Shown here: one piece after another, positions 1 to 64,000 of the stretch | How positions within the stretch are numbered: position 1 is the first letter of the stretch | How the letters are laid out: every line of letters starts with the position of its first letter | Origin: an uncultured Acidobacteriota bacterium | GTDB lineage: Bacteria > Acidobacteriota > Vicinamibacteria > Vicinamibacterales > UBA2999 | Length of the DNA stretch: 64,000 nt | Reading direction: 5' to 3' | Assembly: GCA_963741135.1 (NCBI GenBank) | Contig: CAVUHC010000002.1 | Coordinates: 255,413 to 319,412 of the forward strand | Notes under the pieces: model-generated | Database searches by the model: none | The model's input: only the letters and a program-made list of their open reading frames with translations | What the model was told of the DNA's origin: nothing | Made by a program: the position numbers and the translations under genes

Positions 1-1212
1 CGACGATGCGGATGCCTGCGAGGCGCTCGAGGTAGGCGCCACCCTTGATCAGCACGCCGTTCCGCGCCGCCGCTGAAAGCGCCGCAACGATCGACACGGG
101 CGTCGAGATGACGAGGGCGCATGGGCACGCGATGACGAGCAGGACGAGCGCTCGATACAACCACACCGAGATGGGCGCTGCGCCCGCGAGCGGCGGCACC
201 ACCGCGACGACCACCGCCAGCGCCAGCACGATTGGCGTGTAGACCCGCGCAAATCGATCGACGAAGGACTGAACGGGCGCGCGCCGTGCCTGCGCTGTTT
301 CGACCAGGTGAATGATGTGCGAGAGACGGCTGTCGCGCCCCAGGCGGGTGACGCGCACCTCCATCGCGCCGCGGCCGTTGATCGTCCCGGCAAAGACCTC
401 GTCGCCTGGATCTTTGTCGATGGGCCGGGATTCGCCGGTGAGCGGCGCCTCGTTGACGTCGCTGTGGCCGGTCAGCACGACGCCGTCGAGCGGAATCTTC
501 TCGCCCGGCCGGACGACGATCTCGTCGCCGGGCGCAATCGCGTCTACAGCGACGCGCTCGTCGCGCCCGTTGCGCCTGACCAGCGCATCGCGCGGCGCGA
601 GATCGATCAGCGCCCGAATCGCCTGGCGCGCCCGCTCCATCGTCCGGACTTCGAGCCACTGCGCAATCGACGAACAGAAAGACGACGCGTCGTCGCTTCG
701 AGCCAGTCGCCCAGCGCCATCGCACCCACCACCGCGACGACCATCAGCACGTTGATGTCGAGCGTGCGTGATCGGGCGGCGGTGATCGCGCGACGGATCG
801 GATAAACGATGCCGGCGGCGGCGCCAGCCAGGTAGAGCGGCAGTGACGCCCGCGGGAACCCTGAGGCGCCGGACAGCGCTCCGGCGGCCAGAAGAAGGCC
901 ACACGCGATCATCAGCTTCCACCGCCACTCGAGCGCACCGCCGTACGCCATCGGCTCCTCGTGCTCGAGCCACATGCGCATGCCGGTCTCACCCACCGCG
1001 TCGACCATTGCCGACGTCGTCAGCTTTGCGGCGTCGTACTTGACGTGCAGCCGCTGGCCGATCACATCCGCGGAGACCGCTTCGAGACCCGCGAGCGGCT
1101 TCAGCCGTCGCTCGAGGATCACGACCTCCTCGTTGCAGTCCATTCCCTCGACGCGGAAGATCGCTTCAGCGTGAAGCTCACAGACGGTGCATGTGACGGT
1201 CTCAGTTGCCAT
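1..1212 (-). pseudogene. Heavy-metal P1B-type ATPase (Zn/Cd/Co-like), N-terminal part; runs off window start; frame broken near 670-700
   Basis: ORF 607-1212 gives a metal-binding N-terminus (CTVCE...GMDC) and the first TM helices. Hand translation of the minus strand below 690 gives QWLEVRTMERARQAIRALIDLAP...GEKIPLDG...TGES...ACPCALVIST in other frames, so there are two frame changes within about 30 nt. Confidence 0.85.
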
Positions 1213-1222
1213 CCGCGTTTTT

Positions 1223-1307
1223 ACCCTAACCCCTAACTCCCCTAACCCCTTCCCCCTAACCCCTTCCCTCTAACCCCCAACCCCTTCCCCCTAACCCCTT
1301 CCCCCTG
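1223..1307. repeat. One-armed tandem heptamer tract (CCCTAAC/CCCTTCC)n
   Basis: About 12 consecutive 7-nt units read directly, in the divergent intergenic region between the ATPase and the ABC operon. Confidence 0.9.
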
Positions 1308-1482
1308 TTCTTTGAAGACTCTCTTCCTATCTTCCCGGATCCCGGCCGATTGACGCCTCCCGACGTCCGAAAGGCGGGTCCAAAAGGACGACCGGGTCCT
1401 TTGGGACCCGGCGTACGTATAATCGGCTGTTAAATAACCGGATTTTCTACACGTTGACGAGCAGGACACCGGAGGAACTCAA

Positions 1483-2456
1483 TTGATCGAGGTTCAACAC
1501 CTCACGAAGCGGTACGGCCCCGTGACCGCGGTGAACGACGTGAGCTTTACGGTCGAGCGGGGCGAGATTCTCGGCTTTCTTGGTCCGAACGGCGCCGGCA
1601 AGACGACGACGATGCGCGTGCTGACCGGCTACATGCCGCCAAGCGAGGGCAAGGCGATCGTGGCCGGTTACGACGTGTTCGAACAGCCAATCGAAGCCAA
1701 GCGCCGCACCGGCTACCTCCCGGAAACACCTCCGCTCTATCCCGACATGACGGTGCGCGAATACCTGACGTTCGTGGCGCGGATCAAGGGTGTGCCGCGG
1801 AAAGAGTCGCAAGGCGCGCATCGGCGAGATGATGAAGAAGACGCGCATCGACGACGTTGCGGATCGCCATTGCGGGAAGCTGTCAAAGGGGTATCGTCAG
1901 CGTGTCGGACTTGCGCAGGCGCTGCTCCACAACCCTGATGTCCTCATCCTCGACGAGCCGACCGCCGGCCTCGACCCGAAGCAGATCATCGAAACGCGGC
2001 AGCTCATCAAGGGGCTCGCCGGCGACCACACGATCATTCTCAGCACGCACATCCTGCCGGAAGTCAGCCAGACCTGTCAGCGCGTCGTCATCATCAACAA
2101 AGGCAAGGTCGTCGCCGTCGACACGCCCGACAACCTGACGTCGCGGCTGCGTGGCTCCGAAACGATGTATCTCCAGGTGGACGCGCAGGGCGCCGATGCG
2201 GCGGCGGTCCTGCAGCGCGTGGCGGGCGTGACGCGTGTGGCCGTCGCGGACACAAAAGCAGCAGATCGTCGGCTTCGAGATCGACAGCGAGACGGGGCAT
2301 GATGTCCGGCGCGAGCTCGCGGCGGCGGTTGTCGGCCGCGGCTGGGGGCTGCTCGAGATGCGCCCGATGCGCATGAGCCTCGAGGAGATCTTCCTGCACG
2401 TGACGACCGAAGACGTGGCCGCGCCGCCGGCCGTTGCGGAGGCTTCGCATGAGTAA
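1483..2456 (+). pseudogene. ABC transporter ATP-binding protein (ABC-2/GldA-like); two frame breaks, likely indels
   Basis: Walker A GPNGAGKTT in ORF 1483-1938; signature LSKGYRQR and Walker B LILDEP in ORF 1790-2302; C-terminus in ORF 2235-2456. The breaks coincide with A-runs at 1801-1803 and 2254-2257. TTG start preceded by GGAGGA. Confidence 0.9.
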
Positions 2457-3213
2457 CATCCTGGCGCTTGCGCACAAAGAGGTGAAGTCCGCCTTCTCGA
2501 CGCCGATTGCCTACGTCGTGATTGGCTTCTTTGCGCTGCTCTGGGGCTGGTTCTTCTGGGTCAGCCTCATTTACTTCAACCAGCAGAGCCTGCAGTTCGC
2601 CGGGCCGGAGGGAGGGGGCGCGAATATCAACCAGCAACTGATACGCCCGCTGTTTCTGAACGCCAGCGTCATCCTGCTGTTCGTGCTGCCGCTGATCACG
2701 ATGCGGACCTACTCCGAGGAAAAGCGCTCGGGCACGATCGAGCTGCTCCTCACATCGCCGCTGACCGATTTCCAGATCATCATGGGCAAGTTTCTCGGCG
2801 CGATGGTGCTGTACGCCGCCATGCTGCTCGTCACGATGATTCACATGGCGCTGCTGTTCTCGTACGGCAACCCCGAATGGCGCCCGGTGATCACCGGCTA
2901 CCTCGGACTGCTGCTGATGGGCGGCTGCTTCATCTCGGTCGGACTGCTCATCTCGAGCCTGACGAAGAACCAGATCGTGTCCGGGATGGTGACCTTCGCG
3001 GTGTTCCTGCTCCTGTGGGTGATCAACTGGCTCGCGTCGTTTACCGGACCGACGACACAGAGCGTGCTGAACTACCTGTCGATTACCGAGCATTTCGACG
3101 ACTTCACAAAAGGGATTCTCGATACGAAGCACCTGGTCTACTACTTCAGCGTCATCTCGTTCGGGCTGTTCCTGACGGCTCGATCGGTCGACACCGAACG
3201 CTGGAAGGGTTGA
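2449..3213 (+). CDS. ABC-2 type transporter permease (GldF-like)
   Basis: Intact ORF with multiple TM helices. The ATG at 2449 overlaps the upstream stop. Gene order ATPase-permease-GldG-like-DUF4340. Confidence 0.85.
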   Translation: MSNILALAHKEVKSAFSTPIAYVVIGFFALLWGWFFWVSLIYFNQQSLQFAGPEGGGANINQQLIRPLFLNASVILLFVLPLITMRTYSEEKRSGTIELLLTSPLTDFQIIMGKFLGAMVLYAAMLLVTMIHMALLFSYGNPEWRPVITGYLGLLLMGGCFISVGLLISSLTKNQIVSGMVTFAVFLLLWVINWLASFTGPTTQSVLNYLSITEHFDDFTKGILDTKHLVYYFSVISFGLFLTARSVDTERWKG

Positions 3214-3217
3214 GGCG

Positions 3218-4814
3218 ATGGTCAAGAACATTCTCAATATCGTCGGCTGGCTTGGCACGGCGCTCGTCGTCGCCGCCGTCGCCGTGCGCATCCTGAGGCC
3301 AGAGTGGGATCAATACGCGGTCTACGCCGCGTGGGGCGGCCTCGCGTGCGTGGTGCTCTACACACTCGGACAATGGCGCGAGATCATCGACTATTTCCAG
3401 CGCCGCAACGCGCGTTACGGCGCGATTGCCAGCATCAGCGTGCTGATCTTCGTCGCGATCCTCGTCGCGGTGAATTACCTCTCGTTCCGGCAGAACAAGC
3501 GCTGGGACCTGACCAAGAACCAGCAGTTCACGCTGTCGGACCAGACGGTCAAGCTGTTGAAGGACCTCGATGCGCCGGTGAAGTTCCTCGTGTTCGATAA
3601 GCCGACCGGCTTCGACCCGTTCCGAAGCAGCCTCGAGGAATACAAGTATCAGTCTCCGTCGAAGGTCGACGTCCAGTACATCGACGCGGACAAGAAGTCC
3701 AGGCGACGCGAAGCAGTACCAGGTGACGACCTACGGCACGGTGGTACTCGAATACAAGGGCCGCATCGAGCGCGTGAACTCGTCCGAGGAGCAGGAACTG
3801 ACCAACGCGCTGGTGAAGGTGCTGACGGGCGAGAAGAAGAAGGTCTATTTCGTCCAGGGGCACGGCGAAAGGGACCCGGACAGCAGCGAGCCGCTCGGCG
3901 GATACAGCGGCGCCAAGACGGCGCTCGAGGGCGACAATTACGAGGTGGCCAAGACCGTGCTCGCGCAGGAGATGGACGTCCCGGCCGACGCGGCGGTTGT
4001 CATCATCGCAGGGCCGAAAACGGATCTCCTGCAGCCGGAAGCCGACATGCTCGAGCGGTTCCTGAAGAAGGGCGGGCACGTGCTCGTGCTGACCGATCCG
4101 CCCGGGGAAAAGGATCCTCCAACCCCCGTGACGGACGCGCTGCTGAAGGACTGGGATTTCCAGGCCGGGAAGGATGTGGTTGTCGATGCGAGCGGGATCG
4201 GACAGCTGATCGGCACCGACGCGTCGGTACCCGTTGTGGCGAGCTATCCCTCACATCCGATCACGGATCGATTCAGCAACGTCCTCACGGCGTATCCACT
4301 GGCGCGATCGATTACGCCGATTCTTCCCGCCACGAACGGCCGCGCGGCGGTCACCATTCTTCAGACCAGCCCGCGCAGCTGGGCGGAAACGGACATGAGC
4401 CAGCTCAAGTCCGGCAAGGTGGAGCTGAATACGGACAAGGGCGACAAGCAGGGGCCGGTCTCGATCGGCGCGGTGACCGCGACCAATGCGGTCGACGCAC
4501 CGAAGCCGGATCCGGCGAAAGCGGCAGCGGGCGACCAGCCGCGCACGCCCGAGTCCCGGTTCGTCACGATTGGCGACTCCGACTTCGCCGCCAACAATGC
4601 GCTCCGCATTCAGGGCAACCAGGATCTGTTCCTCAACACGATCAACTGGCTGGCGCAGCAGGAGAACCTGATCTCGATCCGTGCGAAGCCGCCGAATGAC
4701 AGCCGCCTGACGATGACGGCGCGGCAGACGGTGGCGACGTTATGGATGTCTCTGCTCGTGATCCCGGCGATCGTGTTCGGCACGGGCGTCTATACCTGGT
4801 GGAGGAAACGCTGA
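3218..4814 (+). pseudogene. GldG-like ABC-system auxiliary protein; one frame break near 3700-3722
   Basis: The N-terminal TM region and DLTKNQQFTLS in ORF 3218-4699 continue as TYGTVVLEYKGRIERV...VYFVQGHGE in ORF 3723-4814. C-terminal TM anchor present. Confidence 0.8.
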
Positions 4815-4815
4815 C

Positions 4816-6132
4816 GTGCGGGGACTGAAATCCACGATCGCGCTCGCGGTCGTGCTTCTCGGGCTCGTCGGGTACATTTACTTCGTCGATTCCAAGAAGC
4901 CGGCCTCAGGGACGGCAGAGATCAAGGCGAAAGCGTTCACCGTCGAGGCGGATCAGATCGAGGAGATCCAGATCAAGCCGGCGGCGGCCGAGAGCTCGCG
5001 GGCCGAGAAGACGAACGGCACGTGGCAGCTCGTCGAGCCCGAAAAGACCGATGCCGACCAGGGACAGCTCACGAATACGGCCACGAACATCGCTTCTCTC
5101 GAGGTCAACGGCGTCGTCGACGACAACCCGACAGACCTCGCGCAATACGGCCTGAACCCGGCGAAGCTCGATGTCGCCTTCCGCGTCAAGGGCGAGAAAG
5201 ATCTTCGGCATCTGCTCGTCGGCGAGAAGACCGCCGCCGGCGGGGACCTCTATGCGAAGAGGGCGGATGAGAAGCGCGTCATCCTGATCTCGTCCTTTCT
5301 CGAGGGCACATTCAACCGCACGCCGTTCGACCTGCGCGATAAAACATTGTTGAAGTTCGACCACGACAAAGTGGACGGCCTCGAGATCGCGCGCGGGGGG
5401 GCCATCACTCAGCTTGCCAAGAGCAACGGGGAATGGGCGATCGTGAAGCCGTACAACGCGCGGGCCGATTTCGGCACGGCGGAAGCGGCACTCTCGTCGC
5501 TGTCATCGACGCAGATGCAGAAAATCGTGTCGCCCGGCGCGGTCGATCTCCAGGCGTATGGCCTCGACCGGCCGGCGGTGACCACAACCGTGATATCGGG
5601 CAGCGCCCGCGCAACCCTGGCAATCGGCAAGGTCGAAGGCGATTCCGCGTACGCGCGCGACGTGTCGCGGCCGATAGTGTTCACCATTCCGCAGGCGACG
5701 GCGGTGGATCTCCAGAAAGGCGCCGACATGTTCCGTCGCAAGGACATGTTCGATGGACGGTCGTTCAACGCCTCGCGCGTCGAGCTGCACCGCGGCGCGG
5801 AAACGCTGACGTTCGAGCGATCGAAGGACAAGGACGGCAAGGACGTCTGGAAGAACGCGGCTGGCACGGTGGTCGACACCGCGAAGGTCGAGGACATGCT
5901 GATGAAGCTGTCGAACATCCGCGCGCAGCTCTTCCAGGAGCGCGTTGACCCGGCGCTGAAGATGCCGACGCTCGTGGCGACCGTGAGGATGGACAACGGA
6001 AAGACCGAGACCGTCACGTTCGCACGACAGGGAGACGCTGTGATCGCCAATCGCGCCGACGAGGGAGGTAGCGCCACCGTTGAAGCGGTCGCACTCAATG
6101 ATGCGATGATGGCGATAGACGGCTTGAAATGA
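4816..6132 (+). CDS. DUF4340-like protein (usual partner of GldG-like proteins)
   Basis: Intact 438-aa ORF with an N-terminal TM helix, starting directly after the GldG-like stop. Family assignment is from memory of the gene context. Confidence 0.6.
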   Translation: MRGLKSTIALAVVLLGLVGYIYFVDSKKPASGTAEIKAKAFTVEADQIEEIQIKPAAAESSRAEKTNGTWQLVEPEKTDADQGQLTNTATNIASLEVNGVVDDNPTDLAQYGLNPAKLDVAFRVKGEKDLRHLLVGEKTAAGGDLYAKRADEKRVILISSFLEGTFNRTPFDLRDKTLLKFDHDKVDGLEIARGGAITQLAKSNGEWAIVKPYNARADFGTAEAALSSLSSTQMQKIVSPGAVDLQAYGLDRPAVTTTVISGSARATLAIGKVEGDSAYARDVSRPIVFTIPQATAVDLQKGADMFRRKDMFDGRSFNASRVELHRGAETLTFERSKDKDGKDVWKNAAGTVVDTAKVEDMLMKLSNIRAQLFQERVDPALKMPTLVATVRMDNGKTETVTFARQGDAVIANRADEGGSATVEAVALNDAMMAIDGLK

Positions 6133-6137
6133 CTCTG

Positions 6138-6262
6138 TAATTCAAGATGCAAAATGCAAAATGCAAACACTGCGTTGTTTGCAGGACCGGGGTGGAGGTC
6201 GCCACGCCTTCCACCCCGTTTTCGCGTACGCGCGTGGTGTTTGCATTTTGCATTTTGAATTG
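6138..6262. repeat. Palindromic element with (GCAAAAT)n arms, copy 1
   Basis: Left arm 6138-6170 and right arm 6237-6262 are reverse complements. Same family as 57601-57706. Confidence 0.9.
6188..6224 (+). terminator. Putative intrinsic terminator at the centre of the palindrome
   Basis: Stem CGGGGTGGAGG / CCTTCCACCCCG followed by GTTTTCG, downstream of the DUF4340 gene. Confidence 0.5.
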
Positions 6263-7733
6263 TGCATTGCTGAGCGCCACCAGCTGCGCCAAATCACCTC
6301 CCCAGCTCCCATCAGCTCCTCAAGTCGATCCGACCAGGCAACTGGCAACCGACATTGCCGCCGCAACCCAGATGCCGGGTGTGCAACGGGCCACGTGGGG
6401 GATCGCGATACAGTCGCTGACGAACAACGAGCGCCTGTTCGATCTGAACGCACGTACGCTGATGGTGCCCGCGTCGGTCGCGAAGATCGTGAGCGTTGCG
6501 ACGGCGGTGGATGCCGTTGGATGGGATTACCGGTTCCAGACGACGCTTCGCGCTGTCGGTGCGGTGTCGGATGGCGTGCTGCAGGGTGAGCTGCTCATTG
6601 TCGGCTCCGGCGATCCGGCGATAGCCGGGCGGGGCGGTGACGATCTCTCGACCTGGGTGGCCGCGTTGAAGGCGATCGGCATCCGACGTGTCGACGGCCG
6701 CGTCATCGGCGTCGACGACGAGCTCGAGGAGCCGAGGCCCGGTTTCGCGTGGTCGTGGGACGACCTTGGATACCCGACGGGCGCGATCTTCGGTGCGTTG
6801 AATCTCGCAGAGAACAAACTGACGGTGACCGTTGCGCCTGGAGCCGCTGCTGGTTCGCCAACCGTGGTCAGCGTCGACCACGAAGCGCAGGACGTCCCGC
6901 TCGTGAATCGCAGCGTCACCGGCGCCGCCGGGAGCCAGCTACTGCTGTGGCCCGAGATTCGACCCGGTGAGACGACGCTGACGATTGCAGGTGCGATTCC
7001 TGCCGGAGCGAGGCCCGCAACGCTGGCCGTCGCTGCGGGAAATCCGACCGTGTGGTTCGCTCGTGTGCTGCGCCGGAGACTCATCGACGCCGGCATCGAC
7101 GTCACCGGCAGTGCCGTCGACGCCGACGACATCGACGTGGGGACCGGCTTCAGTCGGCCCAATCCAGACTCCGGCGCGATCCTCTACACGTACCGCTCGC
7201 ATCCTCTGTCGGAGATCGTGCAGCCGATGCTCAAGGAAAGCATCAACCTGTACGGCGAGGCCGTGGAGCGGCTCAACGCTTCCGGGCCACCTCCGCGCAC
7301 GAACGACCAGGCGCTCGAGGGGATGAAGCAGCGGCTGCTGATGTGGGGCGTCCCCGCAAACGGATCTCAGCTCGTTGACGGATCGGGATTGTCGCGGCGC
7401 GACGTGCTCGCGGCCGATACGTTGCTCACCGTCCTGGTGCGGATGTACGACCCCGCCGGAACGTCGCCGTGGATGACGGCGCTGCCGATTGCGGGCGTCG
7501 ACGGTACGCTGGCGGCGCGGATGAAAGGGACTCCCGCTGAAAACAACGTGCGGGCGAAGACTGGAACGATGTCGAACGTACGCTCTCTCACAGGCTACGT
7601 CCGGGCGCGCGACGGCGAAACGCTTGCCTTTGTCATCATGGTGAACAACTTCGAAGGCACCGGCGCGCAGGCAGTCGCCGCCATCGACGCCATCGCCGTC
7701 CGGCTCGCATCGTTCAGCCGGGCAAATCCGTAG
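6234..7733 (+). CDS. dacB: D-alanyl-D-alanine carboxypeptidase/endopeptidase (PBP4, peptidase S13)
   Basis: SxxK (PASVAKI), DGSGLSR and KTGT motifs. Probable GTG start at 6234/6237 gives the lipoprotein-like signal FAFCILNCALLSATSC. The longer track ORF (6147) reads through the repeat. Confidence 0.85.
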   Translation: MVFAFCILNCALLSATSCAKSPPQLPSAPQVDPTRQLATDIAAATQMPGVQRATWGIAIQSLTNNERLFDLNARTLMVPASVAKIVSVATAVDAVGWDYRFQTTLRAVGAVSDGVLQGELLIVGSGDPAIAGRGGDDLSTWVAALKAIGIRRVDGRVIGVDDELEEPRPGFAWSWDDLGYPTGAIFGALNLAENKLTVTVAPGAAAGSPTVVSVDHEAQDVPLVNRSVTGAAGSQLLLWPEIRPGETTLTIAGAIPAGARPATLAVAAGNPTVWFARVLRRRLIDAGIDVTGSAVDADDIDVGTGFSRPNPDSGAILYTYRSHPLSEIVQPMLKESINLYGEAVERLNASGPPPRTNDQALEGMKQRLLMWGVPANGSQLVDGSGLSRRDVLAADTLLTVLVRMYDPAGTSPWMTALPIAGVDGTLAARMKGTPAENNVRAKTGTMSNVRSLTGYVRARDGETLAFVIMVNNFEGTGAQAVAAIDAIAVRLASFSRANP

Positions 7734-7793
7734 ATCAGACTGGAACTGCGGTGCGGGCATGTCGGACCGCGGTCGAGGGGTAATATCCTCGGG

Positions 7794-8432
7794 GTGCCCA
7801 GCGCTGTCGTCGTACGCGAGCTCAGCGAGGCGGATCTTCAGTCTGCCGTCGGAATCGTCGCGCGCGGGATGCGAGACAACCCGCTCCACATCGCGGCACT
7901 CGGCGCCGATGCGGAGGTTCGCGGCAATCGATTGATCCGTATGTTCGGCGTGGCGCTGCCGTTGATCTTCTCCAAGGGCGTTCTGCTTGGCGGGTTTCAG
8001 GACGGCACGCTCGTCGGAATTGCCGGCATGGTGCCGCCGGGGAAATGCCAGCCATCGATGAAGGAGAGGATCACCCTCGTCCCGCGCATATTCCCTGCGG
8101 TCGGCGGGGGCGCGTTCGCGCGCGTCGGGCGATGGATGGGGACGTGGGCGCAACACGACCCCGCGGAGCCCCATTGGCACCTCGGACCGGTTGCAGTCGA
8201 GGCGCATTTGCAGCGGCGAGGCATCGGGAGCCTGCTCATGAGCGAGTCTTGCGCGCGTCTGGATCGCGCGCGCGCCGTCGGCTATCTCGAAACGGACAAA
8301 CCGACGAGCGTGACCTTTTACGAACGGTTTGGATTCGAGACGATCGGCTCGGGGCCCGTGCTGAACACACCGAACTGGTTCATGCGGCGGGCTTGCTTGG
8401 AAAATCCCATTGGAGTTTACCTTACTGACTGA
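7794..8432 (+). CDS. GNAT family N-acetyltransferase
   Basis: Acetyl-CoA binding motif region LQRRGIGSLLM and C-terminal YERFGFE. Confidence 0.75.
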   Translation: MPSAVVVRELSEADLQSAVGIVARGMRDNPLHIAALGADAEVRGNRLIRMFGVALPLIFSKGVLLGGFQDGTLVGIAGMVPPGKCQPSMKERITLVPRIFPAVGGGAFARVGRWMGTWAQHDPAEPHWHLGPVAVEAHLQRRGIGSLLMSESCARLDRARAVGYLETDKPTSVTFYERFGFETIGSGPVLNTPNWFMRRACLENPIGVYLTD

Positions 8433-11400
8433 GAGGCGCCAGTCGAGGTGCTGTGGCACCTGCCCCGGACCCGGGCATCACCGTGAGCTCGGTGGTCTCA
8501 CCGTTCTTCACTTCAACCGATTGCCTTCGCTCACCGAAGGCCGCATCCTTGACGACCACTTCACGCGTGCCGATCGCAACGGGCATGGCGTCGAGCGGCG
8601 CGACGCCGGCACGGTCCCCTTCAATCCACACTTCCGCTCCCGGCGTTGTCGTCACGTGCACCCTGCCTGACGGCAGCGCAAGGGTGTGGGCCGTGACCTG
8701 CCCGGGACGAATCGTCAGCGCGACCGTCGATCGGAAGTTGAATCGCTCGCTGACAAACTCGATCTTGTGACTGCCGGCGTTGAGCAGGAGCTGCCCGTCC
8801 TCGGTGGTACCGATACGGCGGCCATCGGCGAACAGGTCCATCGGGATTCGCGAGAACGCCAGAAGAAAGCCGCCTACGGCTGCGCCCGGCGCCTGAGCAC
8901 CGGGGCCGGGGGTGGCGGGACGATTCGTGGTCGCTGAGCTCTGGCGACGCGCCGCGCGCTCCGCCGTGACCAGTGCGTTCTTGACGGCCGGCGCCGCGGC
9001 AACGGCAGCATCGGCGGCCTTCGTCGCCGCCTCGCCCGCGGTGTCAGCCCACTTGGAGGAGGTCTTCACGGTGGATGAAAACATGCCGGGGAGCCAGATC
9101 ACACCGGCGCCGATCACGATCGCGAGGACGATCGCACCAGCGACCAGATCCCACCGGACGCGATCCCACTGGATGTGCGGAATACGCGACACGAAGGATG
9201 GGTCAGCCGGCTGCTCCAATGGCTCTGTGTGGACCTGATCCGGCCCACTCGCCTGCCGGCTCTCCGCCTCGGCGCGGAGCATGGCCACTTCAGCGGCGAG
9301 TCGTAGGTTTGCCTGGGCGCGAATGCGCTCGGTTTCAGACGCGAGTGCCTTTTCCGCGGCGGCTCGAGCGGTCTCCGCCGCCTCGATCCGGATCCGATTC
9401 ACGTCGAGCGCGGCCTGCTGGTGCGCGTGGCGGGCCTGTTCTGCCTCACCACGAGCGCTGGCAAGCTCCGCCTCGAGGCGGGCCTCGTTTTCGGACTGTG
9501 CCCGGGATCCGCGCGCCAGCTGCACATCGCTCTCGGCGCGCGCGCGCGCGACCGCAGACTTGATCTGTGTGTCGGCGTCAGCCTTGACGCGCGCAATCTC
9601 GGCAGCGAGAACTCGCGCCGCTTGCGCTTCAGCCGCAAGGCGCGCTTCTGTGACCGCCGCCGCGCGCGCCGCGTCGGCTTCGGCTTTGACCCGCGCGATC
9701 TCCGCTTCGCGCGCATCCCCCGCCTCCAACTCGGCCGTCAGGAGCGCTTCTTCAATGGCCCCTGCCCGCGCAGCCTCGGCCTCGGTCTTCATCCGCGCGA
9801 TCTTGTTTTCTGCGTCTCGGGCCCGCGCGACGGCGGCTTCCGCCGCCTTCTGTGCCTCTTTGACCGCGGCGGTGCGCAACGCGGCGGCTTCGGTGCGCGC
9901 GAGGGCAACCGCGGCCTGAACCTGCGCCTCGGTGTCCGCCTTGACGCGCGCAATCTCGGCTTCGAACACGCGCCTCGCATCCCCTTCAGCGGAAAGGCGC
10001 GCTTCCTCGACTGCCGCCGCCCGAACCGCATCGGTTTCGGCGTGCGTGCGTGCGACCGCGGCCTCGACTTGCACCTCGGTGTCCGCGTTGACACGCGCAA
10101 TCTCGGTTTCAAGAATGCGCTTCGCTTTTCCTTCAGCGGCAAGGCGCGCTTCGTCGACCGCCGCCGCGCGAACCGCGTCGGCCTCGGCGTGCGCGTGTGT
10201 GACCGCGGCCTGGACCTGCACGTCGGCCTCGGCCTTGACGCGCGCAATCTCGGCTTCGAGAACGCGCATCGCTTCCGTTTCAACGACGCGGCGCGCGTCG
10301 TCGACTGCCGCCGCGCGAACCGCGTCGGCCTCGGCGTGCGCGCGCGTGACCGCGGCCTGGACCTGCACGTCGGCCTCGGCCTTGACGCGCGCAATCTCGG
10401 CTTCGAGAACGCGCATCGCTTCCGTTTCAGCGTCACGGCGCGCGTCGTCGACTGCCGCCGCGCGAACGGCGTCAGCCTCGGCGTGCGCGCGTGCGACCGC
10501 GGCCTGGACCTGCACGTCGGCCTCGGCCTTGACGCGCGCAATCTCGGCTTCGAGAACGCTCATCGCTTCCGTTTCACCGGAAAGGCGCGCTTCGTCGACT
10601 GCCGCTGCGCGAACCACGTCGGCCTCGGCGTGCGCGCGTGCGACCGAGGCCTGGACCCGCAGGTCGGCGTCGGCCTTGACGCGCGCAATCTCGGACTCGA
10701 GAACGCGCGTCGCTTTTCTTTCAGCGGCAAGGCGCGCTTCGTCGACTGCCGCCGCGCGAACCGCGTCGGCCTCAGCGTGCGCGTGTGCGACGGCGGCCTG
10801 GACCCGCACGTCGGCGTCGGCCCTGACGCGCGCAATCTCGGACTCGAGAACGCGCGTCGCTTCCGTTTCGGCGACACGGCGCGCGTCGTCGACTGCCGCC
10901 GCGCGAACCGCGTCAGCCTCGGCGTGCGCGCGTGCGAGCGCGGCCTGAACCCGCACGTCGGCGTCGGCCTTGACGCGCGTCATCTCGGAATCGAGAACGC
11001 GCATCGCTTCCGTTTCACCGGCAAGGCGCGCCTCTTCGACCGCCACCCCACGCGCCGCGTCGGCTTCTGCTCTGACCCGCGCGATCTCCATGTCGCGCGA
11101 ACGCATCGCTTCCGACTCGGTCGTCGTGCGCGCTTCCTCGACGGCCGCCGCCCGCGCAGCACCGGCCTCGGCCTTGATCCGCACGATCGCTGCTTCTGCT
11201 TCTCGTGCCCGCGCTTCGGCGGCTTCCGCCGCCCTCTGCGCCTCTTCGACCGCGGCGGTGAGTGATGCGTCGGCTTCGGTGCGCGCGCGCGCCAGCCGTT
11301 CGTCTCCCTCCCGCTCGGCCTGCGCTTGCGTCTCTCCAAGCTTCGCGGTCAGCGCCTCCTCCGCCTCGGTTCGCACGCGTGCCACTTCCGATGCGAGCTG

Positions 11401-12144
11401 CTGCTCCGCCTCTTTCCTTACCTGTTCGAGCTCCGCAGCCAGCGCCTCGCGTGCCGCGGCTTCCGCTCCGGCGCGCGCATCGCTCACCGCCGACTCGCGC
11501 TGCGTCGCCGCCTCACTTTCGATCCGCGCGAGGTCCTGCTTGCGCTGCTCCTCGGCCTCGTCGGCCATGCGTGCAAGCTCGCGCGCCCGTTGGAGTGCGC
11601 CTTCTGCCTGTACCCGCTCGAGCTCGGTCTTCAGTCGGAATTCGACCTCGGCCTCGATCAGCGAGACATCGGCCGAACGCATACCGGCCTCGACGGGGGC
11701 AACCGGGGGGACTTCCGCGACCCGCTTTGCCCGCGCGTTCTCTGCCGCGGTGAGCAACGTGTCGACCGTCCTTTCGAACGACGCCACCTCGGTGCTGGTG
11801 TTTTCGGCACCCTTCCTTCGAAACGGATTCGGAAAGCCGGATTTCTGTGGTGGTACTGCGTTCGCCAGCGACGGGATGTCGAGCGTGCGGACCTGTGCCG
11901 AGTCCGCCAGAGAGCGCAAATGCGTGCCGATCTTGACCCGCTGGTCCTGTGGGACCTCTCGGCCGAACAGGACAAGGTCAGGCACGCGCTGATTCATCGC
12001 CACGATCGCCGCATAAGCGGACGTGACGATGACGAGCTCGGCGCCGAGTTTCGTGTGAACGACGGAACCGAGCGGATCCGCGTGGGAGGAATCCGGCTCG
12101 ATCGCCAGCACTAGGTTCATATTGCGGAACATTGAGCGGGGCAA
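8422..12144 (-). CDS. 1240-aa membrane protein: receiver-like N-terminus, about 900-aa Ala/Glu/Arg coiled coil with 49-aa tandem repeats, one TM helix, C-terminal PEGA-like domains
   Basis: Intact ORF. The N-terminus resembles a CheY fold but has PDLVLFG where the phospho-acceptor D is expected. TM helix VAGAIVLAIVIGAGVIWLPGMF. The C-terminus has two beta-rich PEGA-like modules. Confidence 0.7.
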   Translation of the reverse strand: MPRSMFRNMNLVLAIEPDSSHADPLGSVVHTKLGAELVIVTSAYAAIVAMNQRVPDLVLFGREVPQDQRVKIGTHLRSLADSAQVRTLDIPSLANAVPPQKSGFPNPFRRKGAENTSTEVASFERTVDTLLTAAENARAKRVAEVPPVAPVEAGMRSADVSLIEAEVEFRLKTELERVQAEGALQRARELARMADEAEEQRKQDLARIESEAATQRESAVSDARAGAEAAAREALAAELEQVRKEAEQQLASEVARVRTEAEEALTAKLGETQAQAEREGDERLARARTEADASLTAAVEEAQRAAEAAEARAREAEAAIVRIKAEAGAARAAAVEEARTTTESEAMRSRDMEIARVRAEADAARGVAVEEARLAGETEAMRVLDSEMTRVKADADVRVQAALARAHAEADAVRAAAVDDARRVAETEATRVLESEIARVRADADVRVQAAVAHAHAEADAVRAAAVDEARLAAERKATRVLESEIARVKADADLRVQASVARAHAEADVVRAAAVDEARLSGETEAMSVLEAEIARVKAEADVQVQAAVARAHAEADAVRAAAVDDARRDAETEAMRVLEAEIARVKAEADVQVQAAVTRAHAEADAVRAAAVDDARRVVETEAMRVLEAEIARVKAEADVQVQAAVTHAHAEADAVRAAAVDEARLAAEGKAKRILETEIARVNADTEVQVEAAVARTHAETDAVRAAAVEEARLSAEGDARRVFEAEIARVKADTEAQVQAAVALARTEAAALRTAAVKEAQKAAEAAVARARDAENKIARMKTEAEAARAGAIEEALLTAELEAGDAREAEIARVKAEADAARAAAVTEARLAAEAQAARVLAAEIARVKADADTQIKSAVARARAESDVQLARGSRAQSENEARLEAELASARGEAEQARHAHQQAALDVNRIRIEAAETARAAAEKALASETERIRAQANLRLAAEVAMLRAEAESRQASGPDQVHTEPLEQPADPSFVSRIPHIQWDRVRWDLVAGAIVLAIVIGAGVIWLPGMFSSTVKTSSKWADTAGEAATKAADAAVAAAPAVKNALVTAERAARRQSSATTNRPATPGPGAQAPGAAVGGFLLAFSRIPMDLFADGRRIGTTEDGQLLLNAGSHKIEFVSERFNFRSTVALTIRPGQVTAHTLALPSGRVHVTTTPGAEVWIEGDRAGVAPLDAMPVAIGTREVVVKDAAFGERRQSVEVKNGETTELTVMPGSGAGATAPRLAPLSQ
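9939..11115. repeat. 147-bp tandem repeat, at least 8 copies, inside the 1240-aa gene
   Basis: The CCTTGACGCGCGCAATCTCGG anchor (a few copies carry 1-2 substitutions) recurs at 9939, 10086, 10233, 10380, 10527, 10674, 10821 and 10968, exactly 147 nt apart. Adjacent central copies look roughly 90-95% identical by eye. Degenerate copies flank the array. Confidence 0.95.
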
Positions 12145-12269
12145 TTGACGTGCCGCCTGGTTCTGCGGCGAAACAGCACAGTAGACGGTTTTTGCTGACG
12201 ATTTCCGTACGCATATGACGGATCTGAAACAGCGGATCCGCTTCGGACGTCCGGCTGAAGGTCCCGGTG

Positions 12270-12350
12270 TAGGTTCGGCTGCCCGCCTACGCGCTTTGCG
12301 CTACGGCGAGGTCTCGCCGAAGCCTCGGCGAAGGCGGAAAGCCGGACGCT
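12270..12350. repeat. REP-like family B element (CCGCCTTCGCC / GCTACGGCG core), copy i
   Basis: Shares GGCTGCCCGCCT(A/C)CGCGCTT...CTTCGGCGAAGGCGGAAAGC with 17197-17290. Lies just downstream of alaX. Confidence 0.75.
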
Positions 12351-13632
12351 ACCGCGGAGATGCTTCAAGCAGCTCCCGTGCTGCCCGGTGTATCTCAGCC
12401 GCGTCTCCGGTCAGACCGCCTCCTTGTGCAAGGTCTGGCTTCCCGCCGCCCCGGCCTCCGAATCGCTCGGTAAGCGCACGCAGGATGGCGTTGGCGTCGA
12501 CCGGGACGTCAGCCGACCTGGCGATGACGACTGCGAACGGCGACGTCGTCGAGAACAACGCAGCCGCCACGCAACGACCGGCGGTGATCGCGGACGCAAT
12601 CGCTTTGAGGCCGTTCGCATCCCAGCCTTCGAGCGCTTCGACAACAACGTGAACACCGGCAGGTCCATCCGCCTTCGGGCTTCGAGCCTGGTCGGACAAG
12701 GAAGGACCTGCCAAGAGCCGAGCCGCTTCGTGGCCCGCAAGCGTCTCCTGAAATCTCTTGATCGTCTTGCGGAGATCCCTGGCGTCCACGTGCAGCCGTT
12801 CAATGGCCGCTGGGAGTTCCTGAGGCAAGACCGAGAGGGCCCGCACGCTGCCGGCCACCGATTCTCGAAGCGTTCTGAACAGGCGAAGCGCGCGGCCGCC
12901 GCACGCAAACGTGATGCGCGTGCCGCCCTTGAACTTCTCCGCGCCGGCGACGGCGATCATCCCGATCGCTCCCGTCCGCGCCACGTGCGTGCCGCCGCAC
13001 GCCGAGAGGTCAAAGCCGGTCACCTCGATCAGCCGCAGAATGCCCTCGCGCGCCGGCTCCTTCCGGAGCTGTAGGGGCGGGTCTGAGGGGCCGTGCCTGG
13101 CGGGGTCGACAAACCGGATCGACACCTCGCGGTTCTCCCACACGACGCGGTTCGCTTCGTCTTCGGCGCGCGAGATCTGATCCGAGGATGTCTCGCGCAG
13201 CAGGTCGACCGTCGCCGTGTCTGCGCCCATGTGGAAGCTCATGGTCCGGTTGTCGAAGAGGCGATCGAACGCAGCAGACAACAGGTGCTGTCCCGTGTGC
13301 TGCTGCATGTGATCGAAGCGCCGGTTCCAATCGATTTCTCCGCTCACGGTGGTGCCTTGGCCGATTGGCGCCGACAGCACGTGCACCACGTCGTCGTCAC
13401 CGTCCACGGTCTCGACGACATCGATGGCGCCATGTTGCCTGGCGGGCACGAAGGGTCCGCCGAGCTCGTGAGGAAGGAGGTGTCCGGTGTCGAACGGCTG
13501 ACCACCAGACGAGGGATAGAACGCGGTCCGATCGAGCAGGGCTGCGGGGCGGCCATCGTGCTCGAACGCCTTCGTCACGACCGCCTCGAAACGGCGGCAG
13601 TACGGGTCGGTGTAATAGATGCGGGCGGTCAC
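12349..13632 (-). CDS. alaX: Alanyl-tRNA editing protein AlaX-L (AlaRS editing domain plus DHHA1)
   Basis: HxxxH (HTGQHLLS), CGGTHV, and C-terminal GGRGGGKPDLAQGGG. The GTG start overlaps the kinase stop (GTGA). Confidence 0.85.
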   Translation of the reverse strand: MTARIYYTDPYCRRFEAVVTKAFEHDGRPAALLDRTAFYPSSGGQPFDTGHLLPHELGGPFVPARQHGAIDVVETVDGDDDVVHVLSAPIGQGTTVSGEIDWNRRFDHMQQHTGQHLLSAAFDRLFDNRTMSFHMGADTATVDLLRETSSDQISRAEDEANRVVWENREVSIRFVDPARHGPSDPPLQLRKEPAREGILRLIEVTGFDLSACGGTHVARTGAIGMIAVAGAEKFKGGTRITFACGGRALRLFRTLRESVAGSVRALSVLPQELPAAIERLHVDARDLRKTIKRFQETLAGHEAARLLAGPSLSDQARSPKADGPAGVHVVVEALEGWDANGLKAIASAITAGRCVAAALFSTTSPFAVVIARSADVPVDANAILRALTERFGGRGGGKPDLAQGGGLTGDAAEIHRAARELLEASPR

Positions 13633-14696
13633 GCCGCTTCGGCGGAGGCTGCTGGGAGTTCGAAGTAGAAGATGGCGCCGCCGGCCGGTGCGTTCCGATA
13701 GCCGATGCGCCCGCCCAGCGAATCGATGATTCCGTAGCTGATCGACAGCCCCAGGCCGGTGCCCTGGCCGACTGGTTTCGTCGTGAAGAACGGCTGGAAC
13801 AACTTGGCCTCGTTGTCGGGCGGGAGGCCGGGTCCGGTGTCCTCGACCTCGAGCAGCACGCGGCCGCTGTCGTCGCGCGAGCGGATCGTGATGCGCCCCG
13901 GCAGCCGGCCGGACATTATGATCGATTGCTCGGCATTGATGACAAAGTTCAAAAGCACCTGTTGCAGCTCGGTGAGCACCGCCGAGACGAACTGCGTCGA
14001 CCGGTTTTCGACCCGCAGCTCGATGTCTTCGGACTCGAGGCGCCGCTGCCGCAGTTCCGCGACTGACACGATGACGTCGGTGAGGCTCACGGGAGCGGCC
14101 TCACCCGGCTGCTGCCGGGCGAACATCGCGAGGTTCCGGATGATGTTGCAGGCGCGCGCGCTTTCCTTCTGAATCAGTCTCAGGTCGGTCTTGACCGAGT
14201 CGGGCACGTCGCCCTGCATCTGCAGCAGCTCCGCGAACCCCAGAATCGCCTGAAGCGGATTGTTGATCTCGTGCGCGACGCCGGAGACAAGCTGTCCGAC
14301 CGCGGCGAGACGCTCCTGGCGAATGACCTGACGCTGCAGGGACTGGAGCTCTTCGCGGATCCGCCGCTCTTCGCCCATCTGTTCGTCGATCTCCGTGCGG
14401 GTCTTGTTGAAGCGCTGCAACATGGAATCGAACGCATCCTGCAGTTTGGCGAACTCCCGCGTCGGCATCGGCTTCCGCTCGACGGGCCTGAAGTCTCCGG
14501 ACGCGATGCGCTGTGCGGCGACCTCGAGATGCCTGAGCGAGGTGGCCAGCCGGCGAGACAGGACGAACGCGACGACGAGCCATCCGGCAAGGCCGAGCGC
14601 CAGGATCGCGACCGTGCGTGCCCAGAACGTGGTCACCCCCGACCCCGCGGCGAGGAGGAAAGGCACGATAAGCAGGCCGATCGCAACTGCGAGCAT
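13629..14696 (-). CDS. Sensor histidine kinase (2 TM, HAMP, HisKA, HATPase_c)
   Basis: H-box SGVAHEINNPL, plus N, G1 and G2 boxes (DTGPGL, GTGLGLS). The start at MLAVAIG was chosen to avoid overlapping queC; the longest ORF extends to 14807. Confidence 0.85.
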   Translation of the reverse strand: MLAVAIGLLIVPFLLAAGSGVTTFWARTVAILALGLAGWLVVAFVLSRRLATSLRHLEVAAQRIASGDFRPVERKPMPTREFAKLQDAFDSMLQRFNKTRTEIDEQMGEERRIREELQSLQRQVIRQERLAAVGQLVSGVAHEINNPLQAILGFAELLQMQGDVPDSVKTDLRLIQKESARACNIIRNLAMFARQQPGEAAPVSLTDVIVSVAELRQRRLESEDIELRVENRSTQFVSAVLTELQQVLLNFVINAEQSIIMSGRLPGRITIRSRDDSGRVLLEVEDTGPGLPPDNEAKLFQPFFTTKPVGQGTGLGLSISYGIIDSLGGRIGYRNAPAGGAIFYFELPAASAEAA

Positions 14697-14743
14697 GCGC
14701 TGAAAGGGGGGTAACGACCAGAAAGACCGCACTGTCCTAACCT

Positions 14744-15415
14744 TTATCGGCCAAACAGAGGGTCGGCCACACCGGCCTGCGCAAACCCGGCCGCACGGAG
14801 TGCGCAACTGTCACAATGGCCGCATGGATGTCCCTCGGGACCCGGATCGTAGCAGCTGTGGGTAATCCCGTAGTCCAGCCCCAAGTCTCGGCCCCTCCGG
14901 ATGATATCCGCCTTGGTAAACGTCTGCAGGGGGGCGTGGATGCGAAATGTCGCGCCCTGCACGCCCTGAGCGGTCGCCAGCGACGCCAGCCGCTCGAACG
15001 CGGCGATGTATTCGGGGCGGCAATCGGGATATCCGGAATAATCGAGCGCGTTGACGCCAATGAAGATATCGCGCGCGCCGAGCACCTCGGCCCATCCGAG
15101 CGCGAGCGACAGAAACACGGTGTTGCGTGCGGGAACGTAGGTGGAAGGGATTTCGTCGAGGTCGATCGGCCGATCCTTGGGCACGGGCGCATCGCTGGTG
15201 AGGGACGAGCCACCGAACGCAGAGAGATCCACGTCCAGCTCGATGTGCCTGGCCACCCCGAGCGCGCGCGCGACAGCGCGCGCGGCGTCGAGCTCGTGGG
15301 CATGGCGCTGACCGTATCGCACCGTCAACGCAAAGAGCCTGAAGCCCTCCGCCTGCGCCATTGCCGCCGCGGTATAGGAGTCAAGGCCGCCGCTCAACAA
15401 CACCACCGCAGGCAT
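14744..15415 (-). CDS. queC: 7-cyano-7-deazaguanine synthase
   Basis: SGGLDS PP-loop and Zn site [20 protein letters not shown] at 15415. Confidence 0.95.
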
Positions 15416-15506
15416 GTGTGATTGGTGATTCGTGATTGGTGATTGTCGATCGCTCATTGGAATCGGAATCACGAATCGCCAATCGCTAATCGCGAATCGC
15501 GAATCG
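15416..15506. repeat. Imperfect hairpin of tandem heptamers (GTGATTG)n / (CGAATCG)n
   Basis: Fills the whole queE-queC intergenic gap. Arms at 15416-15445 and 15459-15506. Confidence 0.85.
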
Positions 15507-16148
15507 TCATACTCCCCGCGTGCCGGGATCCCAGATGTATTTGTGAAGCTGAAGCTGAACGCGCACCGCAAGGCTGTCCGCCAGGACCCATTCCGAGAGC
15601 GTGCGCGGGTGCAGCACACCGTGTACGGGCGAGACGTGGACAGCGGCGGCACGACGCGCCAGGTGGTGGCGCGCAATCACGTCGCGAGCGTATTCGTAGT
15701 CGGCGCGATCCTTGATGACGAACTTCACCTCGTCATGCGGCCGGAGACGATCGAGATTCGTCCAGTCGTTGCGCTCCTCCTCTCCACTGCCAGGGCACTT
15801 CACGTCGAGAATCGTGATGACCTCTTCGGGAACGCGTGCAGTGCTGCGGTGGCCGCCCGTCTCGAGCAGCACGGTCCGGCCACGATCCAGCAACCCCTGC
15901 ATCAGCGGATACACGTCGTCCTGCAGCAGCGGCTCGCCCCCGGTGACCTCGACGAGCGGGCACGCAATCTGATCGACCTCGGCGAGAACCGTCTCCACCG
16001 GCTTCTTCTGCCCTTCGTGAAACGCGTACGGGGTATCACACCAGGAACAACGCAGGTCGCACGCGGTCAGCCTGACGAAGACACACGGGCGGCCGGCATA
16101 GGTGGACTCACCCTGGACCGAGTAGAAGATCTCGTTGATCGTCAGCAT
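15507..16148 (-). CDS. queE: 7-carboxy-7-deazaguanine synthase (radical SAM)
   Basis: N-terminus [15 protein letters not shown], cluster motif [13 protein letters not shown] at 16148. Confidence 0.95.
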
Positions 16149-16150
16149 CT

Positions 16151-16235
16151 GATTCGGGATCAGGATTCGGGACTCGGGATTCGAGACTGGCCTGGGGGAT
16201 TCGAATCCCGAATCCCCAATCCCCAATCCCGATTG
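16151..16235. repeat. Hairpin of tandem heptamers (GGATTCG)n / (CGAATCC, CCCCAAT)n
   Basis: Arms at 16151-16185 and 16194-16235, in the divergent region between queE and the DUF72 gene. Confidence 0.85.
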
Positions 16236-16247
16236 TAAGATGCCCCA

Positions 16248-17316
16248 GTGGGCGAGGTGCGAATCGGCACGTCGGGCTGGAGCTACCCGTCTGGAAAAGG
16301 GACATGGAACGGCCTCTTCTACCCAGCCACGCGATCGAAACGCGCCGGCACCGATCAATTCGATGAGCTACGGTTCTATGCCGATCATTTCGACACTGTC
16401 GAGGTAAACACGACGTTTTACGGCCAGCCGAGGGCCGAGGTGACTCGTGCCTGGGCCGCGCGGACTCCGCCGGGCTTCGATTTCTCACTCAAGCTCTATC
16501 AGAAGTTCACGCACCCGAAGATGTTCAAGGAGGCGAGCGCTCAAGTCCGCACCAGGCTCGGAAGGGGCGCTGCTCGATCTGCTCGCGCAGGTCACCCAGT
16601 CCGACATCGACGACTTCCGCGCGGGCATCGATCCGCTGGCTTCAGCGGGCAAGCTCGGCGCGCTCCTCGCGCAGTTCCCGCCGAGCTTCAAGGATTCAGC
16701 ACCGGCGCGCGATTATCTCGCCCTGATGCTGCGTGCCTTCGCCGAATATCCGGTTGCGGTGGAACTGAGACATCGGAGCTGGAGTGATGCGATTGGAGAA
16801 ACGCTGTCGCTGCTCAACGCGTTCGGCGCGGCCTGGGTCCAGATCGACGAGCCGAAATTCCGCTTCTCGATCCGCCAGAACTATCTGCCGAACGTCACCG
16901 GCTTTTACTACATGCGGCTTCATGGACGGAACGCGGCGCAATGGTGGCGCCACGACAAGAGCGAGGATCGCTACAACTACCTGTACACCGCCGACGAACT
17001 GCGGGAGTTTTCAGAAACCGCAGGCGCGGCGAAAGAACTGGTGAAGAAGTCGTACCTCTACACCAACAATCATTTTTCGTCGAAGTCGGTCGTCAATGCC
17101 GTGATGTTGAAGGCGCAGCTCGGACAACCGATCGAAGGCGAGTATCCCGAAGCGCTCGTGGAGAAGTATCCGGAGATCGGGTCGATCGTTGCGGGCCGGC
17201 TGCCCGCCTCCGCGCTTCGCGCTTCGGACGGGTCCGCCGGAGCCTTCGGCGAAGGCGGAAAGCAAGCCCGTACGTCGGACCCTACGACGACGATTCCGGT
17301 TTCAAAGTTACTCTGA
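16248..17316 (+). pseudogene. DUF72 family protein; one frame break near 16530-16560; C-terminus reads through a family B repeat
   Basis: IGTSGWSY...FYG in ORF 16248-16787 continues in ORF 16447-17316 (VELRHRSW...YLYTNNHF). Confidence 0.8.
17197..17290. repeat. REP-like family B element, copy ii
   Basis: See 12270-12350. Sits in the convergent overlap of the DUF72 and PPIase genes. Confidence 0.75.
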
Positions 17317-17885
17317 CGATCCGATCGGTGACGGCGAGCTTCCGGACGACATCCATGCCGGAAATGACCTGGCCGAAGACGGTGTACTGACCGTTCCATT
17401 TCGGCTGCGCCGAGAGCGAGATGAACATCTGGCTGTCGGCCTCGCGTGCATCGCCGGCGTGTGCCATCGAGACCGAACCCGACCTGGTGCAGACGCTTCT
17501 TGCTGAACTCCGCGGCGCCGATTGATTTTCCGCTGCCGGCGTCGAAACCGCGCCCCCACCACGCCTGCTTCGTCATGTCGCGCGTCTGCGGATCGCCGAA
17601 CTGGACGAGCTGCCCCGGAACGATGCGAAGGATGCGCTGGCCGTTGTAGAAGTTGCGCTTGATGAGCGCGAGGATGTGATCGACGGTCTTCGGTGCTTCG
17701 TTCGGATACGTCTCGATCTCGATCGTGCCCTTCATCGTCTCGATGACGAAGACTTGACCGGCGCCTGGCGATTTCTGCGCCGCCGGGACCGGCGCGGGAG
17801 CCTTCGTGGCTGCAGTGGTCTGTGCGAGCGCCGGCACTGAGACCGTGAGCGTAACAATGACCGCCAGCCATATTGTTCGAATCAT
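17282..17885 (-). pseudogene. Secreted cyclophilin-type peptidyl-prolyl isomerase; one frame break near 17470
   Basis: Signal peptide plus FVIETMKGTIEIETYPNEAPKTV...NFYNG in the 17070-18293 frame, then SMAHAGDAREADSQMFISL...YTVFGQV in ORF 17282-17467. The ATG overlaps the nth stop (ATGA). Confidence 0.85.
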
Positions 17886-18601
17886 TTCTCGCTCCTTCGC
17901 AGAACCCCCTGAACCCCCTGAACCCTTTGAACCCTTTGAACCCCAATTCTTGGGCATTCGGTAGCGATCACGCAATCCCCGCAGCGAGGTCCGATCGGGC
18001 GGCAGACGTTCTGCCCCCACGTGACCAGATAGAGGTTGATATAGGGCCACCACCGGGCGTCGGTCGCCCGGTAGAGCGCCTGCTCCGTTTCGTCGGGGAG
18101 CTTCGTCGTGACCCAGCCAAGGCGATTCGAGATACGGTGCACGTGCGTATCGACACAGATGTTCCGGAGGCTCTTGAAGCCGAGAATCATCACGAGGTTG
18201 GCCGTCTTGCGGCCGACGCCCGGCAGCATCACCAGCTCCTCCAGCGTGGACGGCACGCGGCCGCCAAAGCGCTCGAGGAGCATCTGGCAGCACGCCTTCA
18301 CGTGGCGAGCCTTCGTGCGGTAGAAGCTGACCGGGTAGATCAGCTTCTCGATCTCCTTCACAGTCAGCCTCGCCATCGTCCGCGGCGTGCGCGCCTTGCG
18401 AAAAAGGCGCGTTGACGCCGCGTGGGTCGTTGCATCCTGCGTGCGCGCCGAGAGGAGTGTCGCGATCAGGATCTGAAACGGATCTTCGGCCTGCTCTTCA
18501 GAAATCTTCTCGACCGCAGGCAGCTCGAGGCCGGTGATCGCGACCGCAAGCGAGCGCATGACGTTCTCGACAACAACTGGAGACGGCTTACGCGCGCCCA
18601 T
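17882..18601 (-). CDS. nth: Endonuclease III
   Basis: HhH LPGVGRKTANLV and the 4Fe-4S motif CRPIGPRCGDCVIATEC. The C-terminal tail VQRVQRVQGVQGV is encoded by a 9-mer repeat. Confidence 0.9.
   Translation of the reverse strand: MGARKPSPVVVENVMRSLAVAITGLELPAVEKISEEQAEDPFQILIATLLSARTQDATTHAASTRLFRKARTPRTMARLTVKEIEKLIYPVSFYRTKARHVKACCQMLLERFGGRVPSTLEELVMLPGVGRKTANLVMILGFKSLRNICVDTHVHRISNRLGWVTTKLPDETEQALYRATDARWWPYINLYLVTWGQNVCRPIGPRCGDCVIATECPRIGVQRVQRVQGVQGVLRRSEK
17902..17946. repeat. Tandem 9-mer (GAACCCCCT/GAACCCTTT) x5 inside the nth 3' end
   Basis: Read directly. It is in frame (9 nt equals 3 codons). Confidence 0.9.
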
Positions 18602-18644
18602 TGAACGTCTGCCACCAGGAACACGAAGACGAATTGGCCACAAA

Positions 18645-18713
18645 GGACACAGCGCGGCCAACGCCGCAACCAAACCGATGACAGGTCGGGGCAGCGTTGG
18701 CCGCGCTGTGTCC
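18645..18713. repeat. Perfect 20-bp inverted repeat with a 29-nt loop upstream of nth
   Basis: GGACACAGCGCGGCCAACGC (18645-18664) against GCGTTGGCCGCGCTGTGTCC (18694-18713). Confidence 0.9.
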
Positions 18714-19038
18714 AAAGGACGCTGTCACGCTAGTGACACTAACGCGCCTCTTTGTCAAAAAAAACAAACTTCGGCGCGTCAGTGTCACAAAGGTCGGGTT
18801 ACTTTGACTATTCAGCATACCAGCCCGAGCCTGTGAGGCCGATGTACGATCGCCGACGCGTATCTCTACGTCGACAGCCGTTCACCCGGCGGCGGTCGAC
18901 AAGCCTTCAACGGCCGCCCTTTTGCGACGAGCCCCGCGCGAAAAACATTCGTCTCGCAGTCACAGGATGCTGCTCGATCCGCAGCAGGTGGCCACAATTT
19001 CAGTACGGCCCGGCCCGTCTTGCCCCTCGATTGATAAG

Positions 19039-19446
19039 TTAGACGGGAGTGATTGACGGCGACGGCTTGTCTGCGACGAACACTTCGTGGGAAGCGGGCT
19101 CCAGCGCTGAGTGCTCGAACGGCTCGACGCGTGGTTGGAATCCCGCGTCAAACTGACGGCCAAGCCTGACTGTCCGCATGTCGCCCTGCACGTGTTCGCA
19201 TTCTGGGTTCAGGGCGCGGCTCACCTGCAGCATCCCGGCGGATGGTTCGACGAGTACCATCTGGAAGCGCGCTTTGAGGTGGGACGCGTTGTTGCCGCCC
19301 CCGCTGCCAAGTTCCAGGACGGTCCGAAGCGGCGTGTCGGATCCGCCCGCAAGAATGCGCGCGTACGAAGCGGCTTCCTCCTCGTAATCGGCCGGAGCCG
19401 ACATGAGCGGCCACCATGCGGCAAGTTCGGCGTACAGCTTTGGCAC
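19039..19446 (-). pseudogene. Class I SAM-dependent methyltransferase, 3'-truncated remnant (135 aa)
   Basis: Motif I LELGSGGG and GDMRTVRLGRQFDA are present, but the fold ends before motif III. A roughly 320-bp non-coding stretch follows. Confidence 0.55.
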
Positions 19447-19461
19447 GGCAGCTTAGGAGGC

Positions 19462-19836
19462 TCAGGGGACGGCCCGGCACTCGAGGCGGCATATCCCGGC
19501 CCGCTTCCACGATACTCTCCAGGCGACGTAGACACGGCGTGCGCGAACTATGCCGCGCGCACGGCCGAACCTCATGATCACTCCGGCGACTCCGCACCCG
19601 GCGAGAAGGGCAGCGGCGCCAAAGACGGCAGGCCAGGGAGCACTGAGGATCGCCGAGATCAGCAGCACCGCGCAGAAATGCACGATCGTCGGCGTCCCGA
19701 ACGCCCGCGTCGTCCCGGTGTCACCAGCCCTCTTCTCCGCGCCCAGCGTGATCACCACGAACTGGAGGCCTCTCAATGCACCGGCGGAAGAACCGACGAT
19801 GACGTAGAAGCTTTCCCAAGCGGCGAAATGCGGCAT
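19462..19836 (-). CDS. Hypothetical small membrane protein
   Basis: ORF starting at MPHFAAWESFYVIVG with three hydrophobic helices. No family recognised. Confidence 0.4.
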   Translation of the reverse strand: MPHFAAWESFYVIVGSSAGALRGLQFVVITLGAEKRAGDTGTTRAFGTPTIVHFCAVLLISAILSAPWPAVFGAAALLAGCGVAGVIMRFGRARGIVRARRVYVAWRVSWKRAGICRLECRAVP

Positions 19837-19910
19837 TCCAGCTGTCTCGACGGGGCTCGCGGTGGAACTATAGCGCGGCCGGTGTAGGATCCTGACGCCC
19901 AGGAGGACCC

Positions 19911-21800
19911 ATGAGGACGTCCGGTTACTACTCTTCGCTCGGCCTCTGTTTCGCGCTCTCGTTCCTGGTCTTCCCTGTCCTGTACTCAACCTACGCCCAG
20001 CAGCCGGCACCACTGGTTATCGAGGGCGGCACCCTGATTGACGGCAACGGAGGAGCGCCGGTTCGAGACTCGGTAATCGTCATCCAGGGGAACAAGATCA
20101 CGGCCGTATCGCGCAAGGGGCAGAGCACTACTCCCCCCAACGCGCGGGTCATCAATGCGGCTGGCAAGTTCGTCCTGCCAGGTCTCTGGGATTCGCAGGT
20201 TGCCTACAGTTGGTACTTCGGCGAGGCGATGCTCAATCACGGCATCACGGCGAGCATCGATGTCGGCACCGACCAGGAGACCGCCGTGCCGCATCGGGAC
20301 TCCGTGCTCCACGGCAAGGTCCTCGCCCCTCGCTCATATACCGGAATCGTACGAATTGGCTCGCAGCTCGATGAGACCGGCTTCGAGATGCCGCTCAACA
20401 CGATTCGCAAGCCCCATTCCCTCGAGGACACGCGCGAGATTGTTCGCACGGTGCTCAACGCCGGCGCTGATTACGTCATCTTTTACGACGGCGCAATGCC
20501 GTTCGACTGGTACAAGGCGGGCGTCGAGGAAGCGCACAAGATGGGCAAGCCGGCATTCGTGCGCGCGTACGGCCCGGGAATCTTCCCGGCGCAAGCGGCC
20601 GAGATCGGGGCTGCACAGTTGCCGCACTCCGCCGGGATCCCGCTCGCCGTCGCGAAGAATCCGTCACAGTTCCGCCAGGGACGCGATGATCGCAACGAGC
20701 TGGACAAGTACGCCGACATGGACGACGCGAAGGCAGCGGATCTGATCAAGACGCTGGTCGCGCATCACGTCGCGCTGGTTCCGACCTTCATGATCAATTA
20801 CAGGGGTTATCCGAAGGACTGGGATCGATACACCGCCGAAGCGCATGACTGGTTCAAGGATCCCAACCTCCTCAAGTACTACCCCGCCGAGGCGATGAAA
20901 TCCGCCCTTGCGGCCTACACCGAGATCGATCAGGGCGCTGTGCGGGAGCGCCGGCTCAAAGGATGGGAGAACGTCAAGCGCTTCCACAAGATGTTCGTCG
21001 ATGCGGGAGGACACCTCTGCGTGTCAGGCAACCTGAATGATCGGTACGTCCCCGGACTCGAGCTTTTTCAGGAAATGCGGATCATGACTGAAGTGGGACT
21101 CACGCCGATGCAGATAATCCAGGGGTCCACGAAGTGTGCGGCCGAATTGGTCCAGAAACAGGACTCTCTCGGTACCGTCGAAGCCGGCAAGATCGCGGAC
21201 ATCCTCATCGTCTCCGCCGACCCGCTGAAGGATATCGAGAATCTCAAGAAAACCGACACGGTGATCTTCGACGGCAAGGTGATCGATCGGAGCTATCACG
21301 GCGAACTACACGACGACGTTCAATCCTCCAGGCGACCAGCCCAGTCCTGCCGTGGAAGGATTGCCGTGGGTCGTCGCCTTGATGAAGGTCGGCCGCGGCG
21401 GCGGCGCGGCGGCCGAAGGCGAAGGCCGAGGTGCGGCGATCCCGGTCGCCGATCCCGCGAGCTCACCGCAGCCCGCCATCCAGAAGTTCGATCCGTACAT
21501 CGTGACGCAGAGCACCTCGTCTTCCACCGCCCCAGCCACGGTCACGGTCAAGGGAATCAACTTCGTGCGCCGGTCCACCGTGCATTTCAAGGGCAAGCCT
21601 GTTCCGACGCAGGTGGTAAGTCCGACGGAGATCCGGTTCACGCTGGACGCTGAGGCGCTTACGAACGCCAGGTCGGTTCGACTTCGTCGTGGTGAACCCG
21701 GCGCCGGTGGCTCCGCTGTTTACCAGGGGGATGTGGGGCAACGGCACGTCGAACACGGCGCACCTGATCGTCAACTACAAGTACGAGGTGGAAGAGCGCC
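19911..21800 (+). pseudogene. Secreted amidohydrolase with C-terminal IPT/TIG-like domain; at least two frame breaks (about 21300 and 21669); 3' end undefined
   Basis: Signal peptide and amidohydrolase body in ORF 19911-21653. It continues as ANYTTTFNPPGD...TVTVKGINF...SPTEIRFTL (21352 frame), then GRFDFVVVNPAPV...LIVNYKYE (21689 frame). No stop in any forward frame across 21780-21935. Confidence 0.65.
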
Positions 21801-21919
21801 AGTCGGGTACCCTTTCGCCGCAGCGCCGCTCCAAGAGCGTCGGGTGTTCCAGCCCTCAGGGTACGGTTTTGCCTCGCCGGGCGTTATTACAGAAGGAACG
21901 AGACACGGCGCGGGACGCA

Positions 21920-22489
21920 ATGTCAGGCCTGTACATGGAAACGACAATCGACCTGTTGGCTCGAGTGAAGGGTGGGGACAAGGCCGCTGTGAACGAACTT
22001 GTCGAGCGGTCGCTGCCCCCGTTGCGCCGTTGGGCGCGTGGCCGGCTGCCGCAATGGGCACGCGGACTCGCCGAAACCCAGGATCTGGTCCAGGACGCGG
22101 TTCTACGCACCCTCCCGCGCCTGGCCTCCTTTGAGGCCACAAACCCGGGCGCGCTTCAGGCGTTTCTTCGTCAGGCGGTAGCCAACCACATCATCGATGA
22201 AATCCGGAAGGTCAAGAGGCGCCCGACTGGCGAATTGCCGGAATCGGAGGCTGATCCTGCACCCTCTCCCCTCGAGCACGCGATCGGACGCGAGGGTGTT
22301 GAGCGCTACGAGGCAGGGCTGCAACGATTGACACCCGCCGACCGCGAAGCGATCGTGGCGCGTATCGAGCTCCAGCAAAGCTATGAAGAGGTCGCCATCG
22401 CCCTCGGCAAACCGAACGCGAACGCGGCTCGAACGGCGGTGGTCCGCGCGATCACCCGTCTGGTCGAGGCCATGGCGTACGAGCGGTAG
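21920..22489 (+). CDS. ECF-type RNA polymerase sigma factor (kinase-associated type)
   Basis: Region 2 (ETQDLVQDAVLR) and region 4 (SYEEVAIALGKPNANAARTAVVRA). Start at ATG 21920 or 21935. Followed by a Ser/Thr kinase. Confidence 0.8.
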   Translation: MSGLYMETTIDLLARVKGGDKAAVNELVERSLPPLRRWARGRLPQWARGLAETQDLVQDAVLRTLPRLASFEATNPGALQAFLRQAVANHIIDEIRKVKRRPTGELPESEADPAPSPLEHAIGREGVERYEAGLQRLTPADREAIVARIELQQSYEEVAIALGKPNANAARTAVVRAITRLVEAMAYER

Positions 22490-22625
22490 GGGCGTCCGGG
22501 TCTCCACGGACGCCTGACAATCTCAGTTAGCTTCCCTCTATTCGCACGCGGCACCGGCCGCATCGTCCCACTTCATTGAAATTACCACCCTGCGGTCGCA
22601 GTAATATTCGCCCATTCACCCAAGA

Positions 22626-24608
22626 ATGGACGACGAATCCAACAAGCTTGCCGACCTGATCGATTCCGTCGCCGACGGCGGTCCGATTGATTGGGATGCT
22701 ATCGAACGGATCGCCACCGATGCGGTGCTCCGTCGCCTCATGCAAGAGCTCCGGACCGTTGCCGGTGTCGCCGCGGTGCATCGCTCCGAGATCGACGGTA
22801 GCGAGGTCGACGGTAGCGAGGAGCAGCCCACTGCCGGTACGACGCGAGAGGGAGCTGACGGCGTAGTCGGTCAGTGGGGTCACTTTCAGTTGGTGCGGAA
22901 GATTGGCGAGGGCTCGTTCGGGGAGGTTTATCACGCCCGCGATACCTGGCTCGATCATGACGTGGCGCTGAAATTGGTCAAACAGCAACTGGTCGATCGC
23001 TCCAGGTTTCTCCACGAAGCCCGCACTCTCGCGCAGATCAGGCATCCGAACGTAGTCGCGATCCATGGCGGAGATGTGCATGACGGGCGCCTTGGTTTCT
23101 GGATGGAGCTCATTCAGGGCCACACGCTCGCGGATGTCGTTGCGCGCGAAGGCGTCCGCAGCGCCGGCGAGGCAGCGGTTCTGGGGCAGGACCTCTGTCG
23201 CGCGATTGCGGCGGTGCACGCGACCAAGATCGTCCATCGCGACATCAAGGCGCAGAACGTGATGCGGCAGTCAGGGACCGGCCGCATCGTTCTCATGGAC
23301 TTCGGGGCTGGAGAGGCGATGCAGGCGCCGCGCGGATCTGGCTTTCGCCTCACCGGGACGCCGCTGTATCTCGCTCCCGAACTGTTCAACCTCAGTCCTG
23401 CGACCGTGCAGACAGACATTTACGCACTTGGAGTTCTTCTGTTCTATGTCGTCACTCAGAGTTTTCCCGTGCAGGGAAATTCAATGGACGAACTGGTCGT
23501 GGCACACAAGAAGGGAGAGCGCCGTCACCTCGGCGATGTGCGGCCGGATCTGCCAGACGCCTTTGTACGAGTAGTTGAAACGATGCTCGCATCCGTGCCC
23601 TCGCAGCGGTATCTCACGGCCACCAGCGCTCGCGCAGCGCTCGAGGCAGTAGTGGTTCCAAGCATGCCACACGCAATCGTGCCTGGCACCGGATCATCGT
23701 CGAATTCCTCGACCGCACAGGGACGCCGGTTGATGTTGGCCGCGAGCATCGTCACGCTCGTTTTCGCCTTTATCGCCGTCATGGGGCTGGTGAGCACGGC
23801 TGCATTCAACCTGACGTTCGGTCGGAGCGGTTTCGCTTCGGAGTCTCCCTTTCAACTCTCAGCGCCGGTAATAGGATCCGTGGTGACGTGGTTCGTCTGG
23901 GGAGCGAGATCGCTGGTCTCTCCGGGTGTCCGAATCATGATGGCGCTGATGGCTGTCACGCTCATGGTCGCGGCGGCGCGGGTCTTCTGCAGGCTGTTTC
24001 CGCGCGCCGGCGAAGCGGCGTTGGGTGTACGCCGAATTTGCCACGAATTTGCTCATGCGCGTCAACTGGACGATGCGAATCTGCTGCTTCAGGTGGTGGC
24101 AGGTATCGGTGCGCTCGGGTTTGCCTTGATCGGTTTGACGTTCTGGCAGGACGCCACAATTTTCGCCACGTACATCAACGACGCTCCCACAGAGCAGTTA
24201 TCGGTGCTCCAGCCGGCGAATGGCCCTCACTACGATGTCTACGCCCGCCTGCTGGAGCTGGGGCTGTTCCTGTACGGTTTGGTGGCGTACGTCGTTTACT
24301 CCACAGCGCGGCGATCCCATGCTCGTGTTCACCCCGCGGTCACCGCGGGCGTGGTCGCGGTGCCTGCGCTGGCGCTGGTATTAATGCGGGAATTGCCGTA
24401 CCGGATCGTGTACCAGAACGAGTTCGGCCGTGTGGACCTGCAAAACACACGGTGTTACGAGATTGGGCGACGGCCAGGAGAAGTCCTGCTGCACTGCCCG
24501 GATGTTGTGCCGCCTCGCAATCAGGTCGTCAGCGATGCCGATCCCCGGCTGCGACCGCGAGGGGTTGTTGAAAGCGTCTTCACGCCACGTGAACAGTCGA
24601 GGCGGTGA
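22626..24608 (+). CDS. Ser/Thr protein kinase with large C-terminal polytopic membrane domain
   Basis: GEGSFGEV, VALK, HRDIKAQN, DFG and APE motifs, followed by about 300 aa with multiple TM helices. Confidence 0.9.
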   Translation: MDDESNKLADLIDSVADGGPIDWDAIERIATDAVLRRLMQELRTVAGVAAVHRSEIDGSEVDGSEEQPTAGTTREGADGVVGQWGHFQLVRKIGEGSFGEVYHARDTWLDHDVALKLVKQQLVDRSRFLHEARTLAQIRHPNVVAIHGGDVHDGRLGFWMELIQGHTLADVVAREGVRSAGEAAVLGQDLCRAIAAVHATKIVHRDIKAQNVMRQSGTGRIVLMDFGAGEAMQAPRGSGFRLTGTPLYLAPELFNLSPATVQTDIYALGVLLFYVVTQSFPVQGNSMDELVVAHKKGERRHLGDVRPDLPDAFVRVVETMLASVPSQRYLTATSARAALEAVVVPSMPHAIVPGTGSSSNSSTAQGRRLMLAASIVTLVFAFIAVMGLVSTAAFNLTFGRSGFASESPFQLSAPVIGSVVTWFVWGARSLVSPGVRIMMALMAVTLMVAAARVFCRLFPRAGEAALGVRRICHEFAHARQLDDANLLLQVVAGIGALGFALIGLTFWQDATIFATYINDAPTEQLSVLQPANGPHYDVYARLLELGLFLYGLVAYVVYSTARRSHARVHPAVTAGVVAVPALALVLMRELPYRIVYQNEFGRVDLQNTRCYEIGRRPGEVLLHCPDVVPPRNQVVSDADPRLRPRGVVESVFTPREQSRR

Positions 24609-24646
24609 AGCATGCGTCCCCGCTGGGACGGAGAGGACGATGCGTG

Positions 24647-25471
24647 ATGAAAGCCGTCAGATTCGTACTCGTGCTTGTGATTGCCTGGGGCATGCAGTCG
24701 GGGGTGTCTTACGCGATGGCAGACTGGCTCGACAAGTTGAGCGGTCCGGGTCCTTTCCGAGGATGGACCGTGAGCTACCGCTTTCTGTGTGTGACGAACA
24801 CTGCGGACCAGACAAGTTTCAGGAAGGTTTCGATTACTGATGCAACACTCGATGAACAAGGAAGAACTGTGGCGACATGGCTTGGTCCGCACGAGCGAAC
24901 GGCTTTTGTTGTCCCTCGTAGAGCGCCGATGGTGGACCAGAACCCGCCATCCATGTTGACTGAGGCGGGCCTCCGCGATTATCGAAAAGGCGTCGCAGAA
25001 ACAGATTGCAAGAGGGATCAACGCCTGCGCGGCTATGTCAGCGTCACGGCTGGACTCTACAACAGCTATGAAAACCAGTTGTTCCCGAACGATCTCAGTA
25101 ACCATGACCACCGGGTCCGGATTTCCGAGTTAAGCGTGACGTATACGAGGCGACTTCAGAAGGCACTGGACGTCTACGCCGGGGTTGGAATCAGTCGTTT
25201 CTCAGGACCTGCGTTCGACACTTTCTACCACGGCTCATTTACGCCGCTTGGTCTCGAGTTCGCGCCGGTCGCACTCAAGAATGACGGGACCACAAGCAGG
25301 GTGCTCAAGTTTGGTGTCGCCCTGACCACCTTCTTTCCAGGCTTTGACTCGCACGACTTCTGCAACCCCGACATCGTCTCGTGCGCCGGAATCCGAGCCG
25401 ACTTCAAGAGCCGCGCCGAACTCATCCCGAAGTTGTCGGTCACTGTCGACGTGTCACAGCTCTTGCCGTGA
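24647..25471 (+). CDS. Hypothetical secreted protein (possibly beta-barrel), low-GC gene
   Basis: Signal peptide MKAVRFVLVLVIAWGMQSGVSYA. Hand counts of two 60-nt blocks give 47% and 55% GC, against about two-thirds elsewhere. Confidence 0.5.
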   Translation: MKAVRFVLVLVIAWGMQSGVSYAMADWLDKLSGPGPFRGWTVSYRFLCVTNTADQTSFRKVSITDATLDEQGRTVATWLGPHERTAFVVPRRAPMVDQNPPSMLTEAGLRDYRKGVAETDCKRDQRLRGYVSVTAGLYNSYENQLFPNDLSNHDHRVRISELSVTYTRRLQKALDVYAGVGISRFSGPAFDTFYHGSFTPLGLEFAPVALKNDGTTSRVLKFGVALTTFFPGFDSHDFCNPDIVSCAGIRADFKSRAELIPKLSVTVDVSQLLP

Positions 25472-25518
25472 GCGCACCGCAAACACGTACCCAGTCCGCG
25501 GTGCTACGGACTCCATGC

Positions 25519-27423
25519 TCAGAGAGGTTCAGGTGCTTCCGCCGAAAGGCTCCGCAACCGATCGGAGACCTTCAGGAAAGCGTCGATGACATCTGGATCG
25601 AAGTGTGTGCCGTTGCCCTTGACGATGAACGCAACGGCGTCGTCGTACGACATCGGCTGTCGATAAAGTCGGCGGGTGAGGATGGCGTCGAGCACGTCGA
25701 CGAGAGCCATCACCCTTCCGGGCACGGGGATCTCCGTCCCATGAAGGCCCTGGGGATAGCCTGTGCCGTCCCACTTTTCGTGGTGGGTATAGACGATCTC
25801 CTTCGCCATCGCGAGAATCACGTCATCGTGCGTTCCCACCGCCTTCTCGGCGTTCACGATGACATCGCGGCCATGGGCCGGGTGCCGGCGCATTTCCACG
25901 AGCTCGTCCGGCGTAAGCGCTCCAGGCTTGTTCAGCAGTTGATCGGGCACACCCACCTTGCCGATGTCGTGAAGCGGTGCGAGGCTCGAGAGCAGCTCGA
26001 TAGTCTGGGGTGTCAGGTAGTCGCTGAACTTCGGATTCCTGGCGAGCTGCTCGGCCAGGATTCTGGTGTACCGCTGGGTGCGCCGCGAATGCTGGCCAGT
26101 CTCCGCATCCCTGACTTCCGTGAGCGACAGCAGCGATTGAACCATCAGTCGCCGTGATATGTGCGTATCCTGCACGGCCCGATCGGCGCGGCGATGCTCG
26201 ACCGTGAACCGCCCGACGACCATCCCGGCGAACGTAGAGGTGAGCCCCATGGTTGGAAAGAGCGGCGACATGAAACGACCATCGGCGGCAACCACTGAGA
26301 TGGCCCCGGCCCACACCGCGACGAGGCATATCGCCGTGCCGAGCGCGCCCCATGCAAGTCCCAGCCGACCCACCACCAGCACCACGACCATACCGAGTGC
26401 GAGCACGATCTGTGACTCGAGCGCGACACCGTACTCGGGTCGATAAATGAAATCCTGCTGCAACAGGTTGTCGGCGACGGTGGCGTGAACTTCGACGCCT
26501 GCAAACAGCGTATCCAGGGGAGTTGACACAACCTCGCGTGTGCCGAGGGCCGTCGTCCCGACGAAGACGAGCTTGTTTTTGAAGGTGTCCTCGTGCGCCA
26601 GGCCGCTCAGCACGTCCGCGGCCGAGACGTACTGCAAAGTGCGCCTGGTCCCTCGAAACCGCAGCAGCAGATTGCTCTTCCCGTCGAGCGGGACGTTCCG
26701 ATCACCGAACGCCAACGTCGCGGTGTTGACGTTGACGACGTGAAGCGAGATGTCGTGGGTACCAGTGGTCGCAGCGACCGCCGCCAGGGCGAGGGCAGGA
26801 TACGTGCGGCCATCAAGCTCCATCAGCATGGGAACGCGTCTCAGGATCCCGTCGGAATCGGGCGCGGCGTTCAGAAATCCCGAGGCGCCCGCCGCCTGCG
26901 TCAGGATCGGAAGGCTGCAGATTGCGCCCGTTGCTCGAAAGAACGGATCGTCCGACGCATCGGCGCGTCCGATGATGGCAAGGCCTACCGGATGCTGGAC
27001 ACATGCGCTGGCTCCGTCGGAGGCGCCCTCGAACGTCAGGGCATAACCAACCACAACGCGGCCCGGCCGAAGCGCGTGAGCCAGCGCTTCGTCTGAGCCC
27101 GTGCCTTCGTATCGGTCGGACTCCGCGAAGATGATGTCGAGCGCGACGGCGGACGCCCCGAGATCCCGCAAGCGCGTGATGAGATCGCCGACGATATCGC
27201 GACGCCAGGGCCATTGGCCGATCGCCGACAAGCTGCGTTCGTCCACGTCCACAATCACAACCTGGCTGCCGGGCGGATGCGCCCGGGCAGAGCGAACGAC
27301 CGTGTCGTAGACGCCGTATTCGAGGTTCTCGAGGACCTGGGGCCGGTAGACCGAGAGCCCGGCCACGACAAGCGTCGGCAACAGACCAGTCAGAAGGACA
27401 AGAGGGCGGGCTCGAGTCTTCAT
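25519..27423 (-). CDS. CHASE2 sensor domain / HD-GYP c-di-GMP phosphodiesterase
   Basis: N-terminal CHASE2 (VIVDVDERSLSAIGQWPWRR), TM cluster, C-terminal HD...HHEKWDGTGYP. Confidence 0.85.
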   Translation of the reverse strand: MKTRARPLVLLTGLLPTLVVAGLSVYRPQVLENLEYGVYDTVVRSARAHPPGSQVVIVDVDERSLSAIGQWPWRRDIVGDLITRLRDLGASAVALDIIFAESDRYEGTGSDEALAHALRPGRVVVGYALTFEGASDGASACVQHPVGLAIIGRADASDDPFFRATGAICSLPILTQAAGASGFLNAAPDSDGILRRVPMLMELDGRTYPALALAAVAATTGTHDISLHVVNVNTATLAFGDRNVPLDGKSNLLLRFRGTRRTLQYVSAADVLSGLAHEDTFKNKLVFVGTTALGTREVVSTPLDTLFAGVEVHATVADNLLQQDFIYRPEYGVALESQIVLALGMVVVLVVGRLGLAWGALGTAICLVAVWAGAISVVAADGRFMSPLFPTMGLTSTFAGMVVGRFTVEHRRADRAVQDTHISRRLMVQSLLSLTEVRDAETGQHSRRTQRYTRILAEQLARNPKFSDYLTPQTIELLSSLAPLHDIGKVGVPDQLLNKPGALTPDELVEMRRHPAHGRDVIVNAEKAVGTHDDVILAMAKEIVYTHHEKWDGTGYPQGLHGTEIPVPGRVMALVDVLDAILTRRLYRQPMSYDDAVAFIVKGNGTHFDPDVIDAFLKVSDRLRSLSAEAPEPL

Positions 27424-28058
27424 CGGACCGCGATTTCGACTCGACGATTGCGAGGCTCAGCGACCTCGTCGACGGTGCGAACCAGCAGATCCGACTCGCC
27501 ATGCGAGATGACTTCGACAGCTGACGCGTCGAGGCCGGCTTCGACAAGGAGGTCGCGAACAGTATTGGCGCGCTTGAGCCCGAGCTCGAAGTTCGTGGCA
27601 GATACGCCCATCGTGTCCGTGTGTCCCACGGCGACCACATCGGGAACCGGCCTGGCTCTGATGGCGCCCAGAATGTCCGGGACGAGCGCGCGACTCTCCT
27701 CAGTCAATACCTCGGAGTCGAAGCGGAAGTAGAGCGTGAAGTATTGCGCGGGGGGCGGAAGGGCTGCGAGCGCATCGCCGAACAGCCGATTTATTTCGGC
27801 CTCGCTCATCGTGCTGACCGGCGAAGGCGGCTGGCCCGCAGAGGCGATGGTTGAATCCCGAGCGGCCGCCAGGTCGACCGCTCCGGAAGGGTTTGAGACC
27901 GTCGCGCGCCCAACTTCGCCACTTGCGGTGTCGGGCAGCAGCACGATCAGGTCCTGGCCCGGGCGTTGAGGAGTTCGAATCTGCTGTGGCCCGCACGACC
28001 ACAGTGACCCAGCCACAGACATCGCCGTCAGAACGGCGATCCGGCGTCGACTATTCAT
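27420..28058 (-). CDS. OmpA-family lipoprotein
   Basis: Lipobox GSLWSC. OmpA C-terminal domain (GHTDTMGVSATNFELGLKRANTV...RRVEI). 4-nt overlaps with both neighbours. Confidence 0.85.
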   Translation of the reverse strand: MNSRRRIAVLTAMSVAGSLWSCGPQQIRTPQRPGQDLIVLLPDTASGEVGRATVSNPSGAVDLAAARDSTIASAGQPPSPVSTMSEAEINRLFGDALAALPPPAQYFTLYFRFDSEVLTEESRALVPDILGAIRARPVPDVVAVGHTDTMGVSATNFELGLKRANTVRDLLVEAGLDASAVEVISHGESDLLVRTVDEVAEPRNRRVEIAVR

Positions 28059-28504
28059 TCCGGCAGGACACGGACAGCCAGCGTGGTCCCGCGTACGCCC
28101 ACAATCGCGCCTGGTGCTTCGAGCCGAATCGAATCAGGCGAGAGCTTGGCAATCCGCCCCGAGACGTATGCGACGACGCCGCGGACGATCCTCAGAACGA
28201 GTCCGACCTGGCTCTCGGCGGGCGCATAGGCGAAGCGATCCAGCCGTACCTCGCTGTTCGGGCCAAGGGAGAGGCGTGTGTCGTCCCTCAGAGTGATCCC
28301 TATGCGGCCACCAGCGCCTGTTCTCAGGCCGTCGGCCTGGAAGACCGCCTGCCCCGCCTGCGCTGGCACGAGCGCGCCGGCGCGGACGATGAACGCCGAT
28401 CCCGTTACGACCTTGATACGGCCGACGTCCACAGGCTGCTGGCTGAATGCAGGCTCCGCCATGAGTACAAACAGAAGCGCAGCAACCCAGCTTCGTAAGT
28501 TCAT
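28055..28504 (-). CDS. FecR-domain periplasmic protein
   Basis: Signal peptide followed by a FecR-like beta-sandwich sequence (GRIKVVTGSAFIVRAG...VGVRGTTLAV). Confidence 0.7.
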   Translation of the reverse strand: MNLRSWVAALLFVLMAEPAFSQQPVDVGRIKVVTGSAFIVRAGALVPAQAGQAVFQADGLRTGAGGRIGITLRDDTRLSLGPNSEVRLDRFAYAPAESQVGLVLRIVRGVVAYVSGRIAKLSPDSIRLEAPGAIVGVRGTTLAVRVLPE

Positions 28505-28683
28505 GACGCTCCTATTTTGAGGGGACTCAACGATACTCCCTTCCCGGCCAGACCCGCCAACTCGCGACCGCCGTTACCCCGGGCGAAAGCTCGTACGGAC
28601 GATGGAAATCGCTTTCCTCTGGCAAAACGGCGTGATGACCAACTCGAGGAAGAGGCCGCTGACGCTCAGCTCAGGCGAGGTGA

Positions 28684-29652
28684 TCATGGAGACACCACGG
28701 GCGTGATTGGCGGTTGACCCGACAGCACTGCCGCGACGTTGCGAACGGCGAGATCGGCCATCGCTGTCCGGGTCTCGACGGTGCCGCTGCCGAGGTGCGG
28801 CACGAGCATCACGTTTTCGAGCGTGAGCAGCTCGGGCTCGACGTTCGGCTCCTGCTCGAACACGTCGAGCCCCGCGCCGGCGATGAGCCGCATGCGCAGC
28901 GCCCAGGCGAGCGCCTTCTCGTCGATGACAGGTCCGCGCGACGTGTTGATCAAGTACGCACTGCGCTTCATGCGCGCCAGCGCCGGCTGATCGATCAGGT
29001 GCTTCGTCTCCGGCGTCAGCGGGCAGTGCAGCGAGACGACGTCGGATGTGGACGAGCAGGCGATCGAGCGGCATCGCTTCAGCGTCGGGATCGTTCTTCG
29101 GCGTGCGGCTCGTATAAGCGATGCGCATGCCGAACGCCCGGCCGCGCGCCGCAACGGCGCGGCCGATGCCGCCGTAGCCGACGATCCCCAGCTGCTTGCC
29201 GCGCAGCTCGGACGCCCAGCATGAAGTCGAAGGTCCATCCCTTCCACCCGCCGCGTCGGACCAGCCGCTCGCCTTCGCCGATGCGCCGCGTGATCCCGAG
29301 AATCAGCGCCCAGGTCAGATCGGCGGTCGCGTCGGTCAGCACGCCGGGCGTGTTCGTGACGATCACGCCGCGCTCGCGCGCGGCCGCCGCGTCGATGTTG
29401 TTGTAGCCCACGGCGGCGTTCGCGATGATCTTCAGCTCCGTGCCCGCCTCGATGACCGCCTTGTCGACGGCATCGGTGATCATGCTGACGAGCGCCTGTT
29501 TGCCGGCGACTCTCGCGACGAGCTCGTCGTGCGGCATGACGTCGACACCGTCCTTGGCGGTATTGATCGACGTCACCGATCGATTCGAGCCTGGCGAGAA
29601 CCGACGAGGGGATCTTGCCGGTGAGAAGAATGGAGGGTCGCGCGCCGCTCAA
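28684..29652 (-). pseudogene. D-isomer-specific 2-hydroxyacid dehydrogenase (glyoxylate/hydroxypyruvate reductase-like); about 3 frame breaks
   Basis: Pieces lie in three frames: ARPSILLTGKIP..., then VGYNNIDAAAARERGVIVTNTPGV, then GIVGYGGIGRAVA..., then LHCPLTPETKHLI...RGPVIDE...LDVFEQEP...PHLGS. The TTG start overlaps the upstream stop (TTGA). Confidence 0.85.
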
Positions 29653-29883
29653 TGTCCCATCGACCTGCAATAGCCGCAGTGATTGCACATCACGGCGGGC
29701 TCGATGATGCACGGACCGTCGGCATCCGCGCCGGAACGACCGGAAAGACGGCGCCGGGTCGCGTGCGCGGTCAGGGTTCGCCAGGTCCGCGGCGGTTCGC
29801 GAAGGTGCGCGGGTGCTGGTTCGGGCGCGCGCTGACGCGGCGATCGCCTGGCGAACGAGCGCCCGTAGTTCCTGCTCGGTCAT
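29649..29883 (-). pseudogene. About 77-aa protein: amphipathic N-terminal helix plus C-terminal Cys motif (C-x10-C-x2-C-x2-C); internal frame break
   Basis: N-terminus MTEQELRALVRQAIAA. The C-terminus in another frame reads DADGPCIIEPAVMCNHCGYCRSMGH followed by a stop. ATGA overlap with the upstream BMC-P gene. Confidence 0.55.
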
Positions 29884-30153
29884 TCCTGAACGTCCACCTG
29901 GTCGATGATGCCGATGACGGCGGCATCGACGGGCGCTCCCTTGCGGCCAAGCGCTTCGCCGGCGGCGCGTCCCTCCAGAACGATCAAGCACCTTCTCGTG
30001 CACGCCGGCACCGACCGAATCGACGGCCAGGAGCGGAGTGCCGCGCGGCGTGTCATCCAATGAGACGGGCTGCACCAGCAGGAGCTTCGCACCTTCGAAC
30101 TTGAGGTGCTTCTGTGTCGCCACGACGGTGCCGATGACTCTGGCAATCTGCAT
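29880..30153 (-). pseudogene. BMC-P (EutN/CcmL) pentamer shell protein 3; one frame break near 29985
   Basis: MQIARVIGTVVATQKHLKFEGAKLLLVQP...AVDSVGAGV in one frame, then VLIVLEGRAAGEALGRKGAPVDAAVIGIIDQV in ORF 29880-30146. Confidence 0.85.
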
Positions 30154-30158
30154 TTCTT

Positions 30159-30425
30159 CTACCCAAGATCCCAGTGATCGACGATGCCGACGATGCCCGC
30201 GTCCGTCGGGACTTCAGTCGGATAGAACGGAAAGCTCGCTTCCTTGCCGCGGACGAAGAACACGGTTTCTCCGACGCCGGCGCCCACCGCGTCGACCGCA
30301 ACCAGCGTGCGTCCGACGTTCGATCCGTCGGCGGCAATCGGCTGCAGGACCAGGAGCGTGATCCCGGCAAGGTTTTCGTCCTTGCGCGTGATGACGATGT
30401 CGCCGATGACCTTGGCGAGCTGCAC
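30159..30425 (-). CDS. BMC-P (EutN/CcmL) shell protein 2
   Basis: GTG start. VQLAKVIGDIVITRKDENLAGITLLVLQP...AVDAVGAGVGETVFFVRG...DAGIVGIVD. Confidence 0.85.
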   Translation of the reverse strand: MQLAKVIGDIVITRKDENLAGITLLVLQPIAADGSNVGRTLVAVDAVGAGVGETVFFVRGKEASFPFYPTEVPTDAGIVGIVDHWDLG

Positions 30426-30435
30426 AGTTCGAGCT

Positions 30436-30714
30436 TCAGTCCCGCCGGCCGAGACCTCCACGGCGTCGACGATGCCGACGACGACGGCGTCGACGGGACA
30501 GTCCTTCATCCCCGACGCCATCCGCGCCGAGCTGCCGCTGACGATGAGCACGGTCTCGCCGACGCCGGCGTCGACGGTGTCAACCGCGACCAGGTAATTG
30601 CCTTCTGCCTTGCCGTGCGGGATCCATGGGGCGCGCCACCAGCAGCTTGTTGCTGACCAGGCGCGGATCCTTCCGCGTAGCGACAACGGTACCGACGATG
30701 CGCGCGAGGATCAT
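30436..30714 (-). pseudogene. BMC-P (EutN/CcmL) shell protein 1; frame break at G-run 30619-30621, probably another near 30455
   Basis: MILARIVGTVVATRKDPRLVSNKLLV then HGKAEGNYLVAVDTVDAGVGETVLIVSG...DAVVVGIVD. As written it reads on into protein 2. An alternative-frame TGA lies at 30436. Confidence 0.75.
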
Positions 30715-30733
30715 GCCGGGAGGAACGAGTGTC

Positions 30734-31027
30734 CTAGACTTTCGCCGTCGTCGACTTGCCGATCGGCAGCGCGTCCTCGAGGTTCGCGTGGGGCCGAGGG
30801 ATGACGTGCACCGACACGAGCTCGCCGACCCGGCGCGCCGCCGCGGCGCCCGCGTCGGTGGCCGCCTTCACGGCAGCGACGTCGCCGCGAACGATCGCGG
30901 TCACGTAGCCGGCGCCAATCTTCTCCCAGCCGACCAGCGTGACCTTGGCGGCCTTGACCATGGCGTCAGCCGCCTCGATCATGGCGACGAGACCCTTGGT
31001 TTCGACCATTCCCAACGCCTCTCCCAT
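30734..31027 (-). CDS. BMC-H hexamer shell protein (PduA/CcmK/EutM family)
   Basis: [28 protein letters not shown]...[17 protein letters not shown]...VHVIPRPH, close to the family consensus. Confidence 0.95.
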
Positions 31028-31040
31028 CTACATCTCCCGT

Positions 31041-31130
31041 CAACTCCCAACTTCCAACGTCCAACTTCCAAGAAGCTCGAGGTCGCGACATCCGGCTCCT
31101 TGGGGCGTTGGGAGTTGGGGTCTGGGAATT
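31041..31130. repeat. Intercistronic hairpin of heptamers (CAACTCC)n / (GGAGTTG)n
   Basis: Arms at 31041-31072 and 31099-31130, between the aldolase stop and the BMC-H start. Confidence 0.85.
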
Positions 31131-31131
31131 A

Positions 31132-32004
31132 TCAATCTCTAAGGTTTTTGACAGCGTCGGCGATGAGCGCCGTAAGTTCGCCGTATGTTAGCCGAATTTC
31201 ACCGTCTCTGCTCGCCTGGCGCAGCGCGCTCGTGACGTCTGGCACGAGCCGTTCGGTCGGTGACGAAGGCGCTTCGAGCACCTGGCAGAGCGCCTGGTCG
31301 AGTCCCGCTTCTGCAGGGTCCGCGCACACCGGCGCCGGCGCCGCGATGCCGTACATCCCGCGCAGTCCCTGGAGCCGTTGCGACCTCTTCGCGCGAAAGC
31401 AGGTTCTCGCGTCCGAGCAGCCGCGCCACGAGGCTGATCTTCGCGAAGTGCTCGATCGTCTCCATCTTGAAGTGCGCGCTCAGCACGCTGTTGCCGCAGG
31501 TCACGGCACCGTGGTTGGCGAGCAGCATGCCGTCGTGCGCCTTGATGTACTTCCGCACGGCTTCCGGAAGCTCCGCGGTCGACGGCGTGCCGTACTCCGC
31601 AATCGGAATGCTGCCCAAGCGTCGTGACCACCTCCGCGAGCACGGCGCGCGTGAGCGGGATGCCGGCGACGGCGAAGCCGGTGGCAATCGGCGGGTGCGC
31701 GTGCACCACGCGCGTTGACGTCGGGCCGGTTGCGATAGATCTCGAGGTGCATCGGCAGTTCGGACGACGCGATCCCGATCGCCGGACAGCTTCTTCCCGC
31801 TCGTAGTCGACGACCACCATCATGTCGGGGGTCATGAAGCCCTTCGACACGCTCTTGGGCGTCGTGATCGAGCCGCTGGTCGTCGAGCCGCGCGCTGATG
31901 TTGCCGTCGTTGCTGGCGACAAGCCCGCGCGCGTACAGGCGGCGGCCGACTTCGACGATGTCGGCGCGAATCTGTTCTTCAGCCCGAGTACTCAATCGAG
32001 GCAA
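31132..32004 (-). pseudogene. Class II aldolase/adducin-family enzyme (fuculose/rhamnulose-1-P aldolase-like) with about 70-aa C-terminal extension; at least 5 frame breaks
   Basis: SNDGNISARL / ITTPKSVSKGFMTPDMMVVVD / SSELPMHLEIYR / VVHAHPPIATGFA / GTPSTAELPEAV...LLANHGAVT / tail ...TYGELTALIADAVKNLRD, spread across frames 0, 2, 0, 2, 1, 0. Confidence 0.85.
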
Positions 32005-32020
32005 CTTTCACTGACACACG

Positions 32021-32113
32021 CCACGGAGGGACGGAGGCACGGAGAAGGCCTGTCTTGGAGTCGATTTCTTGGAGTGGAGCGTTTCACGCTCCGTGTCTCC
32101 GTGACTCCGTGGC
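32021..32113. repeat. Hairpin of tandem octamers (CACGGAGG)n / (CTCCGTGN)n, copy 1
   Basis: Arms at 32021-32048 and 32087-32113. Same family at 36014-36065 and 60728-60800. Confidence 0.85.
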
Positions 32114-32362
32114 TCGTGATCGTGATCGATACTCGTCGCGGCATTTCTCCGAGCAGAAGTAGTTCTTGCCATCGGCGATCGCCAGGTCGGGCGACACGTA
32201 GGTGCCGCACACCGGATCGCGCACGAGCTTCACCGCGCGCGGTTCGCCCGGTCGCGGTGGTCCGCCGCGCGCCCGCCGAGACCGTGATCAGATTGCCGAG
32301 CACCGCCACACGGCGCGAAGGACCAGCAGCAGGACGATGATTTCGAGGAGCCGGCCGAGCAC
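32084..32362 (-). pseudogene. Small membrane-anchored zinc-ribbon protein (PP0621-like), frame-broken
   Basis: GTG start, LGRLLEIIVLLLVLRAVWR, then in another frame VKLVRDPVCGTYVSPDLAIADGKNYFCSEKCRDEY. The tail runs into the hairpin arm. Confidence 0.5.
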
Positions 32363-32365
32363 ATC

Positions 32366-33011
32366 TCACCCGCCGGCGGCGCGGGCGCGGGCGCTCCTCC
32401 GCGGCCGGCTGGCCGCGGCAATGCCCTGCAGCCCCTGCGCTGGCCGCCTGCGCCTCGGGGCTGTCCGGCGCGAGCTGCACGACCTTCTCCCACGCGGCGG
32501 TCGCACCCTGCAGGTCGCGCTTGCCGAACGCCAGCACGATCCCCTGGTTGAGCAGCGTCTTGGCGTGCTTCGGGATTCAGCTTCAGCGAGTACTCGAACT
32601 GCTTCAGCGCGTCGTCGGTGCGCCTCGAGTAGTAGTAGCTGACGCCGAGATCGGTGCTCGCATCGAGGTTCTTCGGGTCGAGCTTCAAGCCCTCTTCGTA
32701 CCACTTGATCGCGTCGGCATAGCGCTCGGCGTCGAAGTATGCGTTGCCGAGCTGCACGTGGGCGCCGGCGTTCTTGGGATCGCTCTTGATGATGGTCTCA
32801 GCCCCTGCACCTTGCCTTCGTCGAGCGGCAGGGGGCTGCCGCGTGCCGGACGCCTGCTGGTTCGCGCCCTGCTGCGGTGCCGCGGCCCCAGACTGCAGCT
32901 GGACGACCGCCGCGCCGTCCGCCTGGCGGCCTGCTGGGTGCCGATCACCCAGCCGAGGATGATGCCGAAGCACATGCCGGCGATGGCGAAGACGATGGAA
33001 TCGGATCTCAT
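32366..33011 (-). pseudogene. TPR-repeat protein with N-terminal TM helix; several frame breaks
   Basis: MRSDSIVFAIAGMCFGIILGWVIG, then DPKNAGAHVQLGNAYFDAERYADAIKWYEEGLKLDPKNLDASTDLGVSYY...LKLNP...LAFGKRDLQGATAAWEKVVQLAPDSPEA, in three frames. Confidence 0.7.
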
Positions 33012-33043
33012 GCGGGAACCTACAGGTCTGACTGTCTCCGAGT

Positions 33044-33752
33044 CTACGGTCCAAACCCCAGCGTCCGCTGGAACCACTCGATGAGCGCTCGGACGATGTC
33101 TGGGTCGCGCGCGAGGAGCGCGGTGCCGTGCGCGGTGATATCCGAAAATCGCGTCTCGCGCGTGCCCGGCGGCATCCTTCGGCCAGCTCCCGCACAGAGC
33201 GGGCCGCGTACGGGTCGTGGCTGCTGGCGATGAGCAGCGCGGGCCGTGCCGCCGTACTGCTTCATCGCGGCCTCGATGCGAACGCCGCGGTAGTCGAGCG
33301 ACGGGGAGATGAGCGCGAGCGAACGAACCGACGGATCGTCCGCCGCCGCAATAGCGCGCGAGGCTCGCGCCAAGCGACGCGCCGGCGATGCCGATGGCTG
33401 CCTGGCCGGACGTCGGGGCGCGAGGACAGATAAGCGACGGCGGCACGCACGTCGCGCGCTCCATCCCGCCGAGTACCTTCGAATCGCCCGGATCCGAGAG
33501 GCCCGCGCAGATCGATCGCAAGCGCGAGGATGTTCGCATCCGCGAGCCGCTGGCCGACGGCGTCCCAGTCTTCCTTCGGACGTCCGAGCATCGGAACGAG
33601 CACGACCGCGGGAGACGGGCGCTGCGACGGCTCGAAGGCGAGCGCGTTGATCGTCCGGCCCGTCTGCGGAGCGAAACGTCGACCGCGCGGCCGCCGGCCG
33701 CACCGCACGCGGCGATCGCCTGCACAAACAGCGCTGCCACAACTACCAGCAT
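33044..33752 (-). pseudogene. Secreted alpha/beta hydrolase (dienelactone-hydrolase-like); several frame breaks
   Basis: Signal MLVVVAALFVQAIAACG, then PAVVLVPMLGRPKEDW, IGIAGASLGASLA (nucleophile elbow G-x-S-x-G), and SLALISPSLDYRG...TAHGTALL, in different frames. Confidence 0.65.
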
Positions 33753-33767
33753 CGCGGACGCTGCCGC

Positions 33768-33804
33768 CTTGGGAGTTGGGATCCTTGGGAGTTGGGAGTT
33801 GGCA
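33768..33804. repeat. One-armed heptamer tract (GGGAGTT / GGGATCC)
   Basis: CCTTGGGAGTTGGGATCCTTGGGAGTTGGGAGTTGGCAG, between pdxJ and the hydrolase gene. Confidence 0.8.
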
Positions 33805-33828
33805 GACGAGTCTCCGTACAACGCGACG

Positions 33829-34572
33829 TCACACAGCGAGCACGTCGAGATATTCGCGAACGCTCTGCGCGAGGCCGACAAACAGCGCGTAGCTGACCAG
33901 CGCGTGGCCAATCGACACTTCGTCGAGATGAGGCAGACGGCGAAACAGCGACGAGGTTGTCGAGATCGAGATCGTGGCCGGCGTTCACGCCCAGCCCGAG
34001 CGAATGCGCGAGCTCCGCCGCGCGCGTGTAGGTCGCAAACGACTCGCGCGCCTGCGGCTCGCCGCGCTCGAACGCCCGCGCGAACGGCTCGGTGTACAGC
34101 TCGACGCGATCGGCGCCCATATCGGCCGCCCAGCGGATCGGCGAGCTCCTGCGGATCGACGAACAGGCTCACGCGCACCCCGTCTGACATGCAGATCCGA
34201 CACGACGCGCCGTATGGCGTCGTCGCGGCGTGTCGGCCGACCATCCGGCCTGGCTGGTGATCTCACCCGGATGAACCGGAACGAGCGTGCACTGATCGGG
34301 CTTCACCTCGTGAACCAGCTCCAGCAGGTCAGGCCGCGGATCGCCTTCGATGTTGAATTCGATGCGCCCTTTCAACGGCGCGCAGGTATGCGGCGATCTC
34401 GTGGACGTCGGCTGTCGTGATGTGCCGCTCATCGGCGCGCGGGTGCACGGTGATGCCCGGAGCGCCGGCGCTCGACACACACCTTGACGGCCTCGAGCAC
34501 CGACGGAACAGTCGCCGCCGCGCGAGTTCCGAACGGTGGCGACTTTGTTGACGTTGACGGAGAGCTTGATCA
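33829..34572 (-). pseudogene. pdxJ: Pyridoxine 5'-phosphate synthase; several frame breaks
   Basis: MIKLSVNVNKVATVRNSRGG, EFNIEGDPRPDLLELVHEVKPDQCTLVPV, GADRVELYTEPFA...[14 protein letters not shown] and [16 protein letters not shown], found in three frames. Confidence 0.85.
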
Positions 34573-34658
34573 TGCGAAGTGCTCGCGATTCATTACACGT
34601 TCCGGAAGCCGACGGAGGCGCTGACTGAGGATTTCGAAACGCGTCATGACTCCGACCC

Positions 34659-35992
34659 TCATAGCTGCTGCTTGACCGCGTCCGCGATCTCCTGCGCCCA
34701 CTGCGCGATCTCTTCTGATCGCGTCCTTCGATCATGATGCGCAGCAGCGGCTCGGTGCCTGAATACCGGATCAGCAGACGGCCGTTGCCGGCCAGCCGTG
34801 ACTCGACGGCCGACATCACGGCGGCGACTGCCGGGACCGTCTTCAGATCGACTTTGCGCTCGACGCGCACGTTGACGAGCACCTGGGGATAGGTGGTCAG
34901 CTCGGAGGCCAGGTCCGACAGCGTCCGCCCGGTCGCGCCCATCGTCCGAAGCACGTTGAGCGAGGTGGCAAGGCCGTCGCCAGTGAAGAGATATTCGGAG
35001 AAGATCACGTGGCCCGACTGTTCGCCGCCGAGCGACAGGTCGCGGCGCATCATCTCCTCCATCACGTACTTGTCGCCGACCGCGCAGCGCACGATCTCGA
35101 TGCCGTCGTCGCGCAGCGCAATCTCGAGGCCGATGTTGCTCATCACGGTTGCGACGATCGCGTTCCCCTTGAGGCGTCCCTCGCGCTTCATCTGCTTCGC
35201 GCACATCAGCATCACGGCATCGCCGTCGACGACGCTCCCCGTCTCGTCGACGAAAATCGCGCGGTCGCCGTCGCCGTCGTAGGCGATGCCGAGCGGATAA
35301 CCGCCGTCGACGACCATCTTCGCGAGCTGCTCGGGCGCCGTGGAACCGCAGCGCAGGTTGATGTTGCGGCCATCCGGCTCGCACCCGATGCAGCGCATCT
35401 CGAAGCCGAGCTCCTGGAACAACCGCGGCGCGATCGTGGTCGTGGCGCCGTTGGCGCAGTCGACGACCACGCGCATGCCGCGCAGCTGTCTCCACGTTCG
35501 GCAGGATCGCACGGAGGTGTGCGACGTATTCCGAGCGGTAGTCGACCTGCTCGACCGGCGGTGCGTCACCGTCTGGCACCTGCCACGATGCATCAGCGAT
35601 GATCGCTTCGACGTGATCTTCGAGCACCTCGGTGAACTTCTCGCCTGCGCCCGAGAACACTTTGATGCCGTTGTCTTCGAACGGATTGTGCGACGCAGAG
35701 ATCACGACGCCGGCCGTGTATCCCATGCGCGGCGTCAGATACGCAATCGCCGGCGTCGGGATGATGCCCGCGCCAGTCAGCGATGCGCCCTGACTCTTCG
35801 ATGCCGAAGGCGAGCTCCCGTTCGATCCAGCCTCCCGATTCGCGCGTGTCGCGGCCCGAGAGGAATCGAACGCTGACGTGCCGGTGACGCAAGGCGCGCG
35901 CAAGCGCAGCACCAAGCCGGCGGACAGTCGGCACATCGAGTGGGTACTCCCGCCTTGCCGCGAACGCCATCCGTACCGAACAACCGACCCAT
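34659..35992 (-). pseudogene. glmM: Phosphoglucosamine mutase; at least 5 frame breaks
   Basis: [29 protein letters not shown] (active-site Ser), [10 protein letters not shown] and GGEQSGH all present but in alternating frames. Confidence 0.9.
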
Positions 35993-36013
35993 GTATCCCC
36001 TTGATGAGACGAG

Positions 36014-36065
36014 CCACGGAGGAAAGTCACGGAGGTCAAGAATTCAGCCGTCCGTGTCTCCGCGG
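36014..36065. repeat. CACGGAGG-family hairpin, copy 2
   Basis: CCACGGAGGAAAGTCACGGAGG ... CCGTCCGTGTCTCCGCGG, between cdaR and glmM. Confidence 0.8.
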
Positions 36066-36981
36066 CCGGATCTCAACGACTCGAACTTTGACTTCTGCGG
36101 GCTCGAGGCGCACGACGCCAACGCGGGCCGGGGCGACGATGCTGACCGGCAGTTGAAACTGGCCAGGCTCGAGGCCCTCGACGTCCACCGTCGCGTCGAA
36201 CATTCCGCCGTCGCTCGTCATCGCTTCCCGTGGACCGCGCACCCAGGCCGTAATCTCCGCCGGCAGCACCTGCACCTGGCCGCGCGCGTTACGCGCCTTG
36301 ACCGCGATTGCGCTCGACCGACCATTCGACGGGCGCGGCGTCCGACGACGACGCCCACGCTGGCCGTTTGCGGCGTCCGCAGGCGGACCGCAGAATCGGC
36401 GACGCCGATGTTCACGGTCTCCGTCAGCGGCGCCGATGCTCCGGTGACCGTCACCGGCTCGGTCATCGCCTGCGTCAACTCGAGCGAGAACGCTGATCGG
36501 CCCGAGCACTTCGACCGTCGACGGCTGTGCAGTTACCGTGCCGACGACAAAGCCGTCCGCCGGGTCGCCCTCGACCGTTGGGACAATCGGCACGATCTTG
36601 CTTCCCGAAGGCTCGAACGCCATCGACACCGTCGACGGGTTCACCTGGACAACATCGACGCCGAACGGCGTGCGAACGTCGTCGCCACCGAGATGAAACA
36701 GCCGTCGCCCTGCACGCGCCGATCGCAGGTCGAGCACCGCCACAAGCTCGCCGGCCGCTATTCGATTCAACGCACCCGACGACCCGCGAACGCGGACGTC
36801 GACAACGGCTGGCGGCATCGCCGACGACCTCGAGCTGCGCGGGGAGATTGGTGAACTCGAGCGGGATGCGCAGCGCGCGCTCGACCGTCTGCTCGCCGGC
36901 GACGGCAACCCACAGCAGCGCCGCAAGGGCAATGGATACGAACTTGAGCCCGAGGTGATGGCGGAAACCGATGTAAGCCAT
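36036..36981 (-). pseudogene. cdaR: YbbR-domain protein (CdaR, diadenylate cyclase regulator); frame breaks
   Basis: MAYIGFRHHLGLKFVSIALAALLW (TM), then repeated YbbR-like beta modules (PLEFTNLPAQLEVV..., VPIVPTVEGDPADGFVVGTVTAQPSTVEV...) in two frames. Confidence 0.7.
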
Positions 36982-37803
36982 CAGGCGAGCGAGCTCCGCG
37001 CCTCCTCGGCCCGGCGCATCCGCCGGCGGCGGTGGCCGAGCAGCGTGTGTCAGCCGCGTCCGCAGCCCCTCGGCGGACAGGTGGCGCTCGAGATCGCCGC
37101 CCATCGCGAGGGAGATCGCGCCCGTCTCCTCGGACACGACGATCGGCAATCGCGTCGTTCTCTTCGGTGAGGCCGAGCGCCGCGCGGTGCCGCGTTCCGA
37201 GATCGCGGCTGACGCGCGGATTCACCGACAGCGGCAGGAAGCAGGCGGCCGCCGCAATGCGATCGCCCTGGACGATGACGGCGCCGTCGTGCAGCGGCGA
37301 GGCGGGCTGGAAGATGCTCGCGAGCAGATCGTAGGTGAACATCGCGTCGAGCGGAATGCCGCCCTCGATGTAGTTGCGAAGCCCGATCTGCCGCTCGAGC
37401 ACGATGATCGCGCCGATGCGGCGCGCAGACAGCGTGCGTCGCGGCGACGACGAGCTCCTCGATCGTTTCGTCGGCCTGCTCCGCGCGCTCGAAGTACCGA
37501 AAGAACGGCGCGCGGCCGAAGTGCGCAAGCGCACGCCGGATGTCGGACTGGAACAGCACGATGATCGCGAACACGACGTACGCGGCCAGGTTGCGAATCA
37601 CCCAGTTGACCGTCTCGAGCTGCAGCCACTGCGACAGGAAGTACAGCGCGAGCAGGAAGCCGCCGCTCAACGCCATCTGCACCGCGCGCGTGCCGCGAAT
37701 GAGCAGCAGCAGCTCGTAGACCAGGAACGAGACGATGGCGATGTCGAGAGCGTCCGACCAGGCGATGTGCGGGACGCGCGGAGCAGCTCGTCAGCCAGTT
37801 CAT
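36981..37803 (-). pseudogene. cdaA: Diadenylate cyclase CdaA (DisA_N); at least 3 frame breaks
   Basis: Three N-terminal TM helices, then GAIIVLERQIGLRNYIEGG, PLHDGAVIV, GTRHRAALGLTE and VVSEETGAISLA, in three frames. ATGA overlap with folP; TGATG junction with cdaR. Confidence 0.85.
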
Positions 37804-38607
37804 GAGTCGACGCGATGATACCGCCGAATCTCGTCGGCGACGCGCGCCACCTGAAGCATTTCGCTCGACGGCATGGACGCGGACGATATGTGCGCCGGCG
37901 AGCACCGCAGCCGTGACCGCCGCCGCCGTCGCCCAGTCACGTTCGACGCCGCCGGCACGCGTGCGCCGAGCGCGCGGGCGAGGAACGATTTCCGCGACGG
38001 ACCGACGACGAGCGGGCCGTCCAAGCTCGCTGAATTCGTCGAGGCGCGCGAGCGCCTCGAAGCTGTGAGGCGCCTCCTTCGCGAATCCAAGCCCCGGATC
38101 GACGAGGATGCGATCCTTGCGCGACGCCGGCGCCGGTGGCAAACGCCATGCTCTCGCGCAGCTCGTCGAGCACCTCCGCGACGACGTCGCCGTAGGACGC
38201 CTGCTGATACATGTCGCGCGACCGGCCGCGCGTGTGCATCAGGACGATCGCGGCGCCGCGCCGGGCCACGACGTCGGCCAGCTCCGGCTCGTAGCGCAGA
38301 CCGCTGATGTCGTTGACGATGGACGCGCCCGCGGCAAGCGCTGCGTCGGCCGTCGCGGCCTTGTAGGTGTCCATGGAAATCGGCACCGTCGACGCGACCG
38401 GCCAGTCCCTCGATGACCGGAATCACGCGCCGCCGCTCCTCCGCGTCGTCGACGATCGCGGCGCCGGGGCGCGTCGACTCACCGCCGACGTCGATGATGC
38501 CGGCGCCCTGCTCCACCATCCGCACGCCCGCCTCGATCGCCGTCGGCGGGATCGAAAAGCTCGCCGCCATCGGAAAAGGAATCCGGTGTCACGTTGACGA
38601 CGCCCAT
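37800..38607 (-). pseudogene. folP: Dihydropteroate synthase; at least 4 frame breaks
   Basis: MGVVNVTPDSFSDGG, GAGIIDVGGESTRPGA, ISMDTYKA, IVNDISG, DPGLGFAK and VGPSRKSF in alternating frames. The start may lie further upstream (to about 38660). Confidence 0.85.
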
Positions 38608-38698
38608 GATCACCGTGCGATCACCGAATACCAGCGCCTGCCCACCGGGAGTGGAACCGTGAATCGACGCCGCGGATTCACGCTTTGAACACTACAAC

Positions 38699-38807
38699 AA
38701 GTTCGAAGGTCGAAGGTCGAGGTGCGAAGTAAGTTCGAAGTACAAAAGAAAGGCCCGTGAAACGACGGGCCTACTTCACTTCGAACTTCGAACTTCGAAC
38801 TTCGAAC

Positions 38808-38808
<1 letters not shown>
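38699..38808. repeat. Palindrome with (GTCGAAG)n / (CTTCGAA)n heptamer arms
   Basis: Arms at 38699-38744 and 38773-38808, flanking a canonical terminator hairpin. Confidence 0.9.
38741..38772 (-). terminator. Intrinsic terminator downstream of ftsH
   Basis: On the minus strand: AGGCCCGT-CGTTTC-ACGGGCCT followed by TTCTTTTGT. Confidence 0.75.
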
Positions 38809-40729
<1,921 letters not shown>

Positions 40730-40760
40730 TTGCCTCCCAACAAACGGGTTATCAAGAGTA

Positions 40761-41760
40761 TCACTTCGACGCGGGCTTCTGCTGTACTAAGACCAGCTTT
40801 CCGCGCCGAAGTTCCACGCGTCCCCCCGGAACCTCGGCCCCACGGCAGGCTCCCCCAAGGACAGCCATTACCGCCTCCACATGGTCCAGGGCAATTTCGC
40901 GACCTCCCGCCCCGGCCCGCAGAGCACGCAGCAGCACCCGCCTCCGGATGGCAAGTGGCTCCGCCGCGATTGCTGATGCATCAAGCGTGACCCCATCGGG
41001 CCCAACCTCCGCCAACACGCCGTATCGCTCTTCCGCCAACTCATCGAGCCACTGCCCGTCCTCCCGCACGAGGCCCGCAGTCCGGGCAATCGCCGGCCGG
41101 GTTGGTCCGCCAGCCGCGGCATCGAGCTCCGGCAGCACTACGTGGCGAATCCGGTTCCGAGGGTTTTCGAGGTCAGCGTTCGTTTCGTCCTCGATCCACC
41201 GCTCGCCGTGCTCCGACAGGTGGCTGCGAAGGTCCGCGCGCGATACGTCCAGCAGCGGGCGAATCACTCGACCGCGTCGCGGATAAATGCCCGCCAGCCC
41301 AGTCAACCCTGCGCCCCGCATCAACTTCAGCAGGAAGGTTTCGGCCTGATCGTCCTGCGTATGGCCCACCGCGATGCGGTCGGCGCCCAGGGCATCGGCC
41401 GAGCTCTCCAGGAAGTTGTATCGGATCCTGCGGGCCGCATCTTCTACCGACAGATTTCGACTGCGGGCATACCCTTTGACGTCAGCGCTTTCCACCACGA
41501 TTCGGAGGTGGAGCCGATCGGCCAATTCGCGGCAAAACGCCTCGTCGCCCCCCGCCGAGGGGCGGAGCTGGTGGTTGAGGTGGGCGACCCCGGCAACACT
41601 GAACCCGCCGTTTTCGGCGAGCTCGCGGAGCAGGAAGACGAGCGCCACTGAGTCCGAGCCACCGGAGAGCCCGATCGAGCACACTGCTGCCGGATGGGCA
41701 GAGCTCATGACGCTCGATGGTCTTTCGAACGCGTTGGTGAAGAGCGGTCAATTCGTCCAT
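40761..41760 (-). pseudogene. tilS: tRNA(Ile)-lysidine synthetase; one frame break near 41690
   Basis: PP-loop SGGSDS in ORF 40761-41708. The N-terminus MDELTALHQRVRKTIERHEL is in ORF 41482-41793. Confidence 0.85.
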
Positions 41761-41777
41761 CCGGCTCCGCCTCCGAG

Positions 41778-41841
41778 CCGCCAACCTTCGCATGGCTTGC
41801 CAACCGTAGCTCCGCGTCTCGCAAGCGTGAGCGAAGGTTGG
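41778..41841. repeat. REP-like family B related hairpin immediately 3' of the tRNA
   Basis: CCAACCTTCGC...GAGCTACGGTTGGCAAGCC...GCGAAGGTTGG on the minus strand. The outer stem includes the tRNA CCA end. Resembles 57176-57285. Confidence 0.6.
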
Positions 41842-41915
41842 TGCCGGAGGGCAGACTCGAACTGCCGACCCCGCGCTTATGAGACGCGTGCTCTAACCGG
41901 CTGAGCTACTCCGGC
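41839..41915 (-). tRNA. tRNA with CAU anticodon (elongator Met-like; Ile2/lysidine type not excluded), CCA encoded
   Basis: Hand-folded cloverleaf: acceptor GCCGGAG/CUCCGGC, D arm GCUC-AGCCGGUUA-GAGC, anticodon arm CGCGU-CUCAUAA-GCGCG, variable loop GGGUC, T arm GGCAG-UUCGAGU-CUGCC, A73, CCA. G1-C72 excludes an initiator. Confidence 0.9.
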
Positions 41916-41933
41916 ACGAATTACCGATCTTAG

Positions 41934-42036
41934 TAGGGGGAAGGGGTTAGGGGAAGGGGGAAGGGCTGTGCCAGGCAGGAGGATTCAGGTCTAAGTCCTG
42001 AGATAGCCCTTACCCCTGCCCCTTCCCCCTAACCCC
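41934..42036. repeat. Hairpin with (GGGGTTA/GGGGGAA)n arms, short-loop copy
   Basis: Arms at 41934-41969 and 42005-42036 with a 35-nt loop. The right arm supplies the last codons and stop of the upstream gene. Confidence 0.85.
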
Positions 42037-42977
42037 TCTCAATGACCGCCGCCGCGATGAGAGGGATCAGGATTTCGTGGTGGCCGATCAGTGAAATGCC
42101 GGTGCCGTTCGTCCCGGCGACGGGGCGACTTACCACATTCGTCTGCGGGCGGTACATCCGCATGAAATCGATATTGACCGTCGTCAGCCCCTCGAGGGAG
42201 ACTCCCTTGTTTCGGGCGAGCGCCACGGCCTTGAGAAACACCTCCGGAAGAATCACCGCCGACCCGCAGTTCAGATACACACCACCCGTCAGTTGCGCAA
42301 CGCAGGTCGTGAAGTAGCGAAAGTCACGAAGGCTGGTCTCGCCGATGTCGGCGCCCGATGCGGCCGGGTGCATGTGAATGATGTCGGTCCCGAGCGCGAC
42401 GTGGACGGTGATGGGAATGCCGAGCCGATGGGCGGCGACCGACAGGCTGCGCGCCGCATGCGGCGGATTGCTCCGTGCGAGAAACTCCGCGACGCCTTCA
42501 CCGAGCCCCTTTCGCGCGGCACGCGCGGCGGCAATGGCTTCGTTCAACTGCGTGCCCGTCTCGTCCGCCATCCCGAACCGGCCCGGACCGAGCGCCTCGT
42601 CGACATCCTCGGACGTGGCGCCGCGACAGCGCGATCTCGAAGTCGTGAATGATGCCCGCGCCGTTCATCGCAAGCGCGGAAACGTAGCCACGTTCCATGA
42701 GATCGATCAGCACCGGCGAGACGCCGGTCTTGATGACATGCGCGCCAATCCCCCAGACGATCCCCGCGCCGCGCTTTTCCGCGGCAACGAGCGCATCGAC
42801 GACGCGACGAACGTCCGCCGCGCCCAGGATGGACGGCAGCGAATCAAACCAGGTCTTGAATGAACTGCCCGCCGCGACAGGCCGCGCGAAATCCTCTGCG
42901 CGCGCCTTACTCTGCCGCGACGCGAGCGGATATGTGCGGACGCCGGACAGATCAAATTCTTCGTAGCGAAATGGCAT
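42029..42977 (-). pseudogene. Conserved hypothetical protein (possibly deoxyhypusine-synthase-like fold); one frame break near 42590
   Basis: ORF 42498-42977 (...GAHVIKTGVSPVLIDLMERGYVSALAMNGAGIIHDFEIAL) continues as GATSEDVDEALGPGRFGMADETG... in ORF 42029-42571. Family recall is weak. Confidence 0.35.
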
Positions 42978-42987
42978 GGCGCAACAT

Positions 42988-43052
42988 TAGTAGGGGTTAG
43001 GGGTTAGGGGGAAGGGGTTAGGGGGAAGGGCTGTGAAGGGGGAAGTGCTGTG
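42988..43052. repeat. GGGGTTA-family arm (left) flanking the four-helix-bundle gene
   Basis: TAGTAGGGGTTAGGGGTTAGGGGGAAGGGGTTAGGGGGAAGGGCTGTG, inverted relative to 43601-43652. Confidence 0.85.
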
Positions 43053-43195
43053 TAGGCAGAAGTCATTAGGCGGGCGCGCGTAGTTTCGGAAGACTCCCAG
43101 CGCGTTTCATGTCGCAACGTTTGCGACCTATCCCCGGATAGCGAAGGATATCGGCCGATTTTCGAGCGGCAACCTTCATGCGAATCGCCTTTCCC

Positions 43196-43564
43196 ATGAC
43201 CGACATCAACTCGTTCCGCGATCTGTTTGTTTGGCAGAAATCGATGACGCTCGCTGAGCACTGCTATCTACTGACGAAGCGCTTCACACTCGACGATCAA
43301 CTAGTGCTTGGACGTGAGATCCGCAAGTCGTGTGTCTCCATTCCATCGAACATCGCCGAAGGGTTCGGCCGACATCACACGCTGGAGTACGTGCACCATC
43401 TTCGATACTCGACTGGTTCTAACAACGAACTTCAAACACAGGTAGAGCTCGCGAAGCGGGTCAAGATCATCCGTGTCGACGAAGCAAAGACGATCATCGG
43501 AGATGCCGAAGAAGTCGGGCGGATGCTGAACGGGTTGATCGGCTCGCTTGAGCGGGGGCGATGA
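43196..43564 (+). CDS. Four-helix-bundle protein (formerly '23S rRNA intervening-sequence protein'; Avd-like family)
   Basis: FRDLFVWQKSMTLAEHCY...IPSNIAEGFGRH...Y..HLRYSTGSNNELQTQ, typical of this family. Local GC is about 50% (one 60-nt hand count). Confidence 0.8.
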   Translation: MTDINSFRDLFVWQKSMTLAEHCYLLTKRFTLDDQLVLGREIRKSCVSIPSNIAEGFGRHHTLEYVHHLRYSTGSNNELQTQVELAKRVKIIRVDEAKTIIGDAEEVGRMLNGLIGSLERGR

Positions 43565-43600
43565 CGAGTCGTGACTGAATCCTTCCGACTTGTGCCAAAG

Positions 43601-43652
43601 ACAGCCCTAACCCCTAACCCCTAACCCCTAACCCCTAACCCCTTCCCCCTAA
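43601..43652. repeat. GGGGTTA-family arm (right), (CCCTAAC)x5
   Basis: ACAGCCCTAACCCCTAACCCCTAACCCCTAACCCCTAACCCCTTCCCCCTAA. Contains the queA stop codon. Confidence 0.9.
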
Positions 43653-44764
43653 AGGATCAGCATGGCATCCCCATAGCTGTAAAAACGGTATTGATTGTTG
43701 ACTGCCTCGCGGTACGCGGCAAGAATTCGTTCCCTGCCGGCAAGCGCCGAGACCAGCATCAAGAGTGAGGATTTCGGCAGATGGAAGTTCGTGATCATGC
43801 CATCGACCAGTTGAAACCGGTGGCCGGGGCGGACGAAGAGCGGAGTGTCGCCGCTGGCGGGCATGACGTCTCCATCCTCGCGGACGACGAGTGATTCGAG
43901 AGAGCGCACGCTTGTCGTCCCGACGGCAATGATGCGGCGACGCTCCCGTTTCGCGCGCGTCAGGGCGGCGGCGGTTTCGACCGGAACGATGAATCGCTCT
44001 GGATCGATGACGTGGTCCTCGACGCGATCGACTTTGACCGGCTTGAACGTGCCGTAGCCGACGTGCAGGGTCACCTCAACCCGCTCAACGCCGCGTCGCG
44101 CGAGCGATGCCAGCTGCTCGGCGGTGAAATGGAGTCCGGCCGTCGGCGCCGCCACCGATCCCCGCTCGCGCGCATAAACGGTCTGGTAGCGTTCCTTGTC
44201 CGACCCCGTATCGCCGCGTTTGATGTAGGGCGGCAGCGGAATGTGCCCGACGCGATCGATTGCATCTGCAATCCCACCAGGGTGGTCGGTCCAGAGACGG
44301 ATGGTCCTGCGACCTTGGAAGTGCATCGTGAGCACCTCACCGTGGACCGCAATGCCGGCGCGTTCGAACGCCATCCGCGCCCCTGGTTTTAGTTTTTGTC
44401 CCGGGTGAACCAGGGCGTCCCATAGGTGGGGATCCGGGATCGGGGATCCGGGATCCGGAACGACTCCTAGGGAGTTGGGAGTTGGAGGTTGGGAGTTGGA
44501 AGTTGGGAGTTGACGGAGTAACAGACATTCAACACTCCCGCCGCTCGGTACGCGACGGCCAAGCAGACGCGCGGGAAAGACGCGTGTGTTATTGACGACG
44601 AGCAGGTCGCCTGGAACCAGGTACTCCGCTAGATTCGCGAACGCCGTGTGTTCGATGCCACCGGTGAGATGCACGACAAGCAGACGAGATCCGCCGCGCT
44701 CCTTCGGCGGCTCCTGCGCGATCAGCGCATCTGGCAGCTCGAAATCGAATTCGTCAACGTTCAT
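43649..44764 (-). CDS. queA: S-adenosylmethionine:tRNA ribosyltransferase-isomerase, carrying an in-frame repeat-derived insertion
   Basis: Intact 371-aa ORF. FDFELPDALIAQ, PLPPYI, YQTVYA, AAPTAGLHF, VGTTS, TNFHLP and FFSYGDAMLIL-type motifs are all present. Confidence 0.95.
   Translation of the reverse strand: MNVDEFDFELPDALIAQEPPKERGGSRLLVVHLTGGIEHTAFANLAEYLVPGDLLVVNNTRVFPARLLGRRVPSGGSVECLLLRQLPTSNSQPPTPNSLGVVPDPGSPIPDPHLWDALVHPGQKLKPGARMAFERAGIAVHGEVLTMHFQGRRTIRLWTDHPGGIADAIDRVGHIPLPPYIKRGDTGSDKERYQTVYARERGSVAAPTAGLHFTAEQLASLARRGVERVEVTLHVGYGTFKPVKVDRVEDHVIDPERFIVPVETAAALTRAKRERRRIIAVGTTSVRSLESLVVREDGDVMPASGDTPLFVRPGHRFQLVDGMITNFHLPKSSLLMLVSALAGRERILAAYREAVNNQYRFYSYGDAMLIL
44427..44513. 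repeat. (GGGATCC)n plus (GGAGTTG)n heptamer tracts inside the queA CDS
   Basis: Encodes PTSNSQPPTPNSLGVVPDPGSPIPDPH between the conserved LLLRQL and LWDALVHPG blocks. Confidence 0.9.
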
Positions 44765-44815
44765 GCGACCTGCGAATCGGCGAATTCATTGTGAGGACCA
44801 CGGCTCAGCAATCTT

Positions 44816-45751
44816 ATGGCCGGCGCCTTGCAGTTCGGCCGGCGCGTGTTCGACGTGGTGATCATCGGCGGCGGTCCAGCTGGACTCAGCGCAGCGCTGG
44901 TGCTCGGCCGCTGTCGCCGGCAGGTCCTGCTGTGCGATGCGGGGCAGCCACGTAACGCGCGATCGGTCGCTTTGCATGGATACCTGACGCGCGACGGCAC
45001 ACCGCCGCTCGAACTGCTCCGCCTTGGACGCGCGGAGTTGCAGGCCTACGGCATCGAGCCGTGTCATGCGAGCGTGACAGGCCTCACGTGCGCCGTGGAG
45101 GGCTTCGAGGCCACGCTCAATGGCGGAAAAAAGATCCAGGCACGCACCGCGCTCATCGCCAGCGGCGTTCGTGATCACGTACCAGACATCCCCGGCATCG
45201 ATGAATGCTACGGCGTCACGGTGCACCACTGTCCGTACTGCGACGGATGGGAGGAACGGGACAAGACGATCGCGGTCATCGGACGCGGGACGGGCGGTGC
45301 GGGGCTGGCGCTCTCGCTCAAGACGTGGACGTCCGATGTCCTGCTCTGCACCAACGGACCCTCGCGGATACGAGCCGCCGACCGCCGGAAGCTCGCGAAC
45401 GAAGGTGTCACGGTCCACTCTGGTTCGATCGCGCGCGTCGAACACGAACAACAGGAGGTGCGTGCCATCGTTTTCACCGGCGGCGCGAGAGTCCCCTGCG
45501 AAGCCATCTTTTTCTCGGCGGGACAGAGCCCGCAGTGCGATCTGGCAGTGCACCTCGGATGCGAGATTAACCGCCAGGGAATTGTGAAAACAGGAATTCT
45601 CGGTCAGACGCGCGTCCCTGGTCTTTACGTGGTCGGCGATGCGTCGCGCGATGTGCAGTTCGCGATCGTCGCCGCCGCCGAGGGCGCGAAGGCCGCCGTC
45701 GCCATCAACAAGGCGCTCCAGGAACGCGCCGGACTCGCCGTCACCCCGTAG
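44816..45751 (+). CDS. FAD/NAD(P)-dependent oxidoreductase (thioredoxin-reductase-like)
   Basis: GGGPAG dinucleotide motif, a second Rossmann motif VIGRGTGG, C-terminal GDA. The antisense 358-aa ORF is spurious. Confidence 0.8.
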   Translation: MAGALQFGRRVFDVVIIGGGPAGLSAALVLGRCRRQVLLCDAGQPRNARSVALHGYLTRDGTPPLELLRLGRAELQAYGIEPCHASVTGLTCAVEGFEATLNGGKKIQARTALIASGVRDHVPDIPGIDECYGVTVHHCPYCDGWEERDKTIAVIGRGTGGAGLALSLKTWTSDVLLCTNGPSRIRAADRRKLANEGVTVHSGSIARVEHEQQEVRAIVFTGGARVPCEAIFFSAGQSPQCDLAVHLGCEINRQGIVKTGILGQTRVPGLYVVGDASRDVQFAIVAAAEGAKAAVAINKALQERAGLAVTP

Positions 45752-45758
45752 GACATCA

Positions 45759-46910
45759 ATGGCCGATCGCGCACACGACCTCCTCCGCCACGCCCGTGAA
45801 CCAGAGCCGCCAACCACGGCGCCGATGGACGTGAAGCTGCGCAGCGTCGCGCTCACGATCATCGCCGCATCGACGGCGATTGCCGTTCTCTACCTGGCGA
45901 GCGAGGTGTTCATCCCGATCGTGCTCAGCGTCCTGGTGAGCTACGCGCTCGAGCCGATTGTCGTCGCGATGACACGGATCCGAATCCACCGCGCCATTGC
46001 GTCGGCACTCGTGATCACTTCGCTCACCGGCGCCATCGTGTACACGGGCTATACGCTTTCGGACGATGCCGCTGCGATGGTGTCGGAGCTGCCGGCCGCC
46101 GCGACGAAGCTGCGCGTGGCCATGCGCCGCGGACGCGGCGAGCCCGGCACGATCCAGCAGGTGCAAAACGCGGCCGACGAGCTTCAGAAGACGGCGGATG
46201 AAGCGACCGGGCGGAACCCGGTGAGTGACGGCGTGCAGCGGGTGCAGATCGAGGAGCCCACGATCGACGTTCGCGGCTATCTGACGGGGGGATCGGCAAG
46301 CGTCCTTGCCTTTGCCGGCCAGGCCACGCTCGTCGTGTTCTTCGTCTTCTTCCTCCTCGCGTCTGGCGATCTCTGCAAGCGCAAAATGGTCAAGCTGGTC
46401 GGGCCGTCTCTCGAGAAGAAGAAGATCACGGTGCAGATCCTCAACGAGATCGATTCACAGATTGAAAAATTCCTGCTCGTCCGCGTCGTCACCAGCGTCG
46501 CAGTCGGGGTCGCCACGTGGGTGGCCTTCAGGTTCATGGGCGTGCACTACGCGGGCGTCTGGGGCATTGCGGCGGGCGTCTTCAACAGCATCCCGTACCT
46601 GGGACCGGTGATGGTCGCGGCCGCCACGGCTGTCGCCGCTTTCGTGCAGTTCGGCACGGTGGGAATGGCGCTGTACGTCTCCGGTATCTCGCTGGTCATC
46701 ACGACCATCGAGGGGTGGTTGCTCACGCCGTGGCTCACCAGTCGTACGGCACGGACGAACGAAATCGCGATTTTCGTCGGGCTGATCTTCTGGAGCTTCG
46801 TCTGGGGAATCTGGGGAACGCTGCTCGCGGTCCCGATGCTGGTGGCCGTCAAGGCCTTCTGCGATCGCATCGAGGATCTGAAACCCATCGGCGAGCTGCT
46901 CGGCGAGTAA
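45759..46910 (+). CDS. AI-2E family transporter (PerM-like)
   Basis: Polytopic membrane protein with a typical family layout. ATG at 45759. Confidence 0.75.
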   Translation: MADRAHDLLRHAREPEPPTTAPMDVKLRSVALTIIAASTAIAVLYLASEVFIPIVLSVLVSYALEPIVVAMTRIRIHRAIASALVITSLTGAIVYTGYTLSDDAAAMVSELPAAATKLRVAMRRGRGEPGTIQQVQNAADELQKTADEATGRNPVSDGVQRVQIEEPTIDVRGYLTGGSASVLAFAGQATLVVFFVFFLLASGDLCKRKMVKLVGPSLEKKKITVQILNEIDSQIEKFLLVRVVTSVAVGVATWVAFRFMGVHYAGVWGIAAGVFNSIPYLGPVMVAAATAVAAFVQFGTVGMALYVSGISLVITTIEGWLLTPWLTSRTARTNEIAIFVGLIFWSFVWGIWGTLLAVPMLVAVKAFCDRIEDLKPIGELLGE

Positions 46911-46921
46911 TCCTGAAAGCT

Positions 46922-47857
46922 CTACACAAATTTACTCAGGTCCGTGCGTCCTCGAGCTGCGAGCAGCGGCTTCCAGAGGTCGCCAACCTTCGTAATCCGC
47001 TCGCGCACGTTGTCCAGCCGGAAATCCTCGATGCGGACGCCGCGCGCCACCTCCGACCATTCGAGCGGTGTTGAAACGGTCGCCAGTGGTGTCGGCCGCA
47101 CCGAGTAGATGCTCGCGAGTGTTCTCCCCCAGGCGTTCTGGTTGTAGTCGACCAGCACCCGTCCGCGAGGCCGCTTGGCGACGCGATACTCCGATGTCAT
47201 CAGCGCGGGATGTCGTGAGGCAAGCGCCACCGCGAGCGCCTTGGCGAACGTCCACACCGCCTTCTGCACCGGTCCGCGGACGATCGGGACGTAGATGTGA
47301 AGCCCCTTCGAGCCGCTCGTCTTGACCAGCGGTCTCATCTTCAACGATGTGAGTGCGTCGCCGACGATAACCGCCGACTCGCGTACCTGGTCGAAGGTCG
47401 CGCCCTGCCCAGGGTCGAGATCGAAGTGGACATAGTCGGGACGATCGATATCGTCACACCGCGCGTACCACTGATTGAGGTCGATGCACCCCAGGTTGAT
47501 CAGCCAGAGCAGCGTGGGCATGTCGTCGATGACCGGGAAATCGATGATGTTGCCGGACTCGTGCTCGATGGCGCACGTGCGAATCCAGGCGGGACGCGGC
47601 ACCGGCGCCCGCTTCATGAAGAAGAATTCGCCCGCGGCACCGTGCGGATAACGTTTCATCACCATCGCTCGGTCGCGGATGTGAGGAAGCAGGACAGTCG
47701 CAACGTCGGCGTAGTACTGGATCAGTGTGCCTTTCGTAATGCCCCGCTCGGGCCAGAACGGCTTCTGCAGGTTCGTCAGGCGCACTTCGCGGCCCGCGAT
47801 TACGAGCTTCGCATCGTTGACGTCCGTCGGAATGTCTACGCGCGGCGATGTCGCCAT
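46922..47857 (-). CDS. Stand-alone LigD polymerase/primase domain protein (NHEJ PolDom)
   Basis: FDLDP, KTSGSKGLHIYVP and VLVDYNQN motifs. Confidence 0.85.
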   Translation of the reverse strand: MATSPRVDIPTDVNDAKLVIAGREVRLTNLQKPFWPERGITKGTLIQYYADVATVLLPHIRDRAMVMKRYPHGAAGEFFFMKRAPVPRPAWIRTCAIEHESGNIIDFPVIDDMPTLLWLINLGCIDLNQWYARCDDIDRPDYVHFDLDPGQGATFDQVRESAVIVGDALTSLKMRPLVKTSGSKGLHIYVPIVRGPVQKAVWTFAKALAVALASRHPALMTSEYRVAKRPRGRVLVDYNQNAWGRTLASIYSVRPTPLATVSTPLEWSEVARGVRIEDFRLDNVRERITKVGDLWKPLLAARGRTDLSKFV

Positions 47858-47865
47858 TGAATTTC

Positions 47866-47951
47866 AACCACGAAGATCACGATAGACGCGAAGGACACGA
47901 ACCCATTATTAGGTTTACGTGATCTTCGGGTTTTTCGTGAACTTCGTGGTT
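47866..47951. repeat. Hairpin of CACGAAG-type units
   Basis: AACCACGAAGATCACG...CGTGAACTTCGTGGTT. The right arm encodes the C-terminal tail of the next gene. Confidence 0.8.
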
Positions 47952-48589
47952 AAAGGCTGCAGCTTTGGCGGCCTCTGTCCATGTCTGACCGCGCCGGCGA
48001 TCGGCACGTACGGCAGTTCGAGGCCCGCCGCGGCGCGGCGGAGCATGAGTCCGCCGCGACTCATGTCTCCCCTGCCGACGAAGTCGGAAGGAAACATGAG
48101 GCGCTCGCCAAAAATCGGCAGCAGCAGATCGACGTACTTGCCGGACGCAACGCTGCCAAGCAGCACGACCTCGCACTCGGTACCGATGGTCGACAGCAGC
48201 GCCCGCGCTGCCTGCTCCAGCGGCGCGCGATACTTGACGTTGCGCAGATCGATATCCACCTCGGCAAAGCCGCGAAACGCGTCAATCGTGACCGGCGTGT
48301 CGGCAGACCTGAGGCCTGCGTTCGGCGTGATGACCAGAACACCCCCGGCGGCCACAGGTTCAGACGGGTCCGGTGGGCGCGCGAACCGCCGCGCGTACGC
48401 CAGTTTTCCGCGAAAGTACAGACCGCTGACGAAGCTGAACACATCGCCAAGAGGCGCACCAGTCGCGCTTTGCAGCTGCCAGGCGAGGTCGAAGCCGGCT
48501 TTCGGCGAAACCATCAACCGCGCGCGGATGCCGCCGCAGTTCGCGGGCGAGAGAAGAAAGACACGTGAGGGACCAGGGGTCGGGATCAT
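47915..48589 (-). CDS. Conserved-looking hypothetical protein (224 aa)
   Basis: ORF from MIPTPGPSRVFLLSPANCGG. No family recognised. Both termini are encoded by repeat arms. Confidence 0.45.
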   Translation of the reverse strand: MIPTPGPSRVFLLSPANCGGIRARLMVSPKAGFDLAWQLQSATGAPLGDVFSFVSGLYFRGKLAYARRFARPPDPSEPVAAGGVLVITPNAGLRSADTPVTIDAFRGFAEVDIDLRNVKYRAPLEQAARALLSTIGTECEVVLLGSVASGKYVDLLLPIFGERLMFPSDFVGRGDMSRGGLMLRRAAAGLELPYVPIAGAVRHGQRPPKLQPLTTKFTKNPKIT

Positions 48590-48654
48590 TACGAGAATCG
48601 AAATCGTACTGGGGTGACGACCTGCATTTCGATTCTCGTAATGACTCCCGACCC
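48576..48654. repeat. Hairpin element GGGGTCGGGA(T/G)TCATTACGAGAATCGAAAT, copy 1
   Basis: 29-nt arms and a 21-nt loop. The arms are near-identical to copy 2 but the loop is unrelated. Confidence 0.9.
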
Positions 48655-49119
48655 TTATCCAACCGTCGCAATCAGCCACCCGGCAACAATGAACGGGACC
48701 GCGGCAATCACCACGACGAGCAGGATCATCGCGACGACGAAGAGCCAGTCGCCGGCGCTGGCGCGGTGCTCCTCGTAGGCATGACGCTCCAGGAGCGCAA
48801 GGTTCATCTGGCTCGATTTCCACGCGAAGTCGAACAGATCCCCGGCGACCGGTATCGCGCCGATGAGCGCATCGATTGCAGCATTGAAGATCATGCGAAG
48901 CTGGACGACCTTCGGGATCCCGAGGTCGCGGCCCTGCCACAAAACGCCGATAGTGAAGAGCGGTGAGGCGAGATCGCCGATGATCGGCACCAGGCCGATG
49001 ATCGGATCAAGCCCGATGCGGTAGGTCGTGCCGGGCACGACGAAGGCCGAGTCCAGCAGCTCGGAGAGATACCGAAGCGCCTTGAGACGCTGCTCCTGAG
49101 GTGGTGTCAAAGACCTCAA
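48655..49119 (-). CDS. DUF4112-like small membrane protein
   Basis: LDPIIGLVPIIGDL...AIPVAGDLFDFAWKSS. A TTG start at 49119 gives about 154 aa. The longer ORF reads through the repeats. Confidence 0.65.
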   Translation of the reverse strand: MRSLTPPQEQRLKALRYLSELLDSAFVVPGTTYRIGLDPIIGLVPIIGDLASPLFTIGVLWQGRDLGIPKVVQLRMIFNAAIDALIGAIPVAGDLFDFAWKSSQMNLALLERHAYEEHRASAGDWLFVVAMILLVVVIAAVPFIVAGWLIATVG

Positions 49120-49125
49120 CCGGAC

Positions 49126-49158
49126 AACTCCCAATTCCCAATCTCCAACTCCCAAGGT
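49126..49158. repeat. One-armed heptamer tract (CAACTCC/CAATTCC)
   Basis: CAACTCCCAATTCCCAATCTCCAACTCCCAAGG. Confidence 0.8.
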
Positions 49159-49164
49159 AACCGA

Positions 49165-49290
49165 TCCGCGATTTCTTCTCGGACTTCCGCAGTTTTGTTC
49201 GGGCCTTCCGCCGTTTTGCTTGCGCCTTCCGCGGGTTCTTTCGGGCTGCCGCGGTTGTGTTTTGGACGTCCGCGATTCCTTCCGCGACTG
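49165..49290. repeat. 21-bp periodic array (about 6 units, TCCGCnGTTTTGyTyGGGcct)
   Basis: TCCGC/GCCGC anchors at 49165, 49186, 49207, 49228, about 49248 and 49269, in a divergent intergenic region. Confidence 0.8.
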
Positions 49291-49417
49291 CCGTGGTCTT
49301 TTTCGTCGATCTTTCAGAACTTTCATAACTTTTTCAGGCCGCAGATCACGACTTCCATGGGCCCGCGGATCGAGCATAGGCCTCACGAGGCAATTCCGCC
49401 TCGAGGAGGAAACGGAA

Positions 49418-50134
49418 ATGAGAACGATCGAAAAACGTCAATACAAGATGCTCACGCGGGTGCGCGACTTCGGAAACACACATCGTGACGTGTTTCCGGA
49501 ATCAAGTCGCGCCGGGCAGCAATTCGGAGTAGTCGCCGAAGCGGTGAAGCAGTTGAGCGAGCAGGCGATGGCCAACACCGCGGCGGCGGGGGAACGAGCG
49601 AGCACAAAGGCCAAGGGGCAGCGGGCGCTGATCGACCGGCTCGAGGCGATCAGCCGCACGGCGCGAGTCATTGCCGAAGGTACGCCTGGTCTGGAGGACA
49701 GATTCCATCTTCCAGACCCGCAGACGGACGAAGCCTTGCTCACGGCGGGGCGCGTGTTCGCACGCGATGCCGCCGGGTTCAAGAGCGAGTTCGTCGGGCA
49801 CGGGATGCCGGAGACATTTCTCGCGGACCTCGACGACCTCGTCGCAACATTCGAGAAGGCGACTCGCTATCGGACTGCGGGACGGAACGATCAGACCGCG
49901 GCGAGGGCCAGCATCGAGGCGGCGTTCGAGTCCGGCATGGAGGCCGTGCGAAAGCTCGATGTCATCGTCGCCAATCGTCTGCATGACGATGCCGTGATGA
50001 TGGCCGTGTGGGAACGGGAACGGCGGGTCGGCTATCCGAAGAGCGGCGTTGCACCGGCGACGTCCGCGGCGGAACCAGCCGTCCCGTCCGTTGTCGCACC
50101 AACGGCACCCGTTAGCGCACCCCAGACGACGTAA
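49418..50134 (+). CDS. Hypothetical protein (238 aa, mostly helical; Ala/Pro-rich tail)
   Basis: ATG preceded by GAGGAGGA. No family recognised. Confidence 0.5.
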   Translation: MRTIEKRQYKMLTRVRDFGNTHRDVFPESSRAGQQFGVVAEAVKQLSEQAMANTAAAGERASTKAKGQRALIDRLEAISRTARVIAEGTPGLEDRFHLPDPQTDEALLTAGRVFARDAAGFKSEFVGHGMPETFLADLDDLVATFEKATRYRTAGRNDQTAARASIEAAFESGMEAVRKLDVIVANRLHDDAVMMAVWERERRVGYPKSGVAPATSAAEPAVPSVVAPTAPVSAPQTT

Positions 50135-50157
50135 GGTATGGATACCCTGGTTACCAA

Positions 50158-50238
50158 GGGGTCGGGAGTCATTACGAGAAGCGAAATGGCGGTCGGCGTT
50201 GCAACACGATTTCGATTCTCGTAATGACTCCCGACCCC
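50158..50238. repeat. Hairpin element GGGGTCGGGAGTCATTACGAGAAGCGAAAT, copy 2
   Basis: See 48576-48654. Confidence 0.9.
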
Positions 50239-50261
50239 GTTACACGGCGCTCCCACACTCA

Positions 50262-50302
50262 TTTGGAACTTGGAACTTGGGATTTGGGTTTTGGGATTTA
50301 CC
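50262..50302. repeat. Heptamer tract (TTGGAAC/TTGGGAT)n, copy 1
   Basis: Direct-orientation partner at 52610-52655. Confidence 0.85.
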
Positions 50303-52594
50303 TCACCGGCCCCTGTAGTCGATCGCGAATTCGTCCTTGGGAAACAGATCACGATTGACGTCCACCAGGGCCTGCCGATCGAAGTCGGGACCGTAGACTC
50401 GTGGGTCCCGTAGTAGATACGGAGCAAGAAGTTTCTCGATATCGATCTCCCCTCGGCGGTAATAGTCACGCGTAAAAGGCTGCCGCATCCGATCGGCAAT
50501 CGCTGGGCGATCGAGCGACAGAGGGATCGTGGTGCCGATCGCCATGTCTTCGAAGACCAGGACGTGCGGAAACACTTTTACGAACGTGTCGACCACCCGC
50601 TGTGTGGGCGTCCACGTGACAGCGAGCCCCTCGGGGTTCAGTCGCTCACGAAGCAGCTCGAAATATTCGACTGAGTACAGGTTGCCGGCGTACGCGCTCG
50701 TTGGGCGTAGCGCATCCGCCTCGATCACGTCATAACGCCGTGCGCCTTTTCTGATGAGCATCCTCCCGTCGGTGAACCAATGCTGCAGGCGCAGGTCTCC
50801 AAGCAGCATCCGAAGCGCCGGGTACATCCGTTGTTGATCCAGCAGCCGCAGCGTCTCGAGCTCTGGCGCAATGATTTCGATGCTGTCAATGCTCCTTGTC
50901 TCGGATCTGCCACCGATGCCGAACACCGTGTCGCCCGAGCCCAGCCCGATGACCGCAACCGCGACGGGCTTCGGATGGAGCATCGCTGGCAGAGCGCCCA
51001 GCACGGTATGCAAACCGCCGTACGGCAGGATGCTCTGCCCGAGGCCGTTTGCATGCACGATCGTTTCGGCGCTGTTGGGCGTGGTCTTGAGCACTGACAA
51101 CCCTGATCCGTCCTCCGCTTCGATGATTTGGTCTGGCGCGGCGCCGTGCAGTCTGGCCCAAAGTGTGGACTCGGATGGCGTGAGGTACGCAACAGCGCAA
51201 ACGAAACCGATTGCAGCCGCCCGTCGCCAGCGCGCACCACGACCGGGTTGTACGTACCCATAGAGCCAGATGAACATGGCGGAACACAACACAAGCAGTT
51301 GAAGCGTGCCGTCCGACCCGAACACGTCGAGGAGTACGAGGCCGGTCAGCATGGCCCCGACCATCGACCCGACGATGTTGGCGGTTTGCAGCCAGCCGAC
51401 GCGTCGGCCGAGCGTCGCGAGATCGGTCTGCACGGCGCGCTGAAGGTGACCGAAGCTTAAGCCCATCATCAGCGTCGGCAGGCCCATTAGTCCGATCGGC
51501 ACTGCCACGTAGAGAGCGAAAAAGAGTCCTCGACCGGAGCCGACGACCTCCTCACTCGACAGGGTTTCGTACCGGCCGAGGTACTGCCAGAGCGGGTCCG
51601 CCATATCGATCTGGTGGACGAACATGACAAACACGGTAAGTAAAATCACGGCAACGCTCGGGATGGCGGCCTGAAGCAGCAAGAACCCCCGTGCCGGCTG
51701 CCATGACCGCGCGAGCCGGCTACTGGCCACGAGCGATCCGAGGCCGACGCCGCCCAGATACACCCCAAGCAGATGGCCGAAGGTGAACGAATTCGCCTTC
51801 AAAATCACACCGAGAATCCGAAACCACACGATCTCGAGCGACAGCGCGATGAAGCCTGACAGCGCATAGATGGCAATCCAGGTCGACAGGCTGAGACGGT
51901 GCTGATGGCCGCTATCGAGGACTGGAACCAGCGCTTCCGGAGTTGCGACTTCGGCGACGGCTGACCAGCCTCGAACGAGGCGGGGGGCGACGAGCAGCAC
52001 ACCGAGCGCGCAAGTGGCGCTGAGCGTGGCGCCGACACGAACGCTGGTGACCAGGTCGACGGTGCGAAACAGAATTGCGGCGGCAAAAAGCGACCCGCAG
52101 GCCGCCCCAAGCGTATTCCACCCGTACAGAACGGGGACCCACCGCGCAGGCTGGCGTGCGTCGTGGGTCATCGCCGTGGCCAGCAACGGCAGTGACATCC
52201 CCATGAAAAACGTCGGCCAAAGAGTGACTCCGAAGATGATCGCCGCCATCGCGGCGCGGGGCATTGCCCAGGACCCGAGTCCCAGGTACAAGACGTCGTA
52301 GTAGATGGTCGCGCTGAAAACCGCGAACACGGCGATCGCCAGCTCACATGACGCGAACGCAAGGAGGCGACCGCGTGCGCCGAGTCGATCGGCAAGATAA
52401 CCGCCCGCCAAGCTTCCGAAGCCGAGTCCGCCCATGAACGCCGACACGATGATCGTGACGGAGTACACGTCGGCGCCACCGAAGAAGCTGAGCATGCGCT
52501 GCCAGACGATCTGATACAGCAGGGCGGTAAAGCCGCTCACGAAGAAGACGAACAGGAACGCGACACTCGCACTACTCACAGAGCCGGCCCCCAT
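50303..52594 (-). CDS. Fused MFS-like membrane domain / spermidine-synthase-like protein
   Basis: Intact 763 aa. N-terminal polytopic domain (FVSGFTALLYQIVWQR) and C-terminal aminopropyltransferase-like domain (VIGLGSGDT). Confidence 0.75.
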   Translation of the reverse strand: MGAGSVSSASVAFLFVFFVSGFTALLYQIVWQRMLSFFGGADVYSVTIIVSAFMGGLGFGSLAGGYLADRLGARGRLLAFASCELAIAVFAVFSATIYYDVLYLGLGSWAMPRAAMAAIIFGVTLWPTFFMGMSLPLLATAMTHDARQPARWVPVLYGWNTLGAACGSLFAAAILFRTVDLVTSVRVGATLSATCALGVLLVAPRLVRGWSAVAEVATPEALVPVLDSGHQHRLSLSTWIAIYALSGFIALSLEIVWFRILGVILKANSFTFGHLLGVYLGGVGLGSLVASSRLARSWQPARGFLLLQAAIPSVAVILLTVFVMFVHQIDMADPLWQYLGRYETLSSEEVVGSGRGLFFALYVAVPIGLMGLPTLMMGLSFGHLQRAVQTDLATLGRRVGWLQTANIVGSMVGAMLTGLVLLDVFGSDGTLQLLVLCSAMFIWLYGYVQPGRGARWRRAAAIGFVCAVAYLTPSESTLWARLHGAAPDQIIEAEDGSGLSVLKTTPNSAETIVHANGLGQSILPYGGLHTVLGALPAMLHPKPVAVAVIGLGSGDTVFGIGGRSETRSIDSIEIIAPELETLRLLDQQRMYPALRMLLGDLRLQHWFTDGRMLIRKGARRYDVIEADALRPTSAYAGNLYSVEYFELLRERLNPEGLAVTWTPTQRVVDTFVKVFPHVLVFEDMAIGTTIPLSLDRPAIADRMRQPFTRDYYRRGEIDIEKLLAPYLLRDPRVYGPDFDRQALVDVNRDLFPKDEFAIDYRGR

Positions 52595-52609
52595 TTCCGC
52601 ATCCGTGAC

Positions 52610-52655
52610 TGGTCGTTTGGAACTTGGGATTTGGAACTTGGGATTTTGGATTTAC
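52610..52655. repeat. Heptamer tract (TTGGAAC/TTGGGAT)n, copy 2
   Basis: GTTTGGAACTTGGGATTTGGAACTTGGGATTTTGGATTTACG. Confidence 0.85.
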
Positions 52656-53678
52656 GACTTCAACCCCCATCGCATCAACACCGTGCCGACCGTAAAGCCA
52701 GCCCCAACTGACGCGAGGAGAAGCAAATCGCCTTCCTTCAGACGCTTCTCCTCCACAGCGTCGTTCAACGCCAGCGGAATCGTACCCGCCGTTGTGTTGC
52801 CGAACCGCTCGATGTTGATGACGACCTTTTCCGGAGGAATGCCGAGCTTCTGGGTCGCCGACTGGATGATGCGGCGGTTGGCCTGGTGCGACACGAAGAG
52901 GTCGATCTCGCATGGCTTGACACCGTTGCGGTCGAGGATTCGATTGGCCGCTTCCTCGGTGTTGCGCACGGCCCACTTGAACACGGCCGCGCCGTCCTGC
53001 TTGACGTAATGCAGCCGCTGGTCGACGGTCTCGTGCGTCGCGGGCCGCAGGCTGCCGCCCGCCGGCATGCACAGCGCGTCGCCGCCGCTGCCATCCACGT
53101 AGTTCTCGAAATCGATGATCCCGATCCGGTCGTCGTCTGATGCCTCGACCACGACGGCGCCCGCGCCGTCGCCGAACAGCACGCAGGTCGTGCGGTCGGT
53201 GTAGTCGATGATGCTGGACATCACGTCGGCGCCGATCACGAGCGCGTGCCTGCTGCGCGCCCGACGCGATCATCTGCGCCGCCGTCGTCAGCGCATACGT
53301 GAAGCCCGAGCACGCGGCGCCGAGATCGAATCCCCACGCATGGTTCGCACCAATCTTCGTCTGCACCAGGCAGGCGGTACTCGGAAAGATCATGTCCGGC
53401 GTGGTCGTGCCGACGACGATGAAGTCGATGTCCGCGGGTGTCAGTCCGGCGCGGCGGATGGCCTCGCGGGACGCTTCGGCGGCGAGGTCCGATGTCGCGA
53501 CGCCGGGATCGACGATGTGCCGCTCGCGGATGCCAGTCCGCTGCAGGATCCATTCATCCGTGGTCTCGACCAGCCTCTCGAGGTCGGCGTTGGTGAGCAG
53601 CCTCGGTGGAACGAATGTCGCAAGGCTGGAGATACGGGCGCGGCGAAGGCCGCGCGCGACGGCATGATCGGTTACCAC
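52652..53678 (-). pseudogene. fabH: 3-oxoacyl-ACP synthase III; one frame break near 53240
   Basis: GAACSGF (active-site Cys) in ORF 52572-53678; HQAN and GNTTAG in ORF 52652-53239. Confidence 0.9.
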
Positions 53679-54688
53679 AGTCCAGAGCCCCTCCCGGGCG
53701 CGGTGAGCCCGAAATACTCGTACGCGCGTGCCGTGGCCACACGGCCGCGCGGCGTGCGATCCAGAAAGCCTGCCTGAATCAGGAACGGCTCGTAGATGTC
53801 CTCGATCGCGTCTCTTTCCTCGTTGATGGCGGCGGCGATGCTGTTGACGCCCACCGGTCCGCCGCTGAACTTGTCGATGATGGTGCGAAGCAGCTTTCGA
53901 TCGACTTCGTCGAAGCCGTGGTCGTCGACCTCGAGGAGCGTCATCGCCGCGCGGGCGACCTCCCCGCTGATGCGGCCGTCGGCGCGGACCTGCGCGTAGT
54001 CGCGCACGCGCCGCAGCAGCCGGTTCGCGATGCGCGGCGTGCCGCGCGATCGCCGCGCGATCTCGATCGAGGCGTCCGCGTCGATGGACACGTTGAGAAT
54101 TCGCGCCGAGCGGCGGACGATCTCCTCGATGTCGGCGTCCTGGTAGAAATCCAGGCGATGGACGATGCCGAAGCGCGCCCGCAGCGGCCCGGTCAGGAGA
54201 CCGGCGCGCGTCGTGGCCCCGATCAACGTGAATTTCTTGACGGGCACCTTCACCGAACGGGCGCCGGGCCCCTGCCCGATCATGATGTCCAGCTCGTAGT
54301 CCTCCATCGCGGGGTAGAGGATCTCTTCGATCGCCGGCGCCAGCCGATGAATCTCGTCGATGAAGAGGACCTCGTGCTCCTGGAGGTTGGTGAGCATGGC
54401 CGCGAGGTCTCCGGCTCTCTCGATGACCGGACCGGCGGTCGCGCGCACCGGCACGCCAAGCTCGTGGCCGATGACGTACGCCAGCGTCGTCTTGCCAAGT
54501 CCGGGCGGACCGTACAGGAGGACGTGATCGAGCGCTTCCTTTCGGCCGCGCGCCGCTTCGATCGACACCTGCAGGTTGTCGCGCACGCGATCCTGGCCGA
54601 TGTACTCGGCCAGCGATCGCGGGCGCAATCCCGCTTCGTACTGCGCGTCGTCGTCGACGGGTCCGGCGGTGACGAGGCGGTCGTTCAT
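53672..54688 (-). CDS. ruvB: Holliday junction helicase RuvB
   Basis: [16 protein letters not shown], and full-length agreement with the family layout. Confidence 0.97.
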
Positions 54689-54695
54689 GGCAGGC

Positions 54696-55295
54696 TCATC
54701 GCATCAATTCCCGGAGCGCGCTCCTGAGTGCATCCTCGAATGTGGTGCCGCCATCCGACGTGTGACTGGCATCCACGGCCTTTTCGGCCAGCGGGCGATG
54801 ATAGCCCAGGTTCTCGAGCGCCGAGATGAGGTCGTTGCGCAGACGATCGCCGGTTGACGGCTGAACGCCTTCGGCTTCTGGTGCCGGCGCGACGTCCTCG
54901 AGCCGATCCTTCAGCTCGAGCACCATTCGCTCCGCTGTCTTCTTGCCGACACCAGGAATCCGCGTCAGACGCGCAACGTCGGCACGCTGCACCGCGACGA
55001 CGAGCTCACGGCTGTCGATCCCCGACAGGACCGCAATCGCCAGCTTCGGACCGATTCCGCTGATCGCGATCAGCCGTTCGAAGAGCAGCTGCTCGAGCGG
55101 CGTGAGAAATCCAAACAGCTGCAGCGTGTCTTCGCGCACGTGCGTGTGCACGCGCAGCGACACATCCGATCCGACTTCACCGATCTCGTAGTAGGTGGAC
55201 AGGGGCACGTGGACTTCGTAGCCGACGCCGCTCACGTCGAGGATGATCCGGTTCGGAAACTTGTCGAGAACCCGTCCTCGAAGAAACGCAATCAT
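54696..55295 (-). CDS. ruvA: Holliday junction DNA helicase RuvA
   Basis: MIAFLRGRV..., HhH motifs ([21 protein letters not shown]). Confidence 0.95.
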
Positions 55296-55890
55296 CCGTG
55301 GGTGGGAGGACGGTACTGGCGCCAGGTGCGGGGCTGGCGCCTGTCAGGGATCGGGGATCCGGGATCGGGATCCGGGGATCCTGATCCCTGATCCCTGATC
55401 CCTGATCCCCGATCCCGGCCGGCGCCATCGAATGCATATGGCAGATCGCGACGGCCAGCGCATCGGCGGCGTCATGTGGCGTTGGCGCGGCGGCGAGACC
55501 GAGGAGCAGCTTCACCATCTGCGCCACCTGGTGCTTCTCGGCGCGACCGTACCCGACGACCGCGCGCTTGATTTCAGCTGGCGTGTACTCGACCACCTCG
55601 CAGCCCGCTTCGATCGCGGCAAGCATCGCCACGCCACGCGCGTGACCGAGCTTCAACGCGCTGCGGACGTTCGTCGCGTGGAAGAGATTCTCGATGGCGA
55701 CGCAGTCAGGGTGAAGCGACGCAAGGAGCACGGAGAGCTCGGCGTGAATCCGGGCAAGGCGGTGTGGAAACGAGTCGGCCTGGCGCGCGGTAATTGCGCC
55801 GCAGGCTACGAGGTGATGCCGGCGTCCATCCGTCTCCACGCAGCCGTAACCGGTGCGTTCGGAGCCAGGATCGATGCCGAAGATTCTCAC
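55177..55890 (-). CDS. ruvC: Holliday junction resolvase RuvC; C-terminus reads through a repeat, true stop probably ATGA-coupled to ruvA at about 55292
   Basis: MRIFGIDPGSERTGYG...HDAADALAVAICH. As written the ORF overlaps ruvA by 118 nt. A +1 frame ends in GGATGATT, overlapping the ruvA ATG. Confidence 0.9.
   Translation of the reverse strand: MRIFGIDPGSERTGYGCVETDGRRHHLVACGAITARQADSFPHRLARIHAELSVLLASLHPDCVAIENLFHATNVRSALKLGHARGVAMLAAIEAGCEVVEYTPAEIKRAVVGYGRAEKHQVAQMVKLLLGLAAAPTPHDAADALAVAICHMHSMAPAGIGDQGSGIRDQDPRIPIPDPRSLTGASPAPGASTVLPPTDDCVSSRTGSRQVSEPDHPRRERRRLRSPRAPVHLLRDR
55344..55417. repeat. Palindrome of (GGGATCN)n heptamers inside the ruvC 3' end
   Basis: CAGGGATCGGGGATCCGGGATCGGGATCCGGGGATC|CTGATCCCTGATCCCTGATCCCTGATCCCCGATCCCGG. 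Confidence 0.9.
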
Positions 55891-56637
55891 GCGAGGGAGG
55901 CCTCGATCTCCTTCTCCTCGATGTCGAAGTTCGCCCAGACGTGCTGGACGTCATCGTGGTCCTCGATCGCTTCCATCAGCCGCAGCATCTGCTGCGCTTC
56001 CTTGCCAACGAGCTTCACGTAATTCTTCGGCACCATGGCGATCTCCGCGCTGGCCGCCTCGACACCGAGCGCCTTGACCGCCTCGCGCACGGTCTCGAAG
56101 TTGGCGGGCGCGCACACGATTTCCCAGGCGCTGTCGTCGTCGTTCAGGTCGTCGGCGCCGGCGTCGAGCACTGCAGCAAGGAGTTTCTCTTCGTCGATTT
56201 TCCCCTTCTCGACGAAGACCTGTCCCTTTTTCGAGAACAGCCACGCCACGCTGTTCTCTGCGGCCAGAGTTCCCCGCGTGCTTGCCGAGCATGTGGCGGA
56301 TTTCTCCGACCGTGCGGTTCTTGTTGTCAGTAAGGGTTTGAATCAGGACCGCGACGCCGCCGGGACCGTAGGCCTCGTACGTGATTTCCTCGTACGAGAC
56401 GCCCGGTTCCTCGCCCGTGCCGCGGCGAATGGCGCGCTCGATGTTCTCGCGCGGCATGTTGGCCGCCTTGGCATCGGCCACGATCGTCCGCAGGCGCGGA
56501 TTCATGTCGACATCGCCACCCCCGGCGCGGGCGGCCACGGACAATTCCTTGATGATGCGGGTGAAGACCTTGCCGCGCTTCGCGTCCGCGGCGCCCTTCT
56601 TATGCTTGATGGTTGCCCACTTGGAATGGCCTGACAT
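55887..56637 (-). pseudogene. YebC/PmpR family transcriptional regulator; one frame break near 56285
   Basis: [14 protein letters not shown]... in ORF 55951-56637; the C-terminal half is in ORF 55887-56249. GTGA overlap with ruvC. Confidence 0.9.
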
Positions 56638-56679
56638 GCGGAAACTCCAGAAAACAAAAGGGAAAAGTGACCTGCGATT

Positions 56680-57583
56680 CTAACACGCGCGGACCGCCGA
56701 CCTGCCCCCAGGGGAGTCGAGGGGCCTGCGCGCGAGAATCATCCAGACGTCCGCGCGGGGATCCCAGGGCCCTCCGCGATAATCGCCGAGCAGCGCAGTA
56801 ATTTCAAAGCCGGCTTTCCGCAGACGGCTCGTCATCTGCGGCACCGACAAGGTCCGAAACGTCAGGGCGAACCGGTGGACCCGACGGCGCGATCCGCGCC
56901 GCTCGACGAACTGCTGGTCGAAGGTTGTCAGGTGGCGGGCCGGATCCTGACGCACGGTCTCGACGAGGGTCACATGCGCTCCGCCGCGGGCGCCCCGCCA
57001 GCCAGAGAGGCTGACGCGTTTCTTGTACTCCTTCCAGGACGGCAGGTCGGCCACGAGCTCGAGCCCGAACGTCGCACCGGGCTGAAGCACGCGCGGCGAC
57101 GGCCTCGAGCGTGGCGGCCAGATCGCGCTCGCGGAGCAACGACTGGAGCACGCCGTACGGCGCGATCACGAGCGAAAACCCGCCTTCGCTCGTCGGAGCA
57201 GACCTACCCGACGAGCTACGGCGGGGCAAGCCCGTCGTATCAGCCCCGAGCGGCAAGCTACGACGAGGCCTGGCGGCGAGGAAGGGCAGGTATCGGATGT
57301 CGCCGCGGATCAATCGGACACGTCCACCCAGCCGGGCGCGCCGGATCCGCTGGCGGGCACGGGCGAGCATCGGCTCCGATCGATCGATGCCCACGATCGA
57401 GACGCCGGCGCGACCGAGAGGAATAGAGATGCGCCCGGTGCCGCAGCCAAGTTCGAGGACCGGTCCATCGACCTGTAGTGCAAGGTTGCGCCAGAAGGGA
57501 ACGTCGCGCCTGCCGAGCGTTCGCGCGTTCTCCCAGTCGTAGAACGGCGCGTAGTCATCCCAACCCTCGTATCCCTCAGCCAT
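56680..57583 (-). pseudogene. Class I SAM-dependent methyltransferase with an in-frame repeat insertion; one frame break near 57095
   Basis: Motif I LELGCGTGR and GDIRYLPF in ORF 56804-57583; the remainder is in ORF 56680-57090. Confidence 0.75.
57176..57285. repeat. REP-like family B element, copy iii, inside the methyltransferase CDS
   Basis: CCCGCCTTCGCTCGTCGG...CCGACGAGCTACGGCGGGGCAAGCCC. Encodes about 32 extra residues between RYLPF and GGFSLVIAPYG. Confidence 0.65.
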
Positions 57584-57600
57584 GTAATGCTTTAGCCATG

Positions 57601-57706
57601 TAATTCAAAATGCAAATTCAAAATGCAAAATCCAAACAGAACATGTGCGCATCAACCGATCGTTCGCATCAGCAGTGTTTGCATTTTGAATTTTGCATTT
57701 TGAATT
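57601..57706. repeat. Palindromic element with (GCAAAAT/TTCAAAA)n arms, copy 2
   Basis: Arms at 57601-57638 and 57675-57706. Same family as 6138-6262, with an unrelated centre. Confidence 0.9.
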
Positions 57707-57711
57707 ACGCC

Positions 57712-58440
57712 CTAGTCAGAAACCGCCAATTCGCCCGGAACGATCGGACGTGTGCGCGGGAGGAGACCGCGGCGCGACATGTGGCCAACGATCGCGAGAA
57801 CGCCGACAAATACCGTGAGCTTGATGGCGTCGCCCGCGCGACTGGCGGGCACGACTTTCCACAGCAGCCATAGAATCGGGTGCGCGATCGCGACCGCCCA
57901 GACAGACCCGTAGAAATAGCGTCGCTCGTGTCCCTCTCCCTGTGTCGACCGCTTCACACGGGGGAGGAGTCCGAAGGCACCTAGCGCCCACATGGTGCCC
58001 GCAATCGGAAAGTACGCCGCCTCATACATTTGCTTCAGGCGCCACATGCCAGTGATGAGCGCGTATGCGAGACCGGCGATGTTCAGCAGGGCGAACGCGG
58101 CGACTTCGCCCCACGCCGTCGTGTAGCACACGCGTCGATAGAGCGGGTTCGGCCGATCCTCGGTGAACCTGATGATGTACGGCCGCGGCTCGCATCCCGG
58201 CAGTTTGCCCCGAATGCCCGCGATGCCGGTCGCGACGACCACGCATCCCAGCCAGATCGCGAGCCGCCGATCGAAGCCATGCTCGAACAGATCGAACGTC
58301 AGGGGTCCCGGCGCGATGAAGAACACGAAAATCCAGATCGGCCAGTGGTTGAAGCGGTAATACAGTTTGTTCGAGTGGCGAATCTTCCGCGCCGTGTCCA
58401 GCTCGACGTAGATTGAGTCCGTCTGGAGGGGTTGGTTCAT
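57712..58440 (-). CDS. Hypothetical polytopic membrane protein (242 aa)
   Basis: Intact ORF with about 6 hydrophobic helices. No family recognised. Confidence 0.5.
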   Translation of the reverse strand: MNQPLQTDSIYVELDTARKIRHSNKLYYRFNHWPIWIFVFFIAPGPLTFDLFEHGFDRRLAIWLGCVVVATGIAGIRGKLPGCEPRPYIIRFTEDRPNPLYRRVCYTTAWGEVAAFALLNIAGLAYALITGMWRLKQMYEAAYFPIAGTMWALGAFGLLPRVKRSTQGEGHERRYFYGSVWAVAIAHPILWLLWKVVPASRAGDAIKLTVFVGVLAIVGHMSRRGLLPRTRPIVPGELAVSD

Positions 58441-58497
58441 CAGGGATCAGGGATCGGGGATCAGGGATTCGGGATCCGGGATCCGGGATCGGGATTA
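58441..58497. repeat. One-armed (GGGATCN)n heptamer tract
   Basis: Eight consecutive units filling the intergenic gap. Confidence 0.9.
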
Positions 58498-58501
58498 GGC
58501 A

Positions 58502-59180
58502 TCAGGATACATTACGAATTCGTCCATCCTCGATCATGAGGACGCGATGTGAGGTCGCGCGCGCGAATTCGGCGTCGTGCGTGGCGATGACGATCGGTAC
58601 GGCCCTGCGCCGCGAGCTGGCGCAGCGTTGAAGCCAGCTCGTGACGCCGTGCGGGATCAAGGGATGCGGTCGGCTCGTCCATCAGCAAAAGCGGAGGCTC
58701 GACGGCAATCGCACGGGCAATCGCGACACGCTGCGCTTCTCCACCGGACAATTCGTGCGGCAGTGCTGCCGAGCGGTCGCCAACGCCGAGGCTGACCAGC
58801 AGCTCCTGGGCACGCGCTTCTGCGTCCGCGAGAGGACGTTGCGTCACGTGGACGAGTGCGAGCCACACATTCTTGTGCGCAGTCATGTGGGCAAATAGGT
58901 GGTGGAACTGGAACACCATGCCAACGCGCCGGTGCAGCTCCCGAAGGGTCTGGCCGCGCTGGATGCTCCCCGGCTCCAGCGTCATGCCGTCGAGGACGAT
59001 CGTGCCGGCGCCAATCGGATCGAGTCCCGCGATCGCGCGCAGGATCGTCGTCTTTCCTGCGCCGGATGCACCCATCAGCGCGACGACCTCGCCGCGTGAT
59101 GCGGAAAACGAGATACCCGAGACGATTGGCCGCCCGCTTCGGCGAACCTCGAGCGATGTGACCTCGAGTACCGCGGTCAC
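58502..59180 (-). pseudogene. Amino-acid ABC transporter ATP-binding protein; one frame break near 58610
   Basis: GASGAGKTT, LSGGEAQRVAIARA and LLLMDEP. An alternative frame restores PIVIATHDAEFA...VLMIEDGRI and a TGA at 58502. GTGA overlap with the permease gene. Confidence 0.9.
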
Positions 59181-60680
59181 GCCCGCCGCCATCCGCGCTC
59201 GATGCGCCGCGCGATCCGCGCCAGCGGCAGCGAGAGGGCGAGGTACAGCGCCGCGCACATCACCCCTGGCAAAACCCAACTGCCGATGTTGGCCGCAAAG
59301 ATCGACGTCTGCTTCGTCAGCTCAACGACCGTAATGACCGACACGAGTGAGGTGTCTTTCAACAGCGCCACAAAGTCGTTGGTCATGGGCGCGAGCGCGA
59401 GCCTGAACGCCTGCGGTGCCCGAACAAGGACGAGGATCTGCCGCTGGGTGAATCCGAGCGTGCGCGCGGCATCCAGCTGCCCCTGCGGTACGGCTTCGAG
59501 CGCGCCGCGATAGATTTCGCTTTCGTAGGCGGCGTAGTTCAGTCCGAGGCCGAGCAGCGCCGCCAGGAACGCCGGCAGCTGAATGAAGGGTGCAAGCCCG
59601 AAATACAGGACGAAGAGCTGCAGCAGGAGCGGCGTGCCACGAATCATCTCGACGTAGATCGTCAGCGCCGCCCGCAGTGAGCTGTGCCCATAGATGCGGC
59701 CGCTCGCGATGAGCATGCCGACGCCCACGGCGAGCGACATCGAGAGACAGGACAGCACGACGGTGATCAGCGCGGCGTTCAGAAGCGCAGGAAGATAACG
59801 CCACGCCGCCTCCCACGTGCTCATCGTCTGGCTTCCGGTGGGCGCCAGACTCGAGGGCTCGACGGGAGTCGACGTCGAATCCGCCAGGAGGCGTGCATAC
59901 AAGCGCGGCTGATCCTCGTTCCACACGTTCCAGCGCCTGAAGACCGCCTCGAGCCGTCCGTCGCGCATGGCGCTTCGCAGGATTTCGTTCATCCGGTCGC
60001 GCAACGCCGTCTGGGTGGGCGCGAGAACGCCCACGTAATGTCCGACAGCCAGAGGCTGGGGCTGGTTGAACAGGCTGGTGTCCCTGAGCACGCCGCGCCG
60101 CGCAAGGATGAAATCCAGCACCACCGCATCGACCCGTCCAAGCGCCAGATCGGAATACGGGTGCACGTCGTCTTCGTACGTGACGGGAATGATGCCGTCG
60201 CGAGCCTGGGCGTCGACGAGCAGGTCATAGGCGAGGGTCGCCCCGAGCGTCGCGACGCGGCGGCCGCGAAGATCCGCCAGCGAACGGAACCGATCGCGGT
60301 CGGCGTTGCGGACGGTCAGGATTTCGCGGAACTCGTAGTACGGAATCGTGACCGCGAGGCGAGACCGGCGGGTCGGAGTATCTTCGATGCCGCTGAGTCC
60401 GACATCGAAGTCGCCGCGCGCCGTTGCCGCGTCAAGGGTCGTGAATCCGGTCTGAATAAATCGAGGCACACGGCCAAGTCCGGTGGCGAGAAGGGTGGCG
60501 ACATCGACGTCGAATCCCTCGACACGCGTGGGATCGCCTGGATCGGCTTCAACGAACGGCGCACCTCCCTCGGCGTCGCCGCCCCACCGCAGTTCCTGTG
60601 ACTGGGCCTGTGCGACGGCAGACCGCGGCGAGCGCAAGAAACAGGCCACAGAGACACGAGCGTTGTGGCTCTTTCGCCCG
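59177..60680 (-). pseudogene. Fused amino-acid ABC substrate-binding protein / permease; signal peptide in another frame (break near 60612)
   Basis: SBP domain (FDVDVA...GLSGIEDT) plus a permease with an EAA-like loop (ALEAVPQGQLDAARTLGF). The hydrophobic signal CGLFLALAAV is in ORF 60549-60731. Confidence 0.8.
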
Positions 60681-60727
60681 TGACAACCGCCAGTGTGCGC
60701 ATCGCAGGATGCTTTCGCAAAGACGGG

Positions 60728-60800
60728 CCACGGAGGAACGGAGGCACGGAGATATTCAACGCGAAAAGCCTGCTCCCTGTCTCCGTGTCTCCGTGGCTTG
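60728..60800. repeat. CACGGAGG-family hairpin, copy 3
   Basis: CCACGGAGGAACGGAGGCACGGAG ... CTCCCTGTCTCCGTGTCTCCGTGG. Confidence 0.9.
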
Positions 60801-60841
60801 TCTCAGAAATCGCGGCATTGTGCCACGCTAGGGATCTAGTC

Positions 60842-61774
60842 TCAGGCGGGATCAAATCGCACAGTAGCGAGCTTCGCGGTTGCCGTGATCGTGTGAACCT
60901 CGGACACGAGACCGTCGTCGCGCGTCTCGACCCTGAAGACGAATCGGCGCGCCCATCGCGGGCGGCCGGTGGATTCTCCGACGGCGGCTGGCAGTGCGTT
61001 GAGCATGCGAAAGTCAAAACGCATTGGCTCCATGCCTTCCGCGAACTTGACGAGAATCCTGGCAATCCTGGTCCTCCCACTTACTGGAGCAACCGGGGCA
61101 ACAAACTCACCTCCGTTGTCATAGAGCGCCTGCGCGTCCAGCGCGATCACCTTCTCGAGGCCTCCGGCATCGCGGTTCTGGAGGTGCGACAGGCATTGCT
61201 GCAGGACATTCGCGGTTCGCTTCTGGACGTCAGGGGTGGGCGGGACATGGATCTGGTCGTACGACTGCATCAGACGGCGGCCGCGCACCAAGGCTGCCCT
61301 CGCGCCCGCTGTTGCAGGGCCGAGTATTCTTGCGGCGTCCGACGGCTCGTGTCCGAAGACGTCACACAAGAGAAATATCGCCCGATCGCGGGGCTCGAGC
61401 CCCTCGAGTGCCATCAGGAATGCGAACGATCCGCTTTCGACCAGATCGTAGCGCGGACCGTTTGCCGAGGCGTCCGGCCGACCCGTCCGCGACGCCGCGT
61501 CCCCCGTTTCGACAGGTGATGGCAACCAGTACCCGAGATACTCGCGGTGCCTGCGGTGACGCAGGGTGGCGACCGCAAGCCGTGCCGTGATGGTCGTCAG
61601 GCGTCCGAGCCAGTCCGCGTCGCGATCGCGAGGCGGGCTCCTTACCGCCCCGGTGAAGCACTCGCGGAGCAGTGCGTCAGCGTCGACGGAGCTTCCCGTG
61701 ATCCGGTACGAGAGATCCCACAGAAACTGCCGGTGCTCCGCAAACGCATCAGAGACCTCCGCGTGATCGGCCAT
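60842..61774 (-). CDS. ECF sigma factor with C-terminal SnoaL-like extension (SigJ/ECF41-like)
   Basis: About 310 aa. Sigma regions 2 and 4 followed by a roughly 110-aa extension. Confidence 0.7.
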   Translation of the reverse strand: MADHAEVSDAFAEHRQFLWDLSYRITGSSVDADALLRECFTGAVRSPPRDRDADWLGRLTTITARLAVATLRHRRHREYLGYWLPSPVETGDAASRTGRPDASANGPRYDLVESGSFAFLMALEGLEPRDRAIFLLCDVFGHEPSDAARILGPATAGARAALVRGRRLMQSYDQIHVPPTPDVQKRTANVLQQCLSHLQNRDAGGLEKVIALDAQALYDNGGEFVAPVAPVSGRTRIARILVKFAEGMEPMRFDFRMLNALPAAVGESTGRPRWARRFVFRVETRDDGLVSEVHTITATAKLATVRFDPA

Positions 61775-61841
61775 CGCGAAACCGGTGTCATTGTCCGAAA
61801 CGCTCGGGGAGAATGAAAGCGGGGTTGCTCCTACACGTCCG

Positions 61842-62156
61842 ATGCGCGAATGGAATGCGGAAACCTATCACCGGGTCTCGGAACCACACGTTCAGTGGGG
61901 CATGCGCGTCCTCGATCGGCTGCCGCTCGCCGGCGACGAACTGGTGCTCGATGTCGGTTGCGGGACTGGCAGACTGACCGAAAAGCTGCTCGAACGGCTG
62001 CCGAACGGACGCGCGCTTGCCGTCGACCAGTCGGTGAACATGCTCGACTCCGCCAGGCGATATCTCACCCAACGGTTTCGAGCGCAGATCTTTTTACCTT
62101 CGCCTGCGTTCGAGTTCTTCGAGCGTGCGTGGCCAATCTTCACGCAGCAAACGTGA
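61842..62156 (+). pseudogene. SAM-dependent methyltransferase (Tam-like), 3'-truncated remnant
   Basis: WNAETYHRVS...VLDVGCGTGRLT...AVDQSVNMLDSARRYL, after which homology is lost where the convergent mutM 3' end begins. Confidence 0.6.
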
Positions 62157-62990
62157 CAGCGATCGATCCGCAAGCAGGCGTCCGCCGGTCTGGCAATTGG
62201 CACAGTAGTTTGCTTCGTTGGCGGCGTATACGATCCGTTGAACAGCCGCGCCGCAATCGGGACACGGCTTTCCATATCTCCCGTGAACGGCCATGCCATC
62301 CCGGAATGCGGTGACCTTCTCTGGAAAGGCGTCGCCCGCTTCTCTCCGCAGCCTGCCTGTCCATTCCAGGAGCGTCAGCCGAACGGCTTCGTACAGCCTG
62401 CGCACCTCGTCATCCGTCATCGTGGAGGTCTGCTTGAACGGTGAGACGCGCGCCGCGTGGAGAATCTCGTCCGAATAGGCATTGCCGATACCGCTGAAAA
62501 GATGTGGGTCCGTCAGCGCGCGCTTCAAGGTGTGATTGTGACGGCGCAGTGCCTCGGCAAATTCCGGCAGGTCCGCGGTCATGACTTCGAGTCCGCCGGG
62601 ATCGTGCTGTGCCAGTGCGTCAACCCCTTGGACCACATACAGCGATGCCTGCCGCTTTGATCCGGCCTCGGTCAGGATCAGCGAGCCATGCTCGAAGTCG
62701 AGCGCGAAGAGACCGACCTTTCCCGGAATATTCGCTCCCGCAGGCTTCCACCTGAATCGACCCGCAATCATGAGATGAAACACCAGAAACAGTTCGTCGT
62801 CGGTTTCGATGACGATGCGCTTGCCGAGCCGCCGCAACCCGACGATCGTTTTGCCTTCGACCGCGGAGAGCGGCGGGTGAACGGAGCGAAGGAGAAACGG
62901 CGTGGCGAGGCGGATACCGGTTACGCGGCGGCCGAGAATCCTCGGCTCCAGGGCGTGGAGATACAGCAGAATGTCCGGCAGCTCGGGCAT
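62094..62990 (-). CDS. mutM: Formamidopyrimidine-DNA glycosylase / Nei family
   Basis: N-terminal MPELPD, H2TH region, zinc finger CPDCGAAVQRIVYAANEANYCANCQ. Confidence 0.9.
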   Translation of the reverse strand: MPELPDILLYLHALEPRILGRRVTGIRLATPFLLRSVHPPLSAVEGKTIVGLRRLGKRIVIETDDELFLVFHLMIAGRFRWKPAGANIPGKVGLFALDFEHGSLILTEAGSKRQASLYVVQGVDALAQHDPGGLEVMTADLPEFAEALRRHNHTLKRALTDPHLFSGIGNAYSDEILHAARVSPFKQTSTMTDDEVRRLYEAVRLTLLEWTGRLRREAGDAFPEKVTAFRDGMAVHGRYGKPCPDCGAAVQRIVYAANEANYCANCQTGGRLLADRSLSRLLREDWPRTLEELERRRR

Positions 62991-63018
62991 GTGAGTTACA
63001 TTTTCTCTTGAGTTCGTG

Positions 63019-64000
63019 ATGCGCCGTTTTCTACTGATCGGAGTAACCGCGGTCGCCATCGTGGCGGCGATTGCCACCGGCGGCATTTACTGGTTTCTCA
63101 GCGGCGACGGCATCCGCCTGGCGCTGGAGCGGCAGGCCACGAGCTGGCTCGGTCAGCCGGTGACGATCGGCAGCGCGGCCGCACGGTTGTTCCCGCGTCC
63201 CGGGATCACTCTTCGAGACGTTCGAGCCGGCGACCCGGTCCGCGTGACGCTCGCGGACGTGGAGCTCTCGAGCGGCTTGCGGCCGCTGCTGTCGCGCCGC
63301 GTCGAGGATGCGGAGGTCATCGTCTCGAACAGCCGCATCGAGATGCCCCTTCCCTTCACGCTGCCGGCGCCAGGAAGCGGCACAACCGCCCCGACAGCCG
63401 GTGACGCCGGCATCCAGGTCGTTTCAGTCCGCGCGATCACGCTGCGAAACATCACGATCGCGAGCCGCGGCCGGCAAGTCACGATCTCCGCTGATTCATC
63501 GCTGTCGAGCGCACACTTGAATCTCGATCGATTCACCGCCGAGTCAGGCGCGACGTTGCTCGACGCGAGCGGCTTGGTGCAGCTGACACCCCGCTTCGAT
63601 GCGCAGCTCCAGGTCAAAGCCAATCGCGTGGACGTCGATGACCTGCTCGCGCTTGCCGACGCATTCACCCCACCAACGCCACGGCGAACAGGGACGACCA
63701 TCGCGCTCCCGGGACGCCTCGTCGCGCGCATCAGCGCCGAGAACGCGCGGGCGATCGGCGTGGACGTCCGGCAGTTTGCGACGACGCTGGTGGCGCAGGG
63801 GAACCGGATCACGCTGTCGCCTGCGACATTTCAATTGTTTGGCGGCCGTTACGAGGGCGCGCTCGACGTCGATGCGGGAGAAACGCTGAGAGCGACCGTG
63901 AGAGCGCAGATCTCGGACATCGATGTCGCACAACTTGCCGCGTTCGGAGGTGTTCCTGACACAATCAGCGGCCGGCTCTCGGGCACCGGCACCTTCAGTG
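63019..64000 (+). CDS. AsmA-family protein (partial, runs off the window end)
   Basis: Not in the ORF track. I translated 63019 onward by hand and found no stop to 64000. N-terminal TM helix MRRFLLIGVTAVAIVAAIA and AsmA-like repeats. Confidence 0.7.
   Translation, partial: MRRFLLIGVTAVAIVAAIATGGIYWFLSGDGIRLALERQATSWLGQPVTIGSAAARLFPRPGITLRDVRAGDPVRVTLADVELSSGLRPLLSRRVEDAEVIVSNSRIEMPLPFTLPAPGSGTTAPTAGDAGIQVVSVRAITLRNITIASRGRQVTISADSSLSSAHLNLDRFTAESGATLLDASGLVQLTPRFDAQLQVKANRVDVDDLLALADAFTPPTPRRTGTTIALPGRLVARISAENARAIGVDVRQFATTLVAQGNRITLSPATFQLFGGRYEGALDVDAGETLRATVRAQISDIDVAQLAAFGGVPDTISGRLSGTGTFS

Follow-up and report, generated by a model that had tools for sequence, protein, structure and literature searches.

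The tandem heptamer arrays dispersed through this genome raise the question of what generates them and whether their hairpin design is kept by selection. The window, the whole stretch of 64,000 nucleotides, holds approximately 10 unit families and was compared with approximately 100 related loci (given here by L numbers).

Census and authenticity of the arrays

A self-match scan of the window found 19 period-7 tracts, whereas 20 dinucleotide shuffles averaged 0.3 and never exceeded one, so the enrichment over shuffled sequence stands. Period 14 gave 16 tracts (0.4 in shuffles) and period 8 gave four (0.2), with periods 2–6, 9–13, and 15 approximately at background level. When at least three exact copies were required, period 7 yielded 17 tracts and each other period from 5 to 12 at most one; period 4 yielded 18, but its chance background is high. 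Tandem Repeats Finder returned 26 period-7 rows, four period-8 rows (the CACGGAGG family), and two period-9 rows, at the places where the sequence-only reading had described runs of 7-nt units, some of 8 or 9; each coordinate and unit that it gave was checked by reading and proved right. In 441 kb of relatives, 40 tracts have period 7, none period 5, and six period 8.

The window contains 22 elements, 12 of them two-armed and hairpin-forming and approximately 10 one-armed, listed below with folding energies (dG, kcal/mol) and z-scores against shuffles; a strand is assigned only to the element in QueA.

1224–1303: one-armed, approximately 11 units of CCCTAAC/CCCTTCC (GGGGTTA family), dG 0; divergent gap between an HMA-domain gene (start 1212) and an ABC ATPase gene
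6133–6274: two-armed AATGCAA/AATTCAA, arms 6136–6170 and 6237–6274, dG −76.5, z −8.8; GC-rich hairpin 6188–6224 in the centre; DUF4340 gene stop/peptidase S13 gene
15416–15506: two-armed GTGATTG/CGATTCG, z −6.7; fills the whole gap between the queE stop (15507–15509) and the queC start (15413–15415)
16149–16235: two-armed GGGATTC; occupies the whole space between the divergent queE (start 16148) and DUF72 (start 16248) genes
17902–17944: 9-base GAACCCCCT, 4.8 copies; 3' tail of an HhH-GPD glycosylase ORF
31036–31130: two-armed CAACTCC/GGAGTTG, z −4.4; aldolase gene stop/BMC shell gene start
32008–32125: two-armed 8-base CACGGAGG, z −6.7; TPR gene/aldolase gene spacer
33767–33802: one-armed TTGGGAG; two-armed at the orthologous site of L138
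36010–36062: small, weak two-armed CACGGAGG, z −1.5; its loop in L138 contains a nested GGAGTTG two-armed element
38689–38819: two-armed GAAGGTC/GAACTTC, z −8; surrounds the ftsH intrinsic terminator (38751–38772, minus strand); missing from L138, which has GC-rich hairpins at the site
41929–42040: two-armed GGGGTTA/GGGGGAA, z −9; adjoins tRNA-Met (41839–41915)
42986–43063: G-rich arm of the GGGGTTA family, upstream of a 23S-rRNA-IVP-like gene; inverted partner at 43597–43655
43597–43655: CCCTAAC arm between the stops of the IVP-like gene and QueA, its first unit including the QueA stop codon TAG; four, five, or six copies among near-identical strains
44427–44512, minus strand: adjacent GGATCCC (four units) and CAACTCC (six units), sense strand; within the QueA reading frame
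47863–47954: two-armed 9-base CACGAAGNN, z −9.1; stop of a 192–215-aa gene/LigD Prim-Pol gene start
49125–49157: one-armed CAACTCC; DUF4112 gene start; corresponds to the left arm of a two-armed element in L138
50258–50300: one-armed TTGGAAC/TTGGGAT, immediately downstream of the stop codon of a 763-aa gene; direct copy of 52613–52655 at approximately 85% identity
52613–52655: one-armed TTGGAAC/TTGGGAT; fabH stop/763-aa gene start; orthologue is the right arm of the L138 element
55344–55418: two-armed GGGATCN, z −9.5; RuvC C-terminal linker
57600–57708: two-armed AATGCAA/AATTCAA, z −7.7; 239-aa gene stop/methyltransferase start; same family at this site in L055, L056, L062, L066, and L078
58439–58506: one-armed GGGATCN, approximately 10 units, C-rich in the mRNA sense; spans from the −10-like TGTATCCT to the ATG of the 239-aa gene
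60721–60803: two-armed 8-base CACGGAGG, z −7.4; sigma-like gene stop/SBP/permease gene start; ACAGGTT palindrome at this site in L041, L045, and L053, none in L040

An artefact of assembly or sequencing in an error-prone assembly would be suspected from the frameshifts that several conserved window genes carry relative to their orthologues, and from the RuvC-linker array, which measures 116 nt in the window and a multiple of three in 19 of 19 relatives. Against it, dozens of contigs assembled independently from other samples bear such arrays too, often at matching sites, so they are not artefacts; among those contigs are ones with short-read assembler names (k141_..., NODE_...), and many database entries contain the in-frame translation of the QueA array as protein. 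The artefact reading is effectively refuted, and the heptamer-array observation is genuine. Because of the frameshifts, odd 6- or 8-base units in the window arrays may be indel errors.

Folding, gene context, and possible selected functions

Long stems form in 11 of the 12 two-armed elements, with dG of −40 to −77 kcal/mol and z of −4 to −10, the exception being the weak element at 36010–36062. Single arms give dG of 0 to −6, and the C-rich strands of one-armed arrays give dG of 0. Two elements had been proposed to enclose terminators; the minus-strand hairpin at 38751–38772 is indeed the top terminator-like match, whereas the hairpin at 6188–6224 is followed only by TTTT and was not called in the same scan.

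Several two-armed elements fill precisely the interval between one gene's stop codon and the start codon that follows. Arrays abut the starts of queC, queE, and the 239-aa gene, where no Shine–Dalgarno motif is present, and the sense strand is C-rich in 12 of 18 one-armed arrays lying within 60 nt upstream of starts, many being orthologous copies. Among the relatives compared, the conserved yebC leader (−10 element and GGAG) in no case carries an array.

The tracts had been said to fill intergenic gaps, which fails for the elements in QueA, RuvC, and the HhH-GPD ORF. The QueA array encodes a variable loop (QLPTSNSQPPTPNS...PDPGSPIPDP) that differs among relatives by whole 7-residue (21-nt) blocks, some relatives having no insert. 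The RuvC-linker site holds GGGATTC palindromes, single arms, or GC-rich hairpins in relatives, always in lengths that are multiples of 3, and both arrays stay in frame across all relatives.

These contexts bear on the reading of the arrays as selected cis-acting elements, whether as protein sites with a footprint of approximately 7 bases (ribosomal protein S1, cold-shock proteins), Shine–Dalgarno-independent leaders, intercistronic RNase III or stabiliser hairpins, extensions of terminators, or G-quadruplex switches. The leaders lacking a Shine–Dalgarno motif, the C-rich bias, the exact stop-to-start fits, and the strong stems point that way. Heptamers abutting such starts are reported for TAACTGA in Beggiatoaceae (PMC4679880) and also in Nostoc. 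Four or more G3 tracts are present in approximately 13 arrays, and quadruplex formation by such heptamer units was seen in vitro (PMC4692102), but the units AATGCAA, GTGATTG, and GAAGGTC cannot form quadruplexes because they have no G tract. Other phyla have similar units (TTTTGAA in Nostoc; GGGNATC in Xanthomonas and Nostoc), and the gap before the methyltransferase keeps its occupancy and family in distant relatives. The AATGCAA-family element remains recognisable at one site across relatives with only 75%–80% protein identity, and this long retention suggests either constraint or continuing conversion. On the other side, unit, arm number, and presence vary among 92%-identical relatives and inside one orthologous gap, arms are mismatched and unequal, arrays lie in protein loops too, the neighbours are unrelated housekeeping genes, and the published Xanthomonas work found no regulatory role. 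Selection for such functions appears quite unlikely as the general explanation, and a regulatory role is a candidate one.

Turnover among relatives and the origin of the arrays

The finest differences are in copy number. L130 and L132 show no mismatch over 2,728 nt and a single 14-nt gap amounting to two CCCTAAC units, with L128 intermediate in CCCTAAC copy number. Between the window and L138 (91%–93% nucleotide identity), arrays are gained or lost at 34.6, 38.7, and 46.9 kb, one-arm and two-arm states are exchanged, and the G arm of the 41929–42040 element has 5 units in the window against approximately 20 in L138. The multi-unit 9-base palindrome at 47863–47954 corresponds to a one-unit hairpin in L138. 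Heptamer-palindrome sites of the window hold GC-rich, REP-like hairpins in relatives. The gap upstream of the methyltransferase carries at least seven unrelated units among relatives, or there is no gap, and the 60.7-kb gap holds CACGGAGG, ACAGGTT, or nothing.

Array ends also merge into local sequence. The right arm (TTGAGCA)n in L065 and L075 continues into xTGAGCGAAGG, the ancestral start that L074, L077, L100, and L121 have without any array, and (CCCGAAT)n arrays terminate in CCCGATG, the sequence at the start codon of the array-less L046 and L054 (TCCGATG in L043). Within elements, the arms at 57600–57708 carry TTC and TGC variant units in matching order, and in the RuvC-linker palindrome the two arms agree in unit, GGGATCN for the window and L043 and GGGATTC for L138, L140, and L141. 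At 38689–38819, each arm has been homogenised separately (GAAGGTC versus GAACTTC), and L138 arms can be as unequal as approximately 20 units versus 7.

Probably, though by no means securely, the arrays are long simple-sequence repeats of a 7-base (sometimes 8- or 9-base) unit that arise and turn over by slippage. A short local sequence seeds the array and replication slippage adds or removes whole units, and this part is demonstrated. Slippage would then spread a mutated unit through its arm, as homogeneity within arms suggests. An inverted copy would form beside the array or around a pre-existing hairpin, with the arms kept alike via intrastrand template switching or conversion; we infer this step, template switching included, because arms mirror each other's unit order and changed unit together. 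Arrays would persist where length is unconstrained: in cistron spacers, in leaders that have no conserved ribosome-binding site, in 3' ends surrounding terminators, and in disordered loops of proteins, where frame would be kept only by 21-base steps (three units). Some copying or conversion among arrays at different loci takes place in addition.

Of the two alternatives offered by the sequence-only reading, the generating mechanism was borne out by the exact 7-base steps between otherwise identical strains, the units running on into ancestral sequence, the joint switch of unit in the RuvC-linker palindrome, and the arrays in protein loops, where RNA structure is no obvious target of selection. 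Selection on stems as the main cause was not, with arms unequal, imperfect, and separately homogenised, and elements appearing and vanishing among 92%-identical relatives. The comparison among relatives thus speaks more for a generating process than for a functional element that is conserved.

A further possibility is mobility or copy-pasting of the arms as small elements of a MITE-, REP-, or SDR-like kind. Each unit family would then be a dispersed repeat whose ends are defined and whose copies insert alone or as inverted pairs around whatever the target holds, with slippage only later editing the copies. Members of a family at unlinked loci have non-periodic ends in common (GGGCTGTG; CCTTGGGAG...GTTGACGG; GCCACGGAG; GTAATTCAA...AAACACTG), the last identical at 36 of 38 positions between the 6136 and 57708 arms, 51 kb apart. 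Copies had been held to share arms around unrelated centres, and units to change in a manner unlike REP or MITE families; the centres are unrelated and the units do vary, but the sharing exceeds the unit, and families keep end sequences as dispersed repeats do. Window families also occupy other sites in other genomes (CACGGAGG in L068; GGAGTTG in L043, L050, L053, and L138; TTGGAAC in L040), presence/absence differences from L138 are clean, and the IVP-like gene, which lies between inverted arms, is missing in L122 and L123. A separate, conventional palindromic repeat family of the same genome varies by presence/absence among relatives, a further point for mobility. The two-armed element of L138 lying complete within another's loop looks like an insertion and would count against an in-place origin. 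Pure in-place origin predicts neither the shared non-periodic ends nor the families at different sites elsewhere, and the slippage scheme gives no account of period 7 over 5, 6, or 8.

Mobility is nevertheless unlikely. No target-site duplication flanks any two-armed element, centres within any one family are unrelated, and the single arms are unfolded and therefore lack the hairpin needed by REP/RAYT or IS200-type enzymes. The scanned window ORFs and the Pfam annotation of syntenic contigs contained no transposase or Y1/RAYT domain. The merging of units into ancestral local sequence, the extension of the 46.9-kb indel into non-array flanks, and a number of unrelated units across relatives too large for a few element families also speak against it.

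Relation to known repeats and meaning for the host

The arrays belong to a known class, the heptanucleotide simple-sequence repeats. The design had been treated as unusual, but heptamer repeats, inverted pairs included, are already reported in Xanthomonas. Heptamers are in excess in many bacteria, and inverted pairs and length variation are known between Xanthomonas species (PMC4692102). Rehm et al. (2015) described GGGAATC in Xanthomonas and GGGGA(C/T)T in Nostoc, in arrays of 2–26 units, mostly non-coding and near ORF ends, with 70–75 inverted pairs per Xanthomonas genome as potential stem-loops; related species differ in length and sequence, the site usually being kept (PMC4692102). The window arrays likewise consist of tandem 7-base units with inverted pairs, varying at kept sites, and GGGATTC and GGGATCN match the GGGANTN pattern of these repeats. 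However, those genomes have a single dominant unit each, whereas the window has approximately 10 unrelated ones, in another phylum, together with evidence of seeding from local sequence, of whole-unit differences between otherwise identical strains, and of arrays in frame within proteins.

The STRR heptamers of heterocystous cyanobacteria were reportedly described by Mazel et al. in 1990. They form several families per genome, dispersed and intergenic, and their variability has been used for strain fingerprinting; we know of no published orthologous-site comparison. The window resembles them in its several dispersed families, but STRR hosts have AT-rich genomes, and STRR have been described in direct orientation, inverted pairs being few in Nostoc (PMC4692102), whereas pairs are common here. 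TAACTGA direct repeats of Beggiatoaceae, cyanobacteria, and Bacteroidetes lie a few bases upstream of start codons, replacing the Shine–Dalgarno region beside unrelated genes, with ribosomal protein S1, Csp, and CsrA as proposed binders (MacGregor, 2015; PMC4679880). Window arrays share this position and the unrelated adjacent genes, but TAACTGA is one unit in one orientation (one inverted case in 170 sets), whereas the window has many units in both orientations, half of them hairpin-paired.

REP/REPIN sequences are mobilised by RAYT transposases (Bertels and Rainey, 2011; PMC3116915) and are similarly abundant, short, and extragenic, as singles or inverted doublets forming intergenic hairpins. 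REPs are, however, imperfect palindromes of 20–40 nt with a conserved head, and REPINs retain their spacer, unlike the tandem heptamers here with their non-self-complementary single arms and unrelated centres. The small dispersed repeats of Nostoc, reportedly described by Elhai et al. in 2008, are said to be mobile and very small and to accompany tracts of tandem heptamers. The window elements resemble MITEs in their terminal inverted arms, presence/absence, and nesting, but differ from MITEs and the Nostoc repeats in arm lengths that change in 7-base steps and in having no conserved internal sequence.

The arrays appear tolerated rather than required, since the yebC leader is array-free and the RuvC and QueA arrays are always in frame, and their consequences are likely incidental or modulatory. 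Two-armed forms would give strong RNA or DNA hairpins, C-rich single arms would leave leaders free of structure, G-rich arms could form quadruplexes, and the arrays may act as hot spots of insertion and replacement. What is new is the host phylum, Acidobacteriota (Vicinamibacteria-like, from soil), and the crowding of approximately 10 unit families into 64 kb of its genome.

Census and placement of the heptamer arrays

Tandem Repeats Finder returned 26 period-7 rows (4-11 copies), four of period 8 and two of period 9 for the window, whose G+C content is 64%. A self-match scan of the window found 19 period-7 tracts, whereas 20 dinucleotide-preserving shuffles averaged 0.3 and never exceeded 1; it also found 16 period-14 tracts against 0.4, the latter excess arising because unit pairs alternate (e.g., GGGGTTA/GGGGGAA or AATTCAA/AATGCAA). 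The remaining periods, including 5, 6 and 8, lay at or near background, so the period-7 excess stands out from both chance and its neighbours. When read, the tracts hold at least three head-to-tail copies of a 7-base unit; the coordinates and units named in the sequence-only reading were right at every locus that it quoted, and the enrichment bears out its tracts as real. An excess of two-copy 7-base duplications (99 seen, 56 expected) was considered as a signature of mutational bias and dropped, since the arrays themselves confound it.

The arrays group into 22 elements of approximately 1.76 kb in total, or 2.7% of the window, of which 12 are two-armed (an array with its reverse complement 2-80 nt away) and about 10 one-armed. 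Long stems are predicted in 11 two-armed elements (-40 to -77 kcal/mol, z of -4 to -10 against shuffles), and the two-armed element at 36010 folds weakly; the C-rich strands of one-armed arrays gave dG = 0 and no structure. About 13 arrays (GGGGTTA, GGGAGTT, GGGATCN, and GGGATTC) contain four or more G3 tracts spaced 7 bases apart, the sequence that a possible G-quadruplex would require; the AATGCAA, GTGATTG, GAAGGTC, and CACGAAG families do not.

The tracts had been described as filling intergenic gaps of all orientations, which holds for 19 of the 22 elements, many of them adjoining a start or stop or lying up to 13 nt away; the other three lie in tolerant coding segments. The arrays are thus mostly non-coding and close to ORF ends, and their neighbours are housekeeping genes according to Pfam scans and synteny with annotated contigs.

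Placement of elements relative to genes (window positions)
15416-15506: co-directional gap, queE-queC
31036-31130: co-directional gap, bacterial microcompartment (BMC) operon
57600-57708, 58439-58506, and 60721-60803: co-directional gaps
1224-1303, 16149-16235, and 42986-43063: divergent gaps
43597-43655: convergent gap
44427-44512: coding, in the QueA frame, encoding the variable loop QLPTSNSQPPTPNS...PDPGSPIPDP
55344-55418: coding, in the RuvC linker that joins the catalytic core to the conserved RTWRQYRPP tail
17902-17944: coding, 9-base units, glycosylase ORF tail

Several two-armed elements fill precisely the space between a stop codon and the start codon that follows, and several arrays directly adjoin an ATG without a Shine-Dalgarno motif. 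Canonical terminators had been proposed inside two copies. The centre of 38689-38819 is confirmed as the ftsH terminator and is the only one among the elements with a GC-rich hairpin and U tract at a gene 3' end; the centre of 6133-6274 falls short of this, and no T runs were seen after the arms themselves in the elements read. An orientation bias of one-armed arrays was dropped, as the trend was weak and the cases non-independent.

Other features of the window were recorded alongside the arrays. The BMC gene cluster at 28684-31027 (a shell protein and EutN/CcmL pentamer proteins) has heptamer elements between its genes and is adjoined by a class II aldolase gene (31188-31922). A 147-nt (49-residue) tandem repeat at 9880-11064 (8 copies, 87% identity) lies in a 1240-aa PEGA-domain ORF (8422-12144, minus), a 21-nt repeat at 49184-49261 (3.8 copies) lies upstream of the gene at 49418-50134, and a 16-nt duplication at about 57584-57610 (ATTACATGGCT...) creates a 7-codon mini-ORF just ahead of the methyltransferase start.

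Array turnover among related genomes

Relatives were collected by searching metagenomes for the 239-aa protein encoded at 57712-58431, which gave 80 syntenic loci (L-numbers; 72-85% protein identity), and exact-protein look-ups added closer relatives (L138-L141, 91-93% nucleotide identity to the window across 33.4-56.9 kb) as well as the near-identical strains L128-L137. The closest proteins to those of the window belong to uncultured Acidobacteriota in or near Vicinamibacteria, and a scan of the GTDB species-representative genomes yielded none of the same species. Like arrays, often at the same site, occur in dozens of contigs assembled independently from other samples, some with names that point to short-read assemblers, and one array is seen as a translated loop in many database proteins (QueA). 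The arrays are not artefacts, an outcome that the sequence-only reading had named as refuting it. Period 7 is again the sole enriched period in the relatives: their 441 kb contain 40 such tracts, whereas period 5 has none and period 8 has 6. The period-7 tracts occur at a lower density than in the window (9 vs 30 per 100 kb).

Conserved genes of the window have frames broken relative to their orthologues, namely an ABC ATPase (58594/58602), the methyltransferase (57090/57095), YebC (56269/56273), and FabH (53248/53259 and 52800/52826), and the RuvC linker measures 116 nt in the window and a multiple of 3 in 19/19 relatives. Judged from these frames, the window probably comes from an indel-prone long-read assembly, pseudogenes being a less likely cause of the breaks at 52800-58602; odd 6- or 8-base units are therefore not to be over-read.

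Copy number changes in whole units at retained sites, as the check across related strains suggested by the earlier reading revealed. L130 and L132 differ by no substitution in 2728 nt and by a single 14-nt gap of two CCCTAAC units, with L128 intermediate, and the CCCTAAC array has 4, 5, or 6 units among strains that differ by 0-7 substitutions in approximately 3 kb. A one-unit difference between L101 and L109 was set aside, as L109 stops within the array. The unit itself is also replaced at a fixed site, most visibly upstream of the methyltransferase gene.

Content of the gap upstream of the methyltransferase gene
AATGCAA palindrome: window, L055, L056, L062, L066, L078
CCAACTC single arm: L040, L053
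CTGCCGA: L041-L043
ATGCTCA palindrome: L065, L075
GGTAATT palindrome: L101
GTGATTC palindrome: L096
CACGGAGG palindrome: L068
Gap absent: L048, L074, L077

The gap at 60.7 kb likewise holds CACGGAGG, ACAGGTT, or nothing across relatives, and the yebC leader, with its conserved -10 element and GGAG, has an array in no relative. Some units match the sequence beside which they lie. The right arm (TTGAGCA)n of L065 and L075 runs on into xTGAGCGAAGG, the ancestral gene start kept in array-less relatives, and the (CCCGAAT)n leader arrays finish in CCCGATG, where the array-less start codon reads CCCGATG (L046, L054) or TCCGATG (L043).

At 92% identity, elements at 34.6, 38.7, and 46.9 kb are present in just one of the two genomes, window or L138. 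Their shared sites differ in form as well: the G arm at 41.9 kb counts 5 units in the window and about 20 in L138, the 33.8-kb array has one arm in the window and two in L138, and where the window has the multi-unit 9-base palindrome at 47863-47954, L138 has a hairpin of a single unit. The loop of the two-armed CACGGAG element in L138 encloses an entire GGAGTTG element, itself two-armed (L138 2650-2740, the orthologue of window 36010-36062). The RuvC linker carries GGGATCN on both arms in the window and L043, and GGGATTC on both in L138, L140, and L141. The QueA loops of relatives differ by 7-residue blocks or miss the insert. A genome-wide concerted change of unit (GATCCC in the window vs GAATCCC in L040/L041 at three sites) was dropped, as L075 and L138 mix both types.

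Insertions and other hairpins were also observed in these alignments. The 3.4-kb segment at 49171-52623, missing from L138, where the CCAACTC and TTGGGAT arms stand just 21 nt apart, carries the gene at 49418-50134, a palindromic repeat, and a 763-aa spermidine-synthase-like gene, and looks like a gene insertion at an array. The 763-aa gene lies between direct array copies of approximately 85% identity (50258-50300 and 52613-52655), and species-representative genomes offer it no match better than 61%. At 42986-43655, a 23S-rRNA-intervening-sequence/bAvd-like four-helix-bundle gene (IVP-like; 43178-43564, plus) lies between inverted GGGGTTA arms, and L122 and L123 lack both gene and arms in the interval from QueA to the following gene. 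A palindromic family distinct from the heptamers, about 85-90 nt long and with GGGGTCGGGAGTCATTACGAGAAnCGAAAT as its arms, occurs at 48570-48660, a copy missing at the orthologous site of L138, and at 50158-50238, with GGGGTCGGGA copies in L118. GC-rich REP-like hairpins (e.g., GGCCGGCTTTAGCCGGCC and GGCCGACCTTCAGGTCGGCC) occupy sites of the window's heptamer palindromes in L050, L065, L068, L074, L081, L090, and L138, namely the RuvC linker and the ftsH 3' spacer, and the RuvC copies are translated in frame.

Relation to REP, MITE, and known heptamer repeats

Members of a unit family at unlinked loci have non-periodic ends in common, and the same unit families occur at different sites in other genomes; some inter-locus copying or conversion must therefore occur.

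Ends shared within unit families
GGGGTTA: GGGCTGTG
GGAGTTG: CCTTGGGAG...GTTGACGG
CACGGAGG: GCCACGGAG
TTGGAAC: TTTGGAACTTGG...GATTTAC
AATGCAA: GTAATTCAA...AAACACTG, two arms 51 kb apart, 36/38 identical

Membership of the REP/RAYT or MITE classes is disfavoured on several counts. A REP unit is an imperfect palindrome of 20-40 nt, and the single arms hardly fold (0 to -6 kcal/mol, z of about 0); a REPIN has a conserved spacer, and the centres within a family, as the sequence-only reading had noticed, are unrelated (2 to about 530 nt when read). No RAYT or transposase, for which a search had been proposed, was found in the ORFs of the window that were scanned, nor did the Pfam annotation of syntenic contigs show one. 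Inverted arms are shared with MITEs, but no direct repeat that could be a target-site duplication lies beside any two-armed element and no internal sequence is conserved among copies. A TA duplication at the IVP element, an IS630-like hint, was ambiguous, as TA occurs in the unit and the flanks cannot be aligned with the empty site. A route outside REP/RAYT/MITE is possible for the inter-locus copying. Phase-variable repeats switch genes, typically surface or restriction genes, by frameshift or altered promoter spacing when units change; here the coding arrays of relatives keep frame, and the neighbours are housekeeping genes. An Rfam search of the window matched tRNA-Met only, and no element matches a covariance model.

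Heptamer simple-sequence repeats (SSRs) are over-represented in many bacteria (Rehm et al., PMC4692102, citing Mrazek 2007 and its polymerase-footprint hypothesis). Xanthomonas has approximately 185 GGGAATC arrays per genome, with 70-75 inverted pairs, near ORF ends; their length differs between species, their site is mostly kept, and a regulatory role was not found (PMC4692102). TAACTGA arrays were described right upstream of start codons in place of the Shine-Dalgarno site (MacGregor, PMC4679880), and satellites derived from heptamers were reported in Chloroflexus (Subirana and Messeguer, PMC6749651). Similar units were also found elsewhere, TTTTGAA in Nostoc and GGGNATC in Xanthomonas and Nostoc, and a Chloroflexota locus has two-armed heptamer arrays beside start codons. 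The architecture that the sequence-only reading had set apart from REP and MITE families is the one already known from the heptamer SSRs; the window differs from known cases by its phylum, an unusually large number of unit families, and a high hairpin-paired share, and its comparison with relatives adds a record of array dynamics.

Origin and significance of the arrays

Unit polymorphism, local seeding, fast turnover, and tolerance are as replication slippage of an SSR predicts, and they fit poorly with either a classical transposon or a functional element under conservation. The arms also appear coupled: the RuvC arms change together, and the order of variant units is mirrored between the two arms of the AATGCAA-type element at 57600-57708, from which we infer inverted duplication with inter-arm conversion. 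The simplest route would be intrastrand template switching at the hairpin. Of the two explanations offered from the sequence alone, a generating mechanism is thus favoured and selection for structure is not. Each arm is homogenised separately (e.g., GAAGGTC vs GAACTTC at 38689-38819) and arms are sometimes very unequal, so selection for a perfect stem is weak. It is moderately probable that arrays arise and last wherever length is unconstrained, the hairpins between cistrons, the structure-free C-rich leaders, and the possible quadruplexes being predicted consequences and not causes.

Slippage leaves period 7 itself without explanation. A dedicated 7-base-register process, shared by distant phyla, that writes and rewrites the arrays, which then become recombination sites for gene capture, seems rather improbable; if true, it would explain why only one period is enriched, why family members far apart have non-periodic ends in common, and why the same units return in Acidobacteriota, cyanobacteria, and Xanthomonas. 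Such a process might lie in a particular polymerase or repair pathway, or a factor acting in trans might copy arms between loci, and the 763-aa gene (direct array copies) and the IVP-like gene (inverted arms) would be candidate captured genes.

The observation is confirmed, its interpretation is supported in part, and the class has already been described. Reports of a heptamer excess in bacteria with large, GC-rich genomes go back to 2007, and the arrays are not a new kind of system but a good natural one in which to study its cause. In practice, they break assemblies, produce variable protein loops, and mark sites of gene insertion. The lineage is abundant in soil metagenomes, so that sequences are at hand for many strains of stepwise increasing divergence, and their comparison gives a natural time series of array birth, pairing, and loss that covers unit polymorphism, local seeding, switching between one and two arms, replacement at fixed sites, and in-frame growth inside proteins. 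Why the period is 7 is thereby made approachable by phylogenetic profiling and mutation-rate reporters.

Follow-up and report, generated by a model that had tools for sequence, protein, structure and literature searches.

A candidate envelope-anchored docking scaffold of Vicinamibacterales with a truncated pseudo-receiver head, a copy-variable non-heptad stalk and a PEGA anchor

FimV and HubP are bitopic proteins of large size: a periplasmic domain binds the envelope, and the cytoplasmic part is long, strongly acidic and built with repeats whose number varies between species. Both proteins are organisers of pili and other polar machines. PodJ of Caulobacter, which is bitopic with the N-terminus inside and the C-terminus outside, recruits CpaE and the kinase PleC and carries peptidoglycan-binding and TPR domains in its periplasmic part (PMC12637624). 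A pseudo-receiver (PsR) is defined as a computationally recognisable receiver that has lost the residues needed for phosphotransfer (PMC12632262). FrzS of Myxococcus, in which such a domain precedes a coiled coil, is described as a phosphorylation-independent polar beacon for type IV pili (PMC1974792; PMC12632262), and its pseudo-receiver adopts the full (beta-alpha)5 fold, with an essential alpha4-beta5-alpha5 face (PMC1974792). At the level of the helical rod, right-handed coiled coils of the hendecad and quindecad types are rich in Ala, Leu, Glu and Arg, and in rotary ATPases the peripheral stalks (b2, E-G) serve as rigid struts that are embedded in, or attached at, the membrane (PMC6131620).

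The locus compared here lies in a 64-kb stretch of DNA (64,000 nucleotides, hereafter the window) of an uncultured Acidobacteriota bacterium. The initial annotation had reported an open reading frame of 1240 aa at 8422-12144; this minus-strand frame (1240 codons, opening mechanically at TTG 12144) is a genuine gene of an uncharacterised soil-acidobacterial protein, the real start of which is probably ATG 12120, giving 1232 aa, because all relatives open with M[SN]LVLAIEPD. By its sequence the product is bitopic, sits in the inner membrane and belongs to a Vicinamibacterales family that is uncharacterised. Long antisense frames over the repeat array (e.g. 9421..11265, plus strand) were put down to a side effect of the GC-rich repeats, since it is the minus-strand frame that conservation and dN/dS track. 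The window protein found no match in NCBIfam, nor did the whole protein in PDB sequences. A scan of 8300-12450 for promoters and terminators was uninformative, a search for structured RNAs and riboswitches in the window and three Tad-linked loci returned just one unrelated tRNA, and a palindrome upstream of the gene, considered as a repeated intergenic element, was single-copy within the window. The features are as follows.

8422..12120, minus strand: gene including the stop codon, 1232 aa from ATG 12120
11866..12120, minus strand: truncated pseudo-receiver head, aa 1-85 (AF2 model, Foldseek, family profile)
11749..11865, minus strand: basic disordered linker (aa 86-105) and family-conserved helix (aa 106-124) (AF2)
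9256..11694, minus strand: predicted cytoplasmic helical stalk, aa 143-955, ~813 aa (composition, periodicity, dN/dS)
10996..11097, minus strand: 5' flank of the array, one degenerate unit of 34 aa, orthologous across relatives
9820..10995, minus strand: tandem array of eight 147-bp (49-aa) units, aa 376-767 (TRF and protein register)
9508..9711, minus strand: 3' flank of the array, two degenerate units of 34 aa each, aa 804-871
9094..9147, minus strand: single transmembrane helix LVAGAIVLAIVIGAGVIW, aa 992-1009 (hydropathy scan)
8872..9084, minus strand: predicted periplasmic low-complexity linker, Ala/Pro/Thr-rich, aa 1013-1083 (dN/dS 0.46-0.67)
8683..8871, minus strand: beta-sandwich module 1, aa 1084-1146, PEGA-like by fold alone (AF2)
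8479..8670, minus strand: beta-sandwich module 2, a PEGA domain, aa 1151-1214 (Pfam PF08308, AF2)
8431..8448, minus strand: conserved C-terminal motif PRLAPL, shared by groups A and C and by part of the members of the other groups
12349..13632, minus strand: AlaX-like gene (tRNA_SAD/DHHA1; Pfam), co-directional with and upstream of the stalk-protein gene, kept in group A loci
13629..14807, minus strand: histidine kinase (TM-HAMP-HisKA-HATPase; Pfam), co-directional with the stalk-protein gene

The N-terminus had been likened to a CheY receiver without its acceptor Asp, on the basis of the motif PDLVLFG. Gly53 of this motif does occupy the phospho-acceptor position, and the receiver is moreover truncated, running from beta1 to beta4. 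The AF2 model (pLDDT 80.6) comprises beta1-alpha1-beta2-alpha2-beta3-alpha3-beta4, then a disordered linker (pLDDT <50 at residues 90-95), then a single helix; it contains no beta5, hence no Lys, and falls short of a complete (beta-alpha)5 receiver with an alpha4-beta5-alpha5 face. The acceptor position is G, S, N or T in nearly all relatives, Asp being retained in the distant P0060-62 only, while E8 and D10 near the end of beta1 are nearly invariant in the family and could be the acidic pair of receivers; beta4 is followed by D-I-P in the window head and by T-I-P in many relatives. Foldseek of the head against the PDB returned receivers only (DivK, FrzS and the CikA PsR, ~81 columns, 2.4-2.9 A), and the family profile matched MtrA among PDB sequences at 9e-5, its acceptor Asp aligning to G/S/N/T, with FrzS marginal in the same search (E 0.035). 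Pfam Response_reg (PF00072) gave no match to the full-length window protein at E<=1 or to its N-terminal 125 aa at E<=10, and was weakly matched by 27 of 43 relatives (best 2e-4). Profile and fold matches exclusively to receivers, with the acceptor Asp and the Lys missing, correspond to the definition of a pseudo-receiver. The head is predicted to be refractory to phosphorylation, because Gly stands at the acceptor site and beta5 and the Lys are missing. It shows the strongest codon-level conservation in the protein (dN/dS 0.08-0.15); dN/dS is relaxed over the linker and helix of aa 86-124 (0.6-1.6), and the helix carries the family motif DPxxFAxxV..L, in which F115 is nearly invariant. A specific relationship between the head and the N-domain of TadZ was sought with hhalign, which gave nothing.

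The initial annotation's coiled coil of ~900 residues shrinks to a helical region of ~813 aa (aa 143-955), whose period is ~3.75 and not the heptad 3.5. The stalk consists of 31% Ala, 15% Glu, 12% Arg and 10% Val, has zero Pro over 813 residues and a net charge of -44, and displays a LIVMF stripe flanked by an Ala-rich sector. Its hydrophobic period of ~3.75 residues (15/4 type; range 3.67-3.81) is accompanied by background power at 3.5, and the spectrum across about 70 relatives, with a peak at 3.74 and 3.5 likewise at background, shows a periodicity conserved family-wide, as opposed to low-complexity noise. A heptad reading of the 49-aa unit (49 = 7 heptads) was rejected, since power is absent at 3.5 and falls on the 49/13 harmonic, not on 49/14; the unit amounts to 13 turns at 3.77 residues per turn. 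An argument from unit lengths as whole turns was dropped, since exact tandem repeats force peaks at unit/integer, and this circularity led us to recheck the period in the non-repeat stalk: it reaches significance ahead of the array, as it does within it, but stays below significance in the post-array stalk. The stalk follows the periodicity of right-handed coiled coils (3.67-3.75, with small and large hydrophobic core residues) and departs from that of canonical heptad left-handed ones; its period is of the kind found in right-handed coiled coils such as the rotary-ATPase peripheral stalks. The length of ~100 nm estimated at the outset is arithmetically sound if the stalk forms one continuous, Pro-free helix (813 aa x 0.15 nm = 122 nm). 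A search of PDB sequences with three array units gave zero matches, and dN/dS in the non-repeat stalk is 0.23-0.34.

Within the stalk, TRF reports a 147-bp period at 9880-11064 (8.1 copies, 0% indels, 87% matches), and the claim of at least eight units at an exact 147-nt period is borne out by eight units in register; the bounds first given, 9939-11115, lie ~120 nt too far toward the 5' end of the gene and run into a 34-aa variant. Degenerate copies had been expected on both sides of the array, and the 34-aa variants at 10996-11097 and 9508-9711 are such copies, each being a 49-aa unit (built as 15+15+19 aa) minus one 15-aa sub-repeat. The units are not, as had been stated, near-identical: pairwise DNA identity is 66-95% over the eight and 85-95% over the central six, and the longest exact in-register run between units is 62 bp. 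Recent expansion or gene conversion with copy-number variation, as suggested at the outset, is supported by close relatives (91-94% protein identity in the N-terminal domain), which have 6, 7 or 8 units and lengths of 1134, 1181/1183 and 1230/1232 aa, respectively, in steps that are multiples of 49 aa, with positionally orthologous array edges and homogenised central units. Other orthologues have independently expanded unlike units of 92 aa and 96 aa, and syntenic orthologues span 672-1232 aa.

On the C-terminal side of the stalk, the single transmembrane helix that had been predicted is recovered as the only hydrophobic segment (aa 992-1009), at an equivalent place in most relatives; about a dozen have no segment above the hydropathy threshold. 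Direct inspection of the sequence revealed no N-terminal signal peptide, and the topology is most simply taken as N-in / C-out. The claim of two PEGA-like domains is upheld for module 2, a true Pfam PEGA domain (PF08308, E 7e-11, 42.3 bits against a gathering cut-off of 20.8), and for module 1 by fold only, as its seven-strand AF2 model (pLDDT about 97) is accompanied in Pfam by weak DUF7407 and CarboxypepD_reg signals and nothing stronger. The two all-beta modules are modelled at pLDDT 90.9, their matches among PDB folds are generic beta-sandwiches, and the pair has a dN/dS of 0.19-0.31. The PF08308 match is present in 32 of 32 relatives, and identity in the PEGA module is 40-57% across most subfamilies and 28-39% in the most distant. 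The arrangement of a C-terminal transmembrane helix and PEGA module is common to other proteins (1101 cluster representatives at E<=1e-30), including one verified Pkinase+PEGA protein and others with an 'F[RK]DGLGER' head of no assigned family.

The family has been seen only in metagenome assemblies of Vicinamibacterales/Acidobacteria, with lengths of 672-1589 aa, and purifying selection acts on each of its three parts, the head, the stalk and the anchor. A single copy per genome is favoured because 12 species-representative genomes each yielded just one family locus. A search of a set of 5.8 billion proteins with the N-terminal profile retrieved mostly short gene calls or fragments with uninformative names. 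In group A, the subfamily of the window, the co-directional order of histidine kinase, optional AlaX gene and stalk-protein gene recurs in all 27 loci, out of 40, whose upstream sequence extends as far as the kinase; in the window, the kinase and AlaX start overlap by 4 bp. The adjacency to tad/flp genes that would mark a Tad/Flp accessory protein is seen in group B alone, where Flp/Tad genes lie on the opposite strand, 690-990 bp upstream, at every locus (26/26). No Tad gene was found by tblastn in the 64-kb window, so that any pilus link for the window protein is borrowed from another subfamily. A literature search produced no paper combining 'PEGA domain' and 'Tad pil'.

When set against the described systems, the window protein shares with FrzS and AglZ of M. 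xanthus an N-terminal PsR without acceptor Asp followed by a long helical domain, and the service of FrzS to type IV pili is paralleled by group B being locked to the type IVc (Tad) operon. However, FrzS is soluble, whereas the window protein is membrane-anchored with predicted periplasmic PEGA domains; FrzS has a full receiver fold, whereas the window head ends after beta4; its helical domain measures 258 aa against 813 aa here, three times longer and non-heptad; and the sequence similarity is marginal, as noted above. PodJ offers the bitopic N-in / C-out layout predicted for the window protein, with a coiled-coil-rich cytoplasmic part, one transmembrane helix and a periplasmic envelope-binding part, and its clients, a Tad protein and a histidine kinase, recall the Tad operon or histidine kinase that flanks the present family, but PodJ has a peptidoglycan-binding domain and TPRs in place of PEGA and possesses neither a receiver-like head nor an exact tandem array, and no sequence relationship with the window protein was found. 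FimV and HubP resemble it in the layout of a large bitopic protein with a repeat-bearing acidic cytoplasmic part, yet they are oriented the other way round, with an N-terminal LysM domain in the periplasm, most of the repeat region is non-helical, and they lack both a pseudo-receiver and a PEGA domain. The window protein thus resembles the polar hubs PodJ, FimV and HubP in overall layout, but on the predicted periplasmic side it has a PEGA domain instead of LysM or PG_binding. The rotary-ATPase stalks are comparable in their Ala/Glu/Arg/Leu-Val-rich, non-heptad helices with a hydrophobic period of 3.67-3.75; their length is about 14-17 nm, whereas the window stalk could reach ~120 nm, and PDB sequence searches detected no homology. 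Bitopic Ser/Thr kinases with PEGA share the C-terminal transmembrane helix and PEGA module(s), but PEGA bitopic proteins carry a kinase or 'F[RK]DGLGER' head instead of a pseudo-receiver and giant stalk.

We tentatively favour, by analogy with PodJ and FrzS, an envelope-anchored, length-tunable docking scaffold as the function of this gene product. The PEGA pair would hold the protein to some component of the envelope, paired stalks would make a stiff rod reaching ~120 nm at most, and the head would recruit a cytoplasmic partner without phosphorylation. For the window's subfamily we hypothesise the co-directional histidine kinase as the probable partner, and for the subfamily that always lies beside the flp promoter region, the Tad pilus machinery, e.g. 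TadZ/CpaE. Synteny with the kinase within a single order may, however, be no more than inherited gene order. The reach of such a scaffold could evolve by gain or loss of whole stalk units, of 49 aa here and of 92 or 96 aa in sister lineages. As the head is without the alpha4-beta5-alpha5 face used by FrzS, its putative docking surface must differ. The function suggested at the outset, a ruler, scaffold or mechanical link, appears compatible with all findings and is strengthened by the genomic context and the selection data.

Other functions have to be weighed against a docking scaffold. It can be hypothesised that the protein is a trans-envelope adaptor for the neighbouring histidine kinase, in which PEGA senses a cue, the head acts as a decoy or modulator of the DHp domain and the length of the stalk is incidental. 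Receiver-like folds are natural partners of HisKA domains, and the kept gene order, with the kinase directly upstream where AlaX is missing (L009, L029), accords with this adaptor role, as do the window kinase having no adjoining cognate response regulator in the window and the presence of the PEGA module on a Ser/Thr kinase, where a sensor role would apply. A signal is, however, unlikely to travel through a helix of ~813 residues whose length varies almost two-fold among orthologues, groups B and C have no adjacent kinase, and the head is devoid of the Asp and of its beta5 half; we regard the adaptor as unlikely. A cytoskeleton-like polymer in the manner of Scy, FilP or crescentin, whose filaments or cortical lattice would shape or polarise the cell while the transmembrane helix and PEGA tether it to the wall, is improbable: long non-heptad repeats do occur in coiled coils of the bacterial cytoskeleton, e.g. 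FilP/Scy, and the very long, Pro-free, regularly periodic stalk is under purifying selection outside the array, but its net charge and small hydrophobic stripe disfavour lateral packing, and length polymorphism among close relatives is unusual in lattice formers.

Two further explanations would account for the copy number itself, and we consider both very improbable. Surface fibrils typically have copy-variable tandem repeats and periods of 15 residues, and the variation among close relatives could be surface variation of an extracellular fibrillar adhesin with a stalk of the M protein/YadA type; the export of a 990-aa N-terminal region without a signal peptide is nevertheless implausible, the fold at the N-terminus is that of a cytoplasmic receiver, and the sole transmembrane helix is placed after the stalk and followed by PEGA, a typically extracytoplasmic domain. 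Equally slight is the chance that the array or its copy number is misassembled, or that the frame is low-complexity noise and not a genuine gene. The concern about assembly was a legitimate one, as the short-read assembly of one close relative has a 100-N gap and a broken frame exactly within the array; a one-unit difference between L021 and L022 could reflect unequal crossing-over or be mimicked by assembly collapse, and premature stops occur in some relatives (L028, L038, L048). Against an artefact, the terminal domains are conserved with dN/dS <1 across many independent contigs, the periodicity is kept family-wide, the array edges are orthologous, eight units recur in L022 on an independent contig, and the window's own units appear distinct enough to be resolvable in an assembly because they share at most 62 bp of exact sequence.

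[quoted passage not shown] It would be a rigid, membrane-planted rod of 45-150 nm, depending on lineage, with a length tuned over short evolutionary times (6-8 x 49 aa within a species-level clade), and this length would set the position or spacing of the client, a histidine-kinase complex in the lineage of the window and the Tad pilus basal body in another. The stalk constitutes a natural experiment in this respect, with syntenic orthologues of 672-1232 aa and a copy number that shifts among close relatives. If it is a flexible tether, the protein would be an ordinary hypothetical membrane protein in which a low-complexity segment has expanded; if its length maps to a cellular distance, it would be a rare cytoplasmic repeat-tuned molecular ruler and also an unusually long natural right-handed coiled coil.

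The literature searched contains no description of a protein in which a truncated pseudo-receiver, a PEGA anchor and a non-heptad stalk of such length come together. Few soil bacteria are as abundant as the Vicinamibacterales, whose cell biology is, to our knowledge, almost unstudied. Returning to the docking scaffold that we favour, the family would be the first candidate envelope-anchored organiser of the Vicinamibacterales, tied in one large lineage to the Tad adhesion pilus.

The motif M[SN]LVLAIEPD forms the N-terminus of all 63 first-round relatives and of the loci collected later, and it falls at codon 9 of the mechanical open reading frame in the window. Since the relatives all begin in this way, the true start is most likely ATG 12120, which would yield a protein of 1232 aa; residues are numbered from it.

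Features of the window gene and its product
8422..12144, minus strand: mechanical open reading frame, 1240 codons (ORF call)
10996-11097, minus strand: 34-aa variant, 5' of the array (register analysis)
9820-10995 (aa 376-767), minus strand: eight 49-aa units in protein register (register analysis)
9508-9711, minus strand: two more 34-aa variants, beyond an 85-aa gap after the array (register analysis)
aa 992-1009, minus strand: sole hydrophobic segment after the stalk (sequence)

The 3' end of the gene shares 11 nt (8422-8432) with that of a convergent GNAT acetyltransferase gene (7794..8432, plus strand), and 228 nt separate its 5' end from the stop of the AlaX-like gene (12349). Between the two lies a GC-rich imperfect palindrome (12225-12360), single-copy in the window, with a long predicted hairpin (-66.9 kcal/mol, z = -3.0). 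It could be a terminator or REP-like element, and in the close relative L017 an assembly gap of 100 N occupies this place. A tRNA gene (41842-41915, minus strand) is the sole Rfam match across the window. Antisense open frames over the array (longest 614 aa; e.g. 9421-11265, plus strand) carry no gene-like sign and are expected as a by-product of a GC-rich in-frame repeat.

The initial annotation described a CheY-like N-terminus lacking the phospho-acceptor Asp. Pfam Response_reg did not match the window protein (E<=1 at full length, E<=10 for the N-terminal 125 aa), nor did NCBIfam or PDB sequence searches. A profile built from 43 family N-termini matches solved receiver domains exclusively (MtrA 9e-5, YycF, LuxO, FrzS 0.035), and its alignment pairs the family motif PDLVLlg with the receiver motif PDLVLLD, placing Gly53 at the acceptor position. 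The AlphaFold model of the head (pLDDT 80.6) comprises beta1-alpha1-beta2-alpha2-beta3-alpha3-beta4 at residues 3-81, followed by a basic disordered linker and a helix at 106-124. All Foldseek matches in the PDB are receivers or pseudo-receivers (DivK, Spo0F, FrzS, CikA); the best-fitting ones span ~81 columns at 2.4-2.9 A. On the profile alignment, the model and the fold matches, the head is a truncated pseudo-receiver, without acceptor Asp, beta5 or Lys: the receiver likeness is upheld, but it extends to beta1-beta4 and not to a complete receiver. Residues E8 and D10, at the end of beta1, are nearly invariant in the family. Descent of the head from a true receiver is suggested by a few distant relatives (P0060-62) in which the acceptor position is still Asp. 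The distant proteins P0060-P0063 (~900-960 aa) read VPDLVLVD there, end in two hydrophobic segments with no PEGA domain on record, and may represent an ancestral, phosphorylatable form.

Tandem Repeats Finder reports a single array (9880-11064, period 147, 8.1 copies, 0 indels, 87% matches), in agreement with the proposed minimum of eight tandem 49-aa units at a 147-nt period. The 34-aa variant plus an extra 15-aa sub-repeat makes the 49-aa unit (AEADVQVQAAVARAH / AEADAVRAAAVDDAR). To call the units near-identical was an overstatement, since pairwise they share 66-95% of their DNA sequence (85-95% for the six in the centre), in-register exact matches do not exceed 62 bp, and codon differences comprise 416 non-synonymous versus 177 synonymous changes.

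We collected 100 loci and classified them by flanking genes. The named sources are all metagenome-assembled genomes of Vicinamibacterales or Acidobacteria subdivision 6, where the proteins are called 'hypothetical protein' or 'CheY-like'. Group A (40 loci, the window included) has complete orthologues 672-1232 aa long, with just a 15-aa background periodicity in the shorter proteins; three clades have each expanded their own unit, of 96, 92 and, in the window's clade, 49 aa. Repeat number varies among homologues, as had been thought possible: in that clade, the complete proteins (1134, 1134, 1181, 1183, 1230 and 1232 aa) hold 6, 7 or 8 units, and the N-terminal domains share 91-94% protein identity. 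The outer units are positionally orthologous and the central ones have no one-to-one match, as would be expected from unequal crossing-over and homogenisation; this bears out the suggested recent expansion or gene conversion with copy-number variation. Assembly collapse had also been feared. It could affect some counts from short-read metagenomes, because L017 (a species-representative genome at 92-94% DNA identity) has a 100-N gap and a frame break inside the array, and the one-unit difference between the relatives L021 and L022 seems to stem from a chimeric unit. The window's count of eight is independently matched by L022. At three group A loci (L028, L038, L048) the family ORF stops early, at 342, 165 and 329 aa, on otherwise syntenic contigs, which could reflect frameshifts, assembly errors in the GC-rich stalk or pseudogenes.

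The stalk (aa 143-955) is rich in Ala (31%), Glu (15%), Arg (12%) and Val (10%), contains no Pro in 813 residues and has a net charge of -44; as one continuous helix it would measure ~122 nm by calculation, in keeping with the predicted order of 100 nm. The composition agrees with the initial description; the heptad period of a usual coiled coil is absent: the hydrophobic spectrum of the whole stalk peaks at 3.75, with no signal at 3.5, and the array populates the helical harmonic 49/13 = 3.77, not 49/14 = 3.5. Because exact repeats force peaks at unit/integer positions, the non-repeat stalk was checked apart. Power at 3.65-3.85 is significant before the array (aa 143-341; reached by 0/500 shuffles), where the same 15-residue pattern also yields a harmonic at 3.0, and not significant after it. 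Among ~70 relatives, ~55 peak at 3.67-3.81 irrespective of repeat-unit length and the rest mostly near 3.0, the second harmonic of the 15-residue pattern; their mean spectrum peaks at 3.74, with 3.5 at background. On a 3.77 wheel, a 60-degree sector holds large hydrophobics (LIVMF 0.62) and the adjoining one is Ala-rich (0.64). In periodicity and composition the stalk matches right-handed coiled coils of the hendecad/quindecad kind, for example the peripheral stalks b2 and E-G in rotary ATPases (PMC6131620).

Regional dN/dS of the window gene against three close relatives
Head (aa 1-85): 0.08-0.15
Post-head linker and helix (aa 86-125): 0.6-1.6
Non-repeat stalk: 0.23-0.34
TM and periplasmic linker: 0.46-0.67
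PEGA pair: 0.19-0.31

These values show that the stalk sequence is constrained; together with a period of ~3.74 across the family, they contradict the idea of low-complexity noise.

Behind the transmembrane segment, a low-complexity stretch of ~70 residues, in which Ala, Pro and Thr are frequent, leads to two beta modules of seven strands each (AF2, pLDDT 90.9). Of the two PEGA-like domains initially described, the second is a PEGA domain by Pfam (score 42.3 bits, threshold 20.8; present in 32/32 relatives), but the first is PEGA-like in fold only; by fold, the PDB offers generic sandwiches of transthyretin-like, carboxypeptidase-regulatory and S-layer type as matches. The tandem module is better conserved than the head, with 40-57% identity among most subfamilies and 28-39% for the most distant ones. 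An exhaustive HMM search (E<=1e-30) places it C-terminally in 1101 cluster representatives; of the 137 top-ranking ones examined, no more than 25 have the pseudo-receiver head, and the rest include a genuine Ser/Thr kinase as well as large proteins starting F[RK]DGLGER. The variety of heads suggests that the module serves bitopic proteins in general as a periplasmic anchor or sensor. The F[RK]DGLGER N-terminus recurs in a second, larger set of bitopic proteins with the C-terminal PEGA module (P0246, P0259, P0275, P0285, P0239, P0311 and P0319; 900-2200 aa); it has no Pfam match and is a further uncharacterised head joined to this anchor. PEGA domains are typically extracytoplasmic, the window protein has no signal peptide and its N-terminal fold is of cytoplasmic type, so that an N-in/C-out topology is the natural inference.

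Group A loci share the order QueC, histidine kinase, AlaX-like gene, family gene, then convergent GNAT and PBP4 genes. Kinase, AlaX and family gene are co-directional wherever the flank suffices; at two loci that lack AlaX, the family gene follows the kinase at a distance of 222-236 nt. The window-clade kinase (13629-14807, minus strand; ~365-392 aa, TM-HAMP-HisKA-HATPase) has lost its sensor domain, because the 604-aa orthologue at L002 has a dCache domain that it lacks. In group B (26 loci, 718-1177 aa) the family gene is divergent from a Tad/Flp pilus operon at every locus (Flp pilins, A24 peptidase, RcpC, secretin, TadZ, TadA, TadB/C), with the nearest flp gene on the opposite strand 690-990 bp upstream and variable genes downstream; the window contains no Tad gene within its 64 kb. 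A small two-TM ORF often directly precedes the group B gene on the same strand (69-88 aa, no Pfam match; L003 9692-9958, L006 9729-9992, L007 9741-9995, L008 9789-9998, also L005, L020 and L062-L066), and extra multi-PEGA proteins lie a few kb away at L003 (15311-16288, minus) and L006 (16792-18933, minus). Group C (9 loci, up to 1463 aa) sits between MtnA/TsaD and nucleoside phosphorylases, and 11 loci (up to 1589 aa) have other contexts. Since 12 species-representative genomes gave exactly one locus each, with an N-terminal search pattern that fits all groups, one copy per genome with lineage-specific placement is favoured over paralogy.

We tentatively propose that the protein is an envelope-fixed docking scaffold, which best fits an unphosphorylatable, strongly conserved head, an acidic, Pro-free, length-variable stalk, a conserved periplasmic anchor that kinases also carry, and the Tad and kinase linkage. 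In this model, attachment to a component of the envelope would be through the PEGA pair, with the stalk reaching from the membrane into the cytoplasm and the head recruiting a client independently of phosphorylation. The stalk is very long and stiff-looking, its non-heptad period conserved and its length changing rapidly. The family's linkage is rigid, with a Tad operon as the neighbour in one lineage and, in that of the window, a histidine kinase. The main rival, a signalling adaptor for the neighbouring kinase, seems unlikely. A repeat-tuned right-handed coiled-coil ruler positioning a pilus or kinase complex also seems unlikely, and a filament former is improbable. A surface adhesin is very hard to credit, given the lack of a signal peptide and the cytoplasmic-type head, as is an artefact, which the broken L017 array might suggest but the constrained stalk speaks against.

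The closest working analogues of the proposed scaffold are PodJ and FrzS, although the protein belongs to neither family. PodJ combines a cytoplasmic coiled-coil region with a TM segment and a periplasmic PG-binding/TPR part; CpaE, a Tad protein, and the kinase PleC are both recruited by it, and the Tad machine requires it for assembly (PMC12637624). It has no sequence relationship to the window protein. FrzS, a pseudo-receiver with a coiled coil, is a polar beacon that activates type IV pili (PMC1974792; PMC12632262). Its sequence similarity is marginal, and it needs an alpha4-beta5-alpha5 face that the window protein lacks; the latter adds TM and PEGA domains. No paper joining 'PEGA domain' with Tad pili was found in the literature searched, and no curated family in Pfam or NCBIfam covers the head or the stalk. 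Pseudo-receivers, non-heptad coiled coils, PEGA domains and bitopic scaffolds are known kinds; what is new is their combination, the extreme polymorphic stalk and the linkage to Tad.

What the first reader, a model, noticed from the sequence alone, without database searches (positions are those of the whole stretch)
42988..43652. Low-GC Avd-like four-helix-bundle gene nested between inverted GGGGTTA-repeat arms
The same hairpin family occurs about 1 kb away with a 35-nt loop (41934-42036). At 42988-43652 the two inverted arms instead enclose about 550 bp at roughly 50% GC. That insert carries a four-helix-bundle protein gene. The family was first noted inside 23S rRNA intervening sequences and is homologous to the Avd accessory protein of diversity-generating retroelements. 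The layout looks like a cargo gene inserted into, or mobilised with, a palindromic element. No reverse transcriptase or template/variable repeat pair is visible in this window.
Basis: partly seen in the sequence, partly recalled or inferred. Interest (0 to 1): 0.6.

Follow-up and report, generated by a model that had tools for sequence, protein, structure and literature searches.

The report
Four-helix-bundle gene inside heptamer-repeat hairpin
A small, well-conserved gene of the "23S rRNA intervening-sequence protein" family sits between two inverted runs of 7-base repeats, and the same layout surrounds this gene family across many bacterial phyla, which links it to the abundant, so far unexplained 7-base repeats of bacterial genomes.

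Summary
Arms 42991-43034 and 43601-43652 are inverted arrays of GGGGTTA/GGGGGAA heptamers (43 nt, 91% complementary). They enclose 566 nt at about 54% GC. That stretch carries a 122-aa gene of PF05635/TIGR02436, a homologue of Avd. It is not a DGR Avd: I found no reverse transcriptase and no template/variable repeat pair.

It is not a recent insertion. Relatives carry the gene at the same queA spacer, always with arms, and it diverges in step with its neighbours (dN/dS 0.04-0.15). Copies at two other loci share the arms, the inner junctions and, where compared, the leader. At one of those loci, relatives show a decay series from the full element, through an ORF fragment, to a bare hairpin.

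The layout is family-wide. In 54 of 74 homologues from many phyla the gene lies between inverted arrays of 7-8-nt repeats, against 1 of 140 mock positions. The G-rich arm is upstream in 50 cases against 2. Each genome uses its own unit, and nearby ORF-less arrays share it.

This is the architecture of ORF-bearing 23S rRNA intervening sequences, found here outside rRNA. How it works is inferred, not shown: either an RNase III-type stem, or the protein acting on the heptamer arrays.

The parts
42991..43034 (+). Left, G-rich arm: tandem heptamers GGGGTTA/GGGGGAA (about 6 units) ending in the inner junction GGGCTGT. It starts 14 nt from the start codon of the ArgZ-like gene (42977, minus strand).
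43035..43195 (+). Leader, conserved among same-locus relatives. It includes a partial duplicate of the junction (43035-43052) and the motif GGCAGAAGTCATTAGGC.
43111..43127 (+). Small palindrome GTCGCAA-CGT-TTGCGAC in the leader. A GCAA-N3-5-TTGC(GAG) core recurs at the same place in L011, L013, L102 and in the ORF-less copy L116. It could be an operator or an RNA hairpin; its function is untested.
43196..43564 (+). Four-helix-bundle protein gene of 122 aa (an alternative upstream ATG at 43178 gives 128 aa). It belongs to PF05635 / TIGR02436, matches PDB 2gsc (XCC0516) at E = 2e-15, and has dN/dS of 0.04-0.15 against relatives.
43565..43600 (+). Trailer ending in the inner junction ACAGCCC. The equivalent in relatives is CTTGTGACTAGACCAGCCC.
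43601..43652 (+). Right, C-rich arm: (CCCTAAC) x about 6 plus CCCTTCC. The TAG stop codon of queA (43649-43651, minus strand) lies inside its last unit.
41934..42037 (.). ORF-less hairpin of the same unit family with the same 9-nt junction AGGGCTGTG, lying between tRNA-Met and the 3' end of the ArgZ-like gene. Relatives vary at this site: in L002 the loop is only CTGTG, L001 uses other units, and L018 and L011 have no heptamer hairpin.
1223..1305 (.). Solo C-rich array of the same units (CCCTAAC/CCCTTCC, about 11 units) with no partner arm nearby. It begins about 10 nt upstream of a minus-strand gene start at 1212.
43649..44764 (-). Flank: queA (PF02547, E = 1e-126).
42029..42977 (-). Flank: ArgZ-like/deoxyhypusine-synthase-like gene, intact at 315 aa in relatives. 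The window copy is frameshifted near 42622-42627.

Best explanation
The locus is a chromosomal copy, outside rRNA, of the kind of element known from ORF-bearing 23S rRNA intervening sequences. It consists of a PF05635/TIGR02436 four-helix-bundle gene with its own leader and trailer, bracketed by inverted arrays of tandem heptamers. The G-rich arm comes first and the C-rich arm last, and together they can close a stem of about 43 bp.

Shown here:
- Gene, junctions and arms are conserved as one unit, at this locus and at two other loci; the leader is shared where it was compared.
- The unit is an old, vertically inherited resident under strong purifying selection.
- The arrays change unit number between strains, and they change unit sequence between lineages while staying complementary.
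- Relatives at one orthologous site show decay from the full element to bare heptamer hairpins.
- Heptamer or octamer inverted arms flank this gene family across phyla, and ORF-less arrays nearby in the same genome use the same unit.

Inferred:
- In any transcript that crosses the element, the arms pair. This loops out the 566-nt insert and brings the queA stop and the ArgZ-like start to the base of the stem.
- Such a stem is an RNase III substrate, as demonstrated for 23S intervening sequences. That would explain how the unit can sit in rRNA or between genes without harm.
- The protein, a homologue of the nucleic-acid-binding pentamer Avd, most likely acts on the heptamer arrays of its own element and of the ORF-less copies. 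This would make it the gene-bearing master copy of a genome-specific hairpin family, as a RAYT gene is for REPINs.
For: - Anatomy and statistics of the arms.
- Protein family.
- Same locus with arms in 10 strain-level contigs, where the right arm has 4, 5 or 6 CCCTAAC units, and in more distant relatives L011, L018 and L101 with unit GGGGGAA.
- Divergence parallel to queA, tilS and the Pyr_redox gene; dN/dS 0.04-0.15.
- Second and third loci with the same junction TGACTRGACCAGCCC plus arms: L013-17 and L102/113/119.
- Twelve of 19 junction matches lack the ORF. L116 keeps 105 nt of leader (score 92, shuffle maximum 28). L115 keeps 47 nt of the ORF (69 against 28).
- L013, L115, L109 and L106 occupy one orthologous site, as full element, ORF fragment, 115-nt interior and minimal hairpin respectively.
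- Family-wide test: an inverted-repeat score of at least 14 in 54 of 74 loci against 1 of 140 mock positions, p = 1e-25. The upstream arm has G>C in 50 loci and C>G in 2. Near-gene array calls by period: 7 nt 94, 8 nt 26, 6 nt 2, 9 nt 0.
- Other arrays in the same locus share the identical unit in 22 of 53 cases, against 0.3 expected. Only 1 of 80 loci has a second gene copy nearby.
- Literature: the Coxiella IVS has a 28-bp terminal stem cut by RNase III and a variable number of GACAGAT heptamers upstream of its S23p ORF (PMC4990558). A GGGAATC array overlaps the start of XCC0516 in the supplement of Rehm et al. (PMC4692102).
Against: - No transposase, no target-site duplication and no clean empty site were found, so mobility is inferred only from copies at several loci.
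- The G.U-compatibility test shows no strand bias: 98 sense against 101 antisense mismatches in 64 loci. Selection on a stem in the gene's own mRNA is therefore not supported. Pairing could matter at the DNA level, or in both transcripts.
- An outgroup clade has arms at the same site with an unrelated interior (L126) or with other genes (L121). The arms can therefore exist, or persist, without the gene.
- Some ORF-less heptamer hairpins in relatives and in the window have the opposite polarity, C-rich first. These are unlikely to be relics of G-first elements.
- The loop of the window's 41934 hairpin has no significant similarity to the full element.
- In Coxiella the S23p protein was reported as probably not made in vivo (PMC4990558).
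- No binding or cleavage data exist for this protein.
Confidence: 0.6

Rival explanations
1. The hairpin came first. A palindromic heptamer hairpin at the 3' end of queA is the older, persistent structure, and the four-helix-bundle gene was later captured in, or targeted to, its loop.
For: The outgroup relatives L126 and L121 have arms at exactly the same positions: a G-arm abutting the queA stop, and in L126 a C-arm just before the ArgZ-like start. They have no 4HB gene, and L126 has an unrelated 460-nt interior. Heptamer hairpins without genes are far more numerous than gene-bearing ones, about 10 paired hairpins against 1 in the window.
Against: The inner junctions, and the leader where it was compared, travel with the gene to other loci. 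ORF-less copies retain pieces of leader or ORF. The 109-aa ORF in the L126 interior has no Pfam match and no homologues, so the interior looks like decayed or replaced sequence rather than alternative cargo. The gene family carries such arms in many phyla with different units.
Confidence: 0.2
2. The arrays are repeated binding sites for the encoded protein and have nothing to do with mobility. The pentameric ring would bind about five G-rich heptamers in its own 5' leader, as the TRAP ring binds repeated triplets. This would autoregulate translation or control formation of the stem.
For: Arms typically hold 3.5-6 units. PDB 2gsc holds five chains. The upstream arm is G-rich in 50 of 52 loci. 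In many loci it ends within a few tens of nt of the start codon, and it overlaps the start of XCC0516. The unit is genome-specific. Protein identity rises slightly as the units become more alike, 55-58% at identical units against 47-50% at 3 or more differences (small sample, confounded by phylogeny).
Against: It does not explain why a complementary array is needed downstream, nor the ORF-less copies at other loci. The polarity is a property of the inverted repeat itself and is the same on both strands. There are no binding data.
Confidence: 0.25
3. The association is coincidental. Heptamer arrays arise everywhere in such genomes by replication slippage and serve as terminators or spacers, and the gene merely lies in a typical intergenic region.
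For: The window has 22 period-7 arrays in 64 kb, against 0.5 expected and 0 in 50 kb of E. coli. Orthologous spacers in relatives carry hairpins with different units.
Against: Mock positions in the same loci reach the inverted-repeat score in 1 of 140 cases, against 54 of 74 for the real genes. Arrays are roughly ten times denser next to the gene than elsewhere in the same loci. The junction sequences are conserved with the gene at different loci.
Confidence: 0.05
4. The gene is a remnant or orphan accessory gene (Avd) of a diversity-generating retroelement.
For: Homology to Avd: PF22296 E = 2.5e-7, NF033474 E = 1e-5, phrog_3206 E = 1e-12.
Against: It scores 25.8 bits against the Avd equivalog cut-off of 80. 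No RT motif occurs in the window. The neighbouring genes in relatives are housekeeping genes. There is no TR/VR-like repeat pair. The gene is under purifying selection at a stable locus.
Confidence: 0.03

Closest known systems
ORF-bearing intervening sequences of 23S rRNA (Leptospira, Coxiella burnetii S23p IVS)
   Same: Same protein family (PF05635). The ORF lies in the loop of a long stem formed by terminal inverted repeats. In Coxiella, tandem heptamers of strain-variable number lie next to the ORF (PMC4990558).
   Different: This copy is not in rRNA: it lies between queA and an ArgZ-like gene, and Rfam finds only a tRNA in the window. None of 80 homologous loci showed 23S motifs around the gene. 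Here the arms are built entirely of heptamer arrays. The gene is under purifying selection, whereas the Coxiella ORF was described as decaying. RNase III cleavage is not shown here.
Avd, accessory protein of diversity-generating retroelements
   Same: Homologous four-helix-bundle fold family. By published structures it is a pentamer (my own knowledge; PDB 2gsc holds five chains).
   Different: It falls below the Avd equivalog threshold, and there is no RT, no template/variable repeats and no target gene.
REPIN-RAYT systems (Bertels and Rainey 2011, PMC3116915)
   Same: A single, vertically inherited gene is flanked in inverted orientation by the genome's own family of short palindromic repeats, and many gene-less copies are scattered in intergenic regions.
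   Different: The protein is a 122-aa helical bundle, not a Y1/HUH transposase. The repeats are tandem heptamer arrays with slippage-type length variation, not a fixed REP sequence. No catalytic activity is known.
Intergenic heptamer simple-sequence repeats (cyanobacterial STRR; GGGAATC arrays of Xanthomonas, Rehm et al. 2015, PMC4692102; the SPADE survey, bioRxiv 309039)
   Same: The arms are such arrays: 7-nt units, often G-rich, mostly about 4 units, intergenic, often in convergent pairs, with length varying between strains.
   Different: Those studies treat the arrays as free-standing repeats of unknown function and report no association with mobile elements or with PF05635 genes. One of their own table rows places an array on the start of XCC0516.
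MITEs and their autonomous parents
   Same: Full-length copies coexist with internally deleted copies that share termini, at many loci.
   Different: No transposase, no target-site duplication and no demonstrated empty site.

Membership tests
PF05635 / TIGR02436 four-helix-bundle protein (23S rRNA IVS protein family) | Score above the curated cut-offs of the family models | tested here: met
   PF05635 107.9 bits (cut-off 33.8) over 106/106 model positions; TIGR02436 101.8 bits (cut-off 24).
PF05635 / TIGR02436 four-helix-bundle protein (23S rRNA IVS protein family) | Relatedness to solved four-helix-bundle structures | tested here: met
   phmmer against PDB: 2gsc (XCC0516) E = 2.2e-15 over residues 10-120; 2rld E = 8.5e-5. 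No structure was predicted here.
DGR accessory protein Avd | Reaches the NCBIfam equivalog threshold (NF033474) | tested here: not met
   25.8 bits against a cut-off of 80.
DGR accessory protein Avd | Adjacent reverse transcriptase and a template/variable repeat pair | tested here: not met
   No [FYLIV]xR[YF]xDD motif in six frames of the 64-kb window. The neighbours in relatives are folP, ftsH, tilS, ArgZ-like, queA, a Pyr_redox gene, an AI-2E transporter gene and ligD. No suitable direct-repeat pair.
23S rRNA intervening sequence (IVS) | Inserted in helix 25 or 45 of a 23S rRNA gene | tested here: not met
   Rfam gathering scan of the window finds only tRNA-Met. The flanks are protein-coding genes.
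23S rRNA intervening sequence (IVS) | Terminal inverted repeats that close a long stem around the ORF | tested here: met
   43-nt arms, 91% complementary. The MFE and centroid folds are both closed by the arms, z = -5.35.
23S rRNA intervening sequence (IVS) | Excision by RNase III | not testable with these tools
   Needs RNA-end mapping or an in-vitro cleavage assay. It was shown for Coxiella (PMC4990558).
Transposable element with MITE-like derivatives | Copies at unrelated loci, plus internally deleted copies sharing the termini | tested here: met
   Three gene-bearing loci and at least 6 ORF-less or solo contexts share the junction TGACTRGACCAGCCC plus arms. Leader or ORF remnants are significant. 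There is a decay series at one orthologous site.
Transposable element with MITE-like derivatives | Encoded transposase and target-site duplication | tested here: not met
   The only ORF is the 122-aa PF05635 protein. The outer flanks show no duplicated target.
Transposable element with MITE-like derivatives | Empty against filled site polymorphism | tested here: inconclusive
   The outgroup L121/L126 lacks the gene but keeps arms and has other sequence in the spacer. No clean empty site was found.
REPIN-RAYT-type system | A gene flanked in inverted orientation by the genome's own dispersed repeat family, and vertically inherited | tested here: met
   Same-unit ORF-less arrays lie nearby in 22 of 53 cases against 0.3 expected. 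The window has three sites with the same units. Synteny and parallel divergence are shown.
REPIN-RAYT-type system | The protein is a REP-associated tyrosine (HUH) transposase | tested here: not met
   The protein is PF05635.
Prokaryotic heptamer simple-sequence repeats (STRR-like) | Tandem 7-nt units, intergenic, with copy number varying between strains | tested here: met
   TRF period 7 at 42991-43024 and 43605-43652. The right arm has 4, 5 or 6 units in L003, L001 and L004.

The most novel reading that the evidence does not exclude
PF05635 four-helix-bundle proteins may be the dedicated partners of the intergenic heptamer arrays and heptamer hairpins that are the commonest short tandem repeat of prokaryotic genomes, and for which no function or origin is known. 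Each genome would hold one or a few gene-bearing master copies, whose protein binds, maintains or spreads arrays of a matching unit. ORF-less hairpins and solo arrays would be their derivatives. The ORF-bearing 23S rRNA intervening sequences would then be the special case of such an element landing in an rRNA helix.
Probability: 0.25. Interest if true: 0.85.

Novelty: new variant of a known kind. Interest (0 to 1): 0.65.

Why it matters
Three things have so far been described separately:
- the ORF-bearing intervening sequences of 23S rRNA, called selfish elements of unknown origin;
- the very large family of 'four helix bundle' or Avd-like proteins with no known function outside DGRs;
- the heptamer tandem repeats that surveys find to be the most abundant intergenic repeat in prokaryotes, 'with no clear clue' to their function (bioRxiv 309039; PMC4692102).

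The evidence here ties them together. The gene family is systematically bracketed by inverted heptamer arrays. The arrays' unit is genome-specific and shared with ORF-less copies. Gene-bearing copies decay into plain heptamer hairpins.

If the protein acts on the arrays, two open questions become directly testable with one purified protein and one knockout: why the period is seven, and what these hairpins are for. In the papers I could search I found no description of this association. I cannot exclude that it is noted in database family descriptions, or in papers outside the searchable library.

Tried and rejected
1. Is the loop of the window's 41934-42037 hairpin a remnant of the element's trailer? 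Local alignment scored 18 against 16.7 +/- 2.3 for shuffles, which is not significant. Only the arms and a 9-nt junction are shared.
2. Strand-specific RNA selection on the stem. Sense and antisense G.U-compatible mismatches were 98 against 101, so there is no signal.
3. Alternative cargo in L126. Its 109-aa ORF has no Pfam match and no homologue in 5.8 billion proteins, and the interior is unrelated to the 4HB element. I treat it as non-coding or decayed sequence.
4. 'FtsH C-terminal tail encoded by a heptamer array'. This was an artefact of frameshifts in the window's ftsH. The true stop lies at the first base of the array.
5. Naming the organism. The exact-protein look-up of P0001 failed, and cluster members carry no organism names. 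The source remains an unnamed high-GC bacterium whose relatives occur in soil and rhizosphere metagenomes and in MAG GCA_036802945.1.
6. rRNA context among the 80 homologous loci. Only isolated 15-mer matches were found, and no 23S context.
7. Defence-system membership. There were no PADLOC hits.
8. Promoter and terminator consensus scans inside the element found nothing.
9. Covariation between protein and unit showed only a weak trend, confounded by phylogeny.
Full report
**1. The observation**

The sequence is as described. The arm 42992-43034 pairs with 43601-43643 (43 nt, 91% complementary, 566 nt between them). Both arms are tandem heptamer arrays. The left reads TAGGGGTTAGGGGTTAGGGGGAAGGGGTTAGGGGGAAGGG. 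The right reads (CCCTAAC)x6 followed by CCCTTCC.

GGGGTTAGGGG with up to one mismatch occurs 17 times in the window, against 0.24 expected. All hits fall in three places: 1223-1298, 41943-42036 and 42993-43642. GC in the insert is 0.53-0.55, against 0.62-0.72 around it. Folded as RNA, the region is closed by the arms (MFE -275.6 kcal/mol, z = -5.35). The neighbouring hairpin at 41934-42037 has the same units and the same inner junction GAAGGGCTGTG.

**2. The gene**

The ORF 43178-43564 matches PF05635 (107.9 bits, cut-off 33.8) and TIGR02436 (101.8 bits, cut-off 24). Its Avd-type matches are weak: NF033474 scores 25.8 bits against a cut-off of 80, and the PHROGs family 'Avd protein of DGR' matches at E = 1.2e-12. 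PADLOC gives nothing.

It matches the solved pentameric protein XCC0516 (2gsc, five chains) at E = 2e-15. An alignment with 23 relatives places the likely start at 43196, giving 122 aa, and shows 54 invariant positions.

**3. The surroundings**

Both flanking genes are on the minus strand. They are queA (43649-44764) and an ArgZ-like/deoxyhypusine-synthase-like gene (42029-42977). Further on lie tRNA-Met, tilS and ftsH.

The TAG stop of queA lies in the last unit of the right arm. The left arm begins 14 nt from the ArgZ-like start codon. The element is therefore antisense to an apparent queA-to-ArgZ-like transcription unit.

There is no RT motif in any frame, no TR/VR-like repeat pair and no Rfam family other than the tRNA.

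**4. An old resident, not a recent insertion**

A protein search found 752 relatives. A 93%-identical protein lies on 24 contigs, and in all 10 examined it sits at the same queA/ArgZ-like spacer, always with a G-rich array upstream and a C-rich array downstream. The right arm has 4, 5 or 6 CCCTAAC units in otherwise near-identical contigs, which is slippage-type variation.

More distant relatives (75% and 72% identity) are at the same spacer too, with arms made of GGGGGAA/TTCCCCC. The unit has therefore changed on both arms in concert.

Amino-acid identity of the 4HB protein between the window and L001, L018 and L011 is 94, 75 and 70%. The corresponding values are 89, 73 and 76% for queA, 91, 73 and 68% for tilS, and 91, 71 and 69% for the downstream Pyr_redox gene. 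That pattern indicates vertical inheritance.

dN/dS is 0.04-0.15. GC3 is 0.67 against 0.70-0.77 in the neighbours. The low GC therefore lies mainly in codon positions 1 and 2 and is not a foreign signature.

**5. Gene and arms form one unit, and the unit decays to bare hairpins**

A 76%-identical paralogue lies at a different locus, between an AHSA1-family gene and a TonB-dependent receptor gene (L013-17). It has the same kind of arms, and a very similar inner junction and leader motifs. Homology to the queA-locus elements stops at the outer edge of the arms.

An exact scan of metagenome contigs for the inner right junction TGACTRGACCAGCCCTTYCCCC gave 19 loci. Seven carry the gene, at the queA locus, the TonB locus and a third locus. 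Twelve do not. Of those twelve:
- L116 keeps 105 nt of leader (score 92, shuffle maximum 28).
- L109 keeps 55 nt of leader (53 against 27).
- L115 keeps 47 nt of the ORF (69 against 28).
- Others are minimal hairpins, or right ends only.

L013, L115, L109 and L106 all lie at the TonB-receptor locus. They show, in turn, the full element, an ORF fragment, a 115-nt interior and a minimal hairpin, (GGGGGAA)2GGGGATGACCAGACCAGCCC(TTCCCCC)n. ORF-less heptamer hairpins therefore arise from gene-bearing copies by internal deletion.

For the window's own ORF-less hairpin this derivation is not proven, because its loop is not significantly similar to the full element.

**6. An outgroup without the gene**

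Relatives L121 and L126 form a sister clade. Their queA is 67-72% identical and their ArgZ-like protein 80-82% identical to the window clade. They have no 4HB gene in the spacer.

L126 retains the following, in order:
- a G-rich arm directly after the queA stop;
- an alpha/beta-hydrolase gene;
- a second G-arm with the junction GGGCTGTGTCAGG;
- about 460 nt unrelated to the 4HB elements, whose 109-aa ORF has no Pfam match and no homologues;
- a C-rich arm, CCTGAGACAGCCC(TTCCCCC)n, just before the ArgZ-like start.

L121 keeps only a G-arm after queA, plus two other genes.

The arms at this site are thus at least as old as the split between the two clades. Whether the gene was lost there or gained in the window's clade remains open.

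**7. The layout is family-wide**

A scan of one genome per species returned 80 loci with 38-50% identical homologues. They come from Planctomycetota, Acidobacteriota, Ignavibacteriota, Bacteroidota, Clostridia, Proteobacteria, Verrucomicrobiota, Gemmatimonadota, Chloroflexota and others.

- Arrays near the gene: tandem arrays of period 7 or 8 lie within 300 nt upstream in 51 loci, within 250 nt downstream in 49, and on both sides in 38. Near-gene array calls number 94 at period 7, 26 at period 8, 2 at period 6 and 0 at period 9. Arrays are roughly ten times denser next to the gene than elsewhere in the same loci.
- Inverted-repeat test: the best ungapped inverted-repeat score between the two flanks has a median of 17 and reaches 14 or more in 54 of 74 loci. 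Mock genes shifted by 1600 nt have a median of 8 and reach 14 in 1 of 140 cases (Mann-Whitney p = 1e-25).
- Units: the unit differs from locus to locus, for example GGACGGT, GGAGCGAC, GTAGTCA, GGTTAGT, GGATTTA, GGGCAGT and GATTCGT. Arms usually hold 3.5-6 copies, and up to about 30.
- Polarity: the upstream arm has G>C in 50 loci and C>G in 2. Because an inverted repeat reads the same on both strands, this polarity belongs to the arms and not to the orientation of the gene.
- Shared units: other arrays at least 300 nt from the gene in the same locus have exactly the same consensus unit in 22 of 53 cases, against 0.3 expected from other loci. Only one locus has a second gene copy nearby, so these arrays are ORF-less relatives.
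- None of the loci shows a 23S rRNA context.

**8. The window as a whole**

The window holds 22 period-7 arrays and 4 period-8 arrays in 64 kb. A Markov-2 simulation expects about 0.5, and 50 kb of E. coli K-12 has none. Many form inverted pairs at gene ends, and there are at least seven unit families.

Orthologous spacers in relatives keep a hairpin with 7-nt periodicity but change the unit. In the tilS-tRNA spacer the units are AAATCCC, CAACTCC and CAAGCTC, while the window has a plain 11-bp inverted repeat there. Some of these hairpins are C-rich first.

**9. Literature**

- The Coxiella IVS sits in helix 45 of 23S rRNA. It has a 28-bp terminal stem cut by RNase III and two or three GACAGAT heptamers, varying by strain, upstream of its S23p ORF (PMC4990558).
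- PF05635 genes were noted in cas loci (PMC3936711) and as Avd relatives (PMC10053308).
- Rehm et al. described 186 GGGAATC arrays in X. campestris, 70 of them in convergent pairs, and found them 'generally not associated with mobile elements'. Their supplement lists an array overlapping the start of XCC0516, but the link is not discussed (PMC4692102).
- The SPADE survey states that heptamer arrays are the most abundant intergenic repeat across prokaryotes, with no clue to their function (bioRxiv 309039).
- I found no paper describing the association shown in section 7. The searchable library is incomplete.

**10. How it most likely works**

Shown:
- the unit structure;
- its conservation, and concerted change of the arms;
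- slippage-type variation in unit number;
- decay to bare hairpins;
- the family-wide association and polarity.

Inferred by analogy with the 23S intervening sequences:
- In a read-through transcript the arms pair and loop out the insert.
- This brings the flanks together at the base of a stem of about 43 bp that RNase III can cut.
- The unit is therefore tolerated in rRNA or between genes.

A test for strand-specific RNA selection was negative (98 against 101 G.U-compatible mismatches). Pairing may therefore matter in both transcripts or at the DNA level.

The G-first polarity could reflect avoidance of a C-rich, unpaired Rho-loading site early in the transcript, or recognition of the G-rich strand by the protein. 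Both ideas are speculative.

The role of the protein is unknown. The most economical hypothesis is that it binds heptamer arrays. It is a pentamer, arms hold about 4-5 units, and the unit is genome-specific. It would then stand to the ORF-less hairpins as a RAYT gene stands to REPINs.

**11. Verdict**

The finding is real. It is partly wrong: this is not a recent low-GC insertion.

As a single locus it is a new member of a known kind, an IVS-type four-helix-bundle element outside rRNA. The general rule it reveals appears not to have been described, and it bears on an acknowledged open question. I rate it a new variant of a known kind, with interest 0.65.

**Caveats**
- The window assembly has indel errors.
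- The sample of 80 loci is arbitrary.
- No empty site was found.
- There are no experimental data.

Noticed in passing
window 6140-6264, 15414-15506, 16160-16230, 31041-31120, 32020-32111, 38699-38809, 55344-55416, 57602-57702, 60727-60795; solo arrays at 33769-33802, 49125-49148, 50261-50295, 52617-52641, 58439-58490: The window is full of tandem 7-nt (and some 8-nt) arrays: 22 of period 7 in 64 kb, against 0.5 expected. Most are inverted pairs at gene ends, and there are at least seven different unit families (AATGCAA, GTGATTG/CGAATC, GGGATCN, GGGAGTT, TTGGGAT, CTTCGAA, and the 8-mer CACGGAGG). Whether each family has its own gene-bearing copy elsewhere in the genome is unknown.
   Followed up: partly
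window 44429-44512 (inside queA, minus strand): Two heptamer arrays (GGGATCC x4, GGGAGTT x6) lie inside the queA reading frame. They encode a low-complexity insertion (…PTSNSQPPTPNSLGVVPDPGSPIPDP…). In relatives the insertion is of variable length or absent, with QueA at 348-376 aa.
   Followed up: partly
window about 42622-42627; about 40163-40173 and about 38857-38891: There are frameshifts in the ArgZ-like gene (one) and in ftsH (two), relative to intact orthologues that are 94-100% identical in the aligned segments. Three in 4 kb, two of them in an essential gene, point to indel errors in the assembly rather than pseudogenes.
   Followed up: yes
window 9854-11064: A 147-nt tandem repeat (about 8 copies, 77-87% identical) lies inside a 1240-aa minus-strand ORF (8422-12144). 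This looks like a protein with 49-residue repeats.
   Followed up: no
window 12276-12358 and 17197-17279: An 83-nt direct repeat pair, 76% identical and 4.9 kb apart. Its nature is unknown.
   Followed up: no
window 32020-32111 and 60727-60795: Two copies of nearly the same 8-mer hairpin (GCCACGGAGGNACGGAGGCACGGAG … CTCCGTGTCTCCGTG) lie 28.7 kb apart. A similar unit (GGCACGGAGG) flanks a four-helix-bundle gene in a Tepidisphaeraceae genome (L073).
   Followed up: partly
L001 3500-3630, L002 3590-3680, L018 2465-2570 (the tilS-tRNA-Met spacer of relatives); window 41760-41838: The orthologous spacer carries a heptamer hairpin with a different unit in each relative (AAATCCC, CAACTCC, CAAGCTC). 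All are C-rich first, the opposite polarity to the arms around the gene. The window has only a plain 11-bp inverted repeat there.
   Followed up: partly
L126 1524-3000; L121 1767-3000: In a sister clade the queA/ArgZ-like spacer holds other genes (an alpha/beta-hydrolase gene; DUF6152 plus an unknown 244-aa ORF). The heptamer arms are still in place at the queA stop, and in L126 also at the ArgZ-like start. The spacer looks like a hot spot for gene turnover bounded by the arms.
   Followed up: partly
L033 (Planctomycetota MAG), both flanks of the gene at 2501-2851: Extremely long arms: about 14 units upstream and about 31 units downstream of GTGGACG. The inverted-repeat score is 132.
   Followed up: no
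PMC4692102, supplementary file 2, row 15: In Xanthomonas campestris ATCC 33913, the GGGAATC-type array at 622956-622983 overlaps the start of XCC0516, the crystallised member of this protein family. The paper does not comment on it.
   Followed up: yes
L099 1218-1556: This is the only one of the 80 loci with a second four-helix-bundle gene (49% identical) within 2.5 kb of the first.
   Followed up: no
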